Part shown: positions 1 to 34,776 of the stretch, piece after piece
How the letters are laid out: each line of letters begins with the position of its first letter
How positions within the stretch are numbered: the first letter of the stretch is position 1
Virus record (IMG/VR): IMGVR_UViG_3300028991_000022
Length of the DNA stretch: 34,776 nt
Reading direction: 5' to 3' (one strand)
Source: a virus
Taxonomy: Duplodnaviria > Heunggongvirae > Uroviricota > Caudoviricetes
Made by a program: the position numbers and the translations under genes
The notes under the pieces: model-generated
The model's database searches: none
What the model was told of the DNA's origin: nothing
What the model saw: the letters and a program-made list of their open reading frames with translations, nothing else

Positions 1-126
1 CGCCTGCAGATGGTCTATTTCGCGCTCCCGGTTGCTCAGCTTTTCCTGCAGGGCGTGGATCAGCGCTTCCTGTTCGGCCAGGCGCTGTTTCAGCAGGAAG
101 ATGTCGTCAGAAGAAATGTCGTTCAT
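1..126 (-). CDS. tnpC: IS66-family transposase TnpC (Orf3), N-terminal 42 codons only
   Basis: Minus-strand translation from the ATG at 124-126 reads MNDISSDDIFLLKQRLAEQEALIHALQEKLSNREREIDHLQA, the coiled-coil N-terminus typical of IS66 Orf3; truncated by the window edge. Confidence 0.7.
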   Translation of the reverse strand, partial: MNDISSDDIFLLKQRLAEQEALIHALQEKLSNREREIDHLQA

Positions 127-175
127 AAGCCCGTATTTTACCGGGCTTATTCTGTGACAACCAGGATAAAGAGAT

Positions 176-523
176 TTACAGCATGGTCAGGGAGGTCAGC
201 AGCCGCTTAGGCTGTCGCCAGTCGATACCTTCCAGCAGCATCGCCAGCTGCGCCTGCGTAAGGAACACTTTGCCATCACGGGCTGACGGCCAGGCGAAGC
301 GCCCACGCTCCAGCCGTTTGGTCAGGAGGCACAGCCCGTCACCGGTGGACCACAGCAGTTTAACCTGACTGCCGCTGCGGCCCCGGAAAATGAAAACATG
401 GCCGGACATGGGATCGTCTTTCAGCGCCGTCTGTACTTTCGCAGCCAGGCCGTTGAAGCCATTTCTCATATCGGTGATACCGGCAACCAGCCAAATTTTG
501 GTCCCGGAAGGTAACGGGATCAT
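176..523 (-). CDS. tnpB: IS66-family accessory protein TnpB (Orf2)
   Basis: 115-aa ORF (IWLVAGITDMRNGFNGLAAKVQ...LLWSTGDGLCLLTKRLERGRF) matching the conserved IS66 Orf2 pattern; start overlaps the upstream tnpA stop. Confidence 0.8.
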   Translation of the reverse strand: MIPLPSGTKIWLVAGITDMRNGFNGLAAKVQTALKDDPMSGHVFIFRGRSGSQVKLLWSTGDGLCLLTKRLERGRFAWPSARDGKVFLTQAQLAMLLEGIDWRQPKRLLTSLTML

Positions 524-921
524 CGCTTCAGTTCCTGTATCAGCAGAGTCAGGAGCTTTTCGCTGACATTGCCATTGAAGCGGAGCGTCCCGTGCCGGAA
601 CGTTACCTCACAGCTGATACTGAGGGTTTCCGGGTCCTCTGCGAGCGATTCTGGCTGTTCGGCAGCTGCATCGAGAGTCACAGGAAGTAGCTGGGGGCTC
701 TCTGAAGAAGGTAATAGCAGCTTTCCCTCGCGCCATTGTTGTCGCCATTTGAACAACAGATTGGCGTTAATGCCATTTTCAAGAGCAAGTTTTGAGATGG
801 ATATCCCGGGTTCACAGGAGGCAGCAACGAGCTGCTGTTTAAATTCGGGAGGATAATTAGGGCAGCCTTTTCGCCTGCCGGGAGTCACATTTTTCTGCCT
901 ATCTGACACTTTGGTTCCCAC
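520..921 (-). CDS. tnpA: IS66-family accessory protein TnpA (Orf1), HTH-containing
   Basis: 133-aa ORF with the HTH-like segment ISISKLALENGINANLLFKWRQQWREGKL typical of IS66 Orf1. Confidence 0.75.
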   Translation of the reverse strand: MGTKVSDRQKNVTPGRRKGCPNYPPEFKQQLVAASCEPGISISKLALENGINANLLFKWRQQWREGKLLLPSSESPQLLPVTLDAAAEQPESLAEDPETLSISCEVTFRHGTLRFNGNVSEKLLTLLIQELKR

Positions 922-1071
922 TACTTATTTGGTGGACACCACTTTGTCTAATTCGTCAGATTCTGACCAGACGGTTCAGGCTGTACGCTTACCAAATATG
1001 CACAAAAATAATCAAAATTATTTTCTGAGATGCATTATGATATGAACACCAATTTCGTATAGAGTCTCACT

Positions 1072-1662
1072 ATGTCTCGAATTTTTGCTTACTGTCGGAT
1101 ATCAACGCTGGATCAGACCACCGAAAATCAACGCCGGGAAATCGAAAGTGCAGGTTTTAAAATCAAACCTCAGCAAATAATCGAAGAACACATTAGCGGC
1201 TCAGCAGCAACCAGTGAGCGTCCTGGTTTTAACCGGTTGCTTGCTCGCCTGAAATGTGGTGATCAATTGATTGTGACAAAACTGGATCGCCTTGGTTGTA
1301 ATGCAATGGATATCAGGAAAACAGTGGAACAACTGACCGAAACAGGTATCAGAGTGCATTGCTTAGCATTGGGGGGCATTGACCTGACCAGTCCAACAGG
1401 AAAAATGATGATGCACGTAATTTCAGCAGTCGCTGAATTTGAACGAGACCTTTTACTTGAACGCACTCATTCCGGGATAGTAAGAGCCCGCGGCGCAGGG
1501 AAACGTTTTGGTCGACCACCTGTGTTAAATGAAGAACAGAAACAGGTGGTATTCGAACGAATTAAGTCAGGTGTAAGTATAAGTGCCATTGCCCGGGAAT
1601 TCAAAACCTCGCGGCAAACCATTTTAAGAGCCAAAGCAAAACTTCAGACACCTGACATATAA
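1072..1662 (+). CDS. pin: Serine-recombinase DNA invertase (Pin/Gin/Hin/Cin family)
   Basis: 196-aa ORF beginning [16 protein letters not shown] with the catalytic Ser in the resolvase/invertase N-terminal motif and a C-terminal HTH ([18 protein letters not shown]). Sits next to stf/tfa as in Rac/Qin/e14-type prophages. Confidence 0.9.
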
Positions 1663-1759
1663 AAAATAATCTCGGTGTGAGATGCTTTACGTCTTCCAAG
1701 CCCCCTTCCTTGCCGTAAATGGAAAGATACATCTAATTATAGAATTTATATGTTTTACC

Positions 1760-2335
1760 CTACGGCAGTGCTGGCCATTCAATATCCTGTGCAGTTGACG
1801 TATCAACACGGTTCAGCAACACCCGATACTTTTTCCAGGCTTCCAGCAATGAGGTTTCTTCCTCCGTTGCGATTTCCAGATCTACAGCATCCTGAAGTGG
1901 CGCAATATGCTCACTGGCTACCTGCATCAGGCTGTTTTTTGTTTCTTCCGCCTCTCGGATCCGGAACAGTTTTTCTGCTTCTGCATCTTTCACCCAGGCT
2001 GTGCCGTTCCACTTCTGAAACTCCCCTTCCGGCGATAACCAGGTAACATTTTCCGGTAACGGACCGAGTTCAGAAATAAATAACGCGTCCCCTGACGCTA
2101 CGTCATAAACCGTTTTACCCCGATGGTCTTCATCGAGATGCCACGATGCCTTATCACTGTTGAAAACAGCCACAAAGCCAGCAGGAATATCTGGTGGTGC
2201 AATATCGGTACTGTTTGCTGGCAGACCTGTATGAGGCGGAATATATGCGTCACCTTCACCAATAAATTCATTAGTTCCGGCCAGCAGATTATAAATTTTT
2301 ATGGTCCGTGGTTGTTCACTCATTCTGAATGCCAT
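1760..2335 (-). CDS. tfa: Tail fiber assembly protein (Tfa)
   Basis: 191-aa ORF immediately downstream of stf; length and position match lambda-type Tfa chaperones; C-terminal EWPALP-type tail. Confidence 0.85.
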
Positions 2336-5300
2336 TATGCAAGCCTCACAATATAGTTAAATGCGATGTTTTTGACGGTGTTTTCCGCGTTACCAGCAGC
2401 GTTAACGGTGATGGTGTGTCCATGTGAACCAATCGCAACGGAGTGCGTATGAGCACCAATACCGACAGTATGCGCGTGTGCACCTGCAGATGCTGCTGTG
2501 CCGGACAGTGAATGGCTATGATTACCATCTGTACTGGTATTCGCTAACCACCCCGTAGACATACCTACTGAGCCTTGTACACCCCAGGTATTTTGACCTG
2601 AGCTTGTATAACCATATTGATAAGTATCTTTAAAAACACTGGGGTTAAATCGACGGCCATCTCTATGGCTGTGATTACCAGCTGCATTCGTGCTGCCACT
2701 TAAACTATGGGTATGCGCACCAGTGTTATTCGTGGATTTAGTGCCGTAATCAAACGACGATGTGGTTTTCGTCCCCAAATCCGTACTGGATGCGCTGGCG
2801 CTGTGGGTATGCGATTTAATGCCATCCTGTTCCTGAGACAATACGGCACGACCACTGGCGGGCTTGCCCTTAATCGTCCAGCCACGCAAATCAGGGATCA
2901 CGCCTGACGGATAAGCGGCAGCAAGTTTCGGGTAGGCAGATTTGTCAAAAGTCTGCCCCTGCATCAGGGCATAACCAGACGGAACGGTATCTGATGGCCA
3001 CGGGATTGGTGCGCCGACTGGGTAGCTTTCTGGTGGAAGATTTTTCGAGGTATAAACTTCTGCCCAGTCTTCCTCAAAACCATAGCCATCTCTTGAAGAA
3101 CGGTAGAACAGACCACCATTTCTGTAATGCGCCTTCATCTGCAGGGTCCGGCAACTTCCGACTCCGGTATAGAAGTTAACCAGAATATAGCTGTCGCCAG
3201 AGCGGGTGACATTGTAAGCGCCTGATTCGGCATTCCAGGGAACGCCACCATCCGCATCGGCATATGTATCCGTTGCCCTTCTGGCAAAAGCAGCCACATG
3301 CGCGGCGGTTAAAGTAATATCTTTGGAACCATCAAACTCAACACCAGAAACCAGTCTTGGCGTTTGCAGCTTTGTTGCTGTTAATGCATTACCGTTCAGA
3401 CTTGCGGACAGTTTGGTTCCAATAACCAGTTCGCCGGTTGCGTTATCAATAGCAAACGGTCTTAATGTATTCCAGCCACCATAAACATCACCTTGATTGG
3501 TAAGCAGCAGGTAAGTTTTAGCGCCATCATTACGCCATAATGCCCCATACTCCCCACCTATCATTCGAATCTGATTACCACCACGCGCTACAATTTCGTC
3601 TGTGGCAAAAAGTTTTTTGCACGACAAGTTATCGTTAACGATTAACGAATGAGACTCATAAAAACCACGCCCACTCTTAAAATCAAGGATAACGTCCGCC
3701 GCGATACATTCAGTCGCCGGATTTGTTGCCCCAAACTTATAGGTCGTATCATTAACAACGAGATCAGCACCAGGTGCGGATATTGACAGGCCATCTTCGA
3801 TAAACGCAAAAACAGGGAAAGCAGCGCCATCAACATAGAACACAGAGCGCAAATCATCGCCCTTATTACTCATCATTATTGAGTGGATGGCTCGTTCATT
3901 GTTTTGATATTGCCAGAACATTCCATAAGCATAACGCCCCCTGTCAGTCCAGCCACCAGGCATAACAAATCCGTTAAACTCGCAGTTATTCATCGGATCG
4001 CCTGCGGTTCGCGTTGCCGTGGTGATAATGACCCTTGATGCCAGTTCGCTTACTGAGCCAGCAGAACGCATAACAACAACAGGGTAATATTTTCCAGATA
4101 TTGCACCTGCAGGAGCGTTAACCCGCACATAACGCATACCACGCTTATCAGCAAAGTCTGTTTTACTGACCGCGTTAATGTTGTTCAGGAAGCGTCCCTT
4201 ATCGGGTATATCAGCGCCGTTCTGGTCTTTCTGCAGACGTTTCTCTGCATTGTCATAGGCTGATTTTACTGCCTTTGGCGTTGCCGCCAGCGTTTCAGAC
4301 GAACTGTTGGTCGCACTGCTGAGCTGTACTATCCCCTTTTTCGTCGTACTTGCATCCTCAAGCGCCACGGCGGATGCAATATCCTCTGCCCGTTTAGCTG
4401 CTGTCTCGGCGCGCGTTGCTGCGGATTCTGCCGTATTCTTGCTCTGTGCTGCCGCCGTCGCACTGCCAGCAGCCTCTGTTGCCTTCGTGGATGCCGTCGT
4501 GGCGCTGCCTTTCGCTGCTGATGCCTGTCTGGTCGCCTCATCTTTTGAAGCAGACGCCGATGAGGCCGATGACGCCGCCGAACTGGCGGACGATGCGGCA
4601 GCCGTTTTTGAGGATTCTGCGCTGGTTTCCGACGCTTTCGCGTTCGTTTCGGATGTCTTCGCTGCGGAAGCTGACCTCGCTGCTGCGTTGGCCTGTTCAG
4701 TGGCTTCGCCAGCCTTCGTTGTGGCTGTTGAAGCAGACGATGCGGCACTTTCTGCCGATTTTCCGGCGGCGGTGGCACTGGCTGAGGCCTGCCCGGCACT
4801 TGTTGACGCGGTACTGGCAGACGACGCAGCCGCTGTTTTTGAGCCTGCCGCAGCTGAGGCGCTCTGTCCCGCTGCCGTCTCAGAAGACCTGGCGTTCGCC
4901 TCGGACGTTTTTGCCGCCTTCGCGGAATTTCCTGCCGCCGTTGCCGAGGAAGCGGCACTACTGGCGCTCGAGGATGCGTTCGTTTCTGATGATTTCGCTG
5001 CCTCTTTTGAGGCCGCCGCATCCCGGGCTGAGGTGGCAGCTTCTGACGCTTTCGTGGTCGCGGTGGATGCAGAAGTGGCTGCTGATTGTTGTGACGCTGC
5101 GGCATTCGTTTCTGACGTTTTCGCCGCACCGGCACTGGTAGCCGCCGCGCTTTTTGAGGACTCTGCTGCGGCAGCACTTTTTGATGCTTCAGTAGCCTTT
5201 GTTGATGCCGTTCCTGCGCTGGAAGACGCTGACTGAGCCGACGTCGCGGCCTGCCCGGCTGATGTGCTGGCTGCACGTGCTGAGCCTGCAGCATCAGTCG

Positions 5301-5733
5301 CATGGGTTGCCGCCTCACGGGCTGATGTGCCGGCATCGCTGGCTGACTTCTTCGCGGCTGCCGTGTTCTGTGCCACCGCGGACGCGTTACGCGCCACCTC
5401 TTCCACCATCAGCTCAAAACGGCGCAGTGCCTCCGGACGGGCATCATCCTCCGTCATGGCACCGAGAAAATCATTCAGCGTACCGGGTCGGGAATCTTCA
5501 TACACGGTGATGGTCCCGGCATGTGACGGCGGGAATCCTTCCACCAACAGAATAACGCTGTACTGACCGTACTCAACGTCCATGCTGTAACGCCCGGCTT
5601 CATCCGGATTTTCTGAGGCCAGCGTGTTCACCACCACCGTGGTGCTGTTACGTTTTGCTTTCAGCTGGATTGTGCAGTTCTGTACCGGTTTTCCTGTGCC
5701 GTCTTTCAGTACACCTGAAATCTTTACTGCCAT
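2335..5733 (-). CDS. stf: Side tail fiber protein (Stf-like)
   Basis: About 1130-aa ORF; likely ATG at 5731-5733 preceded by GGGGTG. N-terminus [17 protein letters not shown] is lambda Stf-like; long Ala/Ser/Thr-rich repeat region; His-rich C-terminal motifs ([38 protein letters not shown]) as in T4 gp37-type fiber tips. Confidence 0.9.
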
Positions 5734-5744
5734 ATTCACCCCAC

Positions 5745-5770
5745 AAAAAAGCCCGCCTGAACCGGCGGGC
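5745..5770 (-). terminator. Rho-independent terminator downstream of lom
   Basis: Minus strand reads GCCCGCC-GGTTCA-GGCGGGC followed by TTTTTTG; 7-bp GC stem with a U-tract. Confidence 0.6.
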
Positions 5771-5797
5771 TGTCATAACACTGTGTTACCTGGCTAA

Positions 5798-6397
5798 TCA
5801 GAACTTATAACCGACACCCACGATGAAACCGTCAGCGCGCCAGTCGCCACTGCCGGAGCCTTCATAAGCAATATCAATGGCCACGGATTCGGTCGGGTTA
5901 AACTGCACGCCAGCTCCCCACGCCAGAGACGTGTTGCTGTGGCGACCGTCATCACTTCCGGTCAGCACGTCGTGCGTTTTCCCCTTGTTGTCAGTTACGC
6001 GGAGATAATCCCCGGAGAAAGTCGACACACGGCTGTAAGCCATACCCGCCATCGCATACGCGCTGAACCATTCATTCACGCGCACAGACGGCCCCGCCAT
6101 CACGCTGAACCAGCGGTTACGCACGGAATCTTCATGCCAGCGGGTATCGCTGTAACGGGTAAGCTGGCGATTCTTGTCTCCTGCATAGCTGAATGACGTC
6201 ACCAGCCCCAGTGTGTCCGTAAACTCATAACGGTATTTCACGTTAATCCCGTTAAGATCATCGCTGCCGAGAACGTTCGTCGAGGCATGAAGATAGCCCG
6301 CGCTCAGCGTGGACTGATGTTCAGATGCCCATGCAGGCGCACCGGATACGGACAGACAGATGGCTGCGGACAAAATGGCTGCACAAACTTTACGCAT
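5798..6397 (-). CDS. lom: Lom/Ail family outer-membrane protein
   Basis: 199-aa ORF with an N-terminal signal peptide ([24 protein letters not shown]) and a C-terminal ...GVGYKF beta-barrel terminus; sits between J and stf as in lambda. Confidence 0.85.
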
Positions 6398-6464
6398 AAT
6401 TACCTCTCGCTTTTCTGCAATAAAAAAGGCGCCATTTCTGGCGCCCGTATATGGGTTATAAAAT

Positions 6465-9400
6465 TCAGCTGATACTGATGCCTGCGGTGGCTTTCTTCAT
6501 CACCACAACCAGCAAATCGCTGATACTTGCTGTGGGATACCAGTCATTTACCAGCCATGCTGACACCGAAAACTCCAGCGTCATGTGACCGTGACCGGCA
6601 GGCATATCAATAACGCCACTGTAAATCAGCGTATTATCCAGCGCGGTACGGTTATAAATTTCAGCACCGTTTTTCCGCACTATCAGACGGCATGAGGAGT
6701 AAATATCAGTATGCTCTCTCTCATGTTTAGCGCCGCTGAATGCCACCGCAGGAATAACAATCTGCCGGTCAAACGGCTGATCGTCATAAACCCTGACGGT
6801 AATGGTCCCTGATGGCCACCGTTCCGGTGCACGGGAGTCCCGGGGGAAAGCTTTGCCCACTGTTTTAACGAGATCGCCTTCAATCTGGTTCGCGGACAGT
6901 TTTCCCAGAACCCGACAGTTCTCGTTAATCGTGACGTTGTTGAGCGTCCCGGAGTTCGCATTCACGTTACCGCTGATATCGGCATTTTTCGCCGTCAGCC
7001 GCCCATCCGGTGTCAGGGAAAATGCCGGAGGATTACCGCCGCTGGTAATGGTCGGAGCCGTCAGGCGTTTCAGGAACACGTCGTTCATGAATATCTGATC
7101 GCCCTGACCAACAAACATTGGTCTTGTGTTGCCATTAGACGGATCAATAAACGCGATACGGTTAGCGGCAACCAGGAACTGGCTCAGTTTGCCTTCCTCC
7201 GTGTCCTCCATGCTGAGGCCAATACCCGCGACATAATGTTTGCCGTCTCTGGTCTGCTCAATTTTGACGCCCCACATGGCATTCCACTTATCACTGGCGT
7301 CCTTCCACTCTTTCGAAAACTCCTCCAGTTTGCTGGCGTGATCCTCCGTCAGCTCGACTTTTTCCAGCAGCTCCTTGCCAAGATGGGATTCGGTTATCTG
7401 GCCTTTGAAAAAATCCAGGTAACCTTCCGCATCATCGCTCGCCCGACCAACAGCCTCCACGAATGCCGATTTGCCAACGGTGTTCACACTGCGAACGTAA
7501 AAATAATAATCATGGCCCGGCCTGATATTGATACTGGCAGCTATCCAGTACAGCGCCGTGCCAAGATAGCGGGCTGTGGTTTCAACCTGCCTGATATCCG
7601 CAATCCGTTTTTCCGAGAACCAGAACTCAAACTGTACCGTCGGGTCATAAACCGCAAGATGTGGCGTGGCGGTTATCTGAAAATAGCCCGGTGTCAGCTC
7701 AATCCGAGACGGCGCTGCCGGTGCGGCAATCCGGAACGATACCGATGCCGGATCGCCCTGCAGCCCCCACGCATTTACCGCCCGGACCGTCAGCATGTAA
7801 CGCCCCAGCGCCAGTTGCGTGAAGCGGTATGTGGTTTCCGTCGTCCGGGCCGTGCTGACCAGCCGCTCACTGCCGTCATCCGCTGCCACGGTCAGGCGAA
7901 GCAGGAAGCTCACGCCCTTCACCACTTTCGGCGTGTCCCAGCGGGCCAGCACCTGATATTCCCCGCTGTCTGCGGTGACTTCGGCAGTCAGGTGCTGCAC
8001 CGCTGGCGGCGTGACACCATTCACCGTGCCGCTCTGGTCGCCGTCAAAGTGCGCCCCGTTATCCACGATGGCCTCTTTCTCCGGTACATGCTGCACGGCA
8101 GTGATGGCATACGTGCCGTCGTCGTTCTCACGGATACTCACGCAGCGGAACAGGCGCTGGCGCAACGTCGGCAACTTCAGCCCCCACACGCTGTATTCAG
8201 CAACGCCGTCAGGAACACGGCTCACTTTCACCTTCACGCCGTCGGTGACGGACTGGACCTCCACGCTGACCGGATTACCCTCACCGTCAACCAGGCTTAT
8301 CAGCGTGGTGCCGGAGGATGGCAGCGTGATTTCACGGTCGAGCGTCAGCGTCCGGGTCTGGCTGTTCACCGCCAGCACGCGACCACCGATGCTGATACCG
8401 GCATAGTCATCATCGCAGATTTCAATAACATCGCCCGGCACATGGCGAAGCCCTTCTGCGCCCACGCTGAAATCCACGGTCTGCGTTTCCAGCAGTTCCG
8501 TTTTAATCAGCCACAGCCCGGCTCGGTGTGCCTGCCCCCGACTGGTACAGCCAAAGGCATCCATCTTCGTGACATTACGACCGTAACGGGCAATGGCCTG
8601 CGTATCTTCAACAAGCTCTGTCGCCGTCTCCCAGCCGTTGTTCGGGTCAATCCAGTTCACCTCAACGGCATTATGGCGGTCCTTCAGGGCGCTGAAGCTG
8701 TAGCGGAACGGCGCGCCATCATCCGGCATCACCACATTACTGCGGTTATAGGTCCACACCTTATCCGACTGTCGGTCCTGCACGAACGTCAGCGTCTGCC
8801 CGTTCCATACCGGCATACAGCGCATCGCCGAGCAGAAATCACTGAGCACATCCCACGCCTTGCGCTGTGTGGTCAGGTAAGCGTTACAGGTGATGCGCGG
8901 CTCCGTGCCGCCAAAGCCGTCCGGCACCGACTGGTCGCAATTCTGGCCGATGACATACAGCGCCCATTTATCCACATCCGCCGCACCAAGACGTTTCCCC
9001 ATGCCGTAGCGCGGATGGGTCAGCATATCCCACAGACACCAGGCCATGTTGTTGCTGTATGCCGGTTTTAACGTTCCGTCCCAGATACCGCTGTATTGCC
9101 GCGTCTGCGGGTTATAGTTCGACGGCACCTGCAGAATGCGCCCGCGAAGATGATAATTACGGCTCACCTGCTGGCTGCCGAACTGCTCCGAGTCCACCTG
9201 CACGCCAACCAGTGCCGTGTTCGGGTAGCACTGTTTCACATCGATGATTTCGGTGTATGACGACCAGAGCGTTTTGTTCTGCAGCTGGTCTGTGGTGCTG
9301 TCCGGCGTCATCCTGCGCATCCGGATATTAAACGGGCGCGGCGGCAGGTTATCCACCACCACCGAGGCCAGATACTGCGAGGTGGTTTTGCCCTTAATGG

Positions 9401-9860
9401 TGATGTCTTTTTCCGTCACCCAGCCACCGTTACGCTGTATCTGAACCAGCAGGCGGACTTCCGATGGATTCCTGTCCCCCTTTGAGGTGGTTTCCACCAG
9501 TGCCTGCACACCGAAGGTAAAGCGCAGACGGTCGATGTTTGCCGACGTGATGGTGCGGGTGATCGGCGTGTCATATTTCACTTCCGTACCCAGCACCGTC
9601 TCGGAGCCGGAGGATTCAAATCCCTCCGGCGGTGTCTGCTCCTGCTCACCTGCCCGGAACACCACCGTGACGCCGGAGATGTTGGTATTCCCCTCAGTGT
9701 CCAGCACTGGCGTACTGTTCAGCAGCACGCTTTTTAATCCATCCACCGGACCTTCAATCGGCCCTTCGCTGATGGCATCGATCACACTCAGCAACTGCGT
9801 GGACTTCAGGTTGTCCTTCGCTTCGCGCGGAGTATGCCCCTTACTGCTGCCTTTACCCAT
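6465..9860 (-). CDS. J: Tail tip / host specificity protein J
   Basis: From the internal ATG at 9858-9860 the protein starts [37 protein letters not shown], which matches lambda gpJ as I recall it; 1131 aa versus 1132 in lambda. Confidence 0.9.
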
Positions 9861-9920
9861 TCCTAACGCTCCATAAACGACAAAACCGCCCGGAGGCGGT
9901 TTCACATAAAACGTTTTTCA

Positions 9921-10568
9921 TCAGCGACCAATCACTACAACCTGACCACCATCCCCTTCGTCTGCCGTGCTGATCTCCTGAGAGACCACCCGCGACCCCA
10001 CGCGCATTTCACCGTACAGAACGGGCAGAACATTGCCCTGGGCAACCATGTTATCCAGTGAGGAGAAATAGGTGTTCTGTTTGCCGTTATCTGTACTTGC
10101 TGCCGTGGGCGTCCTGGCTTTCGGTGCCAGCATCTGCGCCACTCCGCCCAGGATCATACTGGCCCCTGCCGCATACATGCCCGATACAGCCGCGGCACCC
10201 AGCCAGCCCACAGGGTTCCACCATGCCACCGCAATCAGCGCCGCCCCCAGCACCACCTGAAACACACCGCCACTTTTAGCTCCCGCCAGACGCGGCACGA
10301 TGTGGATCACGGCACCATTTGCCAGCGGCTCATTAAGACGGGCAGACAATTCGGTTTCACCTGCATCACGCCCGGCAATGCGTACCTGGTACCAGCCGTC
10401 GCTCAGTTTCTGACGAAACGCCGGGATCTGCATGGCCAGCGCCCGGATGGCTTCATACCCCGTTTTCACTCGAAGGTCGATGCGGCGGCCAAATCGTTGT
10501 AAATCCCCGTAAAGGCAGATGCGTGCCATGCCCGGTGACGCCAGAGGGAGTGTGTGCGTCGCTGCCAT
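9921..10568 (-). CDS. I: Tail assembly protein I
   Basis: 215-aa ORF MAATHTLPLASPGMARICLYGDLQRFGRRIDLRVKTG...GDGGQVVVIGR, lambda gpI-like; overlaps the 3' end of K by about 100 nt as in lambda. Exact start uncertain. Confidence 0.85.
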   Translation of the reverse strand: MAATHTLPLASPGMARICLYGDLQRFGRRIDLRVKTGYEAIRALAMQIPAFRQKLSDGWYQVRIAGRDAGETELSARLNEPLANGAVIHIVPRLAGAKSGGVFQVVLGAALIAVAWWNPVGWLGAAAVSGMYAAGASMILGGVAQMLAPKARTPTAASTDNGKQNTYFSSLDNMVAQGNVLPVLYGEMRVGSRVVSQEISTADEGDGGQVVVIGR

Positions 10569-11209
10569 TTGTCGGTATACCTCTCTCGTTTACTCAGTTG
10601 TTCAGGAATATGGTGCAGCAGCTCACCGTCGCCGCAGTAAATGGCGGCATGATTCGGCACCGATGAACCAAAACAGCACAGCAGCACATCGCCCGGTTGT
10701 GCTGATGACAACGCCACCTGATACAGCCCTGTGGCCTCCAGATTATCCAGATAGAGATTCTGACCGTTACGCCACCAGTCATCCCCGCGATGAAAATCCG
10801 GCATCTCAATCCCCGCCAGATGATAAGCATCCCGGAACAGCGTGTAACAGTCCGTCACCCCGTGCTCAAAGCGCCGCCCGGTGAGATGCGGCACACAGCG
10901 GAACTTGTGAATCGCCCCCCGGCAGACCAGCCACCACGGCAAATCACTCTGCACCTGCAGCCGCCGGTCAGCCTCACTCAGCCAGGGCAGACCACCGGGA
11001 TGACTGTGGACCAGTGCCACAATCTCACCCTGCATCTCTGCCTGCAGCCAGTCCTCCGGAGCCATCCGGAAATAATCCTCCGGCTCACCGGAAATATTCA
11101 CGCAGGGAAAATATCTTTCCCCCTCCGGCGCTCTCACCACGAAGCCGCACGACTCCGCTGGCGCACATCGCCGGGCGTGCGCCAGAATCGCTGATTCTGT
11201 CTCTGTCAT
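10466..11209 (-). CDS. K: Tail assembly protein K (JAMM/MPN plus NlpC/P60 domains)
   Basis: Start taken at ATG 11207-11209 (MTETESAIL...); JAMM motif HSHPGGLPWLSEAD (HxHx7Sx2D) and an NlpC/P60-like Cys/His region (DCYTLF...). The longer ORF start at 11251 would overlap L. Confidence 0.85.
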   Translation of the reverse strand: MTETESAILAHARRCAPAESCGFVVRAPEGERYFPCVNISGEPEDYFRMAPEDWLQAEMQGEIVALVHSHPGGLPWLSEADRRLQVQSDLPWWLVCRGAIHKFRCVPHLTGRRFEHGVTDCYTLFRDAYHLAGIEMPDFHRGDDWWRNGQNLYLDNLEATGLYQVALSSAQPGDVLLCCFGSSVPNHAAIYCGDGELLHHIPEQLSKRERYTDKWQRRTHSLWRHRAWHASAFTGIYNDLAAASTFE

Positions 11210-11213
11210 GGGA

Positions 11214-11912
11214 TTACTGCGAAAGTTTGTTAATGGAAAGGAAGCCGCCAAAGTTGCCGACGTTATTGCGAAACTTACAGCCGCTCAGGCATTTGCTGCA
11301 TTTATCCTTCGTGATATCGGACGTCGGCTGGTCATATTCATCCGCGACTGCCGGACCGTGATAACCGCACTCATCACCGCGATAGGTCCAGGTGCAGGTG
11401 TTGGCCAGCATGATACGTCCCGGAAAAACAGCGCCGTCCGTTTCCGTCGGCGTGGACAGTACAAAAGAGGCACTCACCGCGCTCAGTTCGCTGCACTGCT
11501 CAATGCGCCAGCGGCTGATCACCTCCTGCTCCGGATCGGCGTCACTGTTTCCGTTGACGAAGTTCACCGCATCCAGAAAACGGGCGTAAACCTTACGCCG
11601 GACCACCGTTCCGCCGACCAGACTCTGCAGATCTTCCGCCATCCCGGTGACCATGCCGTGCAGGTTAGAAACCGTCAGTGTCGGACGGGCAGCACTGCCC
11701 TTGCCGTTCAGTTCAAATCCCGTCCCCTGAATGGGGTATACCTGATACTGCCGCCCCTGCCAGATAACCGGCTCACCTTTTTCGTTCTGCTCATTACAGA
11801 AAAAATAACGTTCACCACCGACCTCTGTCAGATCGATTTCCCAGAGCACCACCTGGGCTGACTGAGTGAGGCGTGTCGTCTCATGATGTGTTTCCTGTGG
11901 AATATCCTGCAT
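11214..11912 (-). CDS. L: Minor tail protein L
   Basis: 232-aa ORF, same length as lambda gpL, with the C-terminal Cys cluster (CSKCLSGCKF) of the gpL Fe-S site. Confidence 0.9.
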   Translation of the reverse strand: MQDIPQETHHETTRLTQSAQVVLWEIDLTEVGGERYFFCNEQNEKGEPVIWQGRQYQVYPIQGTGFELNGKGSAARPTLTVSNLHGMVTGMAEDLQSLVGGTVVRRKVYARFLDAVNFVNGNSDADPEQEVISRWRIEQCSELSAVSASFVLSTPTETDGAVFPGRIMLANTCTWTYRGDECGYHGPAVADEYDQPTSDITKDKCSKCLSGCKFRNNVGNFGGFLSINKLSQ

Positions 11913-11921
11913 CAGAGCCTC

Positions 11922-12251
11922 CTATGCCACGACCTGTTCAAAATCTGCCGTTATGGTTACCCACAGCGCCCCCACGCTTGCCGACCATTTACGACAAACC
12001 ACCCTGATCGGTTTCCAGTCATAAGGTGGCGTCCACTGAAATGCACGGACGCCACCGTGCCGTTCCAGAAAGGCTTTTAAAGATGGGTGGTCACATTTAC
12101 GAACACGTATCGTCACGCTGTAAGTCGACAACTGGTTATTCAGTCCCGCCGCACGACGCTGTTCATAACCATCGCCCAGCTTCACTGTCACCACTTTCGG
12201 CTCTGATACCACATTCATATCCGGGCGCACTTTCCAGTGAAACGTCTCCAT
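11922..12251 (-). CDS. M: Minor tail protein M
   Basis: 109-aa ORF, same length and position as lambda gpM, between H and L. Confidence 0.85.
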   Translation of the reverse strand: METFHWKVRPDMNVVSEPKVVTVKLGDGYEQRRAAGLNNQLSTYSVTIRVRKCDHPSLKAFLERHGGVRAFQWTPPYDWKPIRVVCRKWSASVGALWVTITADFEQVVA

Positions 12252-15200
12252 TACCGATATGCTCCACTTAACCGACCACCATCACGGGCCTGCTGTTGCA
12301 TAAAGTCCGCTGCCGCTTTTTTCCCGAGGTCATAAACCGCCTTCAGGGCAGCCGGACCTATCTGCCCGTTCGTGCCATCGTTATTGATCTCGATGTTGTA
12401 CTGCGGGGAAAACATCGCCATACCTGACCCCCCAATATCCGCCACACCCCCCAGCTTACCGTCAGCACCACGACGCAATGGCAGAATGGCTTCAGGTCCC
12501 GCTTCCCCCATCACACCCGCGCCTTTTGCAAAAGCAAAAAACGTCGGACGGTTAACCACCGTGCCACTGTAACGACTCAAATCAGCAGACTGATAAATCC
12601 CCCCATTGGCATTCAGGGAAAGGCTGCTGAGATCAAATCCCAGTACACTGCCAATCCCTTTTATCGATTTCATCATGGTTGCCTGCGCCAGGATTTTCGC
12701 CATATCTGACAGCACAGAAGAGGTGAAGGATTTGAAATTGAGTTTGCCGGTAGTGACAAAAGTTGCCAGGCCATTTCCCATGTTGCTGAAGGCTGACGAG
12801 AACACCTGTTCTGCTGTTTCTGCCGTATTATCTGCATCCACGGTAAAATCCTGAAATGCACGCAGGACTCCGTTTTTCCAGTTACCCTGCACAACTTCAA
12901 GCTGTTGCCAGTAACGGCGATTCTCATTCAGTTGTCGGTTCAGGCTCTCCGTCAGCGCCTGCTCGGCCTTTCTGTAGTCATCCGTGTTATATGTCCCTTT
13001 CTGCTCACTATCCCGCCTCAACTGCTCCAGCTGTTGCTGGTATTTCTGGCGAAGACTCAGTTGTACCTGATATCGCTGTCGCTGCTGATCACCCATACCC
13101 ACCGTGGCGATATCCAGGTCATGTTGCTGACGCTGAGCGCGCTCTTCTTCAGCCAGTTGACTGGTCAGCTGAATTGTTTTTTTCTTCAGCTCGTTGAGTG
13201 CCGTCTGTTTCTGAAGCTCCTGCTGTTTTACATCCAGCAGCGTCAGTGCCTGAATCAGTTCATCTTTACGGGCCAGCACACTCTTTTCATCTGCCGTCAG
13301 TTTTTTCCCGTCCAGGTCGCTGATGCGCTGCTGCAGAGCCAGAAGCTGTTTATGCGCTTCTGTCATCCTTTCCGTGGCAATGCCTGCTGACTGTCTGGCA
13401 GCAGCAATCTGTCCTTCCACCTGTGCCTGTTGCTGACTGTACTGCAGCAATAACCGGGTGGCCTCATCATTACGGGTTTCGCGTGTTTTTTTCTTACCGG
13501 ATGCCAGGGCTTTCTCGTAACGTTCATTTTCACGTTGTATCGCCGCATCCCTGACAGCCTGATCGGCGTACTGCATGGCATTAATACGCGCAATTTCACG
13601 CTGATGTCGTGCTGCTTCCGTTTCATTCATCCGGTTCAGTGCAGCATTTTCAGCATTACGGCGTTTCTGTTGCTCCTGATAATTCCGCTCTGCCTGCTCT
13701 TTTGCATCCTGCAAATCCTTCTGGCGTTTTTTCTCCTGAAGATCGTTAAGACGCTGCTGATCGTATTCAACCTGAGAAGATGATGCCGTCCAGGGGAGTC
13801 TTTTCGCCCGCGACACTTTCTCCTGTAAAGCGGCAATCTGTTCATCCAGCGAGTCTTCACGACCAATATTCATGGCCGCATCCCAGAAACGACTCCACAA
13901 ATCAGACAGATACTTCAGCGTACTGCCAAGCGCATTGAGGTTATTATCAATATCCGCAGTACGCCGACCGGTTTCCTCTGCCAGTGCAGACATGGCTATC
14001 CGTGCAGCATCACTGGACCGCCCCTGCTCCCCAAGGACGCGTATCTGCTCAAGCTGAGTGGCAGTAAGAAAATGCAGCTCATTGTCCAGAGCCTTCGCGG
14101 CATTTACAGGATCATCCTTCAGCCGCTTAAACTGATTTATGGTATCGCTGACCGACTGGCCAACCGATCGCTCCATCTGTGCGGCAACTCTCGCCACCAT
14201 ACCGATATCGTTTCCACGAAATGCACCACTCCCCACCACCTGAGCCAGCGCACCGGCTGCAGCATGTTGCGTGATACCATTCCCGGAAATAGCACGACTG
14301 AGCGTCCACAGCTGCCCGGCAGTGACTCCGGCATAATGCCCCGTCAGCGACAACTGGCGGTTAAATTCTTCCCCCTCCTTCTGACCGTCATACCAGGCTT
14401 TACCCAGACCATAGACGGCCGCGGCAATACCGCCAATAACCCAGCCAAGCATCATGCCTTTCGGTGACATCAGTGTGTCTATCCATCCGGCACGGTTAGC
14501 CAGCGTTATCCCGGATCCCCTCAGCGCCCCTAAATTGCCGCGGGCCAGTTCACCTATCAGAACGCCTATCTCCTGGCGGGCTGCTGCACTTTTCAGACCC
14601 AGCGAATGCGTGGCTTTTCCTGCCTGCTCCATTTTGCGGATATACACATCTGCAGCACTGCTTACCCCCAGCTGGGCTGCCTTAGCACGAAGCAACTCAG
14701 AAGATGAAAGATTCAGGCGGGTTGCCTGCTCTTTAAGCTGACGGATAAACGCCACTTTCTGTCGGGTAGCCTCTTCCTCAGCCTGTGTAAGAACACGGGT
14801 TTTCGCAGTAACCTCAGAAATCAGCGCCAGATAATCCTGCTGACCAATCCCGCCACTGTTTCTGGCCTGTCGGATCTGCTGCTGAATACGCTGTAATTCC
14901 TGCAGCCCCGCACTGGCCTGTTTCACACTGTCAATCTGACGATAAAACGCAGCAGCCGCTTTATCCTGAGCCTCCGCCAGAGCCATGGCCTGCGCCTGTT
15001 CCTCGCGCATTTTCTGACTCAGTGCCTCCATGCGCTGGCGGGTTTTCTCCACCTCGCGGGCCATGCGTTCATGAGCCTGTGCGTTCTTCTCCACCGTCTG
15101 CGTATGGACGGATGCGGCTGTTGCAGCCGAAGAAGCTGCCTGCGTTGTCTGCCGGGCGGCCTGAGTCTGACGCTCCATAAAACGCTGCATACGGGCAGAA

Positions 15201-15346
15201 GACCGTTCTGCATCGCTGGCTGCACCATTCAGAAGGTTTTTGATACGGGGAATTTCATTTTTAAACTCTGCCGCATCAATCCCCAAATCAATGACCAGGT
15301 TGGCTATCTGGTCCATAACGCACACCTCCGGAAATACCTTCCCCAA
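12251..15346 (-). CDS. H: Tail tape measure protein H
   Basis: 1031-aa ORF, coiled-coil/Gln-rich in the N-terminal half with a Gly-rich hydrophobic C-terminal region; follows G/T as in lambda. Start may be the downstream Met (MDQIANL). Confidence 0.9.
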   Translation of the reverse strand: MGKVFPEVCVMDQIANLVIDLGIDAAEFKNEIPRIKNLLNGAASDAERSSARMQRFMERQTQAARQTTQAASSAATAASVHTQTVEKNAQAHERMAREVEKTRQRMEALSQKMREEQAQAMALAEAQDKAAAAFYRQIDSVKQASAGLQELQRIQQQIRQARNSGGIGQQDYLALISEVTAKTRVLTQAEEEATRQKVAFIRQLKEQATRLNLSSSELLRAKAAQLGVSSAADVYIRKMEQAGKATHSLGLKSAAARQEIGVLIGELARGNLGALRGSGITLANRAGWIDTLMSPKGMMLGWVIGGIAAAVYGLGKAWYDGQKEGEEFNRQLSLTGHYAGVTAGQLWTLSRAISGNGITQHAAAGALAQVVGSGAFRGNDIGMVARVAAQMERSVGQSVSDTINQFKRLKDDPVNAAKALDNELHFLTATQLEQIRVLGEQGRSSDAARIAMSALAEETGRRTADIDNNLNALGSTLKYLSDLWSRFWDAAMNIGREDSLDEQIAALQEKVSRAKRLPWTASSSQVEYDQQRLNDLQEKKRQKDLQDAKEQAERNYQEQQKRRNAENAALNRMNETEAARHQREIARINAMQYADQAVRDAAIQRENERYEKALASGKKKTRETRNDEATRLLLQYSQQQAQVEGQIAAARQSAGIATERMTEAHKQLLALQQRISDLDGKKLTADEKSVLARKDELIQALTLLDVKQQELQKQTALNELKKKTIQLTSQLAEEERAQRQQHDLDIATVGMGDQQRQRYQVQLSLRQKYQQQLEQLRRDSEQKGTYNTDDYRKAEQALTESLNRQLNENRRYWQQLEVVQGNWKNGVLRAFQDFTVDADNTAETAEQVFSSAFSNMGNGLATFVTTGKLNFKSFTSSVLSDMAKILAQATMMKSIKGIGSVLGFDLSSLSLNANGGIYQSADLSRYSGTVVNRPTFFAFAKGAGVMGEAGPEAILPLRRGADGKLGGVADIGGSGMAMFSPQYNIEINNDGTNGQIGPAALKAVYDLGKKAAADFMQQQARDGGRLSGAYR

Positions 15347-15650
15347 GATGCATCAGTTCTTCGTCCGTTCGCTCCGGTATCCCGTTCTCTTCCGGTAAAA
15401 GGCTGAAATCAGCCACCGCAGCATCACTGCTGCCGGACACCATTCTCACGATCAATGCCTTCAGCGAGGCAAACTGCGCATCCATCCACACATCACTGAA
15501 GCTCTGCATCCGGAAATAATCACCCCACTCACCAAGCTCAGTGGCCGACATTTCCGACAGCATCCGCCGCCAGTCTGCCCGCCGGAACTCCCGGGCAAGC
15601 CGCATGACAAACTGCATTTCCCGCGTCAGGACTTTTCCGGCGTCAGCACC
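15288..15650 (-). CDS. T: T segment of the G-T tail assembly chaperone (expressed by -1 frameshift from G)
   Basis: ORF in the -1 frame relative to G; its frame is open from 15650, overlapping the last 8 codons of G; sits between G and H. Confidence 0.75.
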   Translation of the reverse strand, partial: GADAGKVLTREMQFVMRLAREFRRADWRRMLSEMSATELGEWGDYFRMQSFSDVWMDAQFASLKALIVRMVSGSSDAAVADFSLLPEENGIPERTDEELMHLGEGISGGVRYGPDSQPGH

Positions 15651-16054
15651 TCATGCTCCAAATCCCCGGCATTCTCAATGGCTCCTATACCGCTCAGCGA
15701 CAGAACCATCTCTGCCCCCGCACCCAGGGCATCATACGACCATGTTGTAATAACGGATGCGTAAAGCGTCTCAACATCCTGAGACTGTTCCGCATTCCAC
15801 AGTGAGCGGGAAACCAGCCAGGCATTGATATCCATCCCCATCCGCAGAAAAGCAATCTGTCGTTCAGCCTCCGGCAGTTCTCCCTCCCCGGCATCAAACT
15901 TTGCCGTTCGCTGCTGAACAAACGTCAGATATTCAATTCTCTGCAGCCCGGACAGCTCACTGAGCACCACGGACTGTTTTTCATAATTAAACGTGTCCTG
16001 TTTCAGAAACATCATGTTCTCCACCTGCAAAAAAGCCCCGAATAACCGGGGCAA
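15626..16054 (-). CDS. G: Tail assembly chaperone G
   Basis: 142-aa ORF (lambda gpG is 140 aa) ending ...LTPEKS; followed by the overlapping -1 frame T ORF. Confidence 0.85.
   Translation of the reverse strand: MPRLFGAFLQVENMMFLKQDTFNYEKQSVVLSELSGLQRIEYLTFVQQRTAKFDAGEGELPEAERQIAFLRMGMDINAWLVSRSLWNAEQSQDVETLYASVITTWSYDALGAGAEMVLSLSGIGAIENAGDLEHEVLTPEKS
15630..15640 (-). other. Candidate programmed -1 ribosomal frameshift site for G-T fusion
   Basis: Minus strand reads ACG CCG GAA AAG TCC TGA in the G frame; heptamer G GAA AAG allows A-site Lys slippage AAG to AAA into the T frame (GGA AAA GTC CTG...). Non-canonical compared with lambda G GGA AAG. Confidence 0.45.
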
Positions 16055-16072
16055 ATGATGAGTATCGTCCTG

Positions 16073-16816
16073 TTAACCTGCTGCGCTGACAGTCACCGCA
16101 GCCACAGCCACAAAATTCCCGTCAGCGGTCATGCCCACAATGCTGACACTGCCCTGCTTCACGCCTTTTACCGTGGCCACAAGTCCGTTCAGGGTAACCG
16201 TGGCAGTCTGTGGATCTGACGAATGCACACTGATCGCTTTGTCACTGGCTCCGTCAGGTTTTACTGTAAAGGTCAGCGTGGTGGTTGCTCCCACTTTTAC
16301 ACTGGCAGACGCCGGTGATACTGTCAGCCCGGTAACGCTCACGGTTTCAGTGCCTTCCTCTGCCAGATACGGACGCCCCACACCGCTGATTTTCACAGTG
16401 CGGGTCATCACGTCTTTTGAGGCAATGGTTTTACCCAGTGAGCTCAGCCAGCCACGGAAAACATCAACAGTGCCGTTGGGATATTTGATACGAAACGCGC
16501 AGACTTCACCGGAGTCGAACAACTGAACCAGTTTTTTCTGCCCGCTGTCACCCGGACGCCAGGCCAGCGTCGCCGAAGTATCACCAACGGATTTCTGCCC
16601 CTGGGTTGTCGTTTTCCAGTCTGCATCTTCATCATCGAGATAAGTGTCATCTTCTGCATCAGCGGTCATTTCGCCAGGTTGCAGATCCTTCACCATCGCA
16701 AGACGCAGCCAGTCAGTGTCCGACAAAGGGTTCGCAAACGCATCGCCGTTGCCGGTATACATCCAGAACGTCGTCCCCGCACCTTTCGTCTTTGCCAGTG
16801 GATTTGGTGTGGTCAT
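16073..16816 (-). CDS. V: Major tail protein V (with C-terminal Ig-like domain)
   Basis: Start at ATG 16814-16816 with a GGAGGT Shine-Dalgarno upstream; MTTPNPLAKTKGAGTTFWMY...; Ig-like C-terminal segment (TVSPASASVKVGATTTLTFTV). Confidence 0.9.
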   Translation of the reverse strand: MTTPNPLAKTKGAGTTFWMYTGNGDAFANPLSDTDWLRLAMVKDLQPGEMTADAEDDTYLDDEDADWKTTTQGQKSVGDTSATLAWRPGDSGQKKLVQLFDSGEVCAFRIKYPNGTVDVFRGWLSSLGKTIASKDVMTRTVKISGVGRPYLAEEGTETVSVTGLTVSPASASVKVGATTTLTFTVKPDGASDKAISVHSSDPQTATVTLNGLVATVKGVKQGSVSIVGMTADGNFVAVAAVTVSAAG

Positions 16817-16826
16817 TACCACCTCC

Positions 16827-17240
16827 TTAATTCGTGTACGTGATCTGGTACGTGATTTCCGCCATCGCCCAGGTGGCCATCTCATTATCACGTTGATAGT
16901 TAAAACCGAGTGGGATCAGGGTGTCGATGAGTCCGGAAAGTGCCGGTATATCATTCAGGGCAGGGAAAATGGTGCTCTCCATCCACATATCCAGCTCTGA
17001 ATCCGGTGCCTGTGCCCGGATGAAGACGGCAATATGCAGAACAGCCTGCCAGTCATCTTCATCCGTCATTTTTCCGGTGTACTGAGCATCACTCAGCCAC
17101 ACCGCCACGGCAGGCAGTTCCTGCGCATCAATAAATGCCGGAAGCCCGTCAAAAAACGTGGCGCTGTCTCCACACTGTTCCCGAAGGCGTGCCAGTACGG
17201 CCTGGCGGATTTGTGTATGTCGGTTCATCGGGTCAGCCAT
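16827..17240 (-). CDS. U: Tail terminator protein U
   Basis: 137-aa ORF between Z and V; size and position as lambda gpU (131 aa). Confidence 0.8.
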   Translation of the reverse strand: MADPMNRHTQIRQAVLARLREQCGDSATFFDGLPAFIDAQELPAVAVWLSDAQYTGKMTDEDDWQAVLHIAVFIRAQAPDSELDMWMESTIFPALNDIPALSGLIDTLIPLGFNYQRDNEMATWAMAEITYQITYTN

Positions 17241-17803
17241 AACCTCAGTTGTTGTTTTAGTGCATACCCCAGCTGTTTCGGCATTTCCGCAGCAATGATG
17301 TGGTCGCGGGCATCTTCAAATGCCTGTGTCAGCGGTCCGGACAGCGGGATTTTCACCACATCAATGGGGTAACGATGTTTGCCATCAATACGTCGCATCA
17401 CATGCCAGCGACCATTCGCCAGTTGCTGAATAAACGCATCCCGGAAAAGATATTTACCCACCTTCAGCACACTGCCACGGTACTGCAGTTTTCCACCACG
17501 CCGGGCCAGTCTGACCCGGGCTGTCCCCAGCTTAATGGCGGGCAGATTGCCCCGGTTAACGCGGATCCTGACCGTCATTTTTCCTGACGGACTGGCTTTA
17601 AACACCAGGACACGCTGACGTACCAGTTTCAGGGGGATCCCTTTCACCTGGTTATCTCCCGCAACGGTATTCCCGGCAACCTGCCGGGTGGCAACCGAGA
17701 CCGCTTTCTGTGCCACACGGTTTATCGCCCATGCGCTGGCCTGTGGCACCATACGGGTATCAAGGCTGTTCAGATTGCGGATGGCATTCTCAAGCCCCTT
17801 CAT
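17225..17803 (-). CDS. Z: Tail completion protein Z
   Basis: 192-aa ORF, same length as lambda gpZ, located between the FII-like gene and U. Confidence 0.8.
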   Translation of the reverse strand: MKGLENAIRNLNSLDTRMVPQASAWAINRVAQKAVSVATRQVAGNTVAGDNQVKGIPLKLVRQRVLVFKASPSGKMTVRIRVNRGNLPAIKLGTARVRLARRGGKLQYRGSVLKVGKYLFRDAFIQQLANGRWHVMRRIDGKHRYPIDVVKIPLSGPLTQAFEDARDHIIAAEMPKQLGYALKQQLRLWLTR

Positions 17804-17814
17804 CCCACACCTCT

Positions 17815-18090
17815 TTACTCAATAAAGATCATTGGCTTACCGTTAAAACGTTCATGCCGTGTGACCGTCCATTGTTGTCCGTCATAAACAACGCGATCCC
17901 CGCGCCGTGGGCGGTATCCCGAAGAAAACACCACCAGAGAGACCGCAAGTCCGGACAGAGCATTCAGCTCTGCCAGTGTTTCTCCCGGGATCACAGTCAT
18001 ATCGACATCATTAATCGAGGCTGTCTTTCCCATCTTTCTGACCGTGATCGCATCCATACGCGCTGCCAGCCGGGAAAAGGGATCAGACAT
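17815..18090 (-). CDS. Head-tail joining protein, FII-like
   Basis: 91-aa ORF; C-terminal RRGDRVVYDGQQWTV resembles the lambda gpFII RRGDTLTIGEENFWV region; sits upstream of Z. Confidence 0.65.
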   Translation of the reverse strand: MSDPFSRLAARMDAITVRKMGKTASINDVDMTVIPGETLAELNALSGLAVSLVVFSSGYRPRRGDRVVYDGQQWTVTRHERFNGKPMIFIE

Positions 18091-18406
18091 TGAGTTTTAC
18101 CGGCACTTCTTCTGCACTGGTTCCGGCATCTGCCCAGACAACCCCGACCAGCGGCTCAGAGCCGCTGTTAGTCAGCTGAACTTTTCCTGACTTCAGATAA
18201 ACCTTCTTACCCGTTTTCATGTCATCCGTTTTCAGCTTAGGCAGCATAAACACACCTTCGGTTATGCCGTCGCCTGTTTCTCCCTGTGGAATATCGGTCA
18301 GCGCCACCGCAAAAACATCCCCCACCTGCACCAGATCTCCGCTGCTGATGGCTGCACTGGCAACAATCGCCACCGTTTTTCCTTCTTCTACAAAATTCTT
18401 TGCCAT
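18083..18406 (-). CDS. Small head protein, DUF2190-like (possible head decoration/cement protein)
   Basis: Start at ATG 18404-18406 (MAKNFVEEGKTVAI...); about 107 aa, Gly/Val-rich, immediately downstream of the capsid gene. Family assigned from memory. Confidence 0.5.
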   Translation of the reverse strand: MAKNFVEEGKTVAIVASAAISSGDLVQVGDVFAVALTDIPQGETGDGITEGVFMLPKLKTDDMKTGKKVYLKSGKVQLTNSGSEPLVGVVWADAGTSAEEVPVKLNV

Positions 18407-18450
18407 AACTGTCTCCGCACAGCCCCGTTCAGGGGCTGATTTCAGGTACA

Positions 18451-18469
18451 AAAAAAGCCCTTACGGGCC
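18451..18469 (-). terminator. Candidate leaky rho-independent terminator downstream of the major capsid gene
   Basis: Minus strand reads GGCCCGTAAGGGC followed by TTTTTTT; the stem is short (4-5 bp). A second hairpin AGCCCC-GTTC-GGGGCT at 18420-18439 lacks a U-tract. Confidence 0.45.
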
Positions 18470-18492
18470 ATCAGAGTTGTTGTCTGCGACGT

Positions 18493-20451
18493 TTACGCCG
18501 TACATTTCACCAGGCCGCGGTGATCAACTGGCGCAACACCAGCGTCAATACGCACTTTCGTTGTCACGCCATCCACACTGAAGCCCTCCATCTGATCAAT
18601 ATATGGCGTATCCACACCGTTGAGATAAGCCACTTCAATCGTATCGGAGCCTTTGGACGCAGCCAGGTAGAAGGTGGTCTGGCTGTTATCATCAAGACGA
18701 GGCTCTGCAATAACGGTCGCAAAATCTTTCACCGGGTTAATAATACCGGCGTTAATGTCAGCCCCCTTGACACTTGAGGAGCGAATGACCTGGTTAGCAA
18801 CAGACTCCATCGCCGTCGGTACCAGTACGAACGCAGGACGAATATTCAGATGACGCTCACCCTCTTTCTGAACGCGCATCAACTGGCGGGCTTTATCCAG
18901 CGATGCCACGTCCATTGCCGCGCTCTCCAGTACGTTTGCATGTTTCGCTTTATCGAACAGACTTACATTATCTGTGGAGATTTTCGGGTTAGACGTCAGA
19001 ATGGCATAAACCAGATCGGCAATAGTGGATTTCGCCGCACGGCCCAGCTTCATCGGGACATCGGTCAGCATATTCAGATCATCATTGATAATGGCCTGAC
19101 GGGTGATACTGAACAGCTCGCCATAGGTCGCCAGTGCAATAGTGGCCTGTTTATCTCCGGTGGTGACGTATTTATATTCTGCCCCTTCACGCACCTGACG
19201 CAGAGCACTGAAGCCCCCCATACCCACACGATGGGCAATTTTAAAATCAGACAACTGACCTTTCCGCGTCCACTGTTCATAGGTTTCAGGGGCATCTTCC
19301 CAGCCCTGCAGAATGGCTTTGTTCGCAACATCCAGCAGAATATTACCGAAGTCAGACGTACTGTGTGTGAACGCCGCACCGACCATCTGCATCGGGTTAT
19401 AACTGGAAACACCAATACCACGTTCAGTCAGTGACATACGGGCATATTCACGCAGGGTCATCCCGTTGTAGACATTATCACGTTCAGTTTTTTCAAACCC
19501 GGCGCGCGCCATCAGCGCCTGGCGGATCCCGTCCCCCACAAAATTACCGTTACCGGCATAAATATGAGCCGGGGTATTTTTATTGGATGGCGTGGACTCG
19601 CGCCCCATCTCGTTCAACAGCTTTTCGCGGGCCTGCTCCAGCGAACATTCAGGATCGGCAAGACACTGAGCCTGCAACGACTGATAACGCCCGCCAAACA
19701 TGGCAAACAGATCATTAATACCGTTTACACGCGCTTTTTGCTCTGCCAGGACCTGCGCACGGATGCTGTTTTCATCCACCACGGGTGCTGCTGCCTGCAC
19801 TGGCGTCCGGGAGGCTGCAGGTCCATCATCCTGTACGCGTGGAGCACTGTTGCGTGGCGGAGTAATCATATTTCGAATGGATTCCGGCATCTTTTTAAAT
19901 TCCTCTGTACGTTTTGACTGAATACATGCCATTGCCTTAACGGCTGGTGTCACCTGATCAGCAAATCCCTGTGCCAGACATTCGGCACCGGACATCCAGG
20001 TCTCATCCGCCAGCATGGCAGCAATTTCATCGGTGGTTTTCCCGGTTTTCTGTGCATAAGCGGGTAACAGAACCGCCTCAACTTTATCGAGCAGGTCGGC
20101 ATAGGTGCGCATGTCCTCCGCATCACCGCCCGTAAAGCCAAATGGTTTATGAATCATCATGAAGGAGTTTTCCGGCATAATGACCGGGTTTCCCACCATC
20201 GCAATGACCGACGCCATTGACGCCGCCACACCGTCGACATAAACGGTAATGGACGCACCATGTGTTTTCAGTGCATTAAAAATGGCGATGCCTTCAAAGA
20301 CATCGCCACCCGGTGAATTAATATGGAGATTAATGTGGGTGATATCGCCCAGTGCATTCAGATCACTGATAAACTGCTTCGCCGTAACACCCCAGAAACC
20401 AATCTCGTCATAAATATAAATATCCGCGTCACTCTGGTGACCTGCCTGCAT
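18493..20451 (-). CDS. Head maturation protease (ClpP/S49-like) fused to an HK97-fold major capsid protein
   Basis: 652 aa from ATG 20449-20451 (MQAGHQSDADIYIYDEIGFWGV...). N-terminal part has a ClpP/SppA-like motif region (INSPGGDVFEGIAIFNALK...ASMASVIAMVG); the C-terminal roughly 350 aa is a capsid-like domain. The longer ORF start at 20712 would overlap the portal gene. Confidence 0.8.
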   Translation of the reverse strand: MQAGHQSDADIYIYDEIGFWGVTAKQFISDLNALGDITHINLHINSPGGDVFEGIAIFNALKTHGASITVYVDGVAASMASVIAMVGNPVIMPENSFMMIHKPFGFTGGDAEDMRTYADLLDKVEAVLLPAYAQKTGKTTDEIAAMLADETWMSGAECLAQGFADQVTPAVKAMACIQSKRTEEFKKMPESIRNMITPPRNSAPRVQDDGPAASRTPVQAAAPVVDENSIRAQVLAEQKARVNGINDLFAMFGGRYQSLQAQCLADPECSLEQAREKLLNEMGRESTPSNKNTPAHIYAGNGNFVGDGIRQALMARAGFEKTERDNVYNGMTLREYARMSLTERGIGVSSYNPMQMVGAAFTHSTSDFGNILLDVANKAILQGWEDAPETYEQWTRKGQLSDFKIAHRVGMGGFSALRQVREGAEYKYVTTGDKQATIALATYGELFSITRQAIINDDLNMLTDVPMKLGRAAKSTIADLVYAILTSNPKISTDNVSLFDKAKHANVLESAAMDVASLDKARQLMRVQKEGERHLNIRPAFVLVPTAMESVANQVIRSSSVKGADINAGIINPVKDFATVIAEPRLDDNSQTTFYLAASKGSDTIEVAYLNGVDTPYIDQMEGFSVDGVTTKVRIDAGVAPVDHRGLVKCTA

Positions 20452-20464
20452 CCTGAACCAGGAA

Positions 20465-21973
20465 TTATTCTTCGGACTGGTCGTCGGTGTGCTGCGGCTC
20501 CTGTCGTTTCGTTGCGGCACTGCTGCCTCCTTTATCACTGGCCGGATCGGTATCAAATACCAGATCCAGCTTGCGGTTTTCATCAATTTCGGCCTTGCGC
20601 CGACGTTTGACATCATCCGGATTACGACCACCTGCACGTACCCAGTCTGATTCTGTCGCCGCTCCACCACGAATCTGAATTTTCCAGGCCTCAGCCTCCT
20701 TAACAGGGTCAATCCACGGCATCACCGGTCCGGAATACACCGCGGTATACAGTGAAGAACGGTCCAGATCGCGGGGTAGCCTGATAACACCGGATGCCAC
20801 AGCCTGTTTCAGCCAGGCACGGTACATCGGGCGGGTGACGGCACCAATAAACCAGTCCTGCAGGATCAGGTAGCCATCAGTAGATTCAACCAGCTCCTGA
20901 CGCTGGGCGCTGTAAGTGCCGTTATAGTTGCGCGCTGTACTGGAAAAACTCAGACGACTGCCCGCAGCCACGGCACGCAACTGACCATTACGAAAAGTTT
21001 CAAGGTTAGGATTGGGGCGATCCGACTTCACCATTCCGATTTCTTCGCCGGGTTTCAGATCGTCGTAAATAATGCCTGGCTGAATGGTAAGCTCGCGTTC
21101 ATTCTCCTTGCTGTCATTACCATCCGTTTCATAGCTCTGTCCGTCGCCTTTCCGGATGTACATCCCCAGAGCAGCGGCGATCCTTGCTGCAGTCAGCTCA
21201 GAATCTTCATACTCTTTCAGAGCACTGAGGCGGATCAGCACACCGGACAACAAAGACGTCCCGCGCATCTGGTGCAGACGGCGAACAAATTTAAGATGCA
21301 GCATTCGCTCTGCATCCACTTCTTTGGTTTCCATCTGCCGCCCGGATACGGGACGGCTTTTATACACCAGATATTTTTCGGGACGCCCCCAGTCATCAAC
21401 AAACACGCCCTGATTCAGCCTGTTGCTCTCATCACTGGTCATGGGAATAAAGTCCGGCTCGAGCGCCTCCAGCCAGAAATGAACACCGGCAGAAGGCGTC
21501 AGGCTGTTTATGCGCCCGGAAACCATCTGGGCAAACACCTCACCATCGCGCAGCCAGGTACGCAGCATCAGACGTTCCAGCATCGGACGGGTAAACTGCC
21601 CGGTGACCTCCGGACTGACAGACCATTCACTCCATCGGGTACGTATCTCCGCTGCCAGATCACGGGCAATGGCCCCATTGCGTAATACCGGATGTGGCTC
21701 GACAATAATCCCGTTTTTCCCCACCACCCGTTCTTCCAGCTTGTCAAATACACCAATGACCAGATCGTGGTTGTTATCAAGGTAACGGGCCTGCTCACGT
21801 AACGACACGGCCCCGTACTGGCTTAACTGGTCGGCAGTTCGGCTCTCCCGTCGGGCTTTGTGTGTCCGCGTCGTTTTTACGGCCTCATAAGCCTGGATCA
21901 CCGCACGGGAACGCAGCCTTGCCGCTTTCCATCCTGGTGAAAAAACGCCAATCACATCATCAAGAATTGCCAT
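20465..21973 (-). CDS. Portal protein
   Basis: Start ATG 21971-21973 (MAILDDVIGVF...) overlaps the W-like stop by 1 nt (TGATG); about 500 aa between W and the protease-capsid gene, the canonical portal position. Confidence 0.8.
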   Translation of the reverse strand: MAILDDVIGVFSPGWKAARLRSRAVIQAYEAVKTTRTHKARRESRTADQLSQYGAVSLREQARYLDNNHDLVIGVFDKLEERVVGKNGIIVEPHPVLRNGAIARDLAAEIRTRWSEWSVSPEVTGQFTRPMLERLMLRTWLRDGEVFAQMVSGRINSLTPSAGVHFWLEALEPDFIPMTSDESNRLNQGVFVDDWGRPEKYLVYKSRPVSGRQMETKEVDAERMLHLKFVRRLHQMRGTSLLSGVLIRLSALKEYEDSELTAARIAAALGMYIRKGDGQSYETDGNDSKENERELTIQPGIIYDDLKPGEEIGMVKSDRPNPNLETFRNGQLRAVAAGSRLSFSSTARNYNGTYSAQRQELVESTDGYLILQDWFIGAVTRPMYRAWLKQAVASGVIRLPRDLDRSSLYTAVYSGPVMPWIDPVKEAEAWKIQIRGGAATESDWVRAGGRNPDDVKRRRKAEIDENRKLDLVFDTDPASDKGGSSAATKRQEPQHTDDQSEE

Positions 21974-22191
21974 CAGAACCTCGCCAGCCGGTACCCGGGA
22001 TGCCCCCGTTGTCGTGTAATCAGAGCCGCAAGGCGGCGCTCCCACTCCTGCCGCCCCTGCCGGATCTCAGATAAGTTTTCCATGGTCATCTGCTGACCAT
22101 TAAAAGTGACGGATTTTCCGTCCAACACCGCCATTTCAGCTTCCGTATAACGCTGAATCATGGCTTCAATATCATTCTGATTCATAACCAT
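21973..22191 (-). CDS. gpW-like head completion protein
   Basis: 72-aa ORF between the terminase large subunit and portal; size and position of lambda gpW. Confidence 0.7.
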   Translation of the reverse strand: MVMNQNDIEAMIQRYTEAEMAVLDGKSVTFNGQQMTMENLSEIRQGRQEWERRLAALITRQRGHPGYRLARF

Positions 22192-24281
22192 CCTCCGGAA
22201 GTCAGCCAGGGGTTAACATCGTCAGTTACTGTTTTCTTCCGTTTTTGTTTTTTAACAGGCGTGGGTACCGGTTCCGGTGAGGGTGACGGTTCGGTACTGT
22301 CCGGGACACACTCCAGCCAGGTTTCCCGGCTCGCCCACTCCGGTGCATCCGGCCAGCGGATCTTTTCGTATCCATGCAGAATGACCAGAGCCTCGGCATA
22401 CACCATCAGGTCAAAAGCTTCGTTGGCACCGCGACCCGGCTTACTCCATTTCCCGTCACTGCTCCGCTCTTCATACGTCAGTTCGTCGTAAAACCAGCTC
22501 CCCAGCCAGTCAGGGAAATGCACATAACCTGGACCTGGCGAGTCACGCCATAACGCGTTATTCACCCGGTCTTTCAGGGCATCCGTCTGAAGAAGCCAGA
22601 GCGGCACATCACCTGCGGCCTGCGCCCGGCGGCCCGTTCGTCCGGTGTTATCAGGGAATGTACGGCTGATCAGTTTTGCGCGCCGGATGCTGTCGCCCTT
22701 AAACAGGTAAATACGTTTACCAAGGCCATCACGACGGCAACGACGCCAGAATTTATAGGCATTATCAGTGACCCCGTCTTCACCGCCGGAGTCCACCGCC
22801 ATTGCCATCAGTCGCATTTGTTGAGAAGGATCGGAGGCCAGCGGCCAGCTTTTATGAAAAACATCCGTCAGCAGGACATCCCAGTCTTCCGGATAGCTGG
22901 CCGGATCAATTCGCTGGCTCTCCCCGTCGCAGTCACTGCGCAATGACTGCGTGATGTTGTAACGATCAATAATCCAGCGTTCGCCACGGCTGCCATAGCC
23001 CGTTACCTGAACCACAAAACGGCGATGACGTCCCGCCTGCACATCCACTGTCGCCACAAGGAAATTAACGCCATCCGGAACACTGCGGGAAGGAACTGGC
23101 TCTGCCCGCTGCTCAAGCAGTTCACTTTTTCGTTGCTCCATGCTGGCACGAGGAAGATAAGGCAATCCCCAGTCGGTGTTGATAACCGCCCTGAGTGTTT
23201 CTTCGCTTCCTGTCGCTTCATACTCCTGTTCTGCAGTCAGTAATTTGTAAACCAGTTGCGCCCAGGTCTGATACGCAGCAGCTGGCCCTTCCATCCAGAA
23301 ACTGGCGATACGGGAGCGGCGTGGTTCACCGGAAACGTTGCCGTTACGATCAATGACCTGACCTTCACGCAACCAGACTCCTGCACTATTGAGCTCACGC
23401 TTTTTCTCCGCAGTGATAATGCCGCTGCAGTGCGGGCAAAGTAGATACGCCGCCTCACTGGCTTTAAAGGGATCCGGTTCATTACGGTAGCCGGTCATGG
23501 CATCCATAGCTGGCTGAAAATATTCACCGCAGTGCGGACATGGCCAGTACCAGCGGCGGCGGTCACCACGATTGTAAAGGGAAAGAATACCAGTCGTCGG
23601 TGGCGCTTCATGAGGCGACTTACGTCGCCATTTGCTGTCGCAGATGTCACGTCCCGGCGAGCTCTCCACCAGAGTCATCCCGGCGGACATAAATGTGGTG
23701 GTACGTTTTGAGGCCAGGGAGAAACCATCACCCTCGCTGTCGATATTCTCCGGAAAACGGTCGTAATCGGTTAAGGCGACAAACCGGTAATCCGACGACG
23801 ACATAATGTTGACCGAGGGCCAACCAATTTTAAGGAACGAGCCATCCCTGAACGTCTTATCATGGACATTATTGTCGTTACGACGTGGACTCATTCTTTT
23901 CTTTACCGCCGCACTGCTTCTGAACGTTCTGTCGAGGCGCTTTTTAGAATGCTCGCGGGCCTTATCTTCGGTCATCTGCACAACGAGCATGTCCGAAGGA
24001 TCGCAAACGATGGTATAGACAATCCATCCATCGATCAGACCAATGGTCTTCCCTGTTCGCGCAGGACCAACAAAAATCACCGCATCGTATTCACGCGATG
24101 CCAGGCAGTTCATGGGCTCAATGATGTAGGGTGTCAGTTCAGGATCCCATGGCACCGAGTTACCAGCCCCCTTGGGAACACGCATGAATTTTTTAACAGC
24201 CTCCGAAATCGGCATGCGACGTGGTGGGGAAAATCCTGCCGATATGTCCCTTCCCAAATTTCGGGCTGATGAAAAACCCAT
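22182..24281 (-). CDS. Terminase large subunit (lambda GpA family)
   Basis: 699-aa ORF with a Walker A-like segment (VGPARTGKT) and the GpA-type Cys motif region (CPHCGEYF...CPHCSG), comparable to lambda gpA ACPHCGEEQY...LCEHNAC. Confidence 0.9.
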   Translation of the reverse strand: MGFSSARNLGRDISAGFSPPRRMPISEAVKKFMRVPKGAGNSVPWDPELTPYIIEPMNCLASREYDAVIFVGPARTGKTIGLIDGWIVYTIVCDPSDMLVVQMTEDKAREHSKKRLDRTFRSSAAVKKRMSPRRNDNNVHDKTFRDGSFLKIGWPSVNIMSSSDYRFVALTDYDRFPENIDSEGDGFSLASKRTTTFMSAGMTLVESSPGRDICDSKWRRKSPHEAPPTTGILSLYNRGDRRRWYWPCPHCGEYFQPAMDAMTGYRNEPDPFKASEAAYLLCPHCSGIITAEKKRELNSAGVWLREGQVIDRNGNVSGEPRRSRIASFWMEGPAAAYQTWAQLVYKLLTAEQEYEATGSEETLRAVINTDWGLPYLPRASMEQRKSELLEQRAEPVPSRSVPDGVNFLVATVDVQAGRHRRFVVQVTGYGSRGERWIIDRYNITQSLRSDCDGESQRIDPASYPEDWDVLLTDVFHKSWPLASDPSQQMRLMAMAVDSGGEDGVTDNAYKFWRRCRRDGLGKRIYLFKGDSIRRAKLISRTFPDNTGRTGRRAQAAGDVPLWLLQTDALKDRVNNALWRDSPGPGYVHFPDWLGSWFYDELTYEERSSDGKWSKPGRGANEAFDLMVYAEALVILHGYEKIRWPDAPEWASRETWLECVPDSTEPSPSPEPVPTPVKKQKRKKTVTDDVNPWLTSGGWL

Positions 24282-24289
24282 TATTCCTC

Positions 24290-24829
24290 CTAGAGACTCT
24301 CTCCTTCCTCATCAGGAATTAATTCAGCAGCACAAGCCTCGTAGGATTTTTCCTGAAGAGTGTATCGCAGGTCATCAATGGCCTGCTGTACAACGCCGAC
24401 GGCCTGAGGAGTCAGGGCGCAATCGCGTTCAAGAACATCCGGAATTGTCTCCAGAACCTGGACGACAGCCTTTCTCATGGACGAATAGACGATGACTACT
24501 TCATCAACTGGGATGAGTTTTCGCTGCTCCTTTTCCAGCTTGATCCTTTCATTTTCAGACTGGTACCAGTCCTTTCTCTCTTTCGGCTCCATACGGGATG
24601 GATCATGAACAGAGTCTGCTGCCTCATGCTTCACACTAAACAGGGCGGGCCCGACATGCTGCAGGGCGTAAACGGGGTTCCCCCTGACAGTCGCAGCCAC
24701 AGGAGTGTTGGCCGCGAGGAGCCGTTTTTTTACTGTGTCCCGGTGAAGCCCAAAGGCCTCGGCGATTTTAAAAACACTCCAGTAATAAGCATCACCGATC
24801 CCGCTCACATTTGACATAAGCAACTCCAT
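24290..24829 (-). CDS. Terminase small subunit
   Basis: 179-aa ORF immediately upstream of the large subunit with an N-terminal HTH-like segment (WSVFKIAEAFGLHRDTVKKRL); size close to lambda Nu1 (181 aa) but not obviously Nu1-like in sequence. Confidence 0.75.
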   Translation of the reverse strand: MELLMSNVSGIGDAYYWSVFKIAEAFGLHRDTVKKRLLAANTPVAATVRGNPVYALQHVGPALFSVKHEAADSVHDPSRMEPKERKDWYQSENERIKLEKEQRKLIPVDEVVIVYSSMRKAVVQVLETIPDVLERDCALTPQAVGVVQQAIDDLRYTLQEKSYEACAAELIPDEEGESL

Positions 24830-24997
24830 CTGGCAGGTGAAAATCAGGTTTATTTATATATTTCAATTAATTGCAAACTGGTCTAATGACAGGGAGAAAA
24901 AAATATTGTACAGGTGAAAAGAGAAATAACTTTTAATTATCAATAAATTACCAAACATGCTGCCGCCGCCATGGAAATGCAAAAACTAGTCTTTTTC

Positions 24998-25019
24998 CGC
25001 GACGCTCCCGCCCCGTGGC
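24998..25019. other. Candidate cos site (cosN-like) about 170-190 bp upstream of the small terminase gene
   Basis: Minus strand reads CCACG-GGGCGGGAGCGT-CGCGG, strongly resembling lambda ACG-GGGCGGCGACCT-CGCGGG (12-nt cohesive end plus flanks). An AT-rich, bendable region (24830-24960) lies between it and the terminase start, as cosB/IHF does in lambda. Confidence 0.5.
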
Positions 25020-25379
25020 AGGGACCCCCACTGGGAGGACCCGACAGCCTGACAACCGTGACGAGCATCTGAAACAGAGCGTTACATAATGGCATGGGGA
25101 TAATTCAGAAGGACATCACAGCATGCCCACACAAATTAGTGTGAGTGTCCTGTTTCTTACTACGCGCAGGACTGACGAGCATGAGGGGAAAATACGCGAA
25201 CCGAAATGCCTTATCTTCAGAAATGCAGCCGGCATCCGAACTGGACGATATTGTAAATTCACCTAAATACGAGGCATTGCTGTAGTTGAATTGCAGTACT
25301 GTATTAGCCTTACAGTGACAGAATACGATATTGACTCTGTCACTTGTGAAATGGTCAGAATGGTTAGCAGTTATGGTGA

Positions 25380-25586
25380 TCAGTCAACCACCAGGGAATA
25401 ATCCTTCGTATTCTTATCGTGCTTTACTAACGCGGCCTCAATTGCCCTGAATGCTTCCAGAGATACTTGATGTTCTATACATGCAATTACAACATCCGGG
25501 TAACCCATCGAAATGGTGCTATTAAGCATAGTTTTTACACGAACCTGCTCCTGGGAGGGGGCATCAGTGTATTGATCTTTATGCAT
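25380..25586 (-). CDS. Hypothetical small protein (68 aa)
   Basis: [43 protein letters not shown]...; no recognised motif. Lies between gnsB and cos. Confidence 0.4.
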
Positions 25587-25799
25587 TTTGTCGCTCCATT
25601 CGTTTGCTCTTCACTTGCGGCTAAAAATATAACGTCAAATCACTCAGCATGAAAGAGTGAAAGTTTCAGCGCGTTTCCCTTACATAATCTGTCGTTTGTA
25701 TTCTCTTCAGGCATACCGGAAAGACTAGGTATTGTCACACAACCAATACCATCGACAATCGAGATTTATATCTATTCGGTAATGTTTAAATATAACAAA

Positions 25800-25826
25800 A
25801 CCCCGTAAAAACGAGGTTTATGGGTA
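25800..25826 (-). terminator. Possible terminator downstream of gnsB
   Basis: Minus strand reads CCTCG-TTTTTA-CGGGG (one mismatch in the stem) followed by TTTTGTTATATTT. Confidence 0.3.
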
Positions 25827-25881
25827 ATTTGTATTGTTGAATAGCATCTGATGAGAAATTGATGCTAATACTATAAACATG

Positions 25882-26055
25882 CTAGATTAAATCAATCTTG
25901 ATATCATAGCTTTCAAGACCAGTCATTTTTTCCCGTGCAGTAAACTGGATACTGGTAACTTCTTTCCCGGTCTTTTTCTTAAGCTCAATGATTTTTTTTG
26001 TTATATATTCAGAAATATCTGCTTCTGTTTTTGTTTTTAACTCTTCAATGTTCAT
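25882..26055 (-). CDS. gnsB: GnsA/GnsB family protein
   Basis: 57 aa from the second Met: MNIEELKTKTEADISEYITKKIIELKKKTGKEVTSIQFTAREKMTGLESYDIKIDLI, closely matching the K-12 GnsA/GnsB pattern (MNIEELKK...FTAREKMTGLESYDVKI). Confidence 0.8.
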   Translation of the reverse strand: MNIEELKTKTEADISEYITKKIIELKKKTGKEVTSIQFTAREKMTGLESYDIKIDLI

Positions 26056-26227
26056 CATTTCCTCTTTTAGTCTGTTATGACTGTCCTGGTACACAGTAGT
26101 GTCAATTATATGGAGCAAACGTATAAAAGATAAGATGAAACATCGCAATAATCAACATACGACGGTCTAAATTTCACACAAACAGATAAAGATGATTATC
26201 ATTTATTATCAATGCATTAGAATCAAA

Positions 26228-26419
26228 TCAATTCAAGAGTCTCATTGCTGCTTCCAGAATTTCTTCTGAAGTTACATGTCGATCCGCTGCTACATAAATG
26301 ACTTTATGATCTCCGGTCAGAGATGGAAACCCTGCAGCCATTACAGTGAGGTGTGTTGTTTCGCCATTTGGATATTCACGCATGATGGTGTTAACTCCGG
26401 TCATCACTGGCACTACCAT
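26228..26419 (-). CDS. Hypothetical small protein (63 aa); occupies the position of ynfN in Qin-type prophages
   Basis: ORF MVVPVMTGVNTIMREYPNGETTHLTVMAAGFPSLTGDHKV...; identity not recognised, positional inference only. Confidence 0.4.
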   Translation of the reverse strand: MVVPVMTGVNTIMREYPNGETTHLTVMAAGFPSLTGDHKVIYVAADRHVTSEEILEAAMRLLN

Positions 26420-26728
26420 TGCTGGTTCAGAGTTAAAAAAACTATTATTTTTTTCATAATGTTACCGTAATATGTGAGTATCCATCGACTAGACACTAAG
26501 CAAAAAAGCTCCCGAAGGAGCCTTCATTTTCACTTTCTTAAATCTAACGACAGATGGCTAACATTTAAGTATTGTGAAATATTATCAAATGTAATCATCA
26601 TTGATTTACAAAAGATACATTTTGCCCCGAAAGGATTTCTGTCAGAAACATCAAAAGATGATGTTCTATACTGAGAACCATGGCAACACGGGCATCTAAA
26701 GTGAATATGGTTTGTAATATTTTCTACC

Positions 26729-26941
26729 TCAAAGTGCCACTACATGAACAGCTGCAGGGCCTTTAGGTCCGTTCTCAATACCAAATTCGACTTCCTGATT
26801 CTCAGTTAACGTTTTGAAATCGTTGCTCTGAATAGCTGAGAAATGCACAAACACATCTTTGCTACCATCTTTCGGCGTGATGAAACCAAAACCTTTTTCA
26901 GGGTTAAACCATTTCACTAAACCAGTCATTTTGTTAGACAT
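26729..26941 (-). CDS. cspI: Cold shock protein, CspA family (CspI/CspB-like)
   Basis: [70 protein letters not shown]; RNP1-like KGFGFI and RNP2-like VFVHF motifs; long AT-rich leader upstream (26945-27300), typical of csp genes. Confidence 0.9.
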
Positions 26942-27305
26942 CATTATTACCTTTTGAAGAAGTTAGCCCTTGGGCAGAATGGTCCGAAAAAAAAATATCA
27001 GAGAGAAAAACCAACAAGGAAATCTCAAGAGGTACAAATAATAAAATTATAACAATGACTGCTTCAGATAATTTTGTAACAAACCAGAACACCATTAACG
27101 CATGATTAACCAACCATAGCAAGGATTACTTTTGTAAAGAAAAACACACGAATGAAACAATAGCTTTATTTATTAATAAAACGTGTCATTCTGTCTAATG
27201 ACCTTTTATCTTACCCTTAAGATTTCAAGGATTTTGACTCATGGAAGAGTCCTTTTTATTTAAATTTCACATTCAGCGCTAAAAATAATCCGATTTAATA
27301 TTAAT

Positions 27306-28329
<1,024 letters not shown>

Positions 28330-28333
<4 letters not shown>

Positions 28334-28641
28334 AGATATTTATGATGAGGACGCTCGTGCTTATTGGCAGGATTTTCAATCTTAAAGGAGTACTGATGCT
28401 GCAGATAAGACTCAACTTTTTCTGACAATTTTTCTGCTACTTCCAGGAAGACTTGCCGGACGCTCATTCTGGCTGCTGCCTCATAAAACTCCAGCGCAGC
28501 TCCTTCAACACGGTCCATGGCGACATCCAGGCCAAAAATTTCACCGTCAAAGCGTTCTTTGTCCTGTAAGGCTACAGTTACCGTAACTTTATTCTCAAAA
28601 TTACGGACTCCTTTCACAACCAGTTCATAGTCTTGAGTCAT
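28330..28641 (-). CDS. ydfR: DUF1327 family protein (YdfR-like), between holin and endolysin
   Basis: 103-aa ORF; same size and position as ydfR of the K-12 Qin prophage (between essQ and the lysozyme gene). Identified from memory of family and context. Confidence 0.6.
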
Positions 28642-28645
28642 TGGA

Positions 28646-28861
28646 TTACTCTCCTCTCGCAGCCTTACGCCTGTCTTCTTTAATCTTGAAATAAAGATTT
28701 GTCAGGTACGTCAGCAGGCCAAATACCAGGCTACCCAGCACACCTATTGCTGCCCACTGTGAGGGCGTGACTTTATCGAGCAGCTGTAAAAACCAGTAGC
28801 CAGCACTGCCTGCGGAGGTGCCGTAGGCAATGCCTGTTGAAATTTTGTCCATGGATTTCAT
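28646..28861 (-). CDS. S: Pinholin, phage 21 S-type, with dual start (antiholin S71 / holin S68)
   Basis: From ATG 28859-28861: [71 protein letters not shown]. The MKSM dual-start motif and two transmembrane segments match phage 21 S21; strong SD GGAGGTG upstream. Confidence 0.9.
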
Positions 28862-28964
28862 AGCCTCACCTCCGCACGGAACGGATGGCATAGTTATTAT
28901 GTGTAGGCTTCCAGACACATCAATCAGAGCCTTAATTGATATATATGCTGGAGACGATGCAATA

Positions 28965-28987
28965 TAAAAAGCTCGCCGTAGCGAGCT
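28965..28987 (-). terminator. Rho-independent terminator between the TolA-like lipoprotein genes and the holin gene
   Basis: Minus strand reads AGCTCGC-TACG-GCGAGCT followed by TTTTTATATTG; 7-bp perfect stem. Confidence 0.6.
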
Positions 28988-29112
28988 AATAAAATGTATT
29001 TCTCTGATATTATGTTTATTTGTATTAGCTCAGACTTGACATCACAGGTTTCGTATATAGAACATCATCAAATCTGTCAGTTTGCTATGAATGAGATATA
29101 GTAATTGAAGAG

Positions 29113-29508
29113 CTAACCTCGCATGTCAAAGCCAGATTTCTGAAAATCTCTGTAGACTTCCGGATTGTTGAAGGCCGGAAATTTGGCTTTATGAGCTGCG
29201 GACTTTATCGCTTCGCAATAGGCTTTATCACCGTTACTGGTAGATATTTTTAACGCCGTGCCATCCTGAGAGAATTCCATATGCAACCTGCATTTTTTCC
29301 CTTTCCAGTTATGCGGCTCATCAAGTTTGGCATTAATTGCAGCTCTGATTCCCCGCGCTTGCGCCCCCCATTCATCCTGATCATCCCAGCGTCCTGAACT
29401 GCAACTACCTGTAGCAGTAGTTTTGTGGCAATCTGAAGGGTGTAAAGGTGTGCATCCCGCAACAAAACCGACCCAAAAAGTCAACATAACGATTTTCTTT
29501 AATCCCAC
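29113..29508 (-). CDS. Lipoprotein with diverged TolA C-terminal domain (TolAIII)-like fold, copy A
   Basis: 131-aa ORF with signal peptide plus lipobox (MGLKKIVMLTFWVGFVAGC, +2 residue Thr). C-terminal KGKKCRLHMEFSQDGTALKISTSNGDKAYCEAIKSAAHKAKFPAFNNPEVYRDFQ parallels the second copy and TolA domain III (two conserved Cys, PxxxxEVY). Confidence 0.65.
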   Translation of the reverse strand: MGLKKIVMLTFWVGFVAGCTPLHPSDCHKTTATGSCSSGRWDDQDEWGAQARGIRAAINAKLDEPHNWKGKKCRLHMEFSQDGTALKISTSNGDKAYCEAIKSAAHKAKFPAFNNPEVYRDFQKSGFDMRG

Positions 29509-29658
29509 TTCTTGCTCCTCAATCCATTAAAATCTCAGCAATAGTAGTTGTTACGTCCGCCACTGGCTCAGAGCTGACTATCCGCTAAATTTAGCTCAGT
29601 GCCGTAGTTGTGTCAGAACAAACCTAAGCCGAAACCGTTTATTACAAAACAATAAATA

Positions 29659-30087
29659 TCAGGGTTTAAAATCCAGCACCCCATTTTGAAATACTTTATA
29701 TACTTCCGGCGAAGGGGGGGCAGGTATATCAGCATTCTTTATCGCATTCATCGCTTCACGACATAAATCGAGGTCTCCACTTTCTCTTTTAACCTCCAGT
29801 AGAAGGCCATTCGGGGCCATATGCATTCTCAGTGTACACTCTTTTCCTGAATACTTACTCGCATCCCCGAACTGTTTTTCGATGGCGCTCTTGATTTGAT
29901 GGGCATACAGACGGATATCCTCACTAACATCAGAAGTACGTTCAGATGAACTCACATACTGTGTCTCTATTGCTTTATCGGAGTAATATGATGTACGGTC
30001 ATGATAATTTGTCGATACAGCATCAGTGCACCCGATAATAATCCCACTAATAATCAACGTAAGAATTGATGCGCTACGAAAACCCAT
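29659..30087 (-). CDS. Lipoprotein with TolA C-terminal domain (TolAIII)-like domain, copy B
   Basis: 142-aa ORF with lipobox (MGFRSASILTLIISGIIIGC, +2 Thr). C-terminus YAHQIKSAIEKQFGDASKYSGKECTLRMHMAPNGLLLEVKRESGDLDLCREAMNAIKNADIPAPPSPEVYKVFQNGVLDFKP closely parallels the E. coli TolA C-terminus as I recall it (YAGQIKSAIESKFYDASSYAGKTCTLRIKLAPDGMLLDIKPEGGDPALCQAALAAAKLAKIPKPPSQAVYEVFKNAPLDFKP). Confidence 0.8.
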   Translation of the reverse strand: MGFRSASILTLIISGIIIGCTDAVSTNYHDRTSYYSDKAIETQYVSSSERTSDVSEDIRLYAHQIKSAIEKQFGDASKYSGKECTLRMHMAPNGLLLEVKRESGDLDLCREAMNAIKNADIPAPPSPEVYKVFQNGVLDFKP

Positions 30088-30620
30088 TTTTCCTCACATA
30101 TGTCATATAGTAAAGAATTATATATACCGTTGTTTTGGACGCTCAAACAGCGAATCAGATCAAATAAAACGCACATTTGTTAACATTTACACAAAGTCTG
30201 CGTGGGATATTCTGAAAGAATATCCATAATGTGGAGAGAATCTATTGAAGTGCATGGTGCCGGGTGCCTCCCGGTGAATTCAGTACCAGCACCTGAATCC
30301 GCGATTATCCCATATACCTACTCGCTGATTGCCCCTCCGCACAGGGGGATTCACCATGCCAGTTTCTTTTAACAAACTCCCCGCAAACCAGAGAACAGTC
30401 AACCGCCTGAATTGTGAAGTATTTAAAAATTTCTCCCGCTAACTGATACCCGGCTAACAGTCTGGCGTTTTCTTTTTCAGCAACGGGAAAGCAACAACCA
30501 CCACACCCGCCACCAGCACACTGTCAGCCAGCACTGACATTATCCGGCTGCTGCAATGCCATTCACAAAAACAGTAAGCAATCACTTTTTACCGTAACAG
30601 GTGATAATCCAGATATGTAT

Positions 30621-30974
30621 CTACCCCAGATGAGTAATCCGAAGTTCATCCATACCACAGGTCCTGGCTATTCTGTTGTACTCCTGAACAAGAGCAAATA
30701 ATTCTGAATTAGCAACCATGAACTCATCGCAAACCCTCTGTATAGCATCACTATTCAGAATAATAACGTCTCTTCCCGAAAGACGATCAGGAGCACAGAA
30801 CAAAACTGTCAAACGGCTGAAGGCCTTTGCTCGTGCTGCATTGACTATATCAATACGCTGCCTAAGGATGAAACACCCCGACGCCTCATCAATATTCACT
30901 CTACCCACACCATATGAATGATAAATATTTAATGCTGAAAAAACCATTAGACCGTATAACAAACACTCAATCAA
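30621..30974 (-). CDS. Hypothetical protein (117 aa), first gene of the moron locus downstream of the tRNAs
   Basis: ORF MIECLLYGLMVFSALNIYHSYGVGRVNIDEASGCFILRQ...; hydrophobic N-terminus; no recognised motif. Start uncertain. Confidence 0.45.
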   Translation of the reverse strand: MIECLLYGLMVFSALNIYHSYGVGRVNIDEASGCFILRQRIDIVNAARAKAFSRLTVLFCAPDRLSGRDVIILNSDAIQRVCDEFMVANSELFALVQEYNRIARTCGMDELRITHLG

Positions 30975-31084
30975 TACTTAACAGAACTTTTATTTTTGAC
31001 AAACATATTATGTTTTCAACAATATCCTGAGCCAGGTATATTCCAGTATAAGGCTCTGCCGGAAGGAATCTGGAAGAATGAATA

Positions 31085-31161
31085 TGGCGCGCTGTACTGG
31101 ATTCGAACCAGTGACCGATTGCTTAGAAGGCAATTGCTCTGTCCGGCTGAGCTAACAACGC
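31085..31161 (-). tRNA. tRNA-Arg (anticodon UCU)
   Basis: 77-nt minus-strand sequence GCGTTGTTAGCTCAGCCGGACAGAGCAATTGCCTTCTAAGCAATCGGTCACTGGTTCGAATCCAGTACAGCGCGCCA; cloverleaf with anticodon loop CTTCTAA (UCU), T-arm GGTTCGAATCC and encoded CCA. Confidence 0.9.
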
Positions 31162-31229
31162 TGAATACCGATAATGGACCGCCATCGGGGACCCGCCCCC
31201 GCACCAACAACCCTGTTATCGTGTCGTCT

Positions 31230-31270
31230 NNNNNNNNNNNNNNNNNNNNNNNNNNNNNNNNNNNNNNNNN
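31230..31270. other. Assembly gap (41 N)
   Basis: Run of n characters; removes the 3' CCA end of the adjacent tRNA and may hide a further tRNA. Confidence 0.95.
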
Positions 31271-31344
31271 GTGGCCCTTGCTGGATTTGAACCAGCGACC
31301 TGGCGATTATGAGTCGCTCGCTCTCACCACTGAGCTAAAGGGCC
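31271..31344 (-). tRNA. tRNA-Ile2-like (anticodon CAU, lysidine-type) or tRNA-Met; 3' end truncated by the gap
   Basis: Minus strand GGCCCTTTAGCTCAGTGGTGAGAGCGAGCGACTCATAATCGCCAGGTCGCTGGTTCAAATCCAGCAAGGGCCAC; anticodon loop CTCATAA; closely resembles E. coli ileX-type tRNA as recalled. Confidence 0.85.
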
Positions 31345-31383
31345 GGGAGCAGAATAATAACGGTCCGTAATTAATTCCGCAAT

Positions 31384-31412
31384 AAAAAACCCGCTCGGCG
31401 GCGGGTTGTAGA
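31384..31412 (-). terminator. tR'-like rho-independent terminator downstream of the late promoter
   Basis: Minus strand reads AACCCGC-CGCCGA-GCGGGTT followed by TTTTATT; about 45-60 nt downstream of the predicted pR' start site. Confidence 0.7.
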
Positions 31413-31454
31413 AACTCTTCTAACGTCAGGCATAAAAAGCCCATCATTATGACG

Positions 31455-31482
31455 AATTTACCACAGATTCCGGAAAAATCAA
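31455..31482 (-). promoter_or_regulatory. pR'-like late promoter (with presumed Q-utilisation site)
   Basis: Minus strand reads TTGATT-(16 nt)-TAAATT immediately downstream of the Q stop codon; compare lambda pR' TTGACT-(17)-TAAATT as recalled. Confidence 0.7.
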
Positions 31483-31487
31483 CCTTG

Positions 31488-32309
31488 TTACCTAGTTACC
31501 TTTTTTAACTGCCGCTCAGCCCATGCTTCTTCAATATCAAACCGGGTCACCAGCGCATCATAGAATTTCTTAACTGTTTTTTCCCATGACGCGCGTGTTA
31601 TCTGGTTTGTCACCTCGCATATAGCATTAAATGCCTCCGTTGATGGTAGTCTTTCATAGCCACGACCACCACAACGCTGGCAGTCTCTGATAACAGGCAT
31701 ACCACGTTTTACCGACTCTTCACGGTGAATGGCGACACCACGCCCACGGCAATCCTTACAGGCGGTGGAAACCTCACCCTTTCCGCCACACTCCGGACAG
31801 GCAACTTTTACCACCTCCCTGACTTTTTTCCATTCTTCCCAGTAAGACGGATACACACCTTTCGTACACTTTGCCCATACCGGCGGCTTACCATCCGGAT
31901 ACTGGACCTTGTTTGTAAAAACTATGCTTTCAATAAATTTTTCCCCATAGCAACAAGGGCACTGCTTTTTACTCGCTGCGCTGCGGGCATAATCCTCAAA
32001 AGCGTACGAAGCCATAATGCGCATCACTACCGGTTTTATTTCTGCCGGAAGTTTTCTCAACGCCGCCACACGATCGCACCGACTGAGTGCATAATCTGCC
32101 AGTAATTCTGTTGCCCGCGCCCTGTCATTCATACTGATGCCCATTTTCCCCAGGAACGCAGAAAAACCCATCTCAGCCCGATTCTGTGTCATGCCCTGCG
32201 CGGCCATCACATCAGTGATACTCAGCGCATCTTTTGACGTTGAGGCCGATGCATCGGTCAGGCCAGGGGATTTTGGGGAGTAGTATTTCGGTAAATCTTC
32301 CAGTTTCAT
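31488..32309 (-). CDS. Q: Late gene antiterminator Q
   Basis: 273-aa ORF directly upstream of the pR'-like promoter; Cys-rich repeats CPECGGKG, CKDCRGRG and CQRCGGRG (CxxCxGxG zinc-finger type) plus CPCC; preceded by rusA as in lambdoid nin/Q regions. Confidence 0.85.
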   Translation of the reverse strand: MKLEDLPKYYSPKSPGLTDASASTSKDALSITDVMAAQGMTQNRAEMGFSAFLGKMGISMNDRARATELLADYALSRCDRVAALRKLPAEIKPVVMRIMASYAFEDYARSAASKKQCPCCYGEKFIESIVFTNKVQYPDGKPPVWAKCTKGVYPSYWEEWKKVREVVKVACPECGGKGEVSTACKDCRGRGVAIHREESVKRGMPVIRDCQRCGGRGYERLPSTEAFNAICEVTNQITRASWEKTVKKFYDALVTRFDIEEAWAERQLKKVTR

Positions 32310-32323
32310 TTTTTGACCTGCTC

Positions 32324-32680
32324 TTAATGCATTATGGGGTAAATCTTCACCCCCAGACGTCCACCAGATACTGGCTGACCACGAACGATATTGATTTCAT
32401 CAAACTGCTCATCGTCCATTAACACTCCCGCATGCGTCAGCGCATCCAGCGGTGCTTTCAGTATATTGTCCAGGTCGCGACGACGCTTATCCGGTGGCTC
32501 TGCAATCACCTTTATCGCCAGCCTTCCGGACAGGCTTAATTTCAGCCGCTGCTGGCGAACAATAAGCGCCACAGCCCGGCGATAACGCTTTCCCTCCTCC
32601 GAGATAAAATATGTGCTGCCACGGCGTCGCCAGTAAGTGTTCACCGTCGGCGGGTAAGGTAAAACCAAATCTATGAGCAT
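32324..32680 (-). CDS. rusA: Holliday junction resolvase RusA
   Basis: 118-aa ORF; DKRRRDLDNILKAPLDALTHAGVLMDDEQ matches the RusA catalytic core (K-12 RusA [29 protein letters not shown] as recalled). Confidence 0.9.
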   Translation of the reverse strand: MLIDLVLPYPPTVNTYWRRRGSTYFISEEGKRYRRAVALIVRQQRLKLSLSGRLAIKVIAEPPDKRRRDLDNILKAPLDALTHAGVLMDDEQFDEINIVRGQPVSGGRLGVKIYPIMH

Positions 32681-32692
32681 CAGTCACCTCTT

Positions 32693-33619
32693 TTACCCAA
32701 GCACGCCAGTTGCAAAGGCGTGATCAAGAAAACGAAAAATTAAATCAACCTGAGAACCATGCTTTTCTTCGAACGCCAGAGGATCCGCATGAAGCTCGTT
32801 GTGATGCTCCCGACACAGCGGTAGCGTGAAAATATCGTGAGATTTTGTCCCCATTCCGCCCTGACCATGACCAATCAGGTGATGGGGATCGTCGGCTGGC
32901 TTACCACAACACGCACACGGCTGTGTCTTCACCCAGCGTTTGTATTTCTCGTTAACCCAGCGGCGACGTTTAGGTCGTTTCATGAAAGATTCCGGAGACT
33001 CAGGATCAACGGCAATGCTGACCACCGTCTTTTCCTGTGGTGGGTTCTGTTGCTGGTGGGCGTGAGGCAGCGGCGCAAGATTTTTTGTGCGCTGTTTCAG
33101 TATGCTGGTGGCGGTCTGCTCTCCCGGTACGATGTCGCTTTCACGGTACATTGAGCGGATTTTTTCCGCACGCAACCCCAGCGAACGACGTAATACCGCT
33201 TCCGGTAGCGCGTCCGCCACCTGATTGCAGACCGCCCACCAGGATAATTCAGCCAAAGATAATTCCCGCTCCTGCGTACCGCTTATTGCGTGACGGATGA
33301 CGTCAATCACCCATGCTGTCAGATTTTGTTGAGCAAGCAGCTCCAGTGATTCCGATGTCTGGTCACGCAGTTGGTTGTCGCAGTGCCAGCACAACACCAT
33401 TGCGCCGGTACCATAACGGTGAATGACTGTTTCAGTGTGATGGTAATCGCCATTAGGCCACTGGCAGGATGTAACATGACGTAATAGCCAGTCGGACAAT
33501 GCGCCAACGCCGCCAGCAGCACGAATCACCCGTTCGTTACTAAAAAACGGCAGCAATGTTTTGTCTTCCGCCAGCGGCTGGCGAACGGCAGGAACGACTC
33601 CGGATGGCAGATTACGCAT
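32693..33619 (-). CDS. DUF968-like protein with C-terminal HNH-type Cys/His motif (YdfU-like)
   Basis: Internal ATG at 33617-33619 (MRNLPSGVV...) chosen because the longer ORF to 33781 overlaps the upstream gene. C-terminal CACCGKPADDPHHLIGHGQGG...CREHHNELH is HNH-like. True start uncertain. Confidence 0.6.
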   Translation of the reverse strand: MRNLPSGVVPAVRQPLAEDKTLLPFFSNERVIRAAGGVGALSDWLLRHVTSCQWPNGDYHHTETVIHRYGTGAMVLCWHCDNQLRDQTSESLELLAQQNLTAWVIDVIRHAISGTQERELSLAELSWWAVCNQVADALPEAVLRRSLGLRAEKIRSMYRESDIVPGEQTATSILKQRTKNLAPLPHAHQQQNPPQEKTVVSIAVDPESPESFMKRPKRRRWVNEKYKRWVKTQPCACCGKPADDPHHLIGHGQGGMGTKSHDIFTLPLCREHHNELHADPLAFEEKHGSQVDLIFRFLDHAFATGVLG

Positions 33620-33743
33620 GCTTTTTGGTTCCGGTTCCACCAGCACTCGAGGATTATGAAATATCTGTATGGATTCACGGCCCGGCTTAAGGACCACCAG
33701 CCCAAGCTCAGGCACCAGAACAGGTCTAAGTAATACCCGCACG

Positions 33744-34022
33744 TTACCTCCAGATCCGTTGCTGGAAAGTGCGGGACGCACGTGGTGGGCGTTCGGAATA
33801 AGGCAGCCTGACAGAGATTATCCAGTGCCGATAGTCGAGACTGAGAGCTTTCTTAACCTCGAACCCGCGCCTGCGGTAAGAATGAATCAGCCATTCGGCC
33901 TGTTCTGCAGTGCATGGAGGGTGCTGGAACCATTCAGACTTGAATGCGTGAGAATACCGCCCGTGCGTGCAGGCAAGAACGGGCGAATTATCAGAATTGT
34001 AATATTTTGCGTTGCGTGCCAT
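33744..34022 (-). CDS. Hypothetical nin-region protein (92 aa)
   Basis: ORF MARNAKYYNSDNSPVLACTHGRYSHAFKSEWFQHPPCTAEQ... with 3 Cys; family not recognised. Confidence 0.45.
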   Translation of the reverse strand: MARNAKYYNSDNSPVLACTHGRYSHAFKSEWFQHPPCTAEQAEWLIHSYRRRGFEVKKALSLDYRHWIISVRLPYSERPPRASRTFQQRIWR

Positions 34023-34088
34023 CGGTTTTCTCCGGTGGCACGGTGTTACTCAGCGGGAGTTCAGCCCCGCGCAAGATTGTAGATGAGT

Positions 34089-34340
34089 TTATTCTCCTGA
34101 AAAAGCAGAAAAGCCAGCTTTTATTCCGATCTCTTTCAATGCCTGTAATGAAGTGACAAACTCACCTTCGCGCAAGATAAATCCGTCCGTGACCCGAGCA
34201 TCCACAAAATTAATTAACGCAGCCCCATTCTTTCGCAAACACATAATGCGGTAATGACTAACAAGATTTCCATTTTCAACGCACACAGCATAGAGGCCAT
34301 CTTCACAAAAAATTTTACGCAGTTCTTCGATGTTCATCAT
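34089..34340 (-). CDS. Small prophage protein (83 aa), rem-like by size and position
   Basis: ORF MMNIEELRKIFCEDGLYAVCVENGNLVSHY...; sits between a hok remnant and the DUF968 gene, as rem does in K-12 Qin. Sequence identity not verified. Confidence 0.45.
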   Translation of the reverse strand: MMNIEELRKIFCEDGLYAVCVENGNLVSHYRIMCLRKNGAALINFVDARVTDGFILREGEFVTSLQALKEIGIKAGFSAFSGE

Positions 34341-34460
34341 CAGAATCCTTCCGGATAATTAGCTCTCCCCTTTAAGGGACCATCCCTCTTATCCCTGCGC
34401 GCTACTTAAGTATTTTTGATTCTATTCCGGCACCGTCCAGAACTTCAAACGCGTTGAAAA

Positions 34461-34487
34461 TAAAAACAAAAACCCGCCGAAGCGGGT
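34461..34487 (-). terminator. Rho-independent terminator downstream of the hok remnant
   Basis: Minus strand reads ACCCGC-TTCG-GCGGGT followed by TTTTTGTTTTT. Confidence 0.65.
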
Positions 34488-34556
34488 GAAGTGCGGGTGC
34501 GTTGAGGATGCCTGCCACATCAGAGGTGGCGAGGGATTTCTCCCCCGCCGGGTCTC

Positions 34557-34628
34557 TTACTCCTCAGGTTCGTAAGCTGTGAAGACAGCGACCTCCGTCT
34601 GGCCGGTTCGGATTCGTACCTCGCAGTG
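34557..34628 (-). pseudogene. hokD: hok-family toxin remnant (C-terminal 22 codons only)
   Basis: Minus strand encodes ...HCEVRIRTGQTEVAVFTAYEPEE-stop, matching the HokD/Gef C-terminus, but an in-frame TGA lies two codons upstream and no hydrophobic N-terminal segment is present; upstream 68 bp are unrelated. Confidence 0.7.
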
Positions 34629-34688
34629 TCAACGCAAAGCAGAAGTGTCACCTTCGGTGCGAAACAGAGATGTCATGCTTTGGTTCAG

Positions 34689-34776
34689 TGAACCGCCCCG
34701 GAAATCCTGGAGACTAAACTCCCTGAGAAAGAGGTAAACAGGATGACTAAAAATACTCGTTTTTCCCCCGAAGTCC
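34689..34776 (+). mobile_element. IS3-family insertion sequence (IS629-like), left end; runs off the window end
   Basis: Terminal sequence TGAACCGCCCCGGAAATCCTGGAGACTAAACTCCCTGAGAAAGAGGTAAACAGG followed by the orfA start; matches the IS629 left end as recalled. Confidence 0.75.
34743..34776 (+). CDS. IS3-family transposase OrfA, first 11 codons
   Basis: ATG at 34743 with AGAGG Shine-Dalgarno upstream; translation MTKNTRFSPEV matches the IS629 OrfA N-terminus as recalled. Confidence 0.7.
   Translation, partial: MTKNTRFSPEV

What the first reader, a model, noticed from the sequence alone, without database searches (positions are those of the whole stretch)
1..34776. Mosaic module composition: lambda-type tail, protease-capsid fusion head, phage-21-type lysis, Qin-type accessory genes
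Tail genes (Z through J, lom, stf, tfa) look lambda-like in order, lengths and termini; the J and I N-termini match lambda as recalled. The head module instead uses a single protease-capsid fusion ORF rather than lambda C/Nu3/D/E. The lysis cassette is phage-21-like, and cspI, gnsB, ydfR-like, DUF968 and rem-like genes mirror the K-12 Qin prophage. Unlike defective Qin, the structural module here appears complete, so this could be a functional relative of a cryptic K-12 prophage.
Basis: partly seen in the sequence, partly recalled or inferred. Interest (0 to 1): 0.45.

Follow-up and report, generated by a model that had tools for sequence, protein, structure and literature searches.

The report
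Known Qin-type lambdoid prophage late region
The window is the late-gene half (tail, head, DNA packaging, lysis and accessory genes) of a common, already described E. coli lambda-like prophage of the Qin/mEp460 type, cut off at both ends by insertion sequences, so it is ordinary rather than a new mosaic.

Summary
The module calls are mostly right. The tail genes are lambda-type: they follow lambda's order and each matches its lambda-specific Pfam family. J is 89% identical to lambda J, and over 95% across its first 900 residues. The head uses one 675-aa ClpP-protease/major-capsid fusion ORF. The lysis and accessory genes are 89-100% identical to K-12 Qin proteins. All 22 structural ORFs are intact and a cos site is present.

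The combination is not new. Window 993-34626 is 99.8-99.95% identical to a prophage at the Qin locus (ydfJ'...rspB) of E. coli 09-00049. About 18% of complete E. coli genomes hold at least 80% of the structural part. The isolated phage mEp460_ev081 matches all four modules at 94-99%, and Tritos/cdtI cover the terS-cos patch it lacks.

The head is Gifsy-2-type (fusion protein 70% identical), not HK97-type. The lysis cassette is phage-21 class only: an S21-family holin and a SAR-like endolysin 35% identical to R21. By allele it is simply Qin's essQ-ydfR-rrrQ-rzpQ.

Published work already calls ev081 a functional phage that carries Qin genes.

Whether this copy is active cannot be told. ISEc8 (1-992) and IS629 (from 34689) bound the window, hokD carries a 99-bp deletion, and the early region lies outside the window.

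The parts
1..992 (-). Partial ISEc8 (IS66-family) element. tnpB is at 176-523, tnpA at 520-921, and the terminal repeat ends ...CGCTTAC at 992.
   Evidence: 98-99.5% match to annotated ISEc8 copies. NCBIfam IS66 TnpA and TnpB hits. Junction read.
1072..1662 (+). pinQ-type serine invertase.
   Evidence: 98.5% identical to K-12 PinQ. Pfam Resolvase plus HTH_7.
1760..5733 (-). Side tail fibre genes: tfa (1760-2335, 191 aa) and stf (2335-5733, 1132 aa).
   Evidence: tfa is 94% identical to lambda and 96% to K-12 TfaQ. stf has phage_tail_N, Gp34_trimer and Collar domains.
5798..6397 (-). lom (Ail/Lom outer-membrane protein).
   Evidence: PF06316, E 1.6e-119. 44% identical to lambda Lom and 95% to ev081.
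6465..9860 (-). J, the tail tip / host specificity protein (1131 aa).
   Evidence: 89.5% identical to lambda J overall: over 95% across aa 1-900 but 34-44% in the last ~130 aa, the receptor-binding domain.
9921..12251 (-). Tail tip assembly genes I (9921-10568), K (10466-11209), L (11214-11912) and M (11922-12251).
   Evidence: 78, 86, 93 and 55% identical to lambda. Pfam Lambda_tail_I, JAB plus NlpC/P60, Phage_tail_L and Phage_min_tail.
12251..17803 (-). Tail shaft genes: H tape measure (12251-15316), T (15288-15617), G (15626-16012), V (16073-16816), U (16827-17228) and Z (17225-17803).
   Evidence: 25-55% identical to lambda, each in its lambda-specific Pfam family. A -1 shift at ...CCG GAA AAG, just before the G stop codon, puts ribosomes in the T frame (sequence read; inference).
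17815..18406 (-). Head-closure protein (17815-18090, 91 aa) and capsid cement/decoration protein (18083-18406, 107 aa).
   Evidence: Pfam Gifsy-2 family (PF13856), with a weak lambda FII-type Phage_attach hit, and Phage_cement_2. The cement protein is 61% identical to Gifsy-2.
18493..20520 (-). Tripartite ClpP-like prohead protease / linker / major capsid protein fusion (675 aa, GTG start).
   Evidence: CLP_protease at 31-191 plus Phage_capsid_4 at 377-672. NF045540, 984 bits. 70% identical to the Gifsy-2 capsid gene and 99.9% to ev081.
20465..24817 (-). Portal (20465-21973), W-like adaptor (21973-22185), terminase large subunit (22182-24281) and small subunit (24290-24817, DUF1441).
   Evidence: Phage_portal_2 'lambda family', and GpA_ATPase plus GpA_nuclease. 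PHROG 141, terminase small subunit. terS is only 42% identical to ev081, but the region is 97% identical to Tritos.
25002..25013 (-). Presumed cohesive-end (cos) site, GGGCGGGAGCGT.
   Evidence: Identical to the first 12 bases of the phage Tritos genome record, and the alignment to Tritos breaks exactly at 25013|25014. It matches lambda's cohesive end at 9 of 12 bases.
25380..26941 (-). Qin-type accessory genes: a 68-aa ORF (lambda p79-like), gnsB, ynfN, ynfQ and cspI.
   Evidence: gnsB, ynfN, ynfQ and cspI are 92-100% identical to K-12 Qin proteins; the 68-aa ORF has no K-12 Qin match and is 79% identical to lambda p79. The cspA thermoregulator Rfam model matches at 26683-27100.
27306..28861 (-). 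Lysis cassette: holin (28646-28861), ydfR/DUF1327 (28330-28641), SAR-like endolysin (27800-28333) and i-spanin rzpQ (27306-27803) with an embedded rzoQ-like lipoprotein ORF (27356-27652).
   Evidence: 92, 98, 99 and 89% identical to K-12 EssQ, YdfR, RrrQ and RzpQ. PF04971, PF07041 and PF00959; PF10721. 34.8% identical to R21.
29113..31344 (-). Cargo slot between Q and the holin: two TolA-domain-III-like lipoproteins (29113-29487, 29659-30087), STnc100 sRNA (30198-30388), a DUF3927 ORF (30454-30585), tRNA-Arg(tct) at 31085-31161 and tRNA(cat) at 31271-31344.
   Evidence: Absent from K-12 Qin, which has cspB/cspF here. Present in ev081.
31488..34340 (-). Q antiterminator (31488-32309), rusA (32324-32680), ydfU/DUF968 (32693-33742), a 92-aa ORF (33744-34022) and rem (34089-34340).
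   Evidence: Pfam Antiterm, RusA and DUF968. ydfU 91%, the 92-aa ORF 100% and rem 100% identical to K-12 Qin. Q is only 40% identical to K-12 Qin's Q, and rusA is absent from K-12 Qin. A terminator-like hairpin lies at 31407-31388, just downstream of Q.
34550..34688 (-). hokD remnant, with a 99-bp deletion at 34626|34627 that removes the hokD start, followed by 62 bp that reach the relE 3' end.
   Evidence: Alignment to L002 and L004.
34689..34776 (+). Left end of IS629 (IS3 family); orfA starts at 34743.
   Evidence: 100% identical to annotated IS629 left ends in VT2-Sakai, VT1-Sakai and phage 1717.

Best explanation
The window is the late-operon half of an E. coli lambdoid prophage of the Qin / mEp460 lineage. 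It runs from the Q antiterminator region to the pin invertase near the prophage end.

Likely way of working, inferred from homology to lambda, Gifsy-2 and phage 21:
1. Q lets RNA polymerase read through the terminator just downstream of Q (31407-31388).
2. Transcription then passes the tRNA and cargo slot, the lysis cassette (S21-family holin, YdfR, SAR-type endolysin, Rz/Rz1-type spanins), the Qin accessory genes and cos.
3. It continues into a Gifsy-2-type head module: a DUF1441 small terminase, a gpA-family large terminase, a W-like adaptor, a lambda-family portal, one protease-scaffold-capsid polyprotein that cleaves itself during prohead maturation, and a cement protein.
4. Finally it reads a lambda-type tail module (Z to J, with a G-T -1 frameshift), then lom, stf and tfa.

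The tail tip is nearly lambda's except for the last ~130 residues of J, so the receptor is probably not LamB.

This module arrangement is the standard one for a known, plaque-forming phage group (mEp460, mEp460_ev081, Tritos, cdtI, Ayreon). It is not a new recombinant. In this copy, ISEc8 sits just upstream of pinQ, IS629 sits at the relE 3' end, and a 99-bp deletion removes the start of hokD.
For: - Window 993-34626 gives a single alignment to the Qin-locus prophage of strain 09-00049 at 99.83%. Megablast splits it into two blocks (993-31229 at 99.95%, 31271-34626 at 99.97%), which together differ by 14 substitutions and two 1-bp indels; a short patch between the two tRNAs (31230-31270) did not align.
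- That prophage lies between ydfJ' and rspB and has int, xis, exonuclease, dicB, ydfD, repressor, cro-like and replication genes.
- 993 of 5,426 complete E. coli genomes hold at least 80% of window 1-25000, and 171 hold at least 80% of 25000-34776.
- Phage ev081 matches at 93.9-98.9% in blocks that cover all four modules. Tritos matches 6844-25013 at 96.9%, and its genome end falls exactly at the window's cos.
- All 22 structural ORFs are intact, and family assignments agree.
- Head proteins are 61-72.5% identical to Gifsy-2.
- PMC10448788 calls mEp460_ev081 a functional temperate phage that carries dicB, dicF, dicA/C and rem homologues. PMC6969025 describes the study in which temperate coliphages were cultivated from infant-gut E. 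coli strains and viromes and lists an mEp460-type phage among the sequenced genomes.
[quoted passage not shown] 2010).
- PMC6379469 reports Qin-locus prophages of 11-97 kb in 189 strains, with structural genes in the larger ones.
Against: - No single phage record is uniformly identical. ev081 lacks matches at 3057-4251 (middle of stf) and 24186-24970 (terL N-terminus, terS, cos), and its TerS is only 42% identical.
- K-12 Qin is not simply a deleted version of this phage. Its surviving packaging gene nohA is 98% identical to lambda Nu1 and has no match in the window. Its Q is only 40% identical.
- The chromosomal site of this copy cannot be seen, because IS elements bound the window at both ends.
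- The transcription, maturation and frameshift steps are inferred from homologues and were not tested.
Confidence: 0.93

Rival explanations
1. This is a new mosaic phage: a module combination (lambda tail, fusion head, phage-21 lysis, Qin accessories) not represented among known phages.
For: Against the classic references the modules really do differ in origin. Lambda matches only the tail at DNA level (6915-12389 at 89.5%). HK97 gives only weak tail-tip hits. K-12 Qin matches only the two flanks. Two short patches are missing from the best phage hit.
Against: ev081, Tritos, cdtI, mEp460, Ayreon and HannyBb share the same head-plus-tail arrangement at 95-97%, and ev081 also shares the lysis and accessory half at 99%. 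A 99.9%-identical prophage exists in several genomes, and about 18% of complete E. coli genomes carry the structural part.
Confidence: 0.02
2. This copy is an active, inducible 'live Qin' prophage that yields infectious particles.
For: All structural, packaging and lysis ORFs and the cos site are intact. There are only 14 substitutions and two 1-bp indels against a prophage that keeps int, xis, repressor and replication genes. Close relatives were isolated as phages (PMC6969025, PMC10448788). Both IS insertions and the hokD deletion lie in regions that ev081 shows to be dispensable or variable.
Against: The early, immunity and integration region is outside the window. Two IS elements bound the window, so IS-mediated deletion or inversion of the rest cannot be excluded. 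If both are simple insertions, a ~47-kb prophage gains roughly 3.5-4 kb; the IS sizes are my own knowledge. That gives about 50-51 kb, against 42.9-47.0 kb for the isolated relatives, which may exceed capsid capacity. This last point is an inference.
Confidence: 0.25
3. This copy is a grounded (defective) prophage remnant whose intact late region persists only because decay is recent, as in other IS-ridden prophages of STEC-type strains.
For: ISEc8 lies at 1-992 and IS629 from 34689, and hokD has a 99-bp deletion. Qin-locus prophages show a graded series of decay states in public genomes (loci L011, L012 and L016 against L013 and L017; PMC6379469).
Against: No structural, packaging or lysis gene is damaged. 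The insertions seen hit non-essential DNA.
Confidence: 0.65

Closest known systems
Escherichia phage mEp460_ev081 (LR597641.1) and the mEp460 group (mEp460, Ayreon, HannyBb)
   Same: Same gene order across head, tail, lysis, accessory and Q regions. Identity is 93.9-97.3% over the head and tail blocks and 98.9-99.3% over 24971-34626. Most proteins are 93-100% identical, including the fusion capsid protein at 99.9%.
   Different: TerS is 42% identical and the TerL N-terminus and cos region differ. The middle of stf is unmatched, J is 88% and stf 89%. The window also has ISEc8, IS629 and the hokD deletion.
Escherichia phage Tritos (OV696610.1) and phage cdtI (NC_009514)
   Same: Head, packaging and tail from J to cos are 96.9-97.4% identical. 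The 12-base genome end is identical, and the DUF1441 TerS is the same type.
   Different: The side tail fibre genes differ. The Q region and cargo slot differ: Tritos has a K-12-like Q and cspB. The lysis and accessory half is only 85-93% identical.
Cryptic prophage Qin of E. coli K-12 (NC_000913.3, 1632277-1652745)
   Same: Genes pinQ, tfaQ, the stf C-terminus, gnsB, ynfN, ynfQ, cspI, rzpQ, rrrQ, ydfR, essQ, ydfU, rem and hokD are shared in the same order. DNA identity is 91-97% and protein identity mostly 89-100%, with the stf C-terminal fragment at 75%. A near-identical prophage occupies the same chromosomal locus.
   Different: K-12 lacks everything from mid-stf to terS. It has a lambda Nu1-type nohA (98% identical to lambda Nu1) where the window has a DUF1441 TerS. 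It has ynfO/ydfO, and cspB/cspF in place of the tRNA and TolA-like cargo. Its Q allele differs (40% identical) and it has no rusA.
Phage lambda (NC_001416), tail module
   Same: The order Z-U-V-G-T-H-M-L-K-I-J-lom-stf-tfa and near-equal lengths. J to L are 78-93% identical and the DNA is 89.5% identical over 6915-12389. The G-T frameshift layout is shared. TerL and portal belong to the lambda Pfam families.
   Different: The shaft proteins are only 25-55% identical. The J receptor-binding end is 34-44% identical. No lambda C, Nu3, D, E or FI counterpart was detected. The terS type, the Q allele (31% identical) and the lysis genes are different.
Salmonella phage Gifsy-2 (NC_010393), head module with tripartite capsid gene (Effantin et al. 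2010, cited in PMC12315714)
   Same: The order terS-terL-small adaptor-portal-protease/capsid fusion-cement protein-head closure. Identities are fusion 70%, terL 72.5%, portal 64%, cement 61% and adaptor 47%.
   Different: Different host genus. TerS is 40% identical. The lysis genes and the rest of the genome are unrelated or distant.
Phage 21 lysis cassette (S21 pinholin and R21 SAR endolysin)
   Same: The holin is in the S21 Pfam family PF04971 and matches 66 of 71 residues of the S21 sequence as I recall it (from memory, not a database). The endolysin is a Phage_lysozyme-family (PF00959) enzyme with a Gly/Ala-rich N-terminal segment and an E-x8-D-x5-T motif, homologous to R21 structures 3hde/3hdf.
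   Different: The endolysin is only 34.8% identical to R21. The extra gene ydfR sits between holin and endolysin. The spanin is of the DUF2514 type. By allele the cassette is Qin's (89-99% identical).

Membership tests
Qin / mEp460-type lambdoid prophage | Qin marker genes (pinQ, tfaQ, gnsB, ynfN, cspI, rzpQ, rrrQ, ydfR, essQ, ydfU, rem, hokD) present in Qin order. | tested here: met
   89-100% protein identity, collinear DNA blocks at 91-97%.
Qin / mEp460-type lambdoid prophage | Integration between ydfJ and rspB by an intQ-type integrase. | not testable with these tools
   IS elements bound the window at both ends. The 99.9%-identical prophage in 09-00049 is at that site, and the ev081 attP coincides with the K-12 Qin ends. 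No genome with this window's IS junctions was found.
Qin / mEp460-type lambdoid prophage | dicA/dicC immunity region and the dicBF operon. | not testable with these tools
   These lie outside the window. They are present in the near-identical prophage and in ev081 and Tritos.
Lambda-type siphovirus tail module | Gene order Z-U-V-G-T-H-M-L-K-I-J, with each product in its lambda-specific family. | tested here: met
   Minor_tail_Z, Phage_tail_U, Phage_TTP_12, Phage_TAC_2, Phage_tail_T, TMP_2 plus Tape_meas_lam_C, Phage_min_tail, Phage_tail_L, JAB plus NlpC/P60, Lambda_tail_I and the GpJ domains.
Lambda-type siphovirus tail module | Programmed -1 frameshift joining G to T. | tested here: inconclusive
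   The sequence ...CCG GAA AAG TCC TGA allows a -1 shift into the T frame. It is not a perfect X XXY YYZ heptamer and was not tested experimentally.
Gifsy-2-type head (protease-scaffold-capsid fusion) | A single ORF with an N-terminal ClpP-like protease and a C-terminal major capsid domain. | tested here: met
   CLP_protease at 31-191 plus Phage_capsid_4 at 377-672. NF045540, 984 bits against a cut-off of 475. 70% identical to Gifsy-2.
Gifsy-2-type head (protease-scaffold-capsid fusion) | A cement/decoration protein gene directly downstream. | tested here: met
   Phage_cement_2, E 2.7e-20. 61% identical to the Gifsy-2 neighbour gene.
Gifsy-2-type head (protease-scaffold-capsid fusion) | Self-cleavage that releases the mature capsid protein during prohead maturation. 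| not testable with these tools
   Needs protein analysis of particles.
Phage 21-type lysis cassette | S21-family (pinholin) holin. | tested here: met
   PF04971, E 5.5e-36, covering 63 of 64 profile positions.
Phage 21-type lysis cassette | SAR endolysin: a lysozyme-family enzyme with a weakly hydrophobic N-terminal signal-anchor-release segment. | tested here: inconclusive
   PF00959 plus homology to R21 (3hde, E 1.2e-16). The N-terminus [19 protein letters not shown] and the E-x8-D-x5-T motif were seen by eye. No membrane-topology prediction or experiment was done.
Phage 21-type lysis cassette | Close relationship to phage 21 alleles and a contiguous S-R-Rz/Rz1 layout. | tested here: not met
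   The endolysin is 34.8% identical to R21. ydfR (DUF1327) is inserted between holin and endolysin. The cassette is 89-99% identical to Qin's.
HK97-type head | Separate HK97-like protease and capsid genes, with HK97-type portal and terminase. | tested here: not met
   No tblastn hit of any head protein to HK97 at E<=1e-3. The capsid domain is Phage_capsid_4, the portal is 'lambda family', and the terminase is gpA-type.

The most novel reading that the evidence does not exclude
This lies outside the original finding. The two lipoproteins in the Q-to-holin cargo slot (29113-29487 and 29659-30087) carry a copy of TolA domain III. The C-terminal 88 residues of the second are roughly 60% identical to E. 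coli TolA 334-421. They could act as periplasmic decoys that bind incoming group A colicins or the filamentous-phage g3p protein, giving the lysogen colicin tolerance or phage exclusion. I found no paper that describes prophage-encoded TolA-III lipoproteins. For the finding itself, the only remaining novel reading is that this IS-bounded copy is still an active 'live Qin', and that would add little to what is known from ev081 and Tritos.
Probability: 0.2. Interest if true: 0.4.

Novelty: already known. Interest (0 to 1): 0.08.

Why it matters
It matters little. The window is one more copy of a widespread, well-sampled E. coli prophage type, and its functional relatives have been isolated and sequenced. 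Its link to K-12 Qin genes has already been noted in print (PMC10448788).

It is a clean textbook case of lambdoid modularity: a lambda-like tail tip, a Gifsy-2-like head and a Qin-type late accessory block. It also shows that K-12 Qin is not a simple deletion derivative of this lineage, because K-12 keeps a lambda Nu1-type packaging gene.

The one item that might repay further work is the uncharacterised pair of TolA-domain-III lipoproteins. They occupy the slot that I recall Shiga-toxin phages using for stx.

Tried and rejected
1. I looked for the source genome, or any genome with the same IS junctions, to see the rest of the prophage. The best complete genomes (09-00049, GB089, OkiPb01715) lack both IS elements. 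Strain 806883-9-2019 has an IS3-family element at a different position. Ten contexts of the exact PinQ protein showed no IS66 neighbour. The early region of this copy therefore stays unknown.

2. I searched for an invertible tail-fibre segment next to pinQ. Only four short inverted repeats (14-16 nt, imperfect) were found, and there is no second tfa/stf end, so I make no claim of host-range switching.

3. HK97-type head: rejected. There are no hits, and the Pfam families are lambda/Gifsy-2 types.

4. 'K-12 Qin is a deletion derivative of this phage': rejected. nohA is 98% identical to lambda Nu1 and has no match in the window, ev081 or Tritos.

5. I could not locate a phage 21 genome record in the collections. 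The phage 21 comparison therefore rests on Pfam PF04971, the R21 PDB entries and my recalled S21 sequence.

6. Literature searches for prophage TolA-like lipoproteins and for 'TciB' returned nothing relevant.

Full report
**What is in the window.** Almost all genes lie on the minus strand.

The left 992 bases are the end of an IS66-family element, ISEc8. They are 98-99.5% identical to annotated copies, and NCBIfam finds TnpA at 520-921 and TnpB at 176-523. The terminal ...CGCTTAC ends at 992.

The last 88 bases (34689-34776) are 100% identical to the annotated left end of IS629.

Between the two IS ends lies 33.6 kb of lambdoid-phage late region. In minus-strand order, from high to low coordinates, it contains:
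- rem, a 92-aa ORF, ydfU (DUF968), rusA and Q
- two tRNAs, a small DUF3927 ORF and two TolA-like ORFs
- holin, ydfR, endolysin and spanins
- cspI, ynfQ, ynfN, gnsB and a 68-aa ORF
- cos, terS, terL, a W-like adaptor and the portal
- the protease-capsid fusion, a cement protein and a head-closure protein
- Z, U, V, G, T, H, M, L, K, I and J
- lom, stf and tfa
- pinQ, on the plus strand

All 22 structural ORFs, from terS to tfa, are open and full length.

The tail genes are in lambda order with near-lambda lengths. J is identical to lambda J over its first 60 residues, and I matches at 58 of 60.

Identity to lambda falls into three groups:
- tfa 94, L 93, J 89, K 86 and I 78%
- M, V, U, Z and lom at 44-55%
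- T, G and H at 25-38%

At DNA level, 6915-12389 is 89.5% identical to lambda. Each tail protein matches its lambda-specific Pfam family. Within J, identity is above 95% for residues 1-900 and drops to 34-44% in the last ~130 residues, the receptor-binding domain. The receptor is therefore probably not LamB; this is an inference.

The end of G reads ...CCG GAA AAG TCC TGA. A -1 slip there enters the T frame, as in lambda; this is inferred, not tested.

The head ORF at 18493-20520 (675 aa) has a ClpP protease domain at residues 31-191 and a capsid domain at 377-672. It scores 984 bits against the curated NCBIfam model 'ClpP-like prohead protease/major capsid protein fusion protein'.

**What the modules really are.** The head is not HK97-like. 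No head protein hits HK97. The portal and terminase belong to the lambda Pfam families, although they are only 22-24% identical to lambda B and A.

The whole head block is the Gifsy-2 type. Identities to Gifsy-2 are fusion protein 70%, TerL 72.5%, portal 64%, cement protein 61% and adaptor 47%. The Gifsy-2 fused protease/coat gene has been characterised (Effantin et al. 2010, cited in PMC12315714). That paper also notes this head type in lambdoid coliphages with lambda-like tails.

The lysis cassette has an S21-family holin (PF04971, E 5.5e-36). Its lysozyme-family (PF00959) endolysin has a Gly/Ala-rich N-terminus and is 34.8% identical to the phage 21 endolysin structure 3hde. It is therefore 'phage-21-like' as a class.

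By allele, however, it is K-12 Qin's essQ-ydfR-rrrQ-rzpQ, at 92, 98, 99 and 89% identity. That includes the extra ydfR gene between holin and endolysin. The lysis module and the 'Qin accessory genes' are one contiguous Qin-type block (25745-28888, 92.8% identical to K-12 DNA).

**Relatives.** Window 993-34626 aligns in one piece at 99.83% to a prophage of E. coli strain 09-00049. Within the two blocks that megablast aligns, the differences are 14 substitutions and two 1-bp indels; a short patch between the two tRNAs (31230-31270) did not align. In addition, the window has a 99-bp deletion that removes the start of hokD.

That prophage lies between ydfJ' and rspB, exactly where K-12 carries Qin. 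It retains integrase, excisionase, exonuclease, dicB, ydfD, repressor, cro-like and replication genes.

In the complete-genome collection, 993 of 5,426 genomes hold at least 80% of window 1-25000, and 171 hold at least 80% of 25000-34776.

Among isolated phages, mEp460_ev081 matches as follows:
- 993-3056 at 97.3%
- 4252-6624 at 93.9%
- 6844-24185 at 96.5%
- 24971-34626 at 98.9%

That covers all four 'modules'. The two gaps are the middle of stf and the terL-N/terS/cos patch, where TerS is 42% identical. Tritos and cdtI cover the second gap at about 97%.

The Tritos record starts with GGGCGGGAGCGT. The same 12 bases lie at window 25013-25002 on the minus strand, and the alignment to the two ends of Tritos breaks exactly there. 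This is the presumptive cos site, and 9 of its 12 bases match lambda's cohesive end.

The ev081 attP region overlaps by 18 bp with both ends of K-12 Qin. These phages are therefore, in effect, live members of the Qin family.

This link is already in the literature:
- PMC10448788 describes mEp460_ev081 as a functional temperate phage that carries dicB, dicF, dicA/C and rem homologues.
- PMC6969025 describes the cultivation of temperate coliphages from infant-gut E. coli strains and viromes and lists an mEp460-type phage among the sequenced genomes.
- PMC6379469 reports Qin-locus prophages of 11-97 kb across 189 strains.

Contexts of the exact PinQ protein show the same graded series, from full-length versions (L013, L017) to K-12-like deletions (L011, L012, L016).

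**Relation to K-12 Qin.** K-12 Qin shares with the window only three blocks:
- pinQ-tfaQ-stf C-terminus
- gnsB to essQ
- ydfU to hokD

It is not simply this phage with a deletion. Its packaging remnant nohA is 98% identical to lambda Nu1 and has no counterpart in the window, ev081 or Tritos. Its Q is only 40% identical and it lacks rusA. Its Q-to-holin slot holds cspB/cspF rather than the tRNAs and TolA-like genes. 'Relative' is the right word; 'intact ancestor' is not.

**How it most likely works.** All steps below are inferred from homologues unless stated otherwise.
1. Q (Pfam Antiterm) modifies RNA polymerase so that it reads through the terminator-like hairpin at 31407-31388.
2. The late transcript then runs through the cargo slot, the lysis genes and the accessory genes, and past cos into the head and tail genes.
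3. Terminase (the DUF1441 TerS, PHROG 141, with a gpA-type TerL) cuts at cos.
4. The tripartite protein assembles on the portal, and its ClpP-like domain removes itself and the ~185-residue linker. The cement protein then stabilises the expanded shell, as described for Gifsy-2.
5. The tail assembles as in lambda.
6. The pinholin, the SAR-type endolysin and the spanins lyse the cell.

**Is this copy active?** That cannot be decided from the window.

In favour: every late gene and cos is intact. The visible lesions (ISEc8 upstream of pinQ, IS629 at the relE 3' end, the hokD deletion) hit DNA that isolated relatives lack or vary in.

Against: the early region is not in the window, and IS elements at both ends allow for rearrangement. 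If both are simple insertions, the prophage would be about 50-51 kb, against 42.9-47.0 kb for the isolated relatives. That might exceed capsid capacity. This is an inference, and the IS lengths come from my own knowledge.

I put about 0.25 on 'active as it stands'.

**Verdict.** The thing itself is an ordinary, already known prophage type, so novelty is 'already known' and interest is low.

The only item I would flag for follow-up is the pair of TolA-domain-III lipoproteins in the cargo slot. I found no published description of them.

Noticed in passing
window 29113-29487 (-) and 29659-30087 (-): Two predicted lipoproteins (lipobox-like FVAGC and IIGC) whose C-termini resemble TolA domain III. 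The second matches E. coli TolA residues 334-421 over its last 88 aa at E 5e-28, roughly 60% identical; the first matches more weakly (E 5e-9). Both fall in PHROG 5772 (unknown function). They lie between Q and the holin, the slot that I recall Stx phages using for stx. They might be decoys for Tol-dependent colicins or filamentous phage. No paper was found.
   Followed up: partly
window 1-992 and 34689-34776: The window is bounded by an ISEc8 (IS66-family) end on the left and the left end of IS629 on the right. From memory, both elements are typical of STEC-type E. coli. No complete genome in the collection has these two junctions.
   Followed up: partly
window 34626|34627: A 99-bp deletion, relative to strain 09-00049 and K-12, removes the start of the hokD toxin gene. 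IS629 is inserted 62 bp further on, at the 3' end of relE.
   Followed up: yes
L004 (K-12) 7799-8368, compared with window 24290-24817: K-12 Qin's packaging remnant nohA is 98% identical to lambda Nu1 and has no match in the window, ev081 or Tritos, which use a DUF1441 small terminase. The ancestor of K-12 Qin therefore had, or acquired, a lambda-type packaging gene. L012 shows an intermediate decay state, with an ORF that combines terminase-ATPase and J domains.
   Followed up: partly
window 24186-24970: A sharp mosaic boundary lies inside terL. The TerL N-terminus, TerS and cos differ from ev081 (TerS 42% identical) but match Tritos and cdtI at 97%. This fits exchange of the packaging-specificity unit as a block.
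   Followed up: yes
window 6465-6860 (J C-terminus): The last ~130 residues of J are only 34-44% identical to lambda J, while the rest is over 95% identical. This implies a receptor other than LamB.
   Followed up: partly
window 1072-1662 (+): A PinQ-type serine invertase lies next to tfa/stf, but there is no second fibre end and there are no long inverted repeats, so no obvious local invertible segment. PMC12529663 reports that K-12 PinQ inverts cryptic prophage DNA; per the preprint version of that work, the inverted segment is a 1.8-kb stretch of another prophage, e14, and the inversion blocks phage T2 adsorption.
   Followed up: partly
window 30198-30388 (-), 26683-27100 (-), 1794-1992 (-): Rfam hits above the gathering score: STnc100 sRNA upstream of the larger TolA-like gene, the cspA-type thermoregulator leader of cspI, and the 'IS009' candidate RNA inside tfa.
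   Followed up: no
window 31085-31161 and 31271-31344 (-); 31230-31270: tRNA-Arg(tct) and a tRNA with anticodon cat lie downstream of Q. ARAGORN calls the second Met, while RefSeq annotates its homologue as Ile. The 41 bp between them is the only stretch that did not align in the megablast comparison with strain 09-00049.
   Followed up: no
window 30454-30585 (-): A 43-aa DUF3927 ORF matches PHROG 1470, annotated 'TciB-like inhibition of cell division or resistance to colicin'. It sits next to the TolA-like genes.
   Followed up: no
window 26435 and 26987: Two single-base indels relative to strain 09-00049. The first changes the predicted start and length of ynfN (63 aa here, 76 aa there, 51 aa in K-12). 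The second is intergenic, upstream of cspI.
   Followed up: no

What the first reader, a model, noticed from the sequence alone, without database searches (positions are those of the whole stretch)
24830..25030. Candidate cos site with lambda-like cosN core about 175 bp upstream of the terminase genes
The minus strand contains CCACG-GGGCGGGAGCGT-CGCGG, differing from the lambda cosN core and flanks at only a few positions. An AT-rich stretch suitable for IHF bending and cosB lies between it and the small terminase start. The prophage therefore appears to retain a packaging site, and together with intact terminase, portal, head and tail genes this points to potential inducibility.
Basis: partly seen in the sequence, partly recalled or inferred. 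Interest (0 to 1): 0.45.

Follow-up and report, generated by a model that had tools for sequence, protein, structure and literature searches.

The report
Cos packaging site of cdtI/Tritos-type prophage
The flagged sequence is very likely the DNA-packaging (cos) site of an E. coli lambda-like prophage, essentially identical to the site at which the sequenced phages cdtI and Tritos are opened, so it is a correct but ordinary annotation.

Summary
Confirmed and ordinary. On the minus strand, 25018..24997 reads CCACG|GGGCGGGAGCGT|CGCGG. It lies 172 bp upstream of the first ATG of a small-terminase gene (Pfam DUF1441), followed by a GpA-type large terminase and a lambda-family portal.

Similarity to lambda cosN alone is not significant: 16/22 is reached somewhere in the window in 26% of shuffles. 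The context decides it:
- The GenBank records of phages cdtI and Tritos begin exactly at GGGCGGGAGCGT and end at ...CTGCCACG. They are 98.7–99.4% identical to the window over the next 314 bp. Tritos is a plaque-forming phage.
- Lambda's termination heptamer GGGTCCT (cosQ) sits 29 bp upstream of the predicted nick, against 30 bp in lambda.
- The 12-mer differs from lambda only at positions 7, 8, 9 and 11. The CG pairs flanking both nicks are kept. This is the published pattern of natural cosN variation.
- A perfect IHF consensus (24938–24950) and several cosB blocks are conserved in 11 relatives from other Enterobacterales genera.
- Relative to phage mEp460_ev081, identity drops from 100% exactly between cosN and cosB.

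Head and tail ORFs are uninterrupted, but the window lacks the integrase and repressor, so inducibility cannot be judged. Already known; low interest.

The parts
25036..25042 (-). cosQ-like heptamer GGGTCCT, the packaging-termination element in lambda. It lies at -29..-23 from the predicted top-strand nick (lambda: -30..-24).
   Evidence: Exact heptamer, and only 2 copies occur on both strands of the window. The position compares closely with lambda. An [A/G]GGT[A/C]CT heptamer lies at -28..-31 in 22 of 25 related cos regions. The role of cosQ in lambda is from PMC4669245 and PMC9026076.
24997..25018 (-). cosN, the nicking site: CCACG|GGGCGGGAGCGT|CGCGG. Predicted nicks are between 25014/25013 on the window minus strand (phage top strand) and between 25002/25001 on the plus strand.
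   Evidence: 16/22 identical to lambda cosN, with the CG dinucleotides at both nicks conserved. The nick positions are inferred from the record ends of cdtI and Tritos and from the lambda paradigm; they were not measured here.
25002..25013 (-). Predicted 12-nt 5' cohesive end, GGGCGGGAGCGT.
   Evidence: Records AB285204.1/NC_009514.1 (cdtI) and OV696610.1 (Tritos) start with this 12-mer and end with ...CTGCCACG. The same 12-mer occurs in mEp460_ev081 and PhiR40_1. Variation among relatives is mostly confined to positions 7-12, as reported for lambda-like phages (PMC4669245).
24974..24996 (-). Spacer at the lambda I2 position, between cosN and cosB: AAAAAGACTAGTTTTT plus GCATTTC. It is an A-tract/T-tract near-palindrome.
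   Evidence: GAAAcGGCTAGTTTT is conserved in all 12 aligned relatives and in the 25 loci. The near-palindrome was found (I4). The block of 100% identity with mEp460_ev081 ends here.
24956..24973 (-). Candidate small-terminase binding element at the lambda R3 position (bp 41-58 of the left end): CATGGCGGCGGCAGCATG, an imperfect inverted repeat.
   Evidence: Conserved block ATTTyCATGsTGnCAGCAGCAGGTG in relatives. It is the first segment that diverges from mEp460_ev081, which carries a different small terminase. Binding is inferred, not shown.
24938..24950 (+). IHF consensus site (WATCAANNNNTTR = TATCAATAAATTA), at bp 64-76 of the left end, the position of lambda I1.
   Evidence: Perfect match; 2 in the window against 1.27 expected. 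TAAttTATTGAT is conserved at the same position in E. coli, Scandinavium, Proteus and Providencia relatives.
24911..24920 (-). Copy 1 of the direct repeat TTTTCACCTG, a candidate R site in cosB.
   Evidence: The only two exact copies in the window both lie in cosB, 77 bp apart.
24878..24892 (-). Conserved block CTGTCATTAGACCAG, a candidate inverted R site.
   Evidence: CTGTCAyCT is conserved in 11 of 12 aligned relatives. TGTCA is the reverse complement of the TGACA core found in the ATG-proximal block of the relatives.
24830..24843 (-). Copy 2 of the repeat, TTTTCACCTGCCAG, directly upstream of the small-terminase start. It is a candidate R1-like site.
   Evidence: Exact repeat. TTTCACCTGaCAG is conserved in relatives.
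24290..24829 (-). Small terminase subunit gene (TerS): 179 aa from the ATG at 24829. The likelier start is the ATG at 24817, with SD GGAG at 24827..24824, giving 175 aa.
   Evidence: Pfam DUF1441, 1.7e-44. PHROG 141 'terminase small subunit' 8e-65 and PHROG 57 (the family of lambda Nu1) 1e-9; lambda Nu1 hits PHROG 141 at 6e-8. 100% identical to TerS of cdtI, Tritos and HannyBb.
22182..24281 (-). Large terminase subunit gene (TerL, 699 aa): ATPase motor plus the endonuclease that would nick cosN.
   Evidence: Pfam GpA_ATPase 5e-81 and GpA_nuclease 1.8e-86.

Best explanation
This is the cohesive-end packaging site (cos) of a lambda-like E. coli prophage of the cdtI/Tritos/mEp460 group, and it has the lambda layout cosQ - cosN - spacer - cosB.

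Proposed mechanism (by homology with lambda):
1. The small terminase encoded just downstream binds the AT-rich cosB (24830-24973). It is a remote Nu1 relative and probably has an N-terminal helix-turn-helix. IHF probably helps by bending the DNA at 24938-24950.
2. This positions the GpA-type large terminase on cosN.
3. The large terminase makes nicks staggered by 12 bp, leaving the 5' overhang GGGCGGGAGCGT as the left end of the virion DNA.
4. DNA is then pumped into the prohead, leftwards in window coordinates through the head and tail genes.
5. Packaging ends at the next cos of the concatemer, where cosQ (GGGTCCT) and cosN are needed.

Shown here: the sequence elements, their conservation, the protein families, and the coincidence with the ends of deposited phage genomes.

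Inferred: the nick positions, the binding of TerS and IHF, and the activity of this particular copy.
For: 1. Records of phages cdtI and Tritos begin at GGGCGGGAGCGT and end at ...CTGCCACG, which is the window sequence. They are 98.7-99.4% identical to the window over the following 314 bp.
2. TerS is 100% identical to that of cdtI, Tritos and HannyBb. Tritos makes virions and plaques (PMC9928086).
3. An exact cosQ heptamer lies 29 bp from the nick.
4. The 12-mer differs from lambda only at positions 7, 8, 9 and 11, and the CG flanks are kept. This is the natural-variation pattern described for lambda-like cosN (PMC4669245).
5. The same layout recurs upstream of DUF1441 TerS genes in 25 loci from phages and many genera. 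The 12-mer varies most in its right half, while the flanks, the spacer and the IHF site are conserved.
6. TerL has the GpA ATPase and nuclease domains, and the portal is lambda-family. TerS and lambda Nu1 hit each other's PHROG families.
7. Against mEp460_ev081, identity is 100% through cosQ, cosN and the spacer. It collapses at about 24975 across cosB, terS and the TerL ATPase half, then returns at about 23150. That is the modular boundary expected between a shared cutting site and a specificity cassette.
8. Phage Cr-LKS3, whose TerS is 38% identical, is reported to have 5' cohesive ends (GGGCTCGCG) with the same flanking bases (PMC9303873).
9. No Rfam family, promoter-like site or terminator-like site lies in the region.
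Against: - No physical end-mapping data could be read. The cdtI paper (Asakura 2007) and the cosN survey (Vahanian 2017) are not held, so I cannot say whether the cdtI or Tritos record starts were measured or set by analogy.
- The cohesive end of LLS is explicitly 'inferred' by its authors (PMC12315714).
- Similarity to lambda cosN alone is within chance.
- TerS fails Pfam Phage_Nu1. Direct profile comparison with Nu1 is weak: hhalign probability 17.6%, and the PDB hits have E-values of 0.1 or worse.
- The R-site assignments are pattern-based only.
- Whether this copy is ever cut depends on prophage induction, and the window does not cover the relevant genes.
Confidence: 0.9

Rival explanations
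1. The sequence is a genuine cos, but it is a silent relic. The prophage in this strain cannot be induced or excised, or is otherwise defective, so the site is never used unless a related helper phage supplies terminase.
For: The window ends near the hokD/rem region and contains no integrase, excisionase or repressor, so nothing here shows competence. The 98.5%-identical prophage in NZ_CP027342 sits at the rspB site, and its genes carry the names of K-12's Qin prophage (essD, rrrQ, rzpQ, ydfT, dicB). From my own knowledge, Qin itself is defective. That prophage also carries pseudogene fragments (ydfB, cspF) in its early/moron region.
Against: All minus-strand ORFs from TerS to the tail fibre are unbroken and have the same lengths as the annotated intact genes. 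cos, terS and terL are 98.6-100% identical to those of plaque-forming or induced phages. The NZ_CP027342 relative has an integrase, excisionase, CI/Cro-type regulators and an antiterminator, none flagged as pseudogenes.
Confidence: 0.2
2. The resemblance to cosN is a chance G+C-rich motif in an intergenic region, and packaging starts elsewhere (for example a pac site inside terS, with headful packaging).
For: A 16/22 match to lambda occurs somewhere in 26% of shuffled windows. The 12-mer alone has 4 mismatches to lambda.
Against: Two phage records are opened exactly here. cosQ has the right spacing. The motif and its flanks are conserved across genera while neighbouring sequence is not. TerL belongs to the GpA (lambda, 5'-cos) family. 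The joint chance expectation is about 1e-7.
Confidence: 0.02
3. The region encodes a small protein (the 51-aa ORF at 25095..24940, minus strand) or a regulatory RNA, rather than acting as a DNA site.
For: An ORF of 51 aa spans cosQ and cosN. Some phage records annotate 'hypothetical protein' features over the equivalent stretch.
Against: The ORF has no Pfam or PHROG hit. The region has no Rfam hit and no promoter-like or terminator-like site. Conservation among relatives comes in discrete DNA blocks separated by variable sequence, and most relatives replace the ORF's upstream part with unrelated AT-rich sequence.
Confidence: 0.02

Closest known systems
cos of Enterobacteria phage cdtI (AB285204.1 / NC_009514.1) and Escherichia phage Tritos (OV696610.1, prophage 3 of E. 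coli LF82)
   Same: The 12-mer GGGCGGGAGCGT is identical and the left flank ends identically in ...CTGCCACG. The next 314 bp are 98.7-99.4% identical. TerS is 100% identical, and TerL through the head genes are 98.6-98.7% identical at DNA level.
   Different: There are a few point differences in the spacer and cosB, e.g. GACTAG in the window against GGCTAG. The region to the right of cos (lysis genes and morons) follows mEp460_ev081 rather than cdtI. No cdt genes were seen in the window.
Bacteriophage lambda cos (cosQ-cosN-I2-cosB with R3-I1-R2-R1), terminase gpNu1/gpA
   Same: - The order of elements and the distance to the small-terminase start (lambda 191 bp, here 185 or 197).
- The cosQ heptamer is identical.
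[quoted passage not shown]
- An IHF site follows the first cosB element.
- TerL has the GpA ATPase and nuclease domains, and the portal is lambda-family.
   Different: - Cohesive-end positions 7, 8, 9 and 11 differ.
- cosQ is offset by 1 bp.
- The cosB repeats are unrelated in sequence to lambda's R sites.
- TerS is Pfam DUF1441, with only reciprocal remote PHROG hits to Nu1.
- Packaging specificity is therefore expected to differ from lambda.
Putative cos of mEp213/LLS (GGGCGGCGCGCT) and the cos regions of mEp460-, Fels-1-, Gifsy-2- and VT1-Sakai-type phages with DUF1441 small terminases
   Same: They share the same family of TerS (35-42% identity) and the same cosQ/cosN/spacer layout. mEp460_ev081 and PhiR40_1 carry the identical 12-mer.
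   Different: Their cosB begins with a (CAT)n-like run (e.g. GTCATCATCATCATG) where the window has CATGGCGGCGGCAGCATG. Their TerS proteins are under 45% identical to the window's, implying a different cosB specificity.

Membership tests
lambda-like cos sites (12-nt 5' cohesive ends; definition used in PMC4669245) | The cohesive-end sequence has significant identity to lambda's. The left half (bp 1-6) is conserved and variation is tolerated at bp 7-12. | tested here: met
   GGGCGG|GAGCGT against GGGCGG|CGACCT: 6/6 in the left half, with differences only at 7, 8, 9 and 11. The pattern is described in PMC4669245.
lambda-like cos sites (12-nt 5' cohesive ends; definition used in PMC4669245) | Conserved 5'-CG-3' dinucleotides flank both nick positions. 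| tested here: met
   ...CA-CG|GGG... and ...CGT|CG-CGG. This is conserved in most of the 25 related loci.
lambda-like cos sites (12-nt 5' cohesive ends; definition used in PMC4669245) | The 7-bp cosQ (GGGTCCT) lies upstream of cosN. | tested here: met
   Exact heptamer at 25042..25036, at -29 from the nick against -30 in lambda.
lambda-like cos sites (12-nt 5' cohesive ends; definition used in PMC4669245) | cosB lies between cosN and terS, with small-terminase binding repeats (R sites) and an IHF site. | tested here: inconclusive
   The IHF consensus is perfect and conserved. Candidate repeats are TTTTCACCTG x2 and conserved blocks, but no binding data exist and there is no similarity to lambda's R sequences.
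lambda-like cos sites (12-nt 5' cohesive ends; definition used in PMC4669245) | Virion DNA physically ends in a 12-nt 5' overhang at this site. | not testable with these tools
   The evidence is indirect only. The cdtI and Tritos records start and end here, and the papers that might document end-mapping are not held.
lambda-type terminase (gpNu1 + gpA) | The large subunit has GpA ATPase and GpA endonuclease domains. | tested here: met
   PF05876 at 5e-81 and PF20454 at 1.8e-86.
lambda-type terminase (gpNu1 + gpA) | The small subunit belongs to the Nu1 family (Pfam Phage_Nu1). | tested here: not met
   The only Pfam hit is DUF1441. Remote relationship only: reciprocal PHROG 57/141 hits at 1e-9 and 6e-8, and hhalign probability 17.6%.
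cdtI/Tritos-type cos-terminase module | Near-identity of cosN, cosB and terS to the reference phages, with the reference genome termini at the same base. | tested here: met
   98.7-99.4% over 314 bp. The records begin at window position 25013. TerS is 100% identical.

The most novel reading that the evidence does not exclude
The cosB of the DUF1441-type small terminases may be a distinct, uncharacterised packaging-specificity system. Its proposed elements are an imperfect palindrome at the R3 position (CATGGCGGCGGCAGCATG), a conserved IHF site, and CACCTG-N-CAG / CTGTCA repeats. Within this group the termination element cosQ varies naturally (AGGTACT in most relatives, GGGTCCT here), contrary to the statement that cosQ shows no natural variation. 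If so, this locus and its relatives would offer a ready-made comparative series for mapping terminase-DNA recognition beyond lambda, 21 and N15.
Probability: 0.35. Interest if true: 0.3.

Novelty: already known. Interest (0 to 1): 0.1.

Why it matters
It matters little beyond correct annotation. Knowing the cos position fixes the natural ends and orientation of the phage genome. It shows that the packaging module of this prophage is sequence-intact. It also implies that the prophage, or any DNA carrying this cos, could be packaged by terminases of the widespread cdtI/Tritos type. Part of this 501-bp region is found in 2050 of 5426 complete E. coli genomes, and at least 80% of it in 655. That is relevant to the mobilisation of prophage-borne cargo such as cdt or hok-type morons. 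The comparative alignment gives testable candidates for the terminase and IHF binding sites in a small-terminase family I found no experimental cosB mapping for.

Tried and rejected
- A full-text search for the 12-mer GGGCGGGAGCGT found only an unrelated mammalian promoter paper.
- The cdtI paper (doi and PMC1964815) and Vahanian et al. 2017 are not held. Whether the cdtI ends were mapped experimentally therefore stays open.
- The Tritos paper gives no statement on termini.
- The LLS record annotates a cohesive site, but the paper says it is inferred.
- The Ayreon and Ahp2 papers add no end data.
- The repeat finder did not list the TTTTCACCTG pair. It was found by eye and confirmed with the DNA search.
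- Direct profile comparison of TerS with lambda Nu1 was weak.
- PDB sequence hits were non-significant, with winged-HTH proteins and RppC at E = 0.1-0.8. I ran no further search on it because it would not change the verdict.
- The idea that the lambda similarity is itself statistically compelling was rejected.
- A coding or RNA role for the region was rejected.
- Gifsy-2 has 14 nt rather than 12 between CCACG and CGCGG. This was not resolved.

Full report
**Observation**

The window minus strand at 25018..24997 reads CCACG GGGCGGGAGCGT CGCGG. The 12-mer occupies 25013..25002.

Lambda's cos was taken from NC_001416. Against it, 16 of 22 positions are identical:
- The left half of the 12-mer matches 6/6.
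- Positions 7, 8, 9 and 11 differ.
- The right flank CGCGG matches 5/5.
- The left flank matches 3/5.

The right nick lies 172 bp from the first ATG of the downstream ORF (24829), and 184 bp from the ATG at 24817. The second ATG has a GGAG Shine-Dalgarno sequence and is the start used by PGAP and by the Tritos annotation. The intervening 24830-24997 is 32% G+C.

**Is it more than chance?**

By resemblance to lambda alone, it is not. The site is the best 22-mer match in the window, but 26% of shuffled windows reach 16/22 somewhere. The lambda 12-mer with up to 3 mismatches is no more frequent than expected.

What makes it non-random is context:
- It is on the correct strand in the short intergenic region directly upstream of the terminase genes.
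- An exact copy of lambda's cosQ heptamer GGGTCCT lies at 25042..25036. That is 29 bp from the predicted nick, against 30 bp in lambda. Only one other copy exists on either strand of the window.
- The joint chance expectation is about 1e-7.

**The genes**

- The ORF 24829..24290 is Pfam DUF1441, not Phage_Nu1.
- The ORF 24281..22182 has the GpA ATPase and GpA endonuclease domains.
- The ORF 22045..20465 is a lambda-family portal.
- The DUF1441 protein matches PHROG 141 'terminase small subunit' (8e-65) and, weakly, PHROG 57 (1e-9).
- Lambda Nu1 is a PHROG 57 member (1e-76) and hits PHROG 141 at 6e-8. The two small terminases are therefore remote relatives.
- Direct hhalign is weak but collinear from the N-terminal helix-turn-helix region. 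PDB sequence hits are non-significant and are mostly winged-HTH proteins.

**Direct comparison with sequenced phages**

Megablast of 25200..24700 against phage records finds phage HannyBb at 99.4% over the whole query. The records of Enterobacteria phage cdtI (AB285204.1/NC_009514.1) and Escherichia phage Tritos (OV696610.1) start at query position 188, which is window position 25013.

Reading the record ends confirms this. Both begin GGGCGGGAGCGTCGCGGAAAAAGGCTAG... and both end ...CTGCCACG. Two independent depositions therefore linearise the genome at exactly the predicted left nick.

TerS is 100% identical in these phages. Tritos is prophage 3 of E. coli LF82; it is spontaneously induced, seen by electron microscopy, and forms plaques on K-12 (PMC9928086).

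I could not establish whether either record start was measured or chosen by analogy, because the cdtI paper is not held and the Tritos paper is silent on termini.

**Comparative anatomy**

tblastn finds DUF1441-type small terminases in mEp460, mEp043, mEp213, Ayreon, LLS, Gifsy-2, Fels-1, VT1-Sakai, Stx phages and others at 35-56% identity. A scan of bacterial genomes gave 38 further loci.

The same layout recurs upstream of these genes:
- An [A/G]GGT[A/C]CT heptamer lies 28-31 bp before the nick.
- Next comes CCACG, then a 12-mer that usually begins GGGCGG and varies in its right half, then CGCGG.
- An A-tract-GGCTAG-T-tract follows.

Three further points tie this layout to real cohesive ends:
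- The published rule for lambda-like phages is that cohesive-end positions 7-12 vary naturally, while the left half, the CG pairs at the nicks and cosQ are conserved (PMC4669245). The window fits this exactly.
- The LLS record annotates a 12-nt 5' cohesive site at the homologous place, although its authors call it inferred (PMC12315714).
- Phage Cr-LKS3, whose TerS is 38% identical, is reported to have 5' cohesive ends starting GGGC with the same flanking bases (PMC9303873).

**cosB**

I aligned the window with 11 relatives whose TerS is 51-86% identical: Scandinavium, Yersinia, Providencia, Proteus, Rahnella, Xenorhabdus, Rouxiella, Edwardsiella and phage PSTCR8lys. The alignment shows discrete conserved blocks separated by variable sequence:
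- A block at the lambda R3 position. In the window it is CATGGCGGCGGCAGCATG at 24973..24956; in the relatives it is CATGsTGnCAGCAGCAGGTG.
- An IHF consensus. In the window it is the perfect match TATCAATAAATTA at 24938-24950, one of 2 in the window against 1.27 expected.
- A CTGTCAyCT block at 24892..24878.
- TTTCACCTGaCAG just before the start codon, at 24843..24830.

The decamer TTTTCACCTG occurs exactly twice in the window. Both copies are in cosB, 77 bp apart. I propose these blocks as the TerS and IHF binding sites. This is inference from pattern and position only.

**Mosaic boundary**

Against phage mEp460_ev081 the window is 100% identical from 25500 down through cosQ, cosN and the spacer to about 24975. 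It is then only 14-72% identical per 50-bp window across cosB and terS. Identity stays reduced (about 30-90%) across the TerL ATPase half and returns to about 100% from about 23150 onwards.

mEp460_ev081 carries the identical 12-mer but a TerS only 42% identical. The cutting and termination sites (cosQ, cosN) are thus shared with the TerL nuclease half, while cosB travels with terS. This is the same modularity known from lambda and phage 21 (PMC4669245). The break falls exactly where the cosN|cosB boundary is predicted.

**State of the prophage**

On the minus strand, ORFs tile 24829..1760 without interruption: TerS, TerL, a 72-aa ORF, the portal, a 739-aa protease-capsid fusion, the tail genes, the tape measure, J, lom, and the tail fibre with its assembly gene. 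Their lengths match the unflagged PGAP genes of a 98.5%-identical prophage beside rspB in E. coli 2014C-4587.

The structural region is 96-99% identical to mEp460_ev081, Tritos and cdtI. The window stops near rem/hokD and contains no integrase or repressor, so inducibility cannot be assessed.

Part of this cos region occurs in 2050 of 5426 complete E. coli genomes. At least 80% of the query is covered in 655 of them.

**Alternatives**

- No Rfam family, promoter-like site or terminator-like site lies in 24700-25700.
- The 51-aa ORF across cosQ and cosN has no family hit.
- Chance is excluded by context.
- The remaining live alternative is that this copy is intact but silent in its host.

**Verdict**

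The site is the already-deposited cos of cdtI/Tritos-type phages and fits the published description of natural cosN variants. It is a sound annotation of low novelty.

Noticed in passing
window 24975 and ~23150 (minus strand): Relative to phage mEp460_ev081 the window is 100% identical on both sides, but it carries a different cassette made of cosB, terS and the ATPase half of terL. The left joint falls exactly between the cosN spacer and cosB.
   Followed up: yes
L017-L028, L043, L046, L052, L054, L011, L012 at about -29 from the predicted nick; window 25036-25042: At the cosQ position most relatives have AGGTACT, whereas the window, mEp460/PhiR40-type phages, VT1-Sakai and Rouxiella have lambda's GGGTCCT. 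This is natural variation at a site described as invariant in lambda-like phages (PMC4669245).
   Followed up: partly
window 27908-33701: There are six Chi octamers (GCTGGTGG) against 1.46 expected, and none of 100 shuffles reached 6. All lie in the phage right arm within 3-9 kb of cos, and none in the 25 kb of structural genes. Four are on the minus strand, which is the phage top strand and the active orientation for RecBCD entering at the right cos end. This matches the Tritos-class pattern in PMC12315714.
   Followed up: partly
window 24817 vs 24829 (minus strand): The small-terminase start is ambiguous. cdtI annotates the first ATG (179 aa). PGAP and Tritos use the second ATG (175 aa), which has a GGAG 7 nt upstream and aligns with the start in relatives.
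   Followed up: partly
window 24940-25095 (minus strand): A 51-aa ORF spans cosQ and cosN. Equivalent stretches are annotated 'hypothetical protein' in phages HannyBb and mEp460_ev081. It has no Pfam or PHROG hit and is probably spurious.
   Followed up: partly
window 31085-31161 and 31271-31344 (minus strand): The prophage carries tRNA-Arg(tct) and tRNA-Met(cat) genes upstream of the lysis region.
   Followed up: no
window 26683-27100, 30198-30388, 1794-1992 (minus strand): Rfam hits: a cspA thermoregulator (the leader of a cold-shock gene moron between lysis and cos), the sRNA STnc100, and IS009 near the tail-fibre assembly gene.
   Followed up: no
L016 (JAGZPX010000007.1): A contig filed under a Veillonella parvula MAG carries a 99%-identical TerS and the identical cos sequence. 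It is most likely a mis-binned E. coli prophage contig.
   Followed up: no
L008 (LR595868.1, mEp460_4F5) 1-30: The record starts CCACGGGGCGGGAGCGCGGAAAAAGG, which lacks 3 nt (TCG) present in all relatives at the right nick. This is probably an assembly artefact at the cohesive-end junction.
   Followed up: no
L011 (Gifsy-2) ~295-325: Gifsy-2 has 14 nt rather than 12 between the conserved CCACG and CGCGG flanks (CCACG GGTGGCTTCGGGCT CGCGG). Its overhang length or nick positions may therefore differ.
   Followed up: no
window 18493-20712 (minus strand): A single 739-aa ORF corresponds to the gene PGAP annotates as a 'ClpP-like prohead protease/major capsid protein fusion' in the related prophage. 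This is the Gifsy-2-type head arrangement mentioned in PMC12315714.
   Followed up: no

What the first reader, a model, noticed from the sequence alone, without database searches (positions are those of the whole stretch)
29113..30087. Two tandem prophage lipoproteins carrying a TolA domain III-like C-terminus, at the stx-equivalent moron position
Two adjacent minus-strand genes each encode a lipoprotein signal peptide (lipoboxes IIGC and VAGC, +2 Thr suggesting outer-membrane sorting) fused to a domain that aligns with the C-terminal domain III of TolA, down to a DFKP terminus in copy B. The genes sit between the tRNA cluster and the holin, which is the position stx occupies in Stx phages, so they should be strongly expressed on induction. 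TolAIII is the periplasmic docking site used by Ff-type filamentous phage g3p and group A colicins, and it contacts TolB and CpoB. A lipid-anchored TolAIII mimic could act as a decoy giving superinfection exclusion or colicin tolerance, or could perturb Tol-Pal to promote vesiculation or lysis. I am not aware of an experimentally characterised function for such proteins; the paralogue pair suggests duplication and divergence under selection.
Basis: partly seen in the sequence, partly recalled or inferred. Interest (0 to 1): 0.85.

Follow-up and report, generated by a model that had tools for sequence, protein, structure and literature searches.

The report
Prophage lipoproteins mimicking TolA's docking domain
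A prophage common in E. coli carries two small outer-membrane lipoprotein genes that copy the tip of the host protein TolA, the periplasmic docking point hijacked by many colicins and by filamentous phages; they probably act as decoys protecting the lysogen, but nobody has tested this.

Summary
Two minus-strand genes (B 29659-30087, A 29113-29508) each encode a lipoprotein signal peptide, a disordered linker and a TolA domain III. Support: Pfam PF06519, E 2e-23 and 1e-14; predicted folds superpose on solved TolAIII at rmsd 0.6-1.1 Å.

They form an AT-rich cassette with a promoter-like site and a terminator. It lies between Q/tRNAs and the holin of a Qin/mEp460-like prophage, in the slot that holds stx and nanS-p in Stx phages. 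The pair occurs in 776 of 5426 complete E. coli genomes.

The duplication idea fails. A and B share 28% identity, while B is 59% identical to E. coli TolAIII. A-type genes occur singly in chromosomes of about 30 other Enterobacterales species, on pO157 and behind the relaxase of an IncI/K plasmid. B-type genes also occur alone in other prophages.

Short TolAIII-only lipoproteins form a large uncharacterised family. A Klebsiella bacteriocin plasmid pairs one with a secreted TonB C-terminal domain.

B keeps the β3 strand LDFKP that binds g3p, colicin N and TolB. A does not.

Best reading (inferred, about 45%): these are outer-membrane-tethered decoys, uncoupled from TolQR, that give tolerance to Tol-dependent colicins or filamentous phages. 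I found no functional study.

The parts
30117..30146 (-). Sigma-70 promoter-like site (TTGAGC, 18 nt, TATAAT) about 30 nt upstream of copy B. It is a candidate promoter for expression in the lysogen.
   Evidence: Best consensus match (10 of 12) in the 3-kb scan. This is a consensus match only. It is not conserved upstream of the divergent B variant.
29659..30087 (-). Copy B: a 142-aa outer-membrane lipoprotein. It has a signal peptide with lipobox IIGC (Cys20, +2 Thr), a disordered linker (residues 21-53) and a TolA domain III (residues 54-142) ending in LDFKP.
   Evidence: The domain is 59% identical to E. coli TolA residues 334-421.
29113..29508 (-). Copy A: a 131-aa outer-membrane lipoprotein. 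It has lipobox VAGC (Cys19, +2 Thr), a Cys-containing linker with the conserved motif SSGRWDDQDEWG, and a divergent TolA domain III (about residues 41-131).
   Evidence: The GTG start is supported by a GAGGAG Shine-Dalgarno sequence and by an ATG at the same position in the pO157 homologue.
28970..28987 (-). Intrinsic-terminator-like hairpin (AGCTCGC-TACG-GCGAGCT followed by TTTTTAT) that closes the cassette.
28960..30250 (-). The whole AT-rich cassette, with the layout of a phage moron (an accessory gene unit with its own promoter and terminator): promoter-like site, B, A, terminator.
   Evidence: GC is 0.409 against 0.513 for the window. The flanks are shared with phages that lack the cassette. 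K-12 Qin has cspB/cspF at this position (own knowledge of the K-12 map; the gene order of the twin locus is).
30251..30359 (-). Conserved late-region segment immediately upstream of the cassette. The same DNA lies just downstream of stx1B in Shigella phage 75/02 Stx.
30454..30585 (-). Context: a small DUF3927 ORF.
   Evidence: Pfam E 6e-26. It is labelled 'TciB-like' in phage JLK-2012.
31085..31344 (-). Context: tRNA-Arg(TCT) at 31085-31161 and tRNA(CAT) at 31271-31344. A masked N-run lies between them at 31230-31270.
31388..31407 (-). Context: terminator-like site just downstream of Q, in the position of tR'.
31488..32309 (-). Context: Q-type late antiterminator.
   Evidence: Pfam PF03589, E 6e-55; RefSeq twin locus.
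27306..28861 (-). Context: a complete lysis cassette. It comprises a P21-type holin (28646-28861), DUF1327/YdfR (28330-28641), an endolysin (27800-28333), Rz (27306-27803) and an embedded Rz1 lipoprotein ORF (within 27356-27652).

Best explanation
What it is (shown). This is a roughly 1.3-kb AT-rich accessory cassette in the late operon of a Qin/mEp460-like lambdoid prophage. It stacks two independently acquired genes, each encoding a small outer-membrane lipoprotein: an N-terminal lipid anchor, a flexible linker and a single TolA domain III. Neither protein has TolA's membrane helix or its long helical domain II.

How it most likely works (inferred). [quoted passage not shown] Copy B keeps the β3 docking strand (L417-D418-F419-K420-P421) and most of the β2 edge of E. 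coli TolAIII, so it should capture those ligands by β-strand augmentation. It is not connected to the TolQR motor, so capture is non-productive and import stalls.

Colicin N binds TolAIII at about 1 µM (ColA 53-107 at 1.3 µM), and the ColN/g3p site is the one TolB uses at about 40 µM. A moderate dose of decoy could therefore protect without collapsing Tol-Pal function. Copy A has lost those motifs, belongs to a much older and strongly conserved family, and probably binds a different β-strand ligand, which would widen the spectrum.

The lysogen, or the plasmid host for the homologues, would gain tolerance to Tol-dependent bacteriocins and/or pilus-specific filamentous phages. Q-dependent late transcription would add a burst of expression on induction.
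For: - Domain identity and fold.
- Lipoprotein signal conserved across hundreds of homologues.
- B is identical to TolA at L417-P421. D418 and K420 are the residues whose mutation abolishes binding of ColN, g3p-N1 and TolB (PMC4339652; mapping).
- B keeps 2 of the 3 cation-π lysines and a conservatively substituted β2 strand at the colicin A site defined in PMC3365938.
- Affinity asymmetry (ColN 1 µM, TolB 40 µM). ColA 53-107 binds TolAIII at 1.3 µM.
- Purifying selection on both genes.
- Moron features (terminator, low GC, presence/absence polymorphism).
- Guilt by association. A Klebsiella CloDF13-like bacteriocin plasmid carries a lipoprotein-TolAIII gene in tandem with a secreted TonB C-terminal domain, that is, copies of the docking domains of both colicin import machines. 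A-type genes follow the relaxase on an IncI-γ/K1 conjugative plasmid and on pO157. A secreted TolAIII sits in the leading region of an F-type-pilus plasmid. Pilus-bearing hosts are the targets of TolA-dependent filamentous phages; the solved IF1 g3p-TolAIII complex, 2x9a, is the best structural match of B.
- The mirror-image mechanism is established: periplasmic pIII-N1 sequesters TolA and blocks colicin A and phage uptake (PMC10424213).
- From my own knowledge, not read here: periplasmic overproduction of TolAIII makes E. coli colicin-tolerant and leaky (Levengood-Freyermuth, Click & Webster 1993, J Bacteriol 175:222; only the citation was seen).
Against: - There are no functional data of any kind, and no interaction was modelled or measured here.
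- The promoter is only a consensus match and is not conserved in the divergent B variant, so expression in the lysogen is unproven.
- Copy A lacks the ColA-site lysines and the β3 motif. Its orthologues are ordinary-looking stand-alone chromosomal genes in about 30 species. That fits a housekeeping envelope role as well as defence.
- A tethered TolAIII should also bind the TolB N-terminus and could be harmful.
- PADLOC has no model for these proteins.
- Only one of 50,697 sequenced phages carries such a gene.
Confidence: 0.45

Rival explanations
1. Tol-Pal modulators. The tethered TolAIII domains bind the TolB N-terminus (or CpoB) at the outer membrane and compete with native TolA. This would lower Pal mobilisation and loosen the outer membrane. 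The result could be more vesicles, easier lysis or easier release of late products; in chromosomal and plasmid hosts it could tune envelope dynamics.
For: - B retains D418 and K420, which are also the TolB-binding residues.
- The genes lie immediately upstream of the lysis cassette in the late operon.
- tol-pal defects cause hypervesiculation, and a review suggests vesicle production could be regulated through TolB interactions (PMC7391070).
- Lab-made periplasmic TolAIII causes leakiness (own knowledge, Levengood-Freyermuth 1993).
Against: - TolA-TolB affinity is weak (about 40 µM).
- The prophage already has a holin, an endolysin and Rz/Rz1.
- Homologues are carried constitutively on chromosomes and plasmids with no lysis genes nearby, where a leaky envelope would be costly.
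- The terminator and promoter-like site suggest expression independent of lysis.
Confidence: 0.2
2. Envelope lipoproteins with a different, unknown ligand. The TolA/TonB-type domain would be used as a generic β-strand-augmentation module to hold some other periplasmic or outer-membrane protein. Carriage by the phage would be incidental cargo with a host-physiology benefit unrelated to colicins or phages.
For: - The A family is highly conserved (dN/dS 0.05-0.09) and stands alone in varied chromosomal neighbourhoods across about 30 Enterobacterales species.
- A has lost the known TolA ligand motifs and has its own conserved Cys-rich, acidic linker.
- At least 46 distinct 50%-identity clusters of short TolAIII proteins with a lipobox exist.
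Against: - B is a close mimic of E. coli TolAIII at the known ligand sites.
- The family is repeatedly found on mobile elements tied to colicins and pili.
- One member is paired with a secreted TonB C-terminal domain on a bacteriocin plasmid.
Confidence: 0.2
3. One reading: the two genes are a tandem duplicate pair that diverged in place under diversifying selection.
For: - The genes are adjacent, in the same orientation and have the same architecture.
- Both match PHROG 5772 over their full length.
- Full-length BLASTP alignment gives 29% identity.
Against: - In the domain, A/B share 25 of 88 residues, B/TolA 52 of 88 and A/TolA 27 of 88.
- They are not sisters in the neighbour-joining tree.
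- Each gene occurs alone elsewhere at 66-90% identity.
- Homology of the A module to pO157 ends about 30 nt upstream of its start codon, so the two are separate modules.
- dN/dS is below 1 in the domain and in the N-terminal signal-plus-linker part of both genes, in all comparisons.
Confidence: 0.05
4. Decaying fragments of a captured tolA gene with no function, or an annotation artefact.
For: PGAP calls B 'tolA'. Many truncated versions are present in the databases.
Against: - Intact ORFs at 99.8-100% identity were seen in every sampled record among 776 genomes.
- The lipobox is conserved.
- Selection is purifying.
- The folds are predicted with confidence.
- Synonymous sites against tolA are nearly saturated, so this is not a recent fragment.
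Confidence: 0.02

Closest known systems
E. coli TolA domain III (PDB 1S62, 1TOL, 2X9A, 3QDP/3QDR)
   Same: Same fold (TM 0.89-0.94) and the same disulfide cysteine pair. B shares 59% identity, including the β3 strand LDFKP used by g3p-N1, colicin N and TolB.
   Different: There is no TolA transmembrane helix and no domain II, so no coupling to TolQR. The proteins are anchored to the opposite membrane through a lipid. They are encoded on a prophage, not in the tol-pal operon. A is only 31% identical and lacks the ligand-site residues.
Laboratory periplasmic TolAIII constructs, a dominant-negative tool (Levengood-Freyermuth et al. 1993; own knowledge)
   Same: A free TolAIII domain in the periplasm, uncoupled from the motor; reported to give colicin tolerance.
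   Different: Those are artificial, soluble and overproduced, and they cause leakiness. Here the domain is natural, lipid-tethered, diverged and under purifying selection. Its phenotype is untested.
Filamentous-phage pIII/g3p superinfection exclusion, in which periplasmic N1 sequesters TolA
   Same: The same protein-protein interface, used to block Tol-dependent entry of phage and colicin A (PMC10424213).
   Different: The logic is reversed. There the invader's ligand saturates the host receptor; here a copy of the receptor would saturate the invader's ligand.
Entry-blocking outer-membrane lipoproteins of mobile elements (Cor of φ80/N15/mEp phages, Llp of T5, TraT of F)
   Same: Small lipoproteins encoded by a prophage or plasmid and proposed to protect the carrier cell at the envelope. 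The mEp phage collection, which includes the one sequenced phage carrying this cassette, is known for cor (own knowledge).
   Different: No sequence or fold relationship: PADLOC gives no hit and PHROG lists the function as unknown. Those proteins inactivate an outer-membrane receptor such as FhuA. Here the proposed target is the incoming ligand in the periplasm.
Accessory genes in the Q-to-holin slot of lambdoid phages (stx1/stx2, nanS-p, cspB/cspF of Qin)
   Same: The same genomic slot, with shared flanking DNA, low GC and a closing terminator.
   Different: The cargo is unrelated; it is neither a toxin nor an esterase.
Tandem lipoprotein-TolAIII and secreted TonB C-terminal domain on Klebsiella CloDF13-like bacteriocin plasmids
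   Same: The same architecture: lipobox, linker and a TolAIII domain ending in PLDFRP. Also carried on a mobile element, and also arranged as a tandem of two import-hub domains.
   Different: 39% identity to B. The partner is a TonB-type domain rather than a second TolA-type domain. It is uncharacterised too, mentioned only in passing in PMC10269471.

Membership tests
TolA C-terminal domain (Pfam PF06519; TolA/TonB C-terminal fold) | Profile score above the curated gathering threshold | tested here: met
   B scores 82.6 bits and A 54.6 bits against a cut-off of 25.
TolA C-terminal domain (Pfam PF06519; TolA/TonB C-terminal fold) | α/β fold with a three-stranded sheet that superposes on solved TolAIII | tested here: met
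   Foldseek gives B against 2x9a_B at TM 0.94, rmsd 0.6 Å, and A against 3qdp at TM 0.89, rmsd 1.1 Å. TonB C-terminal domains match only weakly.
TolA C-terminal domain (Pfam PF06519; TolA/TonB C-terminal fold) | Conserved cysteine pair corresponding to TolA C363 and C388 | tested here: met
   Both cysteines are invariant across all 25 aligned sequences. Disulfide formation itself was not testable.
Genuine TolA (Tol-Pal system protein; NCBIfam NF007065 / TIGR02794 equivalogs) | N-terminal transmembrane helix (domain I) that couples to TolQ-TolR | tested here: not met
   The N-terminus is a lipoprotein signal peptide cleaved at Cys19/Cys20, and nothing aligns to TolA residues 1-47.
Genuine TolA (Tol-Pal system protein; NCBIfam NF007065 / TIGR02794 equivalogs) | Long Ala/Lys/Glu-rich helical domain II spanning the periplasm | tested here: not met
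   Absent. There is only a 20-33-residue low-confidence linker.
Genuine TolA (Tol-Pal system protein; NCBIfam NF007065 / TIGR02794 equivalogs) | Full-length equivalog score and location in the ybgC-tolQRA-tolB-pal-cpoB operon | tested here: not met
   Under NF007065, B scores 107.8 and A 53.7 against a cut-off of 213. B does pass TIGR02794 (75.6 against 59.45) on the C-terminal 97 residues alone, which explains the RefSeq label 'tolA'. The locus is a prophage late region, not the tol operon.
Bacterial outer-membrane lipoproteins (Lgt/LspA/Lnt substrates sorted by Lol) | Positively charged n-region, hydrophobic core and lipobox [LVI][ASTVI][GAS]C | tested here: met
   B has R4 and IIGC; A has K4/K5 and VAGC. 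The cysteine is conserved in homologues of both families and in at least 46 other short TolAIII clusters.
Bacterial outer-membrane lipoproteins (Lgt/LspA/Lnt substrates sorted by Lol) | No Asp at position +2, which would signal inner-membrane retention | tested here: met
   Position +2 is Thr in both. It is Ala, Ser, Thr or Gly in orthologues.
Bacterial outer-membrane lipoproteins (Lgt/LspA/Lnt substrates sorted by Lol) | Actual lipidation and outer-membrane localisation | not testable with these tools
   Needs globomycin or palmitate labelling and membrane fractionation.
Phage moron (Hendrix/Juhala sense: an accessory gene unit) | Own terminator and deviant base composition | tested here: met
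   Terminator at 28970-28987. GC is 0.409 against 0.513 for the window. The B variant in L127 is followed by two strong terminators.
Phage moron (Hendrix/Juhala sense: an accessory gene unit) | Own promoter active in the lysogen | tested here: inconclusive
   A 10-of-12 consensus site lies at 30117-30146. It is not conserved in the divergent B-variant locus, and there are no transcript data.
Phage moron (Hendrix/Juhala sense: an accessory gene unit) | Present or absent between otherwise related phages at the same junction | tested here: met
   The flanking 109-150 bp are shared with Stx and other lambdoid phages that lack the cassette. The pair is present in 776 of 5426 E. coli genomes.
Known anti-phage or superinfection-exclusion proteins (PADLOC models; Cor/Llp/TraT-type) | Sequence membership in a described defence family | tested here: not met
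   No PADLOC hit at E up to 0.1. PHROG 5772 is 'unknown function'.
Known anti-phage or superinfection-exclusion proteins (PADLOC models; Cor/Llp/TraT-type) | Protection phenotype against phage or colicin | not testable with these tools
   Requires plating and killing assays.

The most novel reading that the evidence does not exclude
Mobile elements of Enterobacterales (prophages, Col plasmids, IncI/K and F-type conjugative plasmids, pO157) may carry a previously unrecognised class of 'import-hub decoys'. These are free-standing, lipid-tethered or secreted copies of the TolA, and sometimes TonB, C-terminal docking domain. They would intercept the translocation epitopes of bacteriocins and of pilus-specific filamentous phages in the periplasm. 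That would give broad, receptor-independent tolerance. This prophage stacks two such decoys with different specificities.
Probability: 0.35. Interest if true: 0.85.

Novelty: new variant of a known kind. Interest (0 to 1): 0.65.

Why it matters
Colicin tolerance and resistance to filamentous phages are usually put down to immunity proteins, receptor loss or tol mutations. A naturally occurring, horizontally mobile copy of the TolA docking domain would be a fourth route, independent of the receptor.

Such genes are common. The pair is in about 14% of complete E. coli genomes. Relatives are on pO157 and on hundreds of Klebsiella and E. coli plasmids.

If the decoy reading holds, it would:
- affect how colicin and phage sensitivity is predicted from genomes;
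- bear on colicin- or phage-based therapeutics;
- bear on why pilus-bearing plasmids are not wiped out by Ff/If1-type phages.

It would also give Tol-Pal researchers natural TolAIII variants that separate ligand binding from TolB binding.

A practical point: RefSeq annotates copy B as 'tolA', which can mislead automated analyses.

Tried and rejected
1. Tandem-duplication origin: rejected.

2. Recent capture of the host's own tolA: rejected. In-frame nucleotide identity of B to tolA is 59%, third positions are 40% identical, and there is no significant blastn hit.

3. TolB-box mimic in A's conserved linker (SSGRWDDQDEWG): compared with DG(S/T)GWSSE and GASDGSGWSSENNPW from PMC2821528. It lacks the critical Asp, Ser/Thr and SSE, and the Trp-Trp spacing differs. 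Rejected.

4. CloDF13 as an already-characterised precedent: the TolA/TonB pair is absent from classical CloDF13 and only noted in passing for a variant plasmid. No function is reported.

5. Transcriptome evidence from EDL933 (EDL933_2012, 32-fold up on ciprofloxacin, described in the paper as 'TolA-type'): the supplementary table calls it a 'tail fiber protein'. RAST gives the same wrong name to the P21-type holin in mEp460_ev081. Unusable.

6. IMG/VR scan: it returned only near-identical copies of B and gave no diversity.

7. BFVD fold search: no viral structure with this fold at E up to 0.001.

8. tblastn of B against 50,697 phage records: only mEp460_ev081 matched.

9. Promoter conservation test: upstream regions of the B variants cannot be aligned, so it was uninformative.

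10. Attempt to read Levengood-Freyermuth 1993 (PMC196117): the paper is not held, so it is cited from memory only.
Full report
**1. The observation**

Both minus-strand ORFs exist exactly where reported.
- Copy B (29659-30087, 142 aa) starts at an ATG five bases after GAGGA.
- Copy A (29113-29508, 131 aa) starts at a GTG six bases after GAGGAG.
- RefSeq starts A seven codons later, which removes the charged n-region. The pO157 homologue has an ATG at the position of this GTG, so I keep the 131-aa reading.

Each protein begins with a short charged n-region, a hydrophobic core and a lipobox: IIG-C20 in B and VAG-C19 in A, each followed by Thr. The lipobox cysteine is retained in essentially all full-length homologues of both types. 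Residue +2 is Ala, Ser, Thr or Gly and never Asp, which in E. coli means sorting to the outer membrane.

The C-terminal 88-90 residues are a TolA domain III by every test available.
- Pfam PF06519: 82.6 and 54.6 bits against a cut-off of 25.
- phmmer against PDB TolAIII chains: E 5e-28 and 5e-9.
- AlphaFold models have pLDDT above 90 in the domain and below 50 in the linker.
- Foldseek puts solved E. coli TolAIII structures first. B against 2x9a_B gives TM 0.94 and rmsd 0.6 Å at 60% identity. A against 3qdp gives TM 0.89 and rmsd 1.1 Å at 32% identity. TonB C-terminal domains match only weakly.

**2. Context**

The region is 100% identical to a Qin-like lambdoid prophage next to rspB/ynfA in E. 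coli GB089, and 99.9% identical to phage mEp460_ev081.

Gene order on the minus strand:
- Q antiterminator (Pfam E 6e-55);
- a terminator-like site;
- tRNA(CAT) and tRNA-Arg;
- a DUF3927 ORF;
- a 10-of-12 sigma-70 consensus site (30117-30146);
- B, then A;
- a clean intrinsic terminator (28970-28987);
- P21-type holin, DUF1327, endolysin, and Rz with an embedded Rz1.

The cassette has 40.9% GC against 51.3% for the window.

The 109 bp just upstream of the cassette (30251-30359) are 100% identical to DNA lying between stx1B and the nanS-p esterase in Shigella phage 75/02 Stx. A 66%-identical variant of B sits alone between Q and nanS-p in other E. coli prophages, and two strong terminators follow it.

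The promoter remains only a consensus match: it is not alignable with, or conserved in, the variant locus.

**3. Distribution and origin**

Both genes together (at least 80% of a 1-kb query) occur in 776 of 5426 complete E. coli genomes. A further 525 matches are on plasmids.

The B family is narrow. It has 46 clusters at 90% identity, and every source name given is E. coli or Shigella.

The A family is broad. It has 370 clusters spanning Citrobacter, Enterobacter, Klebsiella, Raoultella, Serratia and others, and it was found in 31 species-representative genomes.
- Outside Escherichia/Shigella, A is single-copy with no B, Q, holin or endolysin nearby.
- In Enterobacter, Serratia fonticola and Citrobacter amalonaticus it lies among ordinary chromosomal genes.
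- Of 120 flanking ORFs in 30 genomes, the commonest families are LysR regulators, GNAT acetyltransferases, permeases and the like, not phage functions.
- In E. coli, an 87-88%-identical A gene is on pO157 beside a truncated nikB, hok, psiA and psiB. It also lies directly behind the relaxase of an IncI-γ/K1 conjugative plasmid.

Over the 88-residue domain, B/TolA share 52 residues, A/TolA 27 and A/B 25. A and B are not neighbours in a neighbour-joining tree of 150 domains.

In-frame nucleotide identity of B to E. coli tolA is 59%, with third positions only 40% identical. The capture was therefore not recent.

The two genes are independent modules stacked in one cassette, not a duplicated pair. 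Both are under purifying selection: domain dN/dS is 0.05-0.09 for A and about 0.25 for B. The signal-plus-linker parts evolve faster, at about 0.4-0.5 in B.

**4. A larger family**

An exhaustive HMMER search with B found 333 representatives (50%-identity clusters) at E up to 0.001. Of the best 146 new ones, 84 are 175 aa or shorter, and at least 46 of those have a lipobox. Others have ordinary signal peptides. Many end in xLDFK[P/L], like enterobacterial TolA.

tblastn of B against 72,556 plasmids hit 1307 records, including 660 from Klebsiella and 553 from Escherichia.
- A 10-kb CloDF13-like Klebsiella plasmid carries a bacteriocin/immunity/lysis operon. Beside it is a lipoprotein-TolAIII (lipobox LLLTAC, ending APLDFRP; PF06519 E 2e-24). 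A secreted TonB C-terminal domain protein (PF03544 E 9e-11) follows immediately.
- A K. michiganensis F-type-pilus conjugative plasmid has a secreted TolAIII next to psiA.

By contrast, only one of 50,697 sequenced phage records has a detectable homologue. No BFVD viral structure has this fold.

**5. Mechanism**

Established facts.
- TolAIII is the hub bound by g3p-N1, colicin N and the TolB N-terminus on strand β3, and by colicin A on β2 on the opposite face (PMC7391070; PMC3365938).
- D418P and K420P abolish binding of ColN, g3p and TolB. ColN binds at about 1 µM and TolB at about 40 µM (PMC4339652).
- Periplasmic g3p-N1 blocks colicin A and phage uptake by sequestering TolA (PMC10424213).
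- From my own knowledge, not read here: periplasmic TolAIII overproduction gives colicin tolerance and leakiness (Levengood-Freyermuth 1993).

Mapping onto the two proteins.
- B is identical to TolA at L417-D418-F419-K420-P421.
- At the ColA site, B keeps K379 and K396, changes K368 to His, and has LLEVKR in place of LLDIKP.
- A has SGFDMRG at β3 and has lost all three lysines.

Inference. B is an outer-membrane-tethered mimic that can capture Tol-dependent invaders close to their point of entry. It cannot energise import because it lacks domains I and II. The difference in affinity would let it titrate invaders more than TolB. A probably has a different ligand.

The mobile-element contexts fit this reading: a bacteriocin plasmid with both TolA- and TonB-type free domains, and pilus-encoding plasmids that are targets of TolA-dependent filamentous phages. 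They do not prove it. I put about 45% on the decoy/tolerance mechanism.

Rivals.
- Tol-Pal modulation, affecting vesicles or lysis (20%). It is weakened by the complete lysis cassette and by the non-lytic contexts of the homologues.
- An unrelated envelope ligand (20%), mainly because of A's chromosomal distribution.
It is contradicted by the identities, the tree and the solo occurrences in section 3.
- Non-functional relic (2%). It is contradicted by conservation and purifying selection.

**6. Comparison with what is known**

[quoted passage not shown] They are not TolA. They have no transmembrane helix, no domain II and no tol operon, and they fail the NF007065 cut-off. B passes TIGR02794 on its C-terminus alone, which explains the misleading RefSeq name.

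They match no described defence family. Ten full-text searches and thirteen papers consulted gave no functional study. The only mentions are annotation lists and an unrelated Stutzerimonas stutzeri phage protein annotated as TolA; tblastn with B did not detect it.

**7. Verdict**

Novelty: the homology is already in automated annotation. A natural, mobile, lipid-tethered TolAIII decoy would nevertheless be a new variant among the envelope-level exclusion and tolerance devices of mobile elements.

Interest 0.65. The hypothesis is concrete and cheap to test. The genes are widespread, including on pO157 and on Klebsiella plasmids. All functional claims remain inference.

Noticed in passing
L128 (K. 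pneumoniae plasmid NZ_CP053877.1) 3877-4610: On a 10-kb CloDF13-like bacteriocin plasmid, a lipoprotein-TolAIII gene (123 aa) is followed at once by a signal-peptide-bearing TonB C-terminal domain gene (121 aa). Both sit next to the bacteriocin/immunity/lysis operon. These are free copies of the docking domains of both colicin import systems. Hundreds of Klebsiella plasmids match B.
   Followed up: partly
L129 (pO157, NZ_CP017670.1) 5003-5434; L136 (IncI-γ/K1 plasmid) 5815-6246: An A-type TolAIII lipoprotein (87-88% nucleotide identity to copy A) lies directly downstream of the nikB-type relaxase on an IncI/K conjugative plasmid. It survives as a remnant beside truncated nikB, hok, psiA and psiB on the O157:H7 virulence plasmid.
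   Followed up: partly
L130 (K. michiganensis plasmid CP124763.1) 4890-5249: A secreted TolAIII-only protein (ordinary signal peptide, not a lipoprotein) is encoded next to psiA in the leading region of an F-type-pilus conjugative plasmid.
   Followed up: no
window 29659-30087 and 29113-29508 (RefSeq twins WP_000506936.1, WP_001348108.1): RefSeq/PGAP names copy B 'tolA: cell envelope integrity protein TolA', because its C-terminal domain alone passes the TIGR02794 cut-off. PGAP also starts copy A seven codons downstream of the better-supported GTG start.
   Followed up: yes
window 30454-30585: A small DUF3927 ORF lies between the tRNAs and the cassette. Its homologue in phage JLK-2012 is labelled 'TciB-like inhibition of cell division or resistance to colicin' and sits next to a 'tciA tellurite resistance' gene. 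I did not check the basis of that label.
   Followed up: no
window 31230-31344: A 41-base run of N (31230-31270) abuts the tRNA at 31271-31344. ARAGORN reads that tRNA as tRNA-Met(CAT), while the RefSeq twin annotates tRNA-Ile. That would fit a lysidine-modified ileX/ileZ-type tRNA, as in Stx phages.
   Followed up: no
window 28330-28641: A DUF1327 (YdfR) gene of unknown function is wedged between the P21-type holin and the endolysin.
   Followed up: no
window 25882-26944: More accessory genes lie downstream of Rz: a cspI-like cold-shock gene (26729-26944), ynfN (26228-26419) and gnsB (within 25882-26148). The late region is a stack of small accessory genes.
   Followed up: no
L085, L086 (MAG contigs labelled Lachnospiraceae and Treponemataceae): Two 8-kb contigs binned into non-proteobacterial MAGs carry a NikA/relaxase pair plus an A-type gene 89% identical to copy A. 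They are probably mis-binned enterobacterial plasmid fragments.
   Followed up: partly
L001 (phage mEp460_ev081) 3892-4107; PMC11125564 table S1: RAST labels the P21-type holin 'Phage tail fiber protein'. The same label on EDL933_2012 led a transcriptome paper to discuss it as a TolA-type protein, so that report of 32-fold induction cannot be assigned to a TolA-like gene.
   Followed up: partly
copy A residues about 20-45 and orthologues (alignment A1): The A-family linker is unusually conserved: C-x-PLHPS-x-C-HKTTATGSC-SSGRWDDQDEWG, with two extra cysteines and an acidic Trp-rich motif. It is not a colicin TolB box. Its role is unexplained.
   Followed up: partly

What the first reader, a model, noticed from the sequence alone, without database searches (positions are those of the whole stretch)
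30088..30974. Uncharacterised 117-aa ORF and a 530-bp spacer opening the moron locus
Immediately downstream of the tRNAs lies a 117-aa ORF with a hydrophobic N-terminus and no recognisable motif, then about 530 bp with no long ORF before the TolA-like genes. The spacer may carry an autonomous moron promoter, so the TolA-like pair could be expressed in the lysogen independently of Q antitermination.
Basis: partly seen in the sequence, partly recalled or inferred. Interest (0 to 1): 0.55.

Follow-up and report, generated by a model that had tools for sequence, protein, structure and literature searches.

The report
Small gene, sRNA, TolA moron leader
The "117-aa ORF plus empty spacer" is really a packed stretch of a lambda-like prophage's late operon: a real but shorter (92-aa) protein gene of unknown function, a damaged small membrane-protein gene, a known prophage small RNA (STnc100) and the promoter-like leader of a TolA-like lipoprotein cassette. 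It is ordinary prophage mosaicism.

Summary
Everything lies on the minus strand, downstream of Q, tR' and the late tRNAs.

**The ORF.** It exists, but the conserved protein starts at GTG 30899 and ends at the stop at 30621, giving 92 aa. Codons 26-117 are under purifying selection (dN/dS 0.27). The "hydrophobic N-terminus", codons 1-25, is not (0.81). Homologues are 91-95 aa, and one has an in-frame stop and an AGGAG ribosome-binding site just upstream. The model is a confident helical hairpin with no informative fold or family match (phrog_2873, function unknown).

**The "spacer".** It is not empty. It holds:
- a terB 3' remnant and a 5'-damaged DUF3927 gene (30454-30585);
- an STnc100 sRNA (Rfam RF02076, 114 bits, 30198-30388). 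Relatives of this sRNA are expressed in uninduced lysogens;
- from 30250, the leader of a TolA-like lipoprotein cassette.

**The TolA cassette.** Homology with other prophages stops at 30251, inside the sRNA, so its canonical terminator is replaced by the TolA leader. The cassette has a TTGAGC-18-TATAAT promoter-like site (30146-30117), a Shine-Dalgarno sequence and its own terminator (28987-28961).

**Verdict.** This is a known kind of locus and of low interest.

The parts
30621..30899 (-). 92-aa protein gene (GTG start, TAG stop). It belongs to an unnamed small-protein family (phrog_2873) with a predicted helix / beta-hairpin / helix hairpin fold.
   Evidence: dN/dS against the 55%-identical homologue in L002 is 0.27, with third-position bias 25/23/43; shifted-frame controls give about 1. 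Homologues of 91-95 aa start at this position. PGAP annotates the homologue in TK3896 from exactly this position, where it is preceded by AGGAG and an in-frame TGA. The exact 92-aa sequence is deposited in GenBank as a hypothetical protein. AlphaFold2 pLDDT is 88.8.
30900..30974 (-). The 25 upstream in-frame codons of the 117-aa ORF (TTG 30974, ATG 30947). Most likely a 5' untranslated leader, not protein.
   Evidence: dN/dS is 0.81 and differences by codon position are flat at 11/10/12. This stretch is absent from distant homologues. An in-frame stop occupies it in L096. The ATG at codon 10 is not conserved in L002.
30975..31084 (-). AT-rich region between tRNA-Arg and the ORF. It holds a weak promoter-like site, TTGAAA-16-AAAAAT (31019-30992), and a 7+7 palindrome, AAACATAATATGTTT (31015-31001).
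   Evidence: The region is conserved only among near-identical loci, so its function is untested.
30587..30612 (-). Remnant of the 3' end of a terB gene plus the ancestral DUF3927 start codon, mutated from GTG to GTT (30598-30596).
   Evidence: Alignment with the EDL933 terB-DUF3927 junction. The intact arrangement ORF95-TerB-DUF3927 is seen in a Citrobacter prophage, L087.
30454..30585 (-). DUF3927 small hydrophobic protein ORF (43 aa, GTG start; internal ATG at 30540). It is damaged at the 5' end relative to the family.
   Evidence: Pfam PF13064 6.2e-26; phrog_1470; annotated by PGAP. Only the C-terminal ~29 residues align with intact 50-55-aa members. Deletions of 15 nt and 5 nt remove the first hydrophobic segment.
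30198..30388 (-). STnc100-family sRNA (Rfam RF02076). The body is intact, but the canonical 3' linker and terminator are replaced from 30250 onward.
   Evidence: 114 bits, E 2e-25, full model. The sister allele with an intact terminator scores 132 bits. The closing stem GCAUGGUG/CACCAUGC and three internal hairpins fold as in the model.
30366..30430 (-). Conserved sequence upstream of the STnc100 body: TTAAAT (30426-30421), TCACAATTCAG, GTTGAC, and TGTTAAAAG (30374-30366), which looks like an extended -10, with TTCTCT at 30395-30390 in the -35 position. Candidate sRNA promoter(s).
   Evidence: These blocks are conserved in nine diverse copies that have unrelated upstream neighbours. Backbone homology with phage PhiR49_2 starts at about 30429. 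No transcription start is mapped here.
30250..30251 (-). Mosaic junction: ...CACCATGCA | CTTCAATAG... Upstream of it is the module shared with many prophages; downstream is the TolA cassette.
   Evidence: BLAST homology with L024, L021, L005, L038 and L040 ends at 30251-30253. Downstream sequences fall into two classes. The same junction follows a different STnc100 allele in MS6192.
30088..30249 (-). Leader of the TolA cassette. It contains an AU-rich hairpin (30225-30205) with no U-tail, a weak hairpin plus UUUUAUUU (30203-30162), the promoter-like TTGAGC-18-TATAAT (30146-30117) and the SD GAGGA (30095-30091).
   Evidence: Hairpin -9.5 kcal/mol, z -5.5. Second hairpin -8.8 kcal/mol, z -0.9, not significant.
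29659..30087 (-). TolA C-terminal-domain lipoprotein 1 (142 aa; lipobox IIGC).
   Evidence: Pfam PF06519 2.4e-23; PGAP names it 'tolA'; the lipobox is read from the translation.
29113..29508 (-). TolA C-terminal-domain lipoprotein 2 (lipobox VAGC).
   Evidence: Pfam PF06519 1.3e-14; PGAP annotates a CDS here.
28961..28987 (-). Intrinsic terminator closing the TolA cassette: AGCTCGC-tacg-GCGAGCT followed by TTTTATATT.
   Evidence: Read from the sequence. A near-identical terminator follows the ORF92 homologue in L096.
31380..31487 (-). Region of the late promoter PR' (candidate TTGATT-16-TAAATT, 31482-31455) and the tR' terminator (31407-31388 plus a T-run).
   Evidence: Terminator found; sequence. 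Q lies at 31488-32309 (Pfam PF03589 6e-55). 933W has the same layout.

Best explanation
Shown: the interval is a mosaic piece of the late operon of a lambdoid prophage, read on the minus strand. The order is Q, PR'/tR', tRNA(CAT), a decayed tRNA-Arg, tRNA-Arg(tct), then two cargo slots separated by a backbone sRNA gene.

Slot 1 is where stxAB sits in Stx phages. Here it holds a real 92-aa cytoplasmic helical-hairpin protein gene (30899-30621). It also holds what is left of a terB-DUF3927 pair: terB is deleted, and DUF3927 has lost its 5' end.

Next comes an STnc100-family sRNA gene with conserved promoter-like sequence upstream.

Recombination inside the conserved 3' core of the sRNA (junction 30251/30250) has joined it to slot 2. 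Slot 2 is a self-contained cassette: promoter-like site, Shine-Dalgarno sequence, two TolA-C-terminal-domain lipoprotein genes and an intrinsic terminator.

Inferred expression:
- After induction, Q-modified polymerase from PR' reads through everything into the lysis genes.
- In the lysogen, the sRNA promoter and/or the TTGAGC-18-TATAAT site can transcribe the TolA pair without Q.
- This STnc100 allele has lost its strong terminator, so its transcripts probably run on into tolA.

Inferred functions:
- The 92-aa protein probably acts by protein-protein binding through its coiled-coil hairpin. Its target is unknown.
- The TolA-like lipoproteins probably act as periplasmic TolA-domain-III decoys.
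For: Anatomy.

Coding status and true start of the ORF:
- dN/dS is 0.27 for codons 26-117, 0.81 for codons 1-25 and about 1 in shifted frames.
- Nineteen representatives at 50% clustering were found, with full-length members of 91-95 aa.
- PGAP starts the homologue at this position, with AGGAG and an upstream in-frame stop.
- The 92-aa protein is already in GenBank.

Fold: pLDDT 88.8, helix 3-34, beta-hairpin 40-45, helix 50-81.

Slot model:
- 933W has tRNAs, stx2AB, then STnc100 46 nt after stx2B, then the esterase and holin.
- PhiR49_2 has the tRNAs directly followed by STnc100 and then holin.
- Citrobacter has ORF95-TerB-DUF3927-holin.
- EDL933 has TerB-DUF3927-STnc100-esterase.

Other points:
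- terB remnant and damaged DUF3927.
- Junction at 30251 and the alternative canonical terminator AGCCCCTCTCCGGAGGGGCTGTTTATATT.
- Same junction behind a different sRNA allele.
- Promoter-like site, Shine-Dalgarno sequence and terminator of the TolA cassette.
- STnc100 copies are transcribed in uninduced EDL933 and one was confirmed by Northern blot (PMC5331693).
- An Hfq-binding sRNA, EcOnc27, overlaps STnc100 downstream of stx2B (PMC12711010).
- RpoD binds at STnc100 promoters in Salmonella LT2 (PMC10794520).
Against: - No transcription data exist for this locus, so every promoter here is only a consensus match. The scan found 10 promoter-like sites where shuffled sequence gives 5.5 +/- 2.2.
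- All TolA-bearing copies are about 99% identical, so conservation of the promoter-like site says nothing.
- In this allele the -35 position of the candidate sRNA promoter reads TTCTCT, where other copies have TTGCCT or TTGTCT.
- The SD before GTG 30899 is weak (GGGTAGA).
- RefSeq PGAP and RAST leave the ORF unannotated.
- Fold searches return only generic antiparallel coiled coils, so the proposed protein-binding role is a guess.
- The DUF3927 remnant may be a dead gene.
Confidence: 0.72

Rival explanations
1. A 117-aa (or 108-aa) protein with a hydrophobic, membrane-targeting N-terminus is made from TTG 30974 or ATG 30947. It is followed by a truly non-coding spacer whose only role is to carry a moron promoter.
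For: The long frame is open in all 83 close copies. phrog_2873 is a 108-aa profile that matches residues 10-117. Several gene callers predict 108-118-aa products.
Against: Codons 1-25 show no purifying selection. M10 is Asn in the 55%-identical homologue. More distant homologues lack the extension, and one has an in-frame stop there. The 'spacer' holds a Pfam-significant ORF and an sRNA above the Rfam gathering score.
Confidence: 0.08
2. The ORF is a chance open frame in non-coding DNA, as its omission from the RefSeq (PGAP) and RAST annotations implies.
For: PGAP leaves it unannotated: none of the 27 close matches listed has an annotated feature (1236 genomes carry a near-full-length copy), nor does GB089. 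RAST omits it in phage mEp460_ev081. It has no Pfam or NCBIfam hit and a weak SD.
Against: dN/dS is 0.27 with third-position bias, and shifted-frame controls are neutral. Homologues down to 34% identity in E. coli, Shigella, Citrobacter and Salmonella keep the length and the motifs R23, P37, D38, N64, Y74 and N75. The alignment gives a confident structure model.
Confidence: 0.04
3. The interval is decayed cargo with no autonomous expression. The DUF3927 remnant and the terminator-less STnc100 allele are relics. The TolA pair and the 92-aa gene are transcribed only as part of the Q-dependent late operon.
For: There are clear signs of decay: the terB deletion, the GTG-to-GTT change and frame damage in DUF3927, loss of the sRNA terminator, a degenerate middle tRNA and a weakened -35. 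The promoter-like hits are not statistically exceptional.
Against: The 92-aa gene is under purifying selection. The arrangement is kept at 97-100% identity in over a thousand genomes. The TolA cassette has a perfect TATAAT, an SD and its own terminator. Family members of the sRNA are expressed without induction.
Confidence: 0.2

Closest known systems
Stx-phage late-region layout (933W: Q, PR'/tR', ileX-argN-argO tRNAs, stx2AB, STnc100/EcOnc27, nanS-p esterase, holin)
   Same: The backbone order is the same: Q, terminator, tRNA(CAT) and tRNA-Arg, a cargo slot, an STnc100 sRNA, a second cargo slot, then holin and lysozyme.
   Different: Slot 1 carries the 92-aa gene and a terB/DUF3927 remnant in place of stx2AB. 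Slot 2 carries two TolA-like lipoprotein genes in place of the sialate esterase. The middle tRNA is degenerate. The Q protein is of a different type (273 aa with a DnaJ-like zinc-finger match).
STnc100 / PasD / EcOnc27 family of prophage Hfq-associated sRNAs (Rfam RF02076)
   Same: The full-length covariance-model match (114 bits) includes the multibranch body, the conserved upstream blocks and the position between Q and holin (bioRxiv 10.64898/2026.05.13.724894).
   Different: The canonical GC-rich terminator with its U-tail is replaced by an AU-rich hairpin without a U-tail, which is fused to the tolA leader. The score is 18 bits below the sister allele. Hfq binding and the 3' end are therefore uncertain for this copy.
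Phage morons (promoter, gene, terminator cassettes inserted in late operons; PMC3594210, listed but not read)
   Same: The TolA cassette has a promoter-like site, an SD, two genes and an intrinsic terminator. It sits between backbone elements and occurs at another position in another prophage.
   Different: Autonomous transcription is not shown. The left boundary lies inside an sRNA gene rather than in an intergenic region.
phrog_2873 / phrog_4827 (PHROG families of unknown function)
   Same: The ORF matches phrog_2873 at 2e-69 over residues 10-117 and phrog_4827 at 4e-5.
   Different: The PHROG profile carries a 16-residue N-terminal extension that the comparative data argue is not translated.
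Small helical-hairpin binding proteins (prefoldin beta; TraM anti-activator)
   Different: There is no significant E-value and no sequence similarity. Hundreds of unrelated coiled coils score equally well, so this is only a resemblance in shape.

Membership tests
STnc100 (Rfam RF02076) | Covariance-model score above the family gathering threshold (47 bits) over the full model | tested here: met
   114 bits, model positions 1-206 of 206, E 2e-25.
STnc100 (Rfam RF02076) | Rho-independent terminator (GC stem plus U-tail) at the 3' end, as in the consensus and as expected for an Hfq-dependent sRNA | tested here: not met
   The window has GGAUAUUCUUUCAGAAUAUCC followed by CACGCAG. The sister allele has AGCCCCUCUCCGGAGGGGCU followed by GUUUAUAUU.
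STnc100 (Rfam RF02076) | Expressed as a discrete, Hfq-bound small RNA | not testable with these tools
   Only literature on other copies is available.
DUF3927 (Pfam PF13064) | Score above the Pfam gathering threshold | tested here: met
   90.6 bits against a threshold of 25, E 6e-26.
DUF3927 (Pfam PF13064) | Full-length two-segment hydrophobic peptide of 50-67 aa | tested here: not met
   The ORF is 43 aa. The N-terminal hydrophobic segment is lost through deletions, and the ancestral start codon is mutated.
TolA C-terminal domain (Pfam PF06519) | Score above the gathering threshold for both downstream genes | tested here: met
   82.6 and 54.6 bits against a threshold of 25.
Full-length TolA (NCBIfam NF007065 / TIGR02794) | The equivalog cut-off, implying an N-terminal membrane anchor, the long helical domain II and domain III | tested here: not met
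   107.8 bits against a cut-off of 213 (NF007065). Only profile positions 293-386 are matched, and the proteins are 142 and 131 aa with lipoboxes. The PGAP name 'cell envelope integrity protein TolA' over-calls them.
Phage moron | Own promoter and terminator flanking the cargo, within a larger operon | tested here: inconclusive
   A promoter-like consensus and a clear terminator are present. Promoter activity is untested.
Phage moron | Presence/absence polymorphism between otherwise homologous phages | tested here: met
   Of the 85 loci compared, 26 carry the tolA leader and tolA1 after STnc100, and 24 of these show the whole cassette. PhiR49_2 has no cargo in either slot.
phrog_2873 | Significant profile match | tested here: met
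   E 2.2e-69, 231 bits.
Anti-phage defence systems (PADLOC) | A match to any defence-protein model | tested here: not met
   No hits for the four proteins.

The most novel reading that the evidence does not exclude
Two readings are not excluded.

(a) The 92-aa helical-hairpin protein is a new class of prophage-borne small modulator that acts by binding a regulator. In one lineage its homologue sits 21 bp downstream of an AraC-type regulator gene (L002, L093). That echoes small anti-activators such as TraM or the AraC-negative regulators.

(b) The terminator-less STnc100 allele has been co-opted as a structured 5' leader and promoter module. It would drive and regulate the TolA-decoy lipoproteins in the lysogen, forming an sRNA-to-mRNA-leader chimera created by recombination within the sRNA core.
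Probability: 0.12. Interest if true: 0.55.

Novelty: new member of a known kind. Interest (0 to 1): 0.3.

Why it matters
Practical points:
- About a quarter of complete E. coli genomes carry a small gene under purifying selection that current RefSeq annotation leaves out.
- The same annotation places a pseudo-CDS over an sRNA.
- It also names truncated domain-III lipoproteins "TolA".

Biological points:
- The locus shows that the conserved core of a prophage sRNA serves as a recombination joint between cargo slots.
- It shows that the slot which carries Shiga toxin genes in Stx phages holds other small genes in commensal and extraintestinal pathogenic E. coli (ExPEC) prophages.
- If the TolA-like lipoproteins are made in the lysogen, they could change sensitivity to Tol-dependent colicins and filamentous phages.

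None of this opens a long-standing question.

Tried and rejected
- **Family searches for the ORF.** Pfam, NCBIfam, PADLOC and PDB-sequence searches found nothing. The only hit was a sub-threshold RHIM match, which I dismissed.
- **Wider homologue scans.** One genome per GTDB species returned only the E. coli representative. The phage collection by tblastn returned one record. The family is therefore narrow.
- **Close alleles.** The 83 full-length copies of the ORF among the 85 loci held at that point fall into only 12 distinct DNA alleles, too few for a selection test. I used the 55%-identical homologue instead.
- **Literature.** Searches for TciB, 'TolA-like' with prophage, and DUF3927 gave nothing useful. 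HnrS (PMC13502914) is a different, 66-nt sRNA and I did not pursue it.
- **EDL933 Northern-positive copy.** I tried to match STnc100_4 to this allele by coordinates. The assemblies differ, so this could not be settled.
- **Conserved leader upstream of the ORF.** Only about 30-70 nt next to the start codon is shared, and only with the closer homologues.
- **TolA leader in L093.** It is unrelated to the window's leader, so the cassette boundary could not be confirmed from that locus.
- **Weak Rfam hits.** Trp_leader, STnc350 and others in the region were rejected as chance or terminator-driven.

Full report
**1. Context**

All relevant features lie on the minus strand. Reading 5' to 3' on that strand:
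- an antiterminator Q gene at 32309-31488 (Pfam PF03589, 6e-55);
- a candidate PR' and a strong intrinsic terminator at 31407-31388, the tR' position;
- tRNA(CAT) at 31344-31271 and tRNA-Arg(tct) at 31161-31085;
- the interval under study;
- two TolA-C-terminal-domain genes (30087-29659 and 29508-29113);
- then a P21-type holin, DUF1327, a lysozyme and Rz.

This is the late operon of a lambdoid prophage. The sequence is 100% identical to a prophage of E. coli GB089 and other strains.

**2. The ORF**

The 117-aa frame (TTG 30974 to TAG 30621) is real and is open in all 83 full-length copies among the loci fetched. It is a protein-coding gene, but a shorter one. Five lines of evidence agree.

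- An exhaustive HMMER search of 1.84 billion representatives found 19 relatives. The full-length ones are 91-95 aa and align from query residue about 17-24 of the 108-aa form, which is residue 26 of the 117-aa frame.
- I compared the window ORF with the 55%-identical homologue in L002. Codons 26-117 give pN 0.254 and pS 0.584, so dN/dS is 0.27, with differences of 25/23/43 by codon position. Codons 1-25 give dN/dS 0.81 and flat differences of 11/10/12. The two shifted frames give about 1.
- In strain TK3896, PGAP annotates the 62%-identical homologue as a 279-nt CDS that begins exactly opposite window position 30899. There the GTG is preceded by AGGAG, and an in-frame TGA lies 12 codons upstream.
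- The ATG at codon 10 is Asn in L002.
- The exact 92-aa product is already deposited in GenBank as 'hypothetical protein' (AIX63381.1 and others).

The 'hydrophobic N-terminus' is therefore most likely leader sequence. About 30-70 nt upstream of the GTG is conserved at the nucleotide level without codon periodicity.

**3. What the protein is**

No Pfam, NCBIfam, PADLOC or PDB-sequence match was found. It matches phrog_2873 (2e-69) and, weakly, phrog_4827. Both are of unknown function.

The family is confined to Enterobacteriaceae: E. coli, Shigella, the Citrobacter freundii complex and Salmonella Kottbus. Only the E. coli genome was hit among one genome per GTDB species.

Its genomic niche is constant. 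It sits between Q and the holin of lambdoid prophages (L087, L092, L096). In three of the distant homologue loci a tRNA gene lies upstream on the same strand, 580-670 nt away in two of them and about 2.2 kb away in L087. One branch lies on Rep3 plasmids, again downstream of a tRNA-Thr. In one lineage it sits 21 bp after an AraC-type regulator gene.

It occurs in 1314 of 5426 complete E. coli genomes. None of the 27 close matches listed in that search has an annotated feature.

My best guess is a cytoplasmic protein that works by coiled-coil protein-protein binding. This is inference only.

**4. The 'spacer' is not empty**

Reading on from the stop codon:

(a) 30612-30587 aligns with the last roughly 20 nt of a terB gene and the overlapping start of DUF3927, as found in EDL933. 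Here the ancestral GTG is GTT, and deletions of 15 nt and 5 nt follow. The intact order ORF95-TerB-DUF3927-holin survives in a Citrobacter prophage.

(b) The ORF at 30585-30454 (43 aa) still scores 6e-26 against Pfam DUF3927 and is annotated by PGAP. However, only its C-terminal ~29 residues align with intact 50-55-aa members. It may be a shortened peptide or a dead gene. In the L002 lineage the equivalent region is frameshifted.

(c) 30388-30198 matches Rfam STnc100 over the whole model at 114 bits, against a gathering score of 47. It folds into the expected closed multibranch body.

STnc100, PasD and EcOnc27 form a known family of prophage sRNAs located between Q and the lysis genes (bioRxiv 10.64898/2026.05.13.724894). 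Copies are transcribed in uninduced EDL933, and one was confirmed by Northern blot (PMC5331693). The copy downstream of stx2B overlaps an Hfq-binding sRNA (PMC12711010). RpoD binds at the Salmonella copies (PMC10794520).

Nine diverse copies with unrelated left neighbours share the blocks TGTTAAAT, TCACAATTCAG, GTTGAC, TTG(C/T)CTG and TTTGTTAAAA upstream of the body. TTG(C/T)CT, 17-18 nt and TG-n-TAAAA(A/G) looks like an extended -10 promoter. In the window its -35 reads TTCTCT. No transcription start is mapped here.

**5. The mosaic joint**

Homology between the window and prophages that lack the TolA genes runs unbroken from Q to 30251 and stops there. That point is immediately after the 3' strand of the sRNA closing stem (...CACCATGCA).

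In those prophages the sRNA continues into a canonical terminator, AGCCCCTCTCCGGAGGGGCT followed by GTTTATATT. In the window it continues into CTTCAATAG..., which carries an AU-rich hairpin (30225-30205; -9.5 kcal/mol) with no U-tail. A second, weak hairpin follows, ending in UUUUAUUU (30203-30162; z -0.9). The allele with the intact terminator scores 132 bits against 114 here.

The same joint follows a quite different STnc100 allele in a different prophage, MS6192. The conserved 3' core of the sRNA therefore acts as a recombination joint.

**6. Comparison with other phages: the slot model**

- 933W has tRNAs, stx2AB, STnc100 starting 46 nt after stx2B, the esterase and then holin.
- PhiR49_2 has three tRNAs followed directly by STnc100 and holin, with both slots empty.
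- The window has the 92-aa gene and terB/DUF3927 remnant in the stx slot, and the TolA pair in the esterase slot.

**7.

From 30250 to about 28961 the cassette contains:
- the best promoter-like match of the region, TTGAGC-18-TATAAT at 30146-30117 (10 of 12 positions);
- a GAGGA Shine-Dalgarno sequence 4 nt before the ATG at 30087;
- two genes whose products have lipoboxes (IIGC and VAGC) and only the TolA domain III. They fall below the NCBIfam equivalog cut-off NF007065 for full-length TolA;
- a clean intrinsic terminator at 28987-28961.

That is the textbook moron layout. The cassette is present in about a third of the related loci and absent from the rest. A TolA-like gene occupies another position in L093.

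Q-independent expression in the lysogen is therefore plausible. It could come from this site, from the sRNA promoter by read-through, or from both. But the scan's overall yield is only modestly above shuffles (10 against 5.5 +/- 2.2). All copies are about 99% identical. No expression data exist for the locus.

The decoy function is an inference from established knowledge of TolA domain III. That domain is the binding partner of group A colicins and of the Ff phage g3p protein. I state this from my own knowledge and did not test it here.

**8. Verdict**

The locus is an ordinary, if neatly dissectable, example of late-operon mosaicism in lambdoid prophages. It contains:
- one uncharacterised but real small protein family, already in PHROGs and GenBank as hypothetical;
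- one decayed small gene;
- one known sRNA family member with an altered 3' end;
- one moron.

Interest is low to moderate. The residual novelty lies in the unknown function of the 92-aa hairpin protein, and in whether the terminator-less sRNA now serves as a leader for the TolA-like genes.

Noticed in passing
window 31162-31271 (N-mask 31231-31271); L001 4075-4174: The masked stretch and its flank hide a degenerate middle tRNA-Arg(tcg)-like gene, the argN position of Stx phages. ARAGORN no longer recognises it. The identical GB089 sequence reads ccgccattagcttatcaggaagagcagacgacacgataacaggg...gatggcggtcca, against the intact argN of 933W.
   Followed up: partly
window about 30229-30369 (+): RefSeq PGAP places a partial pseudo 'hypothetical protein' CDS on the opposite strand, right over the STnc100 sRNA. 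The 92-aa gene next to it is left unannotated. The pseudo-CDS is probably an annotation artefact.
   Followed up: partly
L093 3575-6526 (E. coli O178:H19 2012C-4431): Five tandem STnc100 copies lie in one prophage late region, each preceded by the previous copy's terminator. A TolA-like gene sits directly after tRNA-Arg, and an AraC-type regulator gene is followed by the unannotated homologue of the 92-aa gene.
   Followed up: partly
window 28961-28987 (-); L096 2805-2827: The terminator after the second TolA-like gene (AGCTCGCtacgGCGAGCTTTTTAT) is almost identical to the terminator directly after the 92-aa homologue in strain TK3896 (AGCTCGCtactGCGAGCTTTTTT). This may be a shared backbone element ahead of the lysis genes rather than part of the TolA cassette.
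   Followed up: no
L089-L091 about 4347-5276: A 34%-identical homologue of the 92-aa protein lies on Rep3-type plasmids. It is about 580 nt downstream of a tRNA-Thr gene and next to a K88-like fimbrial operon with a PapB regulator. This looks like a phage-derived tRNA-plus-gene fragment on a plasmid.
   Followed up: no
window 29659-30087 and 29113-29508 (-): PGAP names the first gene 'cell envelope integrity protein TolA'. Both products are short lipoproteins (lipoboxes IIGC and VAGC) with only TolA domain III, and they score well below the full-length NF007065 equivalog cut-off.
   Followed up: partly
window 31001-31015 (-): A perfect 7+7 palindrome, AAACATAATATGTTT, sits between the hexamers of a weak promoter-like site (TTGAAA-16-AAAAAT) just upstream of the ORF. 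It could be an operator or chance in AT-rich DNA.
   Followed up: no
L094 about 4544-4558 (933W, downstream of stx2B): By my own count, the positions +90 and +103 after stx2B fall in or next to the conserved TTTGTTAAAA block and the few bases after it. PMC12711010 reports these positions as HUS-predictive variants. They would thus lie in the candidate -10 and start region of the STnc100-family sRNA.
   Followed up: partly
window 31488-32309 (-): The Q antiterminator is a 273-aa form with two Antiterm-domain stretches and a sub-threshold DnaJ-type CXXCXGXG zinc-finger match. It is preceded by RusA and DUF968 (ydfU-like) genes.
   Followed up: no

What the first reader, a model, noticed from the sequence alone, without database searches (positions are those of the whole stretch)
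31085..31482. Late promoter, tR' and rare-codon tRNA cluster arranged as in Stx phages, interrupted by an assembly gap
The pR'-like promoter (TTGATT-16-TAAATT), a tR'-like terminator and then tRNA-Ile(CAU) and tRNA-Arg(UCU) reproduce the pR'-tR'-ileZ-argN-argO arrangement that precedes stx in Stx phages, but here the cargo is different. A 41-nt N run removes the CCA end of the Ile tRNA, and the 68 bp between the gap and tRNA-Arg (31162-31229) could be the degenerate remains of a third tRNA.
Basis: partly seen in the sequence, partly recalled or inferred. Interest (0 to 1): 0.5.

Follow-up and report, generated by a model that had tools for sequence, protein, structure and literature searches.

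The report
Prophage late promoter with tRNA cluster
This is the ordinary late-gene control region of a common E. coli lambda-like prophage, with two working rare-codon tRNA genes and a dead third one half-hidden by a small assembly gap; identical copies are already annotated in hundreds of public genomes.

Summary
Downstream of a λ-family Q antiterminator gene (32309..31488) sit a late promoter TTGATT-16-TAAATT with a λ-like pause motif AATGATGGG, an intrinsic terminator (31407..31382), a conserved tRNA promoter ("pT" in the 933W record), tRNA-Ile2(CAU), the 41-N run, 68 bp, then tRNA-Arg(UCU).

Public E. coli genomes close the gap. The nearest, strain 09-00049, is 99.97% identical over window 9800-34626 and holds 34 nt there, not 41. 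Those bases supply the last CA of the Ile tRNA, a 7-nt spacer and the first 25 nt of an 80-nt element homologous to Stx-phage argN. The element keeps its acceptor, D and T stems but has no anticodon loop and a broken T loop. ARAGORN and Rfam both reject it.

Stx2e phage P27 has the same replaced arm. About 777 complete E. coli genomes and phage mEp460_ev081 carry this module, so it is already known. The cargo is not stx but small moron genes, an sRNA and two TolA-domain genes.

One side lead: the remnant resembles a wider family of tRNA-shaped elements, including an unannotated one beside yahN in E. coli K-12.

The parts
31488..32309 (-). Q antiterminator gene (273 aa), lambda-Q family, with a ~68-aa insertion carrying extra CxxC motifs
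   Evidence: Pfam PF03589 E 6.3e-55. phmmer against PDB 7UBM_Q (lambda Q) gives E 3.5e-40, aligning residues 1-113 and 182-273. PGAP calls it 'antitermination protein' in identical genomes.
31455..31482 (-). pR'-like late promoter: -35 TTGATT (31482..31477), 16-nt spacer containing the palindrome TTCCGGAA, TG at -15/-14, -10 TAAATT (31460..31455)
   Evidence: Read from sequence. The -10 is identical to lambda pR' read from NC_001416. It starts 6 nt after the Q stop codon.
31440..31448 (-). Predicted +1 to +9, AATGATGGG: a -10-like sigma-dependent pause element, in the same register as lambda pR' AACGATGGG
   Evidence: The motif TAAATTN6AAYGATGGG occurs once in the window and in 0 of 100 shuffles. 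Its function is inferred from lambda.
31382..31407 (-). tR'-like intrinsic terminator (7-bp GC-rich stem, 6-nt loop, T6), about 41-66 nt after the predicted start
   Evidence: Terminator scan. The 67-nt leader folds with this hairpin at its 3' end. It resembles the first terminator annotated after pR' in 933W.
31354..31382 (-). pT-like tRNA promoter TTGCGG-17-TATTAT, overlapping the terminator's T tract
   Evidence: Aligns with the feature annotated 'pT; putative tRNA promoter' (TTGCAG-17-TATTAT) in the 933W record. Homology to Stx phages begins here. Only 3 of 6 positions match in the -35, so activity is unproven.
31271..31344 (-). tRNA-Ile2 (anticodon CAU), the ileZ homolog; the final CA of its CCA end lies in the gap
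   Evidence: Rfam 72.5 bits and an ARAGORN call. Identical over the visible bases to ileZ of Stx2a_1447. 68 of 76 bases match K-12 ileX. PGAP calls it 'tRNA-Ile'.
31230..31270 (.). 41-nt N run. In relatives it is replaced by 34 nt (minus strand): CA + TCACAAA + CCGCCATTAGCTTATCAGGAAGAGC
   Evidence: L127 is 99.97% identical on both flanks and holds 34 nt here. The same 34 nt occur in L001 and in phage mEp460_ev081.
31175..31229 (-). 3' 55 nt of the 80-nt argN remnant (pseudo-tRNA): replaced anticodon arm, 6-nt T loop GCGGGT, intact 3' acceptor strand plus TCCA
   Evidence: Alignments with argN. No ARAGORN call in L001 or L002. No Rfam tRNA hit at E<=10. Folds as a cloverleaf with a 3-nt loop in the middle arm.
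31162..31174 (-). 13-nt spacer TTATCGGTATTCA, identical to the argN-argO spacer of Stx2a_1447
31085..31161 (-). tRNA-Arg (anticodon UCU), the argO homolog, with an encoded CCA end
   Evidence: Rfam 68 bits and an ARAGORN call. One difference from Stx-phage argO, a U-A pair changed to U-G in the acceptor stem.
29113..30947 (-). Cargo at the position stx occupies in Stx phages: phrog_2873 ORF (30947..30621), DUF3927/TciB-like 43-aa ORF (30585..30454), STnc100 sRNA (30388..30198), and two TolA C-terminal-domain lipoprotein-like genes (30087..29659 and 29508..29113)
27306..28918 (-). Lysis cassette (holin EssD, DUF1327, lysozyme RrrQ, RzpQ), followed by head and tail genes on the same strand: the rest of the late operon

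Best explanation
This is the late-transcription control region of a Qin/mEp460-like lambdoid prophage of E. coli.

Shown:
- A lambda-family Q gene is followed within 6 nt by a sigma-70 promoter whose -10 and first nine transcribed bases match lambda pR'.
- An intrinsic terminator follows.
- Next comes a module shared with Stx phages: a weak promoter (pT), tRNA-Ile2(CAU), a dead argN homolog and tRNA-Arg(UCU).
- Beyond it lie moron cargo, lysis genes and structural genes, all on the same strand.

Inferred mechanism:
- In the lysogen, RNA polymerase starts at the late promoter and stops at the terminator, giving an RNA of about 60-66 nt. The tRNAs may be made at a low level from pT.
- After induction, Q binds near the promoter. 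It loads onto polymerase held at the sigma-dependent pause and makes it resistant to terminators.
- Transcription then runs through the tRNA array into cargo, lysis and morphogenesis genes.
- The tRNAs are cut out by host RNase P and 3'-end nucleases. They boost decoding of AUA (after lysidine modification by TilS) and of AGA/AGG. These codons are enriched in the genes just downstream.

The third element is a non-decoding relic of argN. The N run is a scaffold gap of estimated size at a repeat present several times per genome.
For: - Q family.
- Promoter and pause motif against lambda.
- Terminator.
- tRNAs. The CAU tRNA matches K-12 ileX at 68 of 76 bases and keeps C4-G69 and C5-G68 (and direct reading). 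PGAP labels the same sequences tRNA-Ile and tRNA-Arg.
- Parallel annotated layout in 933W, including pR', qut, terminators and pT. P27.
- Gap closure: 34 nt in three independent records with identical flanks. The closest genomes carry 4-5 copies of this tRNA region (H6 and H7), which explains an assembly break here.
- argN remnant: homologous flanks but no anticodon loop and a 6-nt T loop. ARAGORN and Rfam reject it. Forms of 79, 80 and 81 nt and mosaics such as L031 and L054 point to relaxed constraint.
- Codon use: ATA 16.4 and AGA 12.1 per 1000 codons in cargo and lysis genes, against 4.2 and 3.2 in structural genes.
- All genes from Q to the tail genes lie on one strand.
Against: - No expression or termination data were available. 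Q dependence, pausing and pT activity are inferred by analogy.
- The promoter matches only 8 of 12 consensus positions and was not listed by the generic scan.
- The Q-binding element cannot be recognised by sequence. The spacer differs from lambda's.
- The codon enrichment rests on about 1150 codons, and the structural genes show none.
- The true content of the gap in this particular genome is unknown. Its 41 N against 34 nt could hide a 7-nt difference.
Confidence: 0.88

Rival explanations
1. The 80-nt argN-like element is not a dead gene but a functional, non-decoding tRNA-shaped RNA. It could be a processing signal, an enzyme decoy or an integration target. It would belong to a family that includes the conserved element beside yahN in the E. 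coli core genome.
For: - It still folds as a cloverleaf with a perfect 7-bp acceptor stem, D and T stems and a 3' UCCA.
- The same 80-nt sequence is the commonest variant in IMG/VR, in 20 of 120 loci.
- Elements with the same acceptor, D and T arms but different middle arms that still pair occur in at least 8 enterobacterial genera.
- The Escherichia copy is present in 5173 of 5426 genomes.
- Middle arms fold slightly better than shuffles, combined p about 0.001 on non-independent sequences.
Against: - In the window's form the T loop is 6 nt (GCGGGT) and lacks the TTCRA motif. The middle loop is 3 nt.
- Length variants of 79, 80 and 81 nt and mosaics exist.
- Its diversity is about 5 times that of ileZ in the same loci (a weak test).
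- Most family members miss the Rfam tRNA threshold.
- Individual fold p-values are mostly above 0.05.
- Copies outside Escherichia lie among IS elements and integrase fragments, as relics would.
- High frequency can be explained by hitch-hiking between two selected tRNAs.
Confidence: 0.08
2. The tRNAs are expressed only from their own promoter pT. The upstream hairpin is simply the terminator of the Q gene's transcript, and TTGATT/TAAATT is not a working promoter.
For: - pT is conserved with the annotated 933W pT.
- The late promoter matches only 8 of 12 consensus positions.
- The terminator lies about 80 nt after the Q stop codon.
Against: - The -10 plus the +1..+9 pause motif match lambda pR' in exact register, 0 of 100 shuffles.
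- The Q protein is a full-length lambda-Q homolog, which needs such a site.
- The layout matches the 933W annotation.
- The two explanations are not exclusive: pT may act in the lysogen and pR' after induction.
Confidence: 0.06
3. The CAU tRNA is a methionine tRNA, as ARAGORN and several phage records label it, rather than tRNA-Ile2.
For: ARAGORN labels it tRNA-Met. Many phage records say tRNA-Met.
Against: - 68 of 76 bases match K-12 ileX, which is annotated tRNA-Ile(CAU).
- PGAP calls the identical gene tRNA-Ile.
- The 933W, P27 and Stx2a_1447 records name it ileZ.
- C4-G69 and C5-G68 are present. From my own knowledge, these pairs are TilS determinants.
- ARAGORN names tRNAs from the anticodon alone.
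Confidence: 0.03

Closest known systems
Escherichia phage mEp460_ev081 (LR597641) and Qin-like prophages of E. coli such as strains 09-00049 and FDAARGOS_497
   Same: 100% identical on both sides of the gap across Q, promoter, terminator, both tRNAs and cargo. Gene order is the same from hokD/rem/ydfU/rusA/Q through the lysis genes.
   Different: Only the 41-N gap against 34 nt, and a 99-bp deletion in hokD in the window.
Stx2e phage P27 (AJ298298): ileZ, unannotated argN remnant, argO, stx2e
   Same: Two annotated tRNAs lie 101 nt apart. The spacer carries the same replaced anticodon arm, AGACGACACGATAACAGGGTTGTTGGTG.
   Different: P27 keeps a TTCGAGT T loop. A DNA methylase gene, not Q/pR', lies directly upstream. 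The cargo is stx2e.
Phage 933W late region: Q, pR', qut, terminators, pT, ileZ, argN, argO, stx2AB (NC_000924)
   Same: The order of elements is the same. pT, ileZ and argO are homologous. The first terminator is similar.
   Different: 933W has a different Q, 157 aa, described in its record as similar to H-19B and DLP12 Q. About 400 nt and two terminators separate pR' from the tRNAs. argN (UCG) is intact (shown in the aligned Stx2a_1447 phage). The cargo is Shiga toxin.
Phage lambda Q, pR', 6S RNA, tR'
   Same: Q is homologous end to end. The -10 TAAATT is identical, and the +1..+9 pause element matches at 8 of 9 positions in the same register.
   Different: Lambda has no tRNA genes, a 17-nt spacer with a different sequence (so a different Q-binding site), and a leader of about 194 nt before tR' (from my own knowledge). 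Q here has a ~68-aa insertion carrying extra CxxC motifs.

Membership tests
Lambda-type Q-dependent late promoter (pR'/qut) | Lies immediately downstream of a Q antiterminator gene of the lambda-Q family | tested here: met
   The -35 starts 6 nt after the stop codon of a PF03589 protein that aligns end to end with lambda Q, 7UBM
Lambda-type Q-dependent late promoter (pR'/qut) | A -10-like sigma-dependent pause element in the first transcribed bases, in register with the -10 | tested here: met
   TAAATT-N6-AATGATGGG against lambda TAAATT-N6-AACGATGGG; 0 of 100 shuffles. Pausing itself was not tested.
Lambda-type Q-dependent late promoter (pR'/qut) | A Q-binding element between -35 and -10 | not testable with these tools
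   The spacer TTTCCGGAATCTGTGG is unlike lambda's. No binding data are available.
Lambda-type Q-dependent late promoter (pR'/qut) | A promoter-proximal intrinsic terminator that Q must override | tested here: met
   Hairpin plus T6 at 31407..31382. Read-through was not tested.
tRNA-Ile2 (CAU, lysidine; ileX/ileY/ileZ) | A canonical tRNA with anticodon CAU that resembles host tRNA-Ile2 rather than tRNA-Met | tested here: met
   Rfam 72.5 bits; 68 of 76 bases match K-12 ileX; PGAP label tRNA-Ile
tRNA-Ile2 (CAU, lysidine; ileX/ileY/ileZ) | C34 modified to lysidine by TilS | not testable with these tools
   C4-G69 and C5-G68 are present by direct reading. Their role as TilS determinants is from my own knowledge.
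argO, tRNA-Arg(UCU) | A canonical tRNA with anticodon UCU, homologous to Stx-phage argO | tested here: met
   Rfam 68 bits; one difference from Stx2a_1447 argO, which keeps the base pair as U-G
argN, tRNA-Arg(UCG) | Homologous position and flanks between ileZ and argO | tested here: met
   The acceptor strands, the D arm, the T stem and both spacers align with argN
argN, tRNA-Arg(UCG) | A 7-nt anticodon loop with UCG, and a canonical T loop | tested here: not met
   The middle arm is replaced by a 7-bp stem with a 3-nt loop. The T loop is GCGGGT, 6 nt. No ARAGORN call. No Rfam hit at E<=10. It is therefore a pseudogene, not a member.
Stx-converting phage late region | stxA and stxB between the tRNA genes and the lysis cassette | tested here: not met
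   That interval holds a phrog_2873 ORF, a DUF3927 ORF, STnc100 and two TolA-C-domain genes

The most novel reading that the evidence does not exclude
The 'dead' argN may be one member of an undescribed family of tRNA-shaped, non-decoding RNAs in Enterobacteriaceae. Members share acceptor, D and T arms and have a variable hairpin in place of the anticodon arm. The family would include an unannotated 81-nt element next to yahN that is present in about 95% of E. coli genomes (K-12 345334-345414). Possible roles are a processing signal, a decoy for tRNA-targeting enzymes, or an island insertion site.
Probability: 0.08. Interest if true: 0.55.

Novelty: already known. Interest (0 to 1): 0.15.

Why it matters
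The practical value is limited to annotation.

- The gap can be filled with confidence from relatives.
- The CAU tRNA should be labelled Ile2, not Met.
- The spacer should be flagged as an argN pseudogene.

The region also illustrates that the pT-ileZ-argN-argO module moves as a cassette between lambdoid phages that have different Q genes and different cargo, Shiga toxin being only one. This is already established for Stx phages.

The only point that might repay further work is the wider family of tRNA-shaped relics, including the K-12 yahN-adjacent element, whose status as relic or functional RNA is not settled here.

Tried and rejected
- **Literature.** Searches for ileZ/argN/argO, for tRNA genes upstream of stx, and for xtpA or yahM with tRNA-like found nothing relevant. 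The P27 genome paper (PMC127862) is not held. Statements about published work therefore rest on GenBank record annotations or are marked as my own knowledge.
- **Diversity test.** I compared nucleotide diversity in the remnant, the tRNAs and the spacers. It was inconclusive. The sample is small and clonal, the search pattern fixed both ends of the element, and argO diversity is inflated by loci that carry a different tRNA there.
- **Pair counting.** Formal pair counting for the middle arm was not attempted. MAFFT does not align that arm, and a hand alignment would be fitted to the structure. I used a fold-versus-shuffle test instead, which gave only weak support.
- **Synteny.** I tested whether the copies in other genera share the yah neighbourhood. 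Only Escherichia species do.
- **Weak Rfam hits.** A YrlA hit (16 bits, E 1.1) spanning ileZ and the remnant was dismissed as chance. A Plastid-ycf2 hit on the strand opposite ileZ, far below its gathering score, was dismissed as an artefact.

Full report
**What is at the coordinates**

All features lie on the minus strand. Reading 5' to 3' on that strand:

| Feature | Coordinates | Evidence |
|---|---|---|
| Q gene, 273 aa | 32309..31488 | |
| -35 TTGATT | 31482..31477 | |
| 16-nt spacer | 31476..31461 | |
| -10 TAAATT, preceded by TG | 31460..31455 | |
| Terminator: GC-rich hairpin (31407..31388), then T6 | 31407..31382 | |
| tRNA(CAU), Rfam 72.5 bits | 31344..31272 | |
| N run, 41 nt, the only one in the window | 31270..31230 | |
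| 68 nt | 31229..31162 | |
| tRNA-Arg(UCU), Rfam 68 bits | 31161..31085 | |

**The promoter is a lambda-type late promoter**

- The upstream protein matches Pfam PF03589.
- It aligns with lambda Q (PDB 7UBM) over residues 1-113 and 182-273, E 3.5e-40. It is therefore a full-length lambda-family Q with a ~68-aa insertion that adds CxxC motifs.
- Lambda pR', read from NC_001416, is TTGACT-17-TAAATT-TGACTC-AACGATGGG.
- The window has TTGATT-16-TAAATT-CGTCAT-AATGATGGG. The -10 is identical. The first nine transcribed bases match at 8 of 9 positions in the same register.
- From my own knowledge, in lambda these bases form the -10-like element that holds sigma-70 polymerase at +16/+17 so that Q can load.
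- The combined motif occurs once in the window and in 0 of 100 shuffles.
- By analogy the start is near 31448. The terminated leader would then be about 60-66 nt, and it folds with the terminator hairpin at its end.
- The generic promoter scan missed this site because it matches only 8 of 12 consensus positions.

**A second promoter**

The 933W record annotates, in order: pR', qut, two terminators, 'pT; putative tRNA promoter' (TTGCAG-17-TATTAT), ileZ, argN, argO and stx2AB. The window conserves TTGCGG-17-TATTAT at 31382..31354. Homology with Stx phages begins there. The shared cassette is therefore pT, ileZ, argN, argO, placed here directly after tR'.

**The tRNAs**

- The CAU tRNA is identical over its visible bases to ileZ of an Stx2a phage.
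- It matches K-12 ileX at 68 of 76 bases.
- PGAP labels the identical gene tRNA-Ile. It is tRNA-Ile2, not Met. ARAGORN names tRNAs from the anticodon alone.
- The UCU tRNA differs from Stx-phage argO at one acceptor-stem position, which stays paired as U-G.

**Closing the gap**

- 777 complete E. coli genomes carry a place that covers at least 80% of the 611-nt query spanning the gap. All 25 records listed match both flanks at 100% identity, and their span is 604 nt, not 611.
- Strain 09-00049 is 99.97% identical to window 9800-34626 and holds 34 nt in the gap.
- The same 34 nt occur in strain FDAARGOS_497 and in phage mEp460_ev081.
- They read CA (the end of the Ile tRNA), TCACAAA (spacer) and CCGCCATTAGCTTATCAGGAAGAGC.
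- The closest strains carry 4-5 copies of this tRNA region. A short-read scaffold gap of estimated length is therefore the likely cause of the N run. A deliberate mask cannot be excluded, but the length mismatch argues against it.

**The third tRNA**

The last 25 nt of the gap fill (CCGCCATTAGCTTATCAGGAAGAGC) plus window 31229..31175 form an 80-nt element that aligns with argN, the tRNA-Arg(UCG), in Stx phages.

- Conserved: both acceptor strands, the D arm, the T stem, the 3' TCCA and both spacers.
- Changed: the anticodon arm is replaced by ACGACACGATAACAGGGTTGTTGGTG, and the T loop is GCGGGT.
- It still folds as a cloverleaf, but the middle arm is a 7-bp stem with a 3-nt loop.
- ARAGORN does not call it. 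Rfam gives no tRNA hit even at E<=10.
- Stx2e phage P27 is annotated with only ileZ and argO, and it has the same replaced arm with a normal T loop.
- In 120 IMG/VR loci there are 38 variants. The window's form is the commonest, at 20 loci. Forms of 79, 80 and 81 nt and mosaics occur: L031 has the replaced arm with a good T loop, and L054 has a good arm with a bad T loop.
- Among loci with the replaced arm, about half carry this same promoter and terminator. None of the 84 loci without that replaced arm and with enough upstream sequence to test has this promoter.

The best label is an argN pseudogene.

**A wider family**

A scan of one genome per species found only two intact argN genes and one copy of the window's form among 22 hits. 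The other 19 keep the same acceptor and D arms, and nearly all an intact T arm, but have non-canonical middle arms.

- Eleven come from Escherichia/Shigella records or from metagenome bins that carry yah genes. Ten are identical 81-nt copies; the Shigella flexneri copy differs at one base.
- That element is single-copy in 5173 of 5426 E. coli genomes.
- In K-12 it lies at 345334-345414. It is not annotated as RNA and is overlapped by the small ORFs xtpA and yahM.
- In every yah-linked copy it lies next to yahN, while the genes on the other side vary.
- Copies in Salmonella, Citrobacter, Pseudocitrobacter, Buttiauxella, Brenneria and Lelliottia lie in unrelated contexts; three of the seven examined lie near IS transposase or integrase-like ORFs, identified by reading the ORF translations.
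- ARAGORN gives them inconsistent identities.
- Among the six loci searched, only the Salmonella diarizonae copy passes the Rfam tRNA threshold, at 38 bits.
- The middle arms fold slightly better than shuffled sequence. Individual p-values run from 0.006 to 0.56, and the combined value is about 0.001 on sequences that are not independent.

I read these as relics of mobile-element tRNAs or old insertion sites. A non-decoding function is not excluded, and I give it about 8%.

**Cargo and codon use**

Between argO and the holin gene lie:
- a phrog_2873 ORF (30947..30621), not annotated by PGAP;
- a 43-aa DUF3927/TciB-like ORF;
- the sRNA STnc100 (114 bits);
- two genes for lipoprotein-like proteins with a TolA C-terminal domain.

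There is no stx. These genes and the lysis genes use ATA at 16.4 and AGA at 12.1 per 1000 codons. The head and tail genes use 4.2 and 3.2. That fits the usual idea that the phage tRNAs help express AT-rich accessory genes, but the sample is small.

**Verdict**

The region is ordinary: the same sequence is present and annotated in hundreds of public genomes and in a sequenced phage. Interest is low. The only loose end is the tRNA-shaped family noted above.

Noticed in passing
L151 7335-7415 (E. coli K-12 MG1655 345334-345414, + strand): An unannotated 81-nt tRNA-shaped element shares its acceptor, D and T arms with phage argN but has a 6-nt loop in the middle arm. The annotated small ORFs xtpA and yahM overlap it. 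It is present once in 5173 of 5426 complete E. coli genomes and always lies beside yahN, with a variable other flank.
   Followed up: partly
window 34626/34627: A 99-bp deletion relative to E. coli 09-00049 removes the first 86 nt of the hokD toxin gene plus 13 nt upstream, so hokD is probably inactive in this strain.
   Followed up: partly
window 30621-30947 (- strand): A 108-aa ORF directly after the tRNAs matches phage family phrog_2873 over its full length (E 2.2e-69). PGAP does not annotate it in the identical E. coli genomes. Its function is unknown.
   Followed up: partly
window 29113-30087 (- strand): Two paralogous genes encode lipoprotein-like proteins with a TolA C-terminal domain (PF06519, E 2.4e-23 and 1.3e-14). 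They sit where stx sits in Stx phages, next to a DUF3927/TciB-like ORF. They might act as periplasmic decoys against colicins or filamentous phages that use TolA. This is inference only.
   Followed up: no
window 30198-30388 (- strand); L142 4745-4907: The sRNA STnc100 (Rfam 114 bits) lies in the late operon downstream of the tRNAs. In a Lelliottia locus the same sRNA family directly follows a tRNA(CAU) plus tRNA-like pair, which suggests the sRNA travels with this module.
   Followed up: no
window 31767-31970 (- strand), residues 114-181 of Q: The Q protein has an insertion of about 68 aa relative to lambda Q. The insertion adds two CxxC motifs, giving a DnaJ-like arrangement of four such motifs (weak PF00684 hit, below its cutoff). 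It matches phrog_127 over its full length, so this longer form is common.
   Followed up: no
window 31464-31471 (- strand): The promoter spacer contains the perfect 8-bp palindrome TTCCGGAA, at the position where lambda Q binds its own promoter. It is a candidate Q-binding element and was not tested.
   Followed up: no
window 1794-1992 and 26683-27100 (- strand): Rfam hits to IS009 (226.7 bits) and to the cspA thermoregulator (109 bits, at the cspI gene of the prophage).
   Followed up: no
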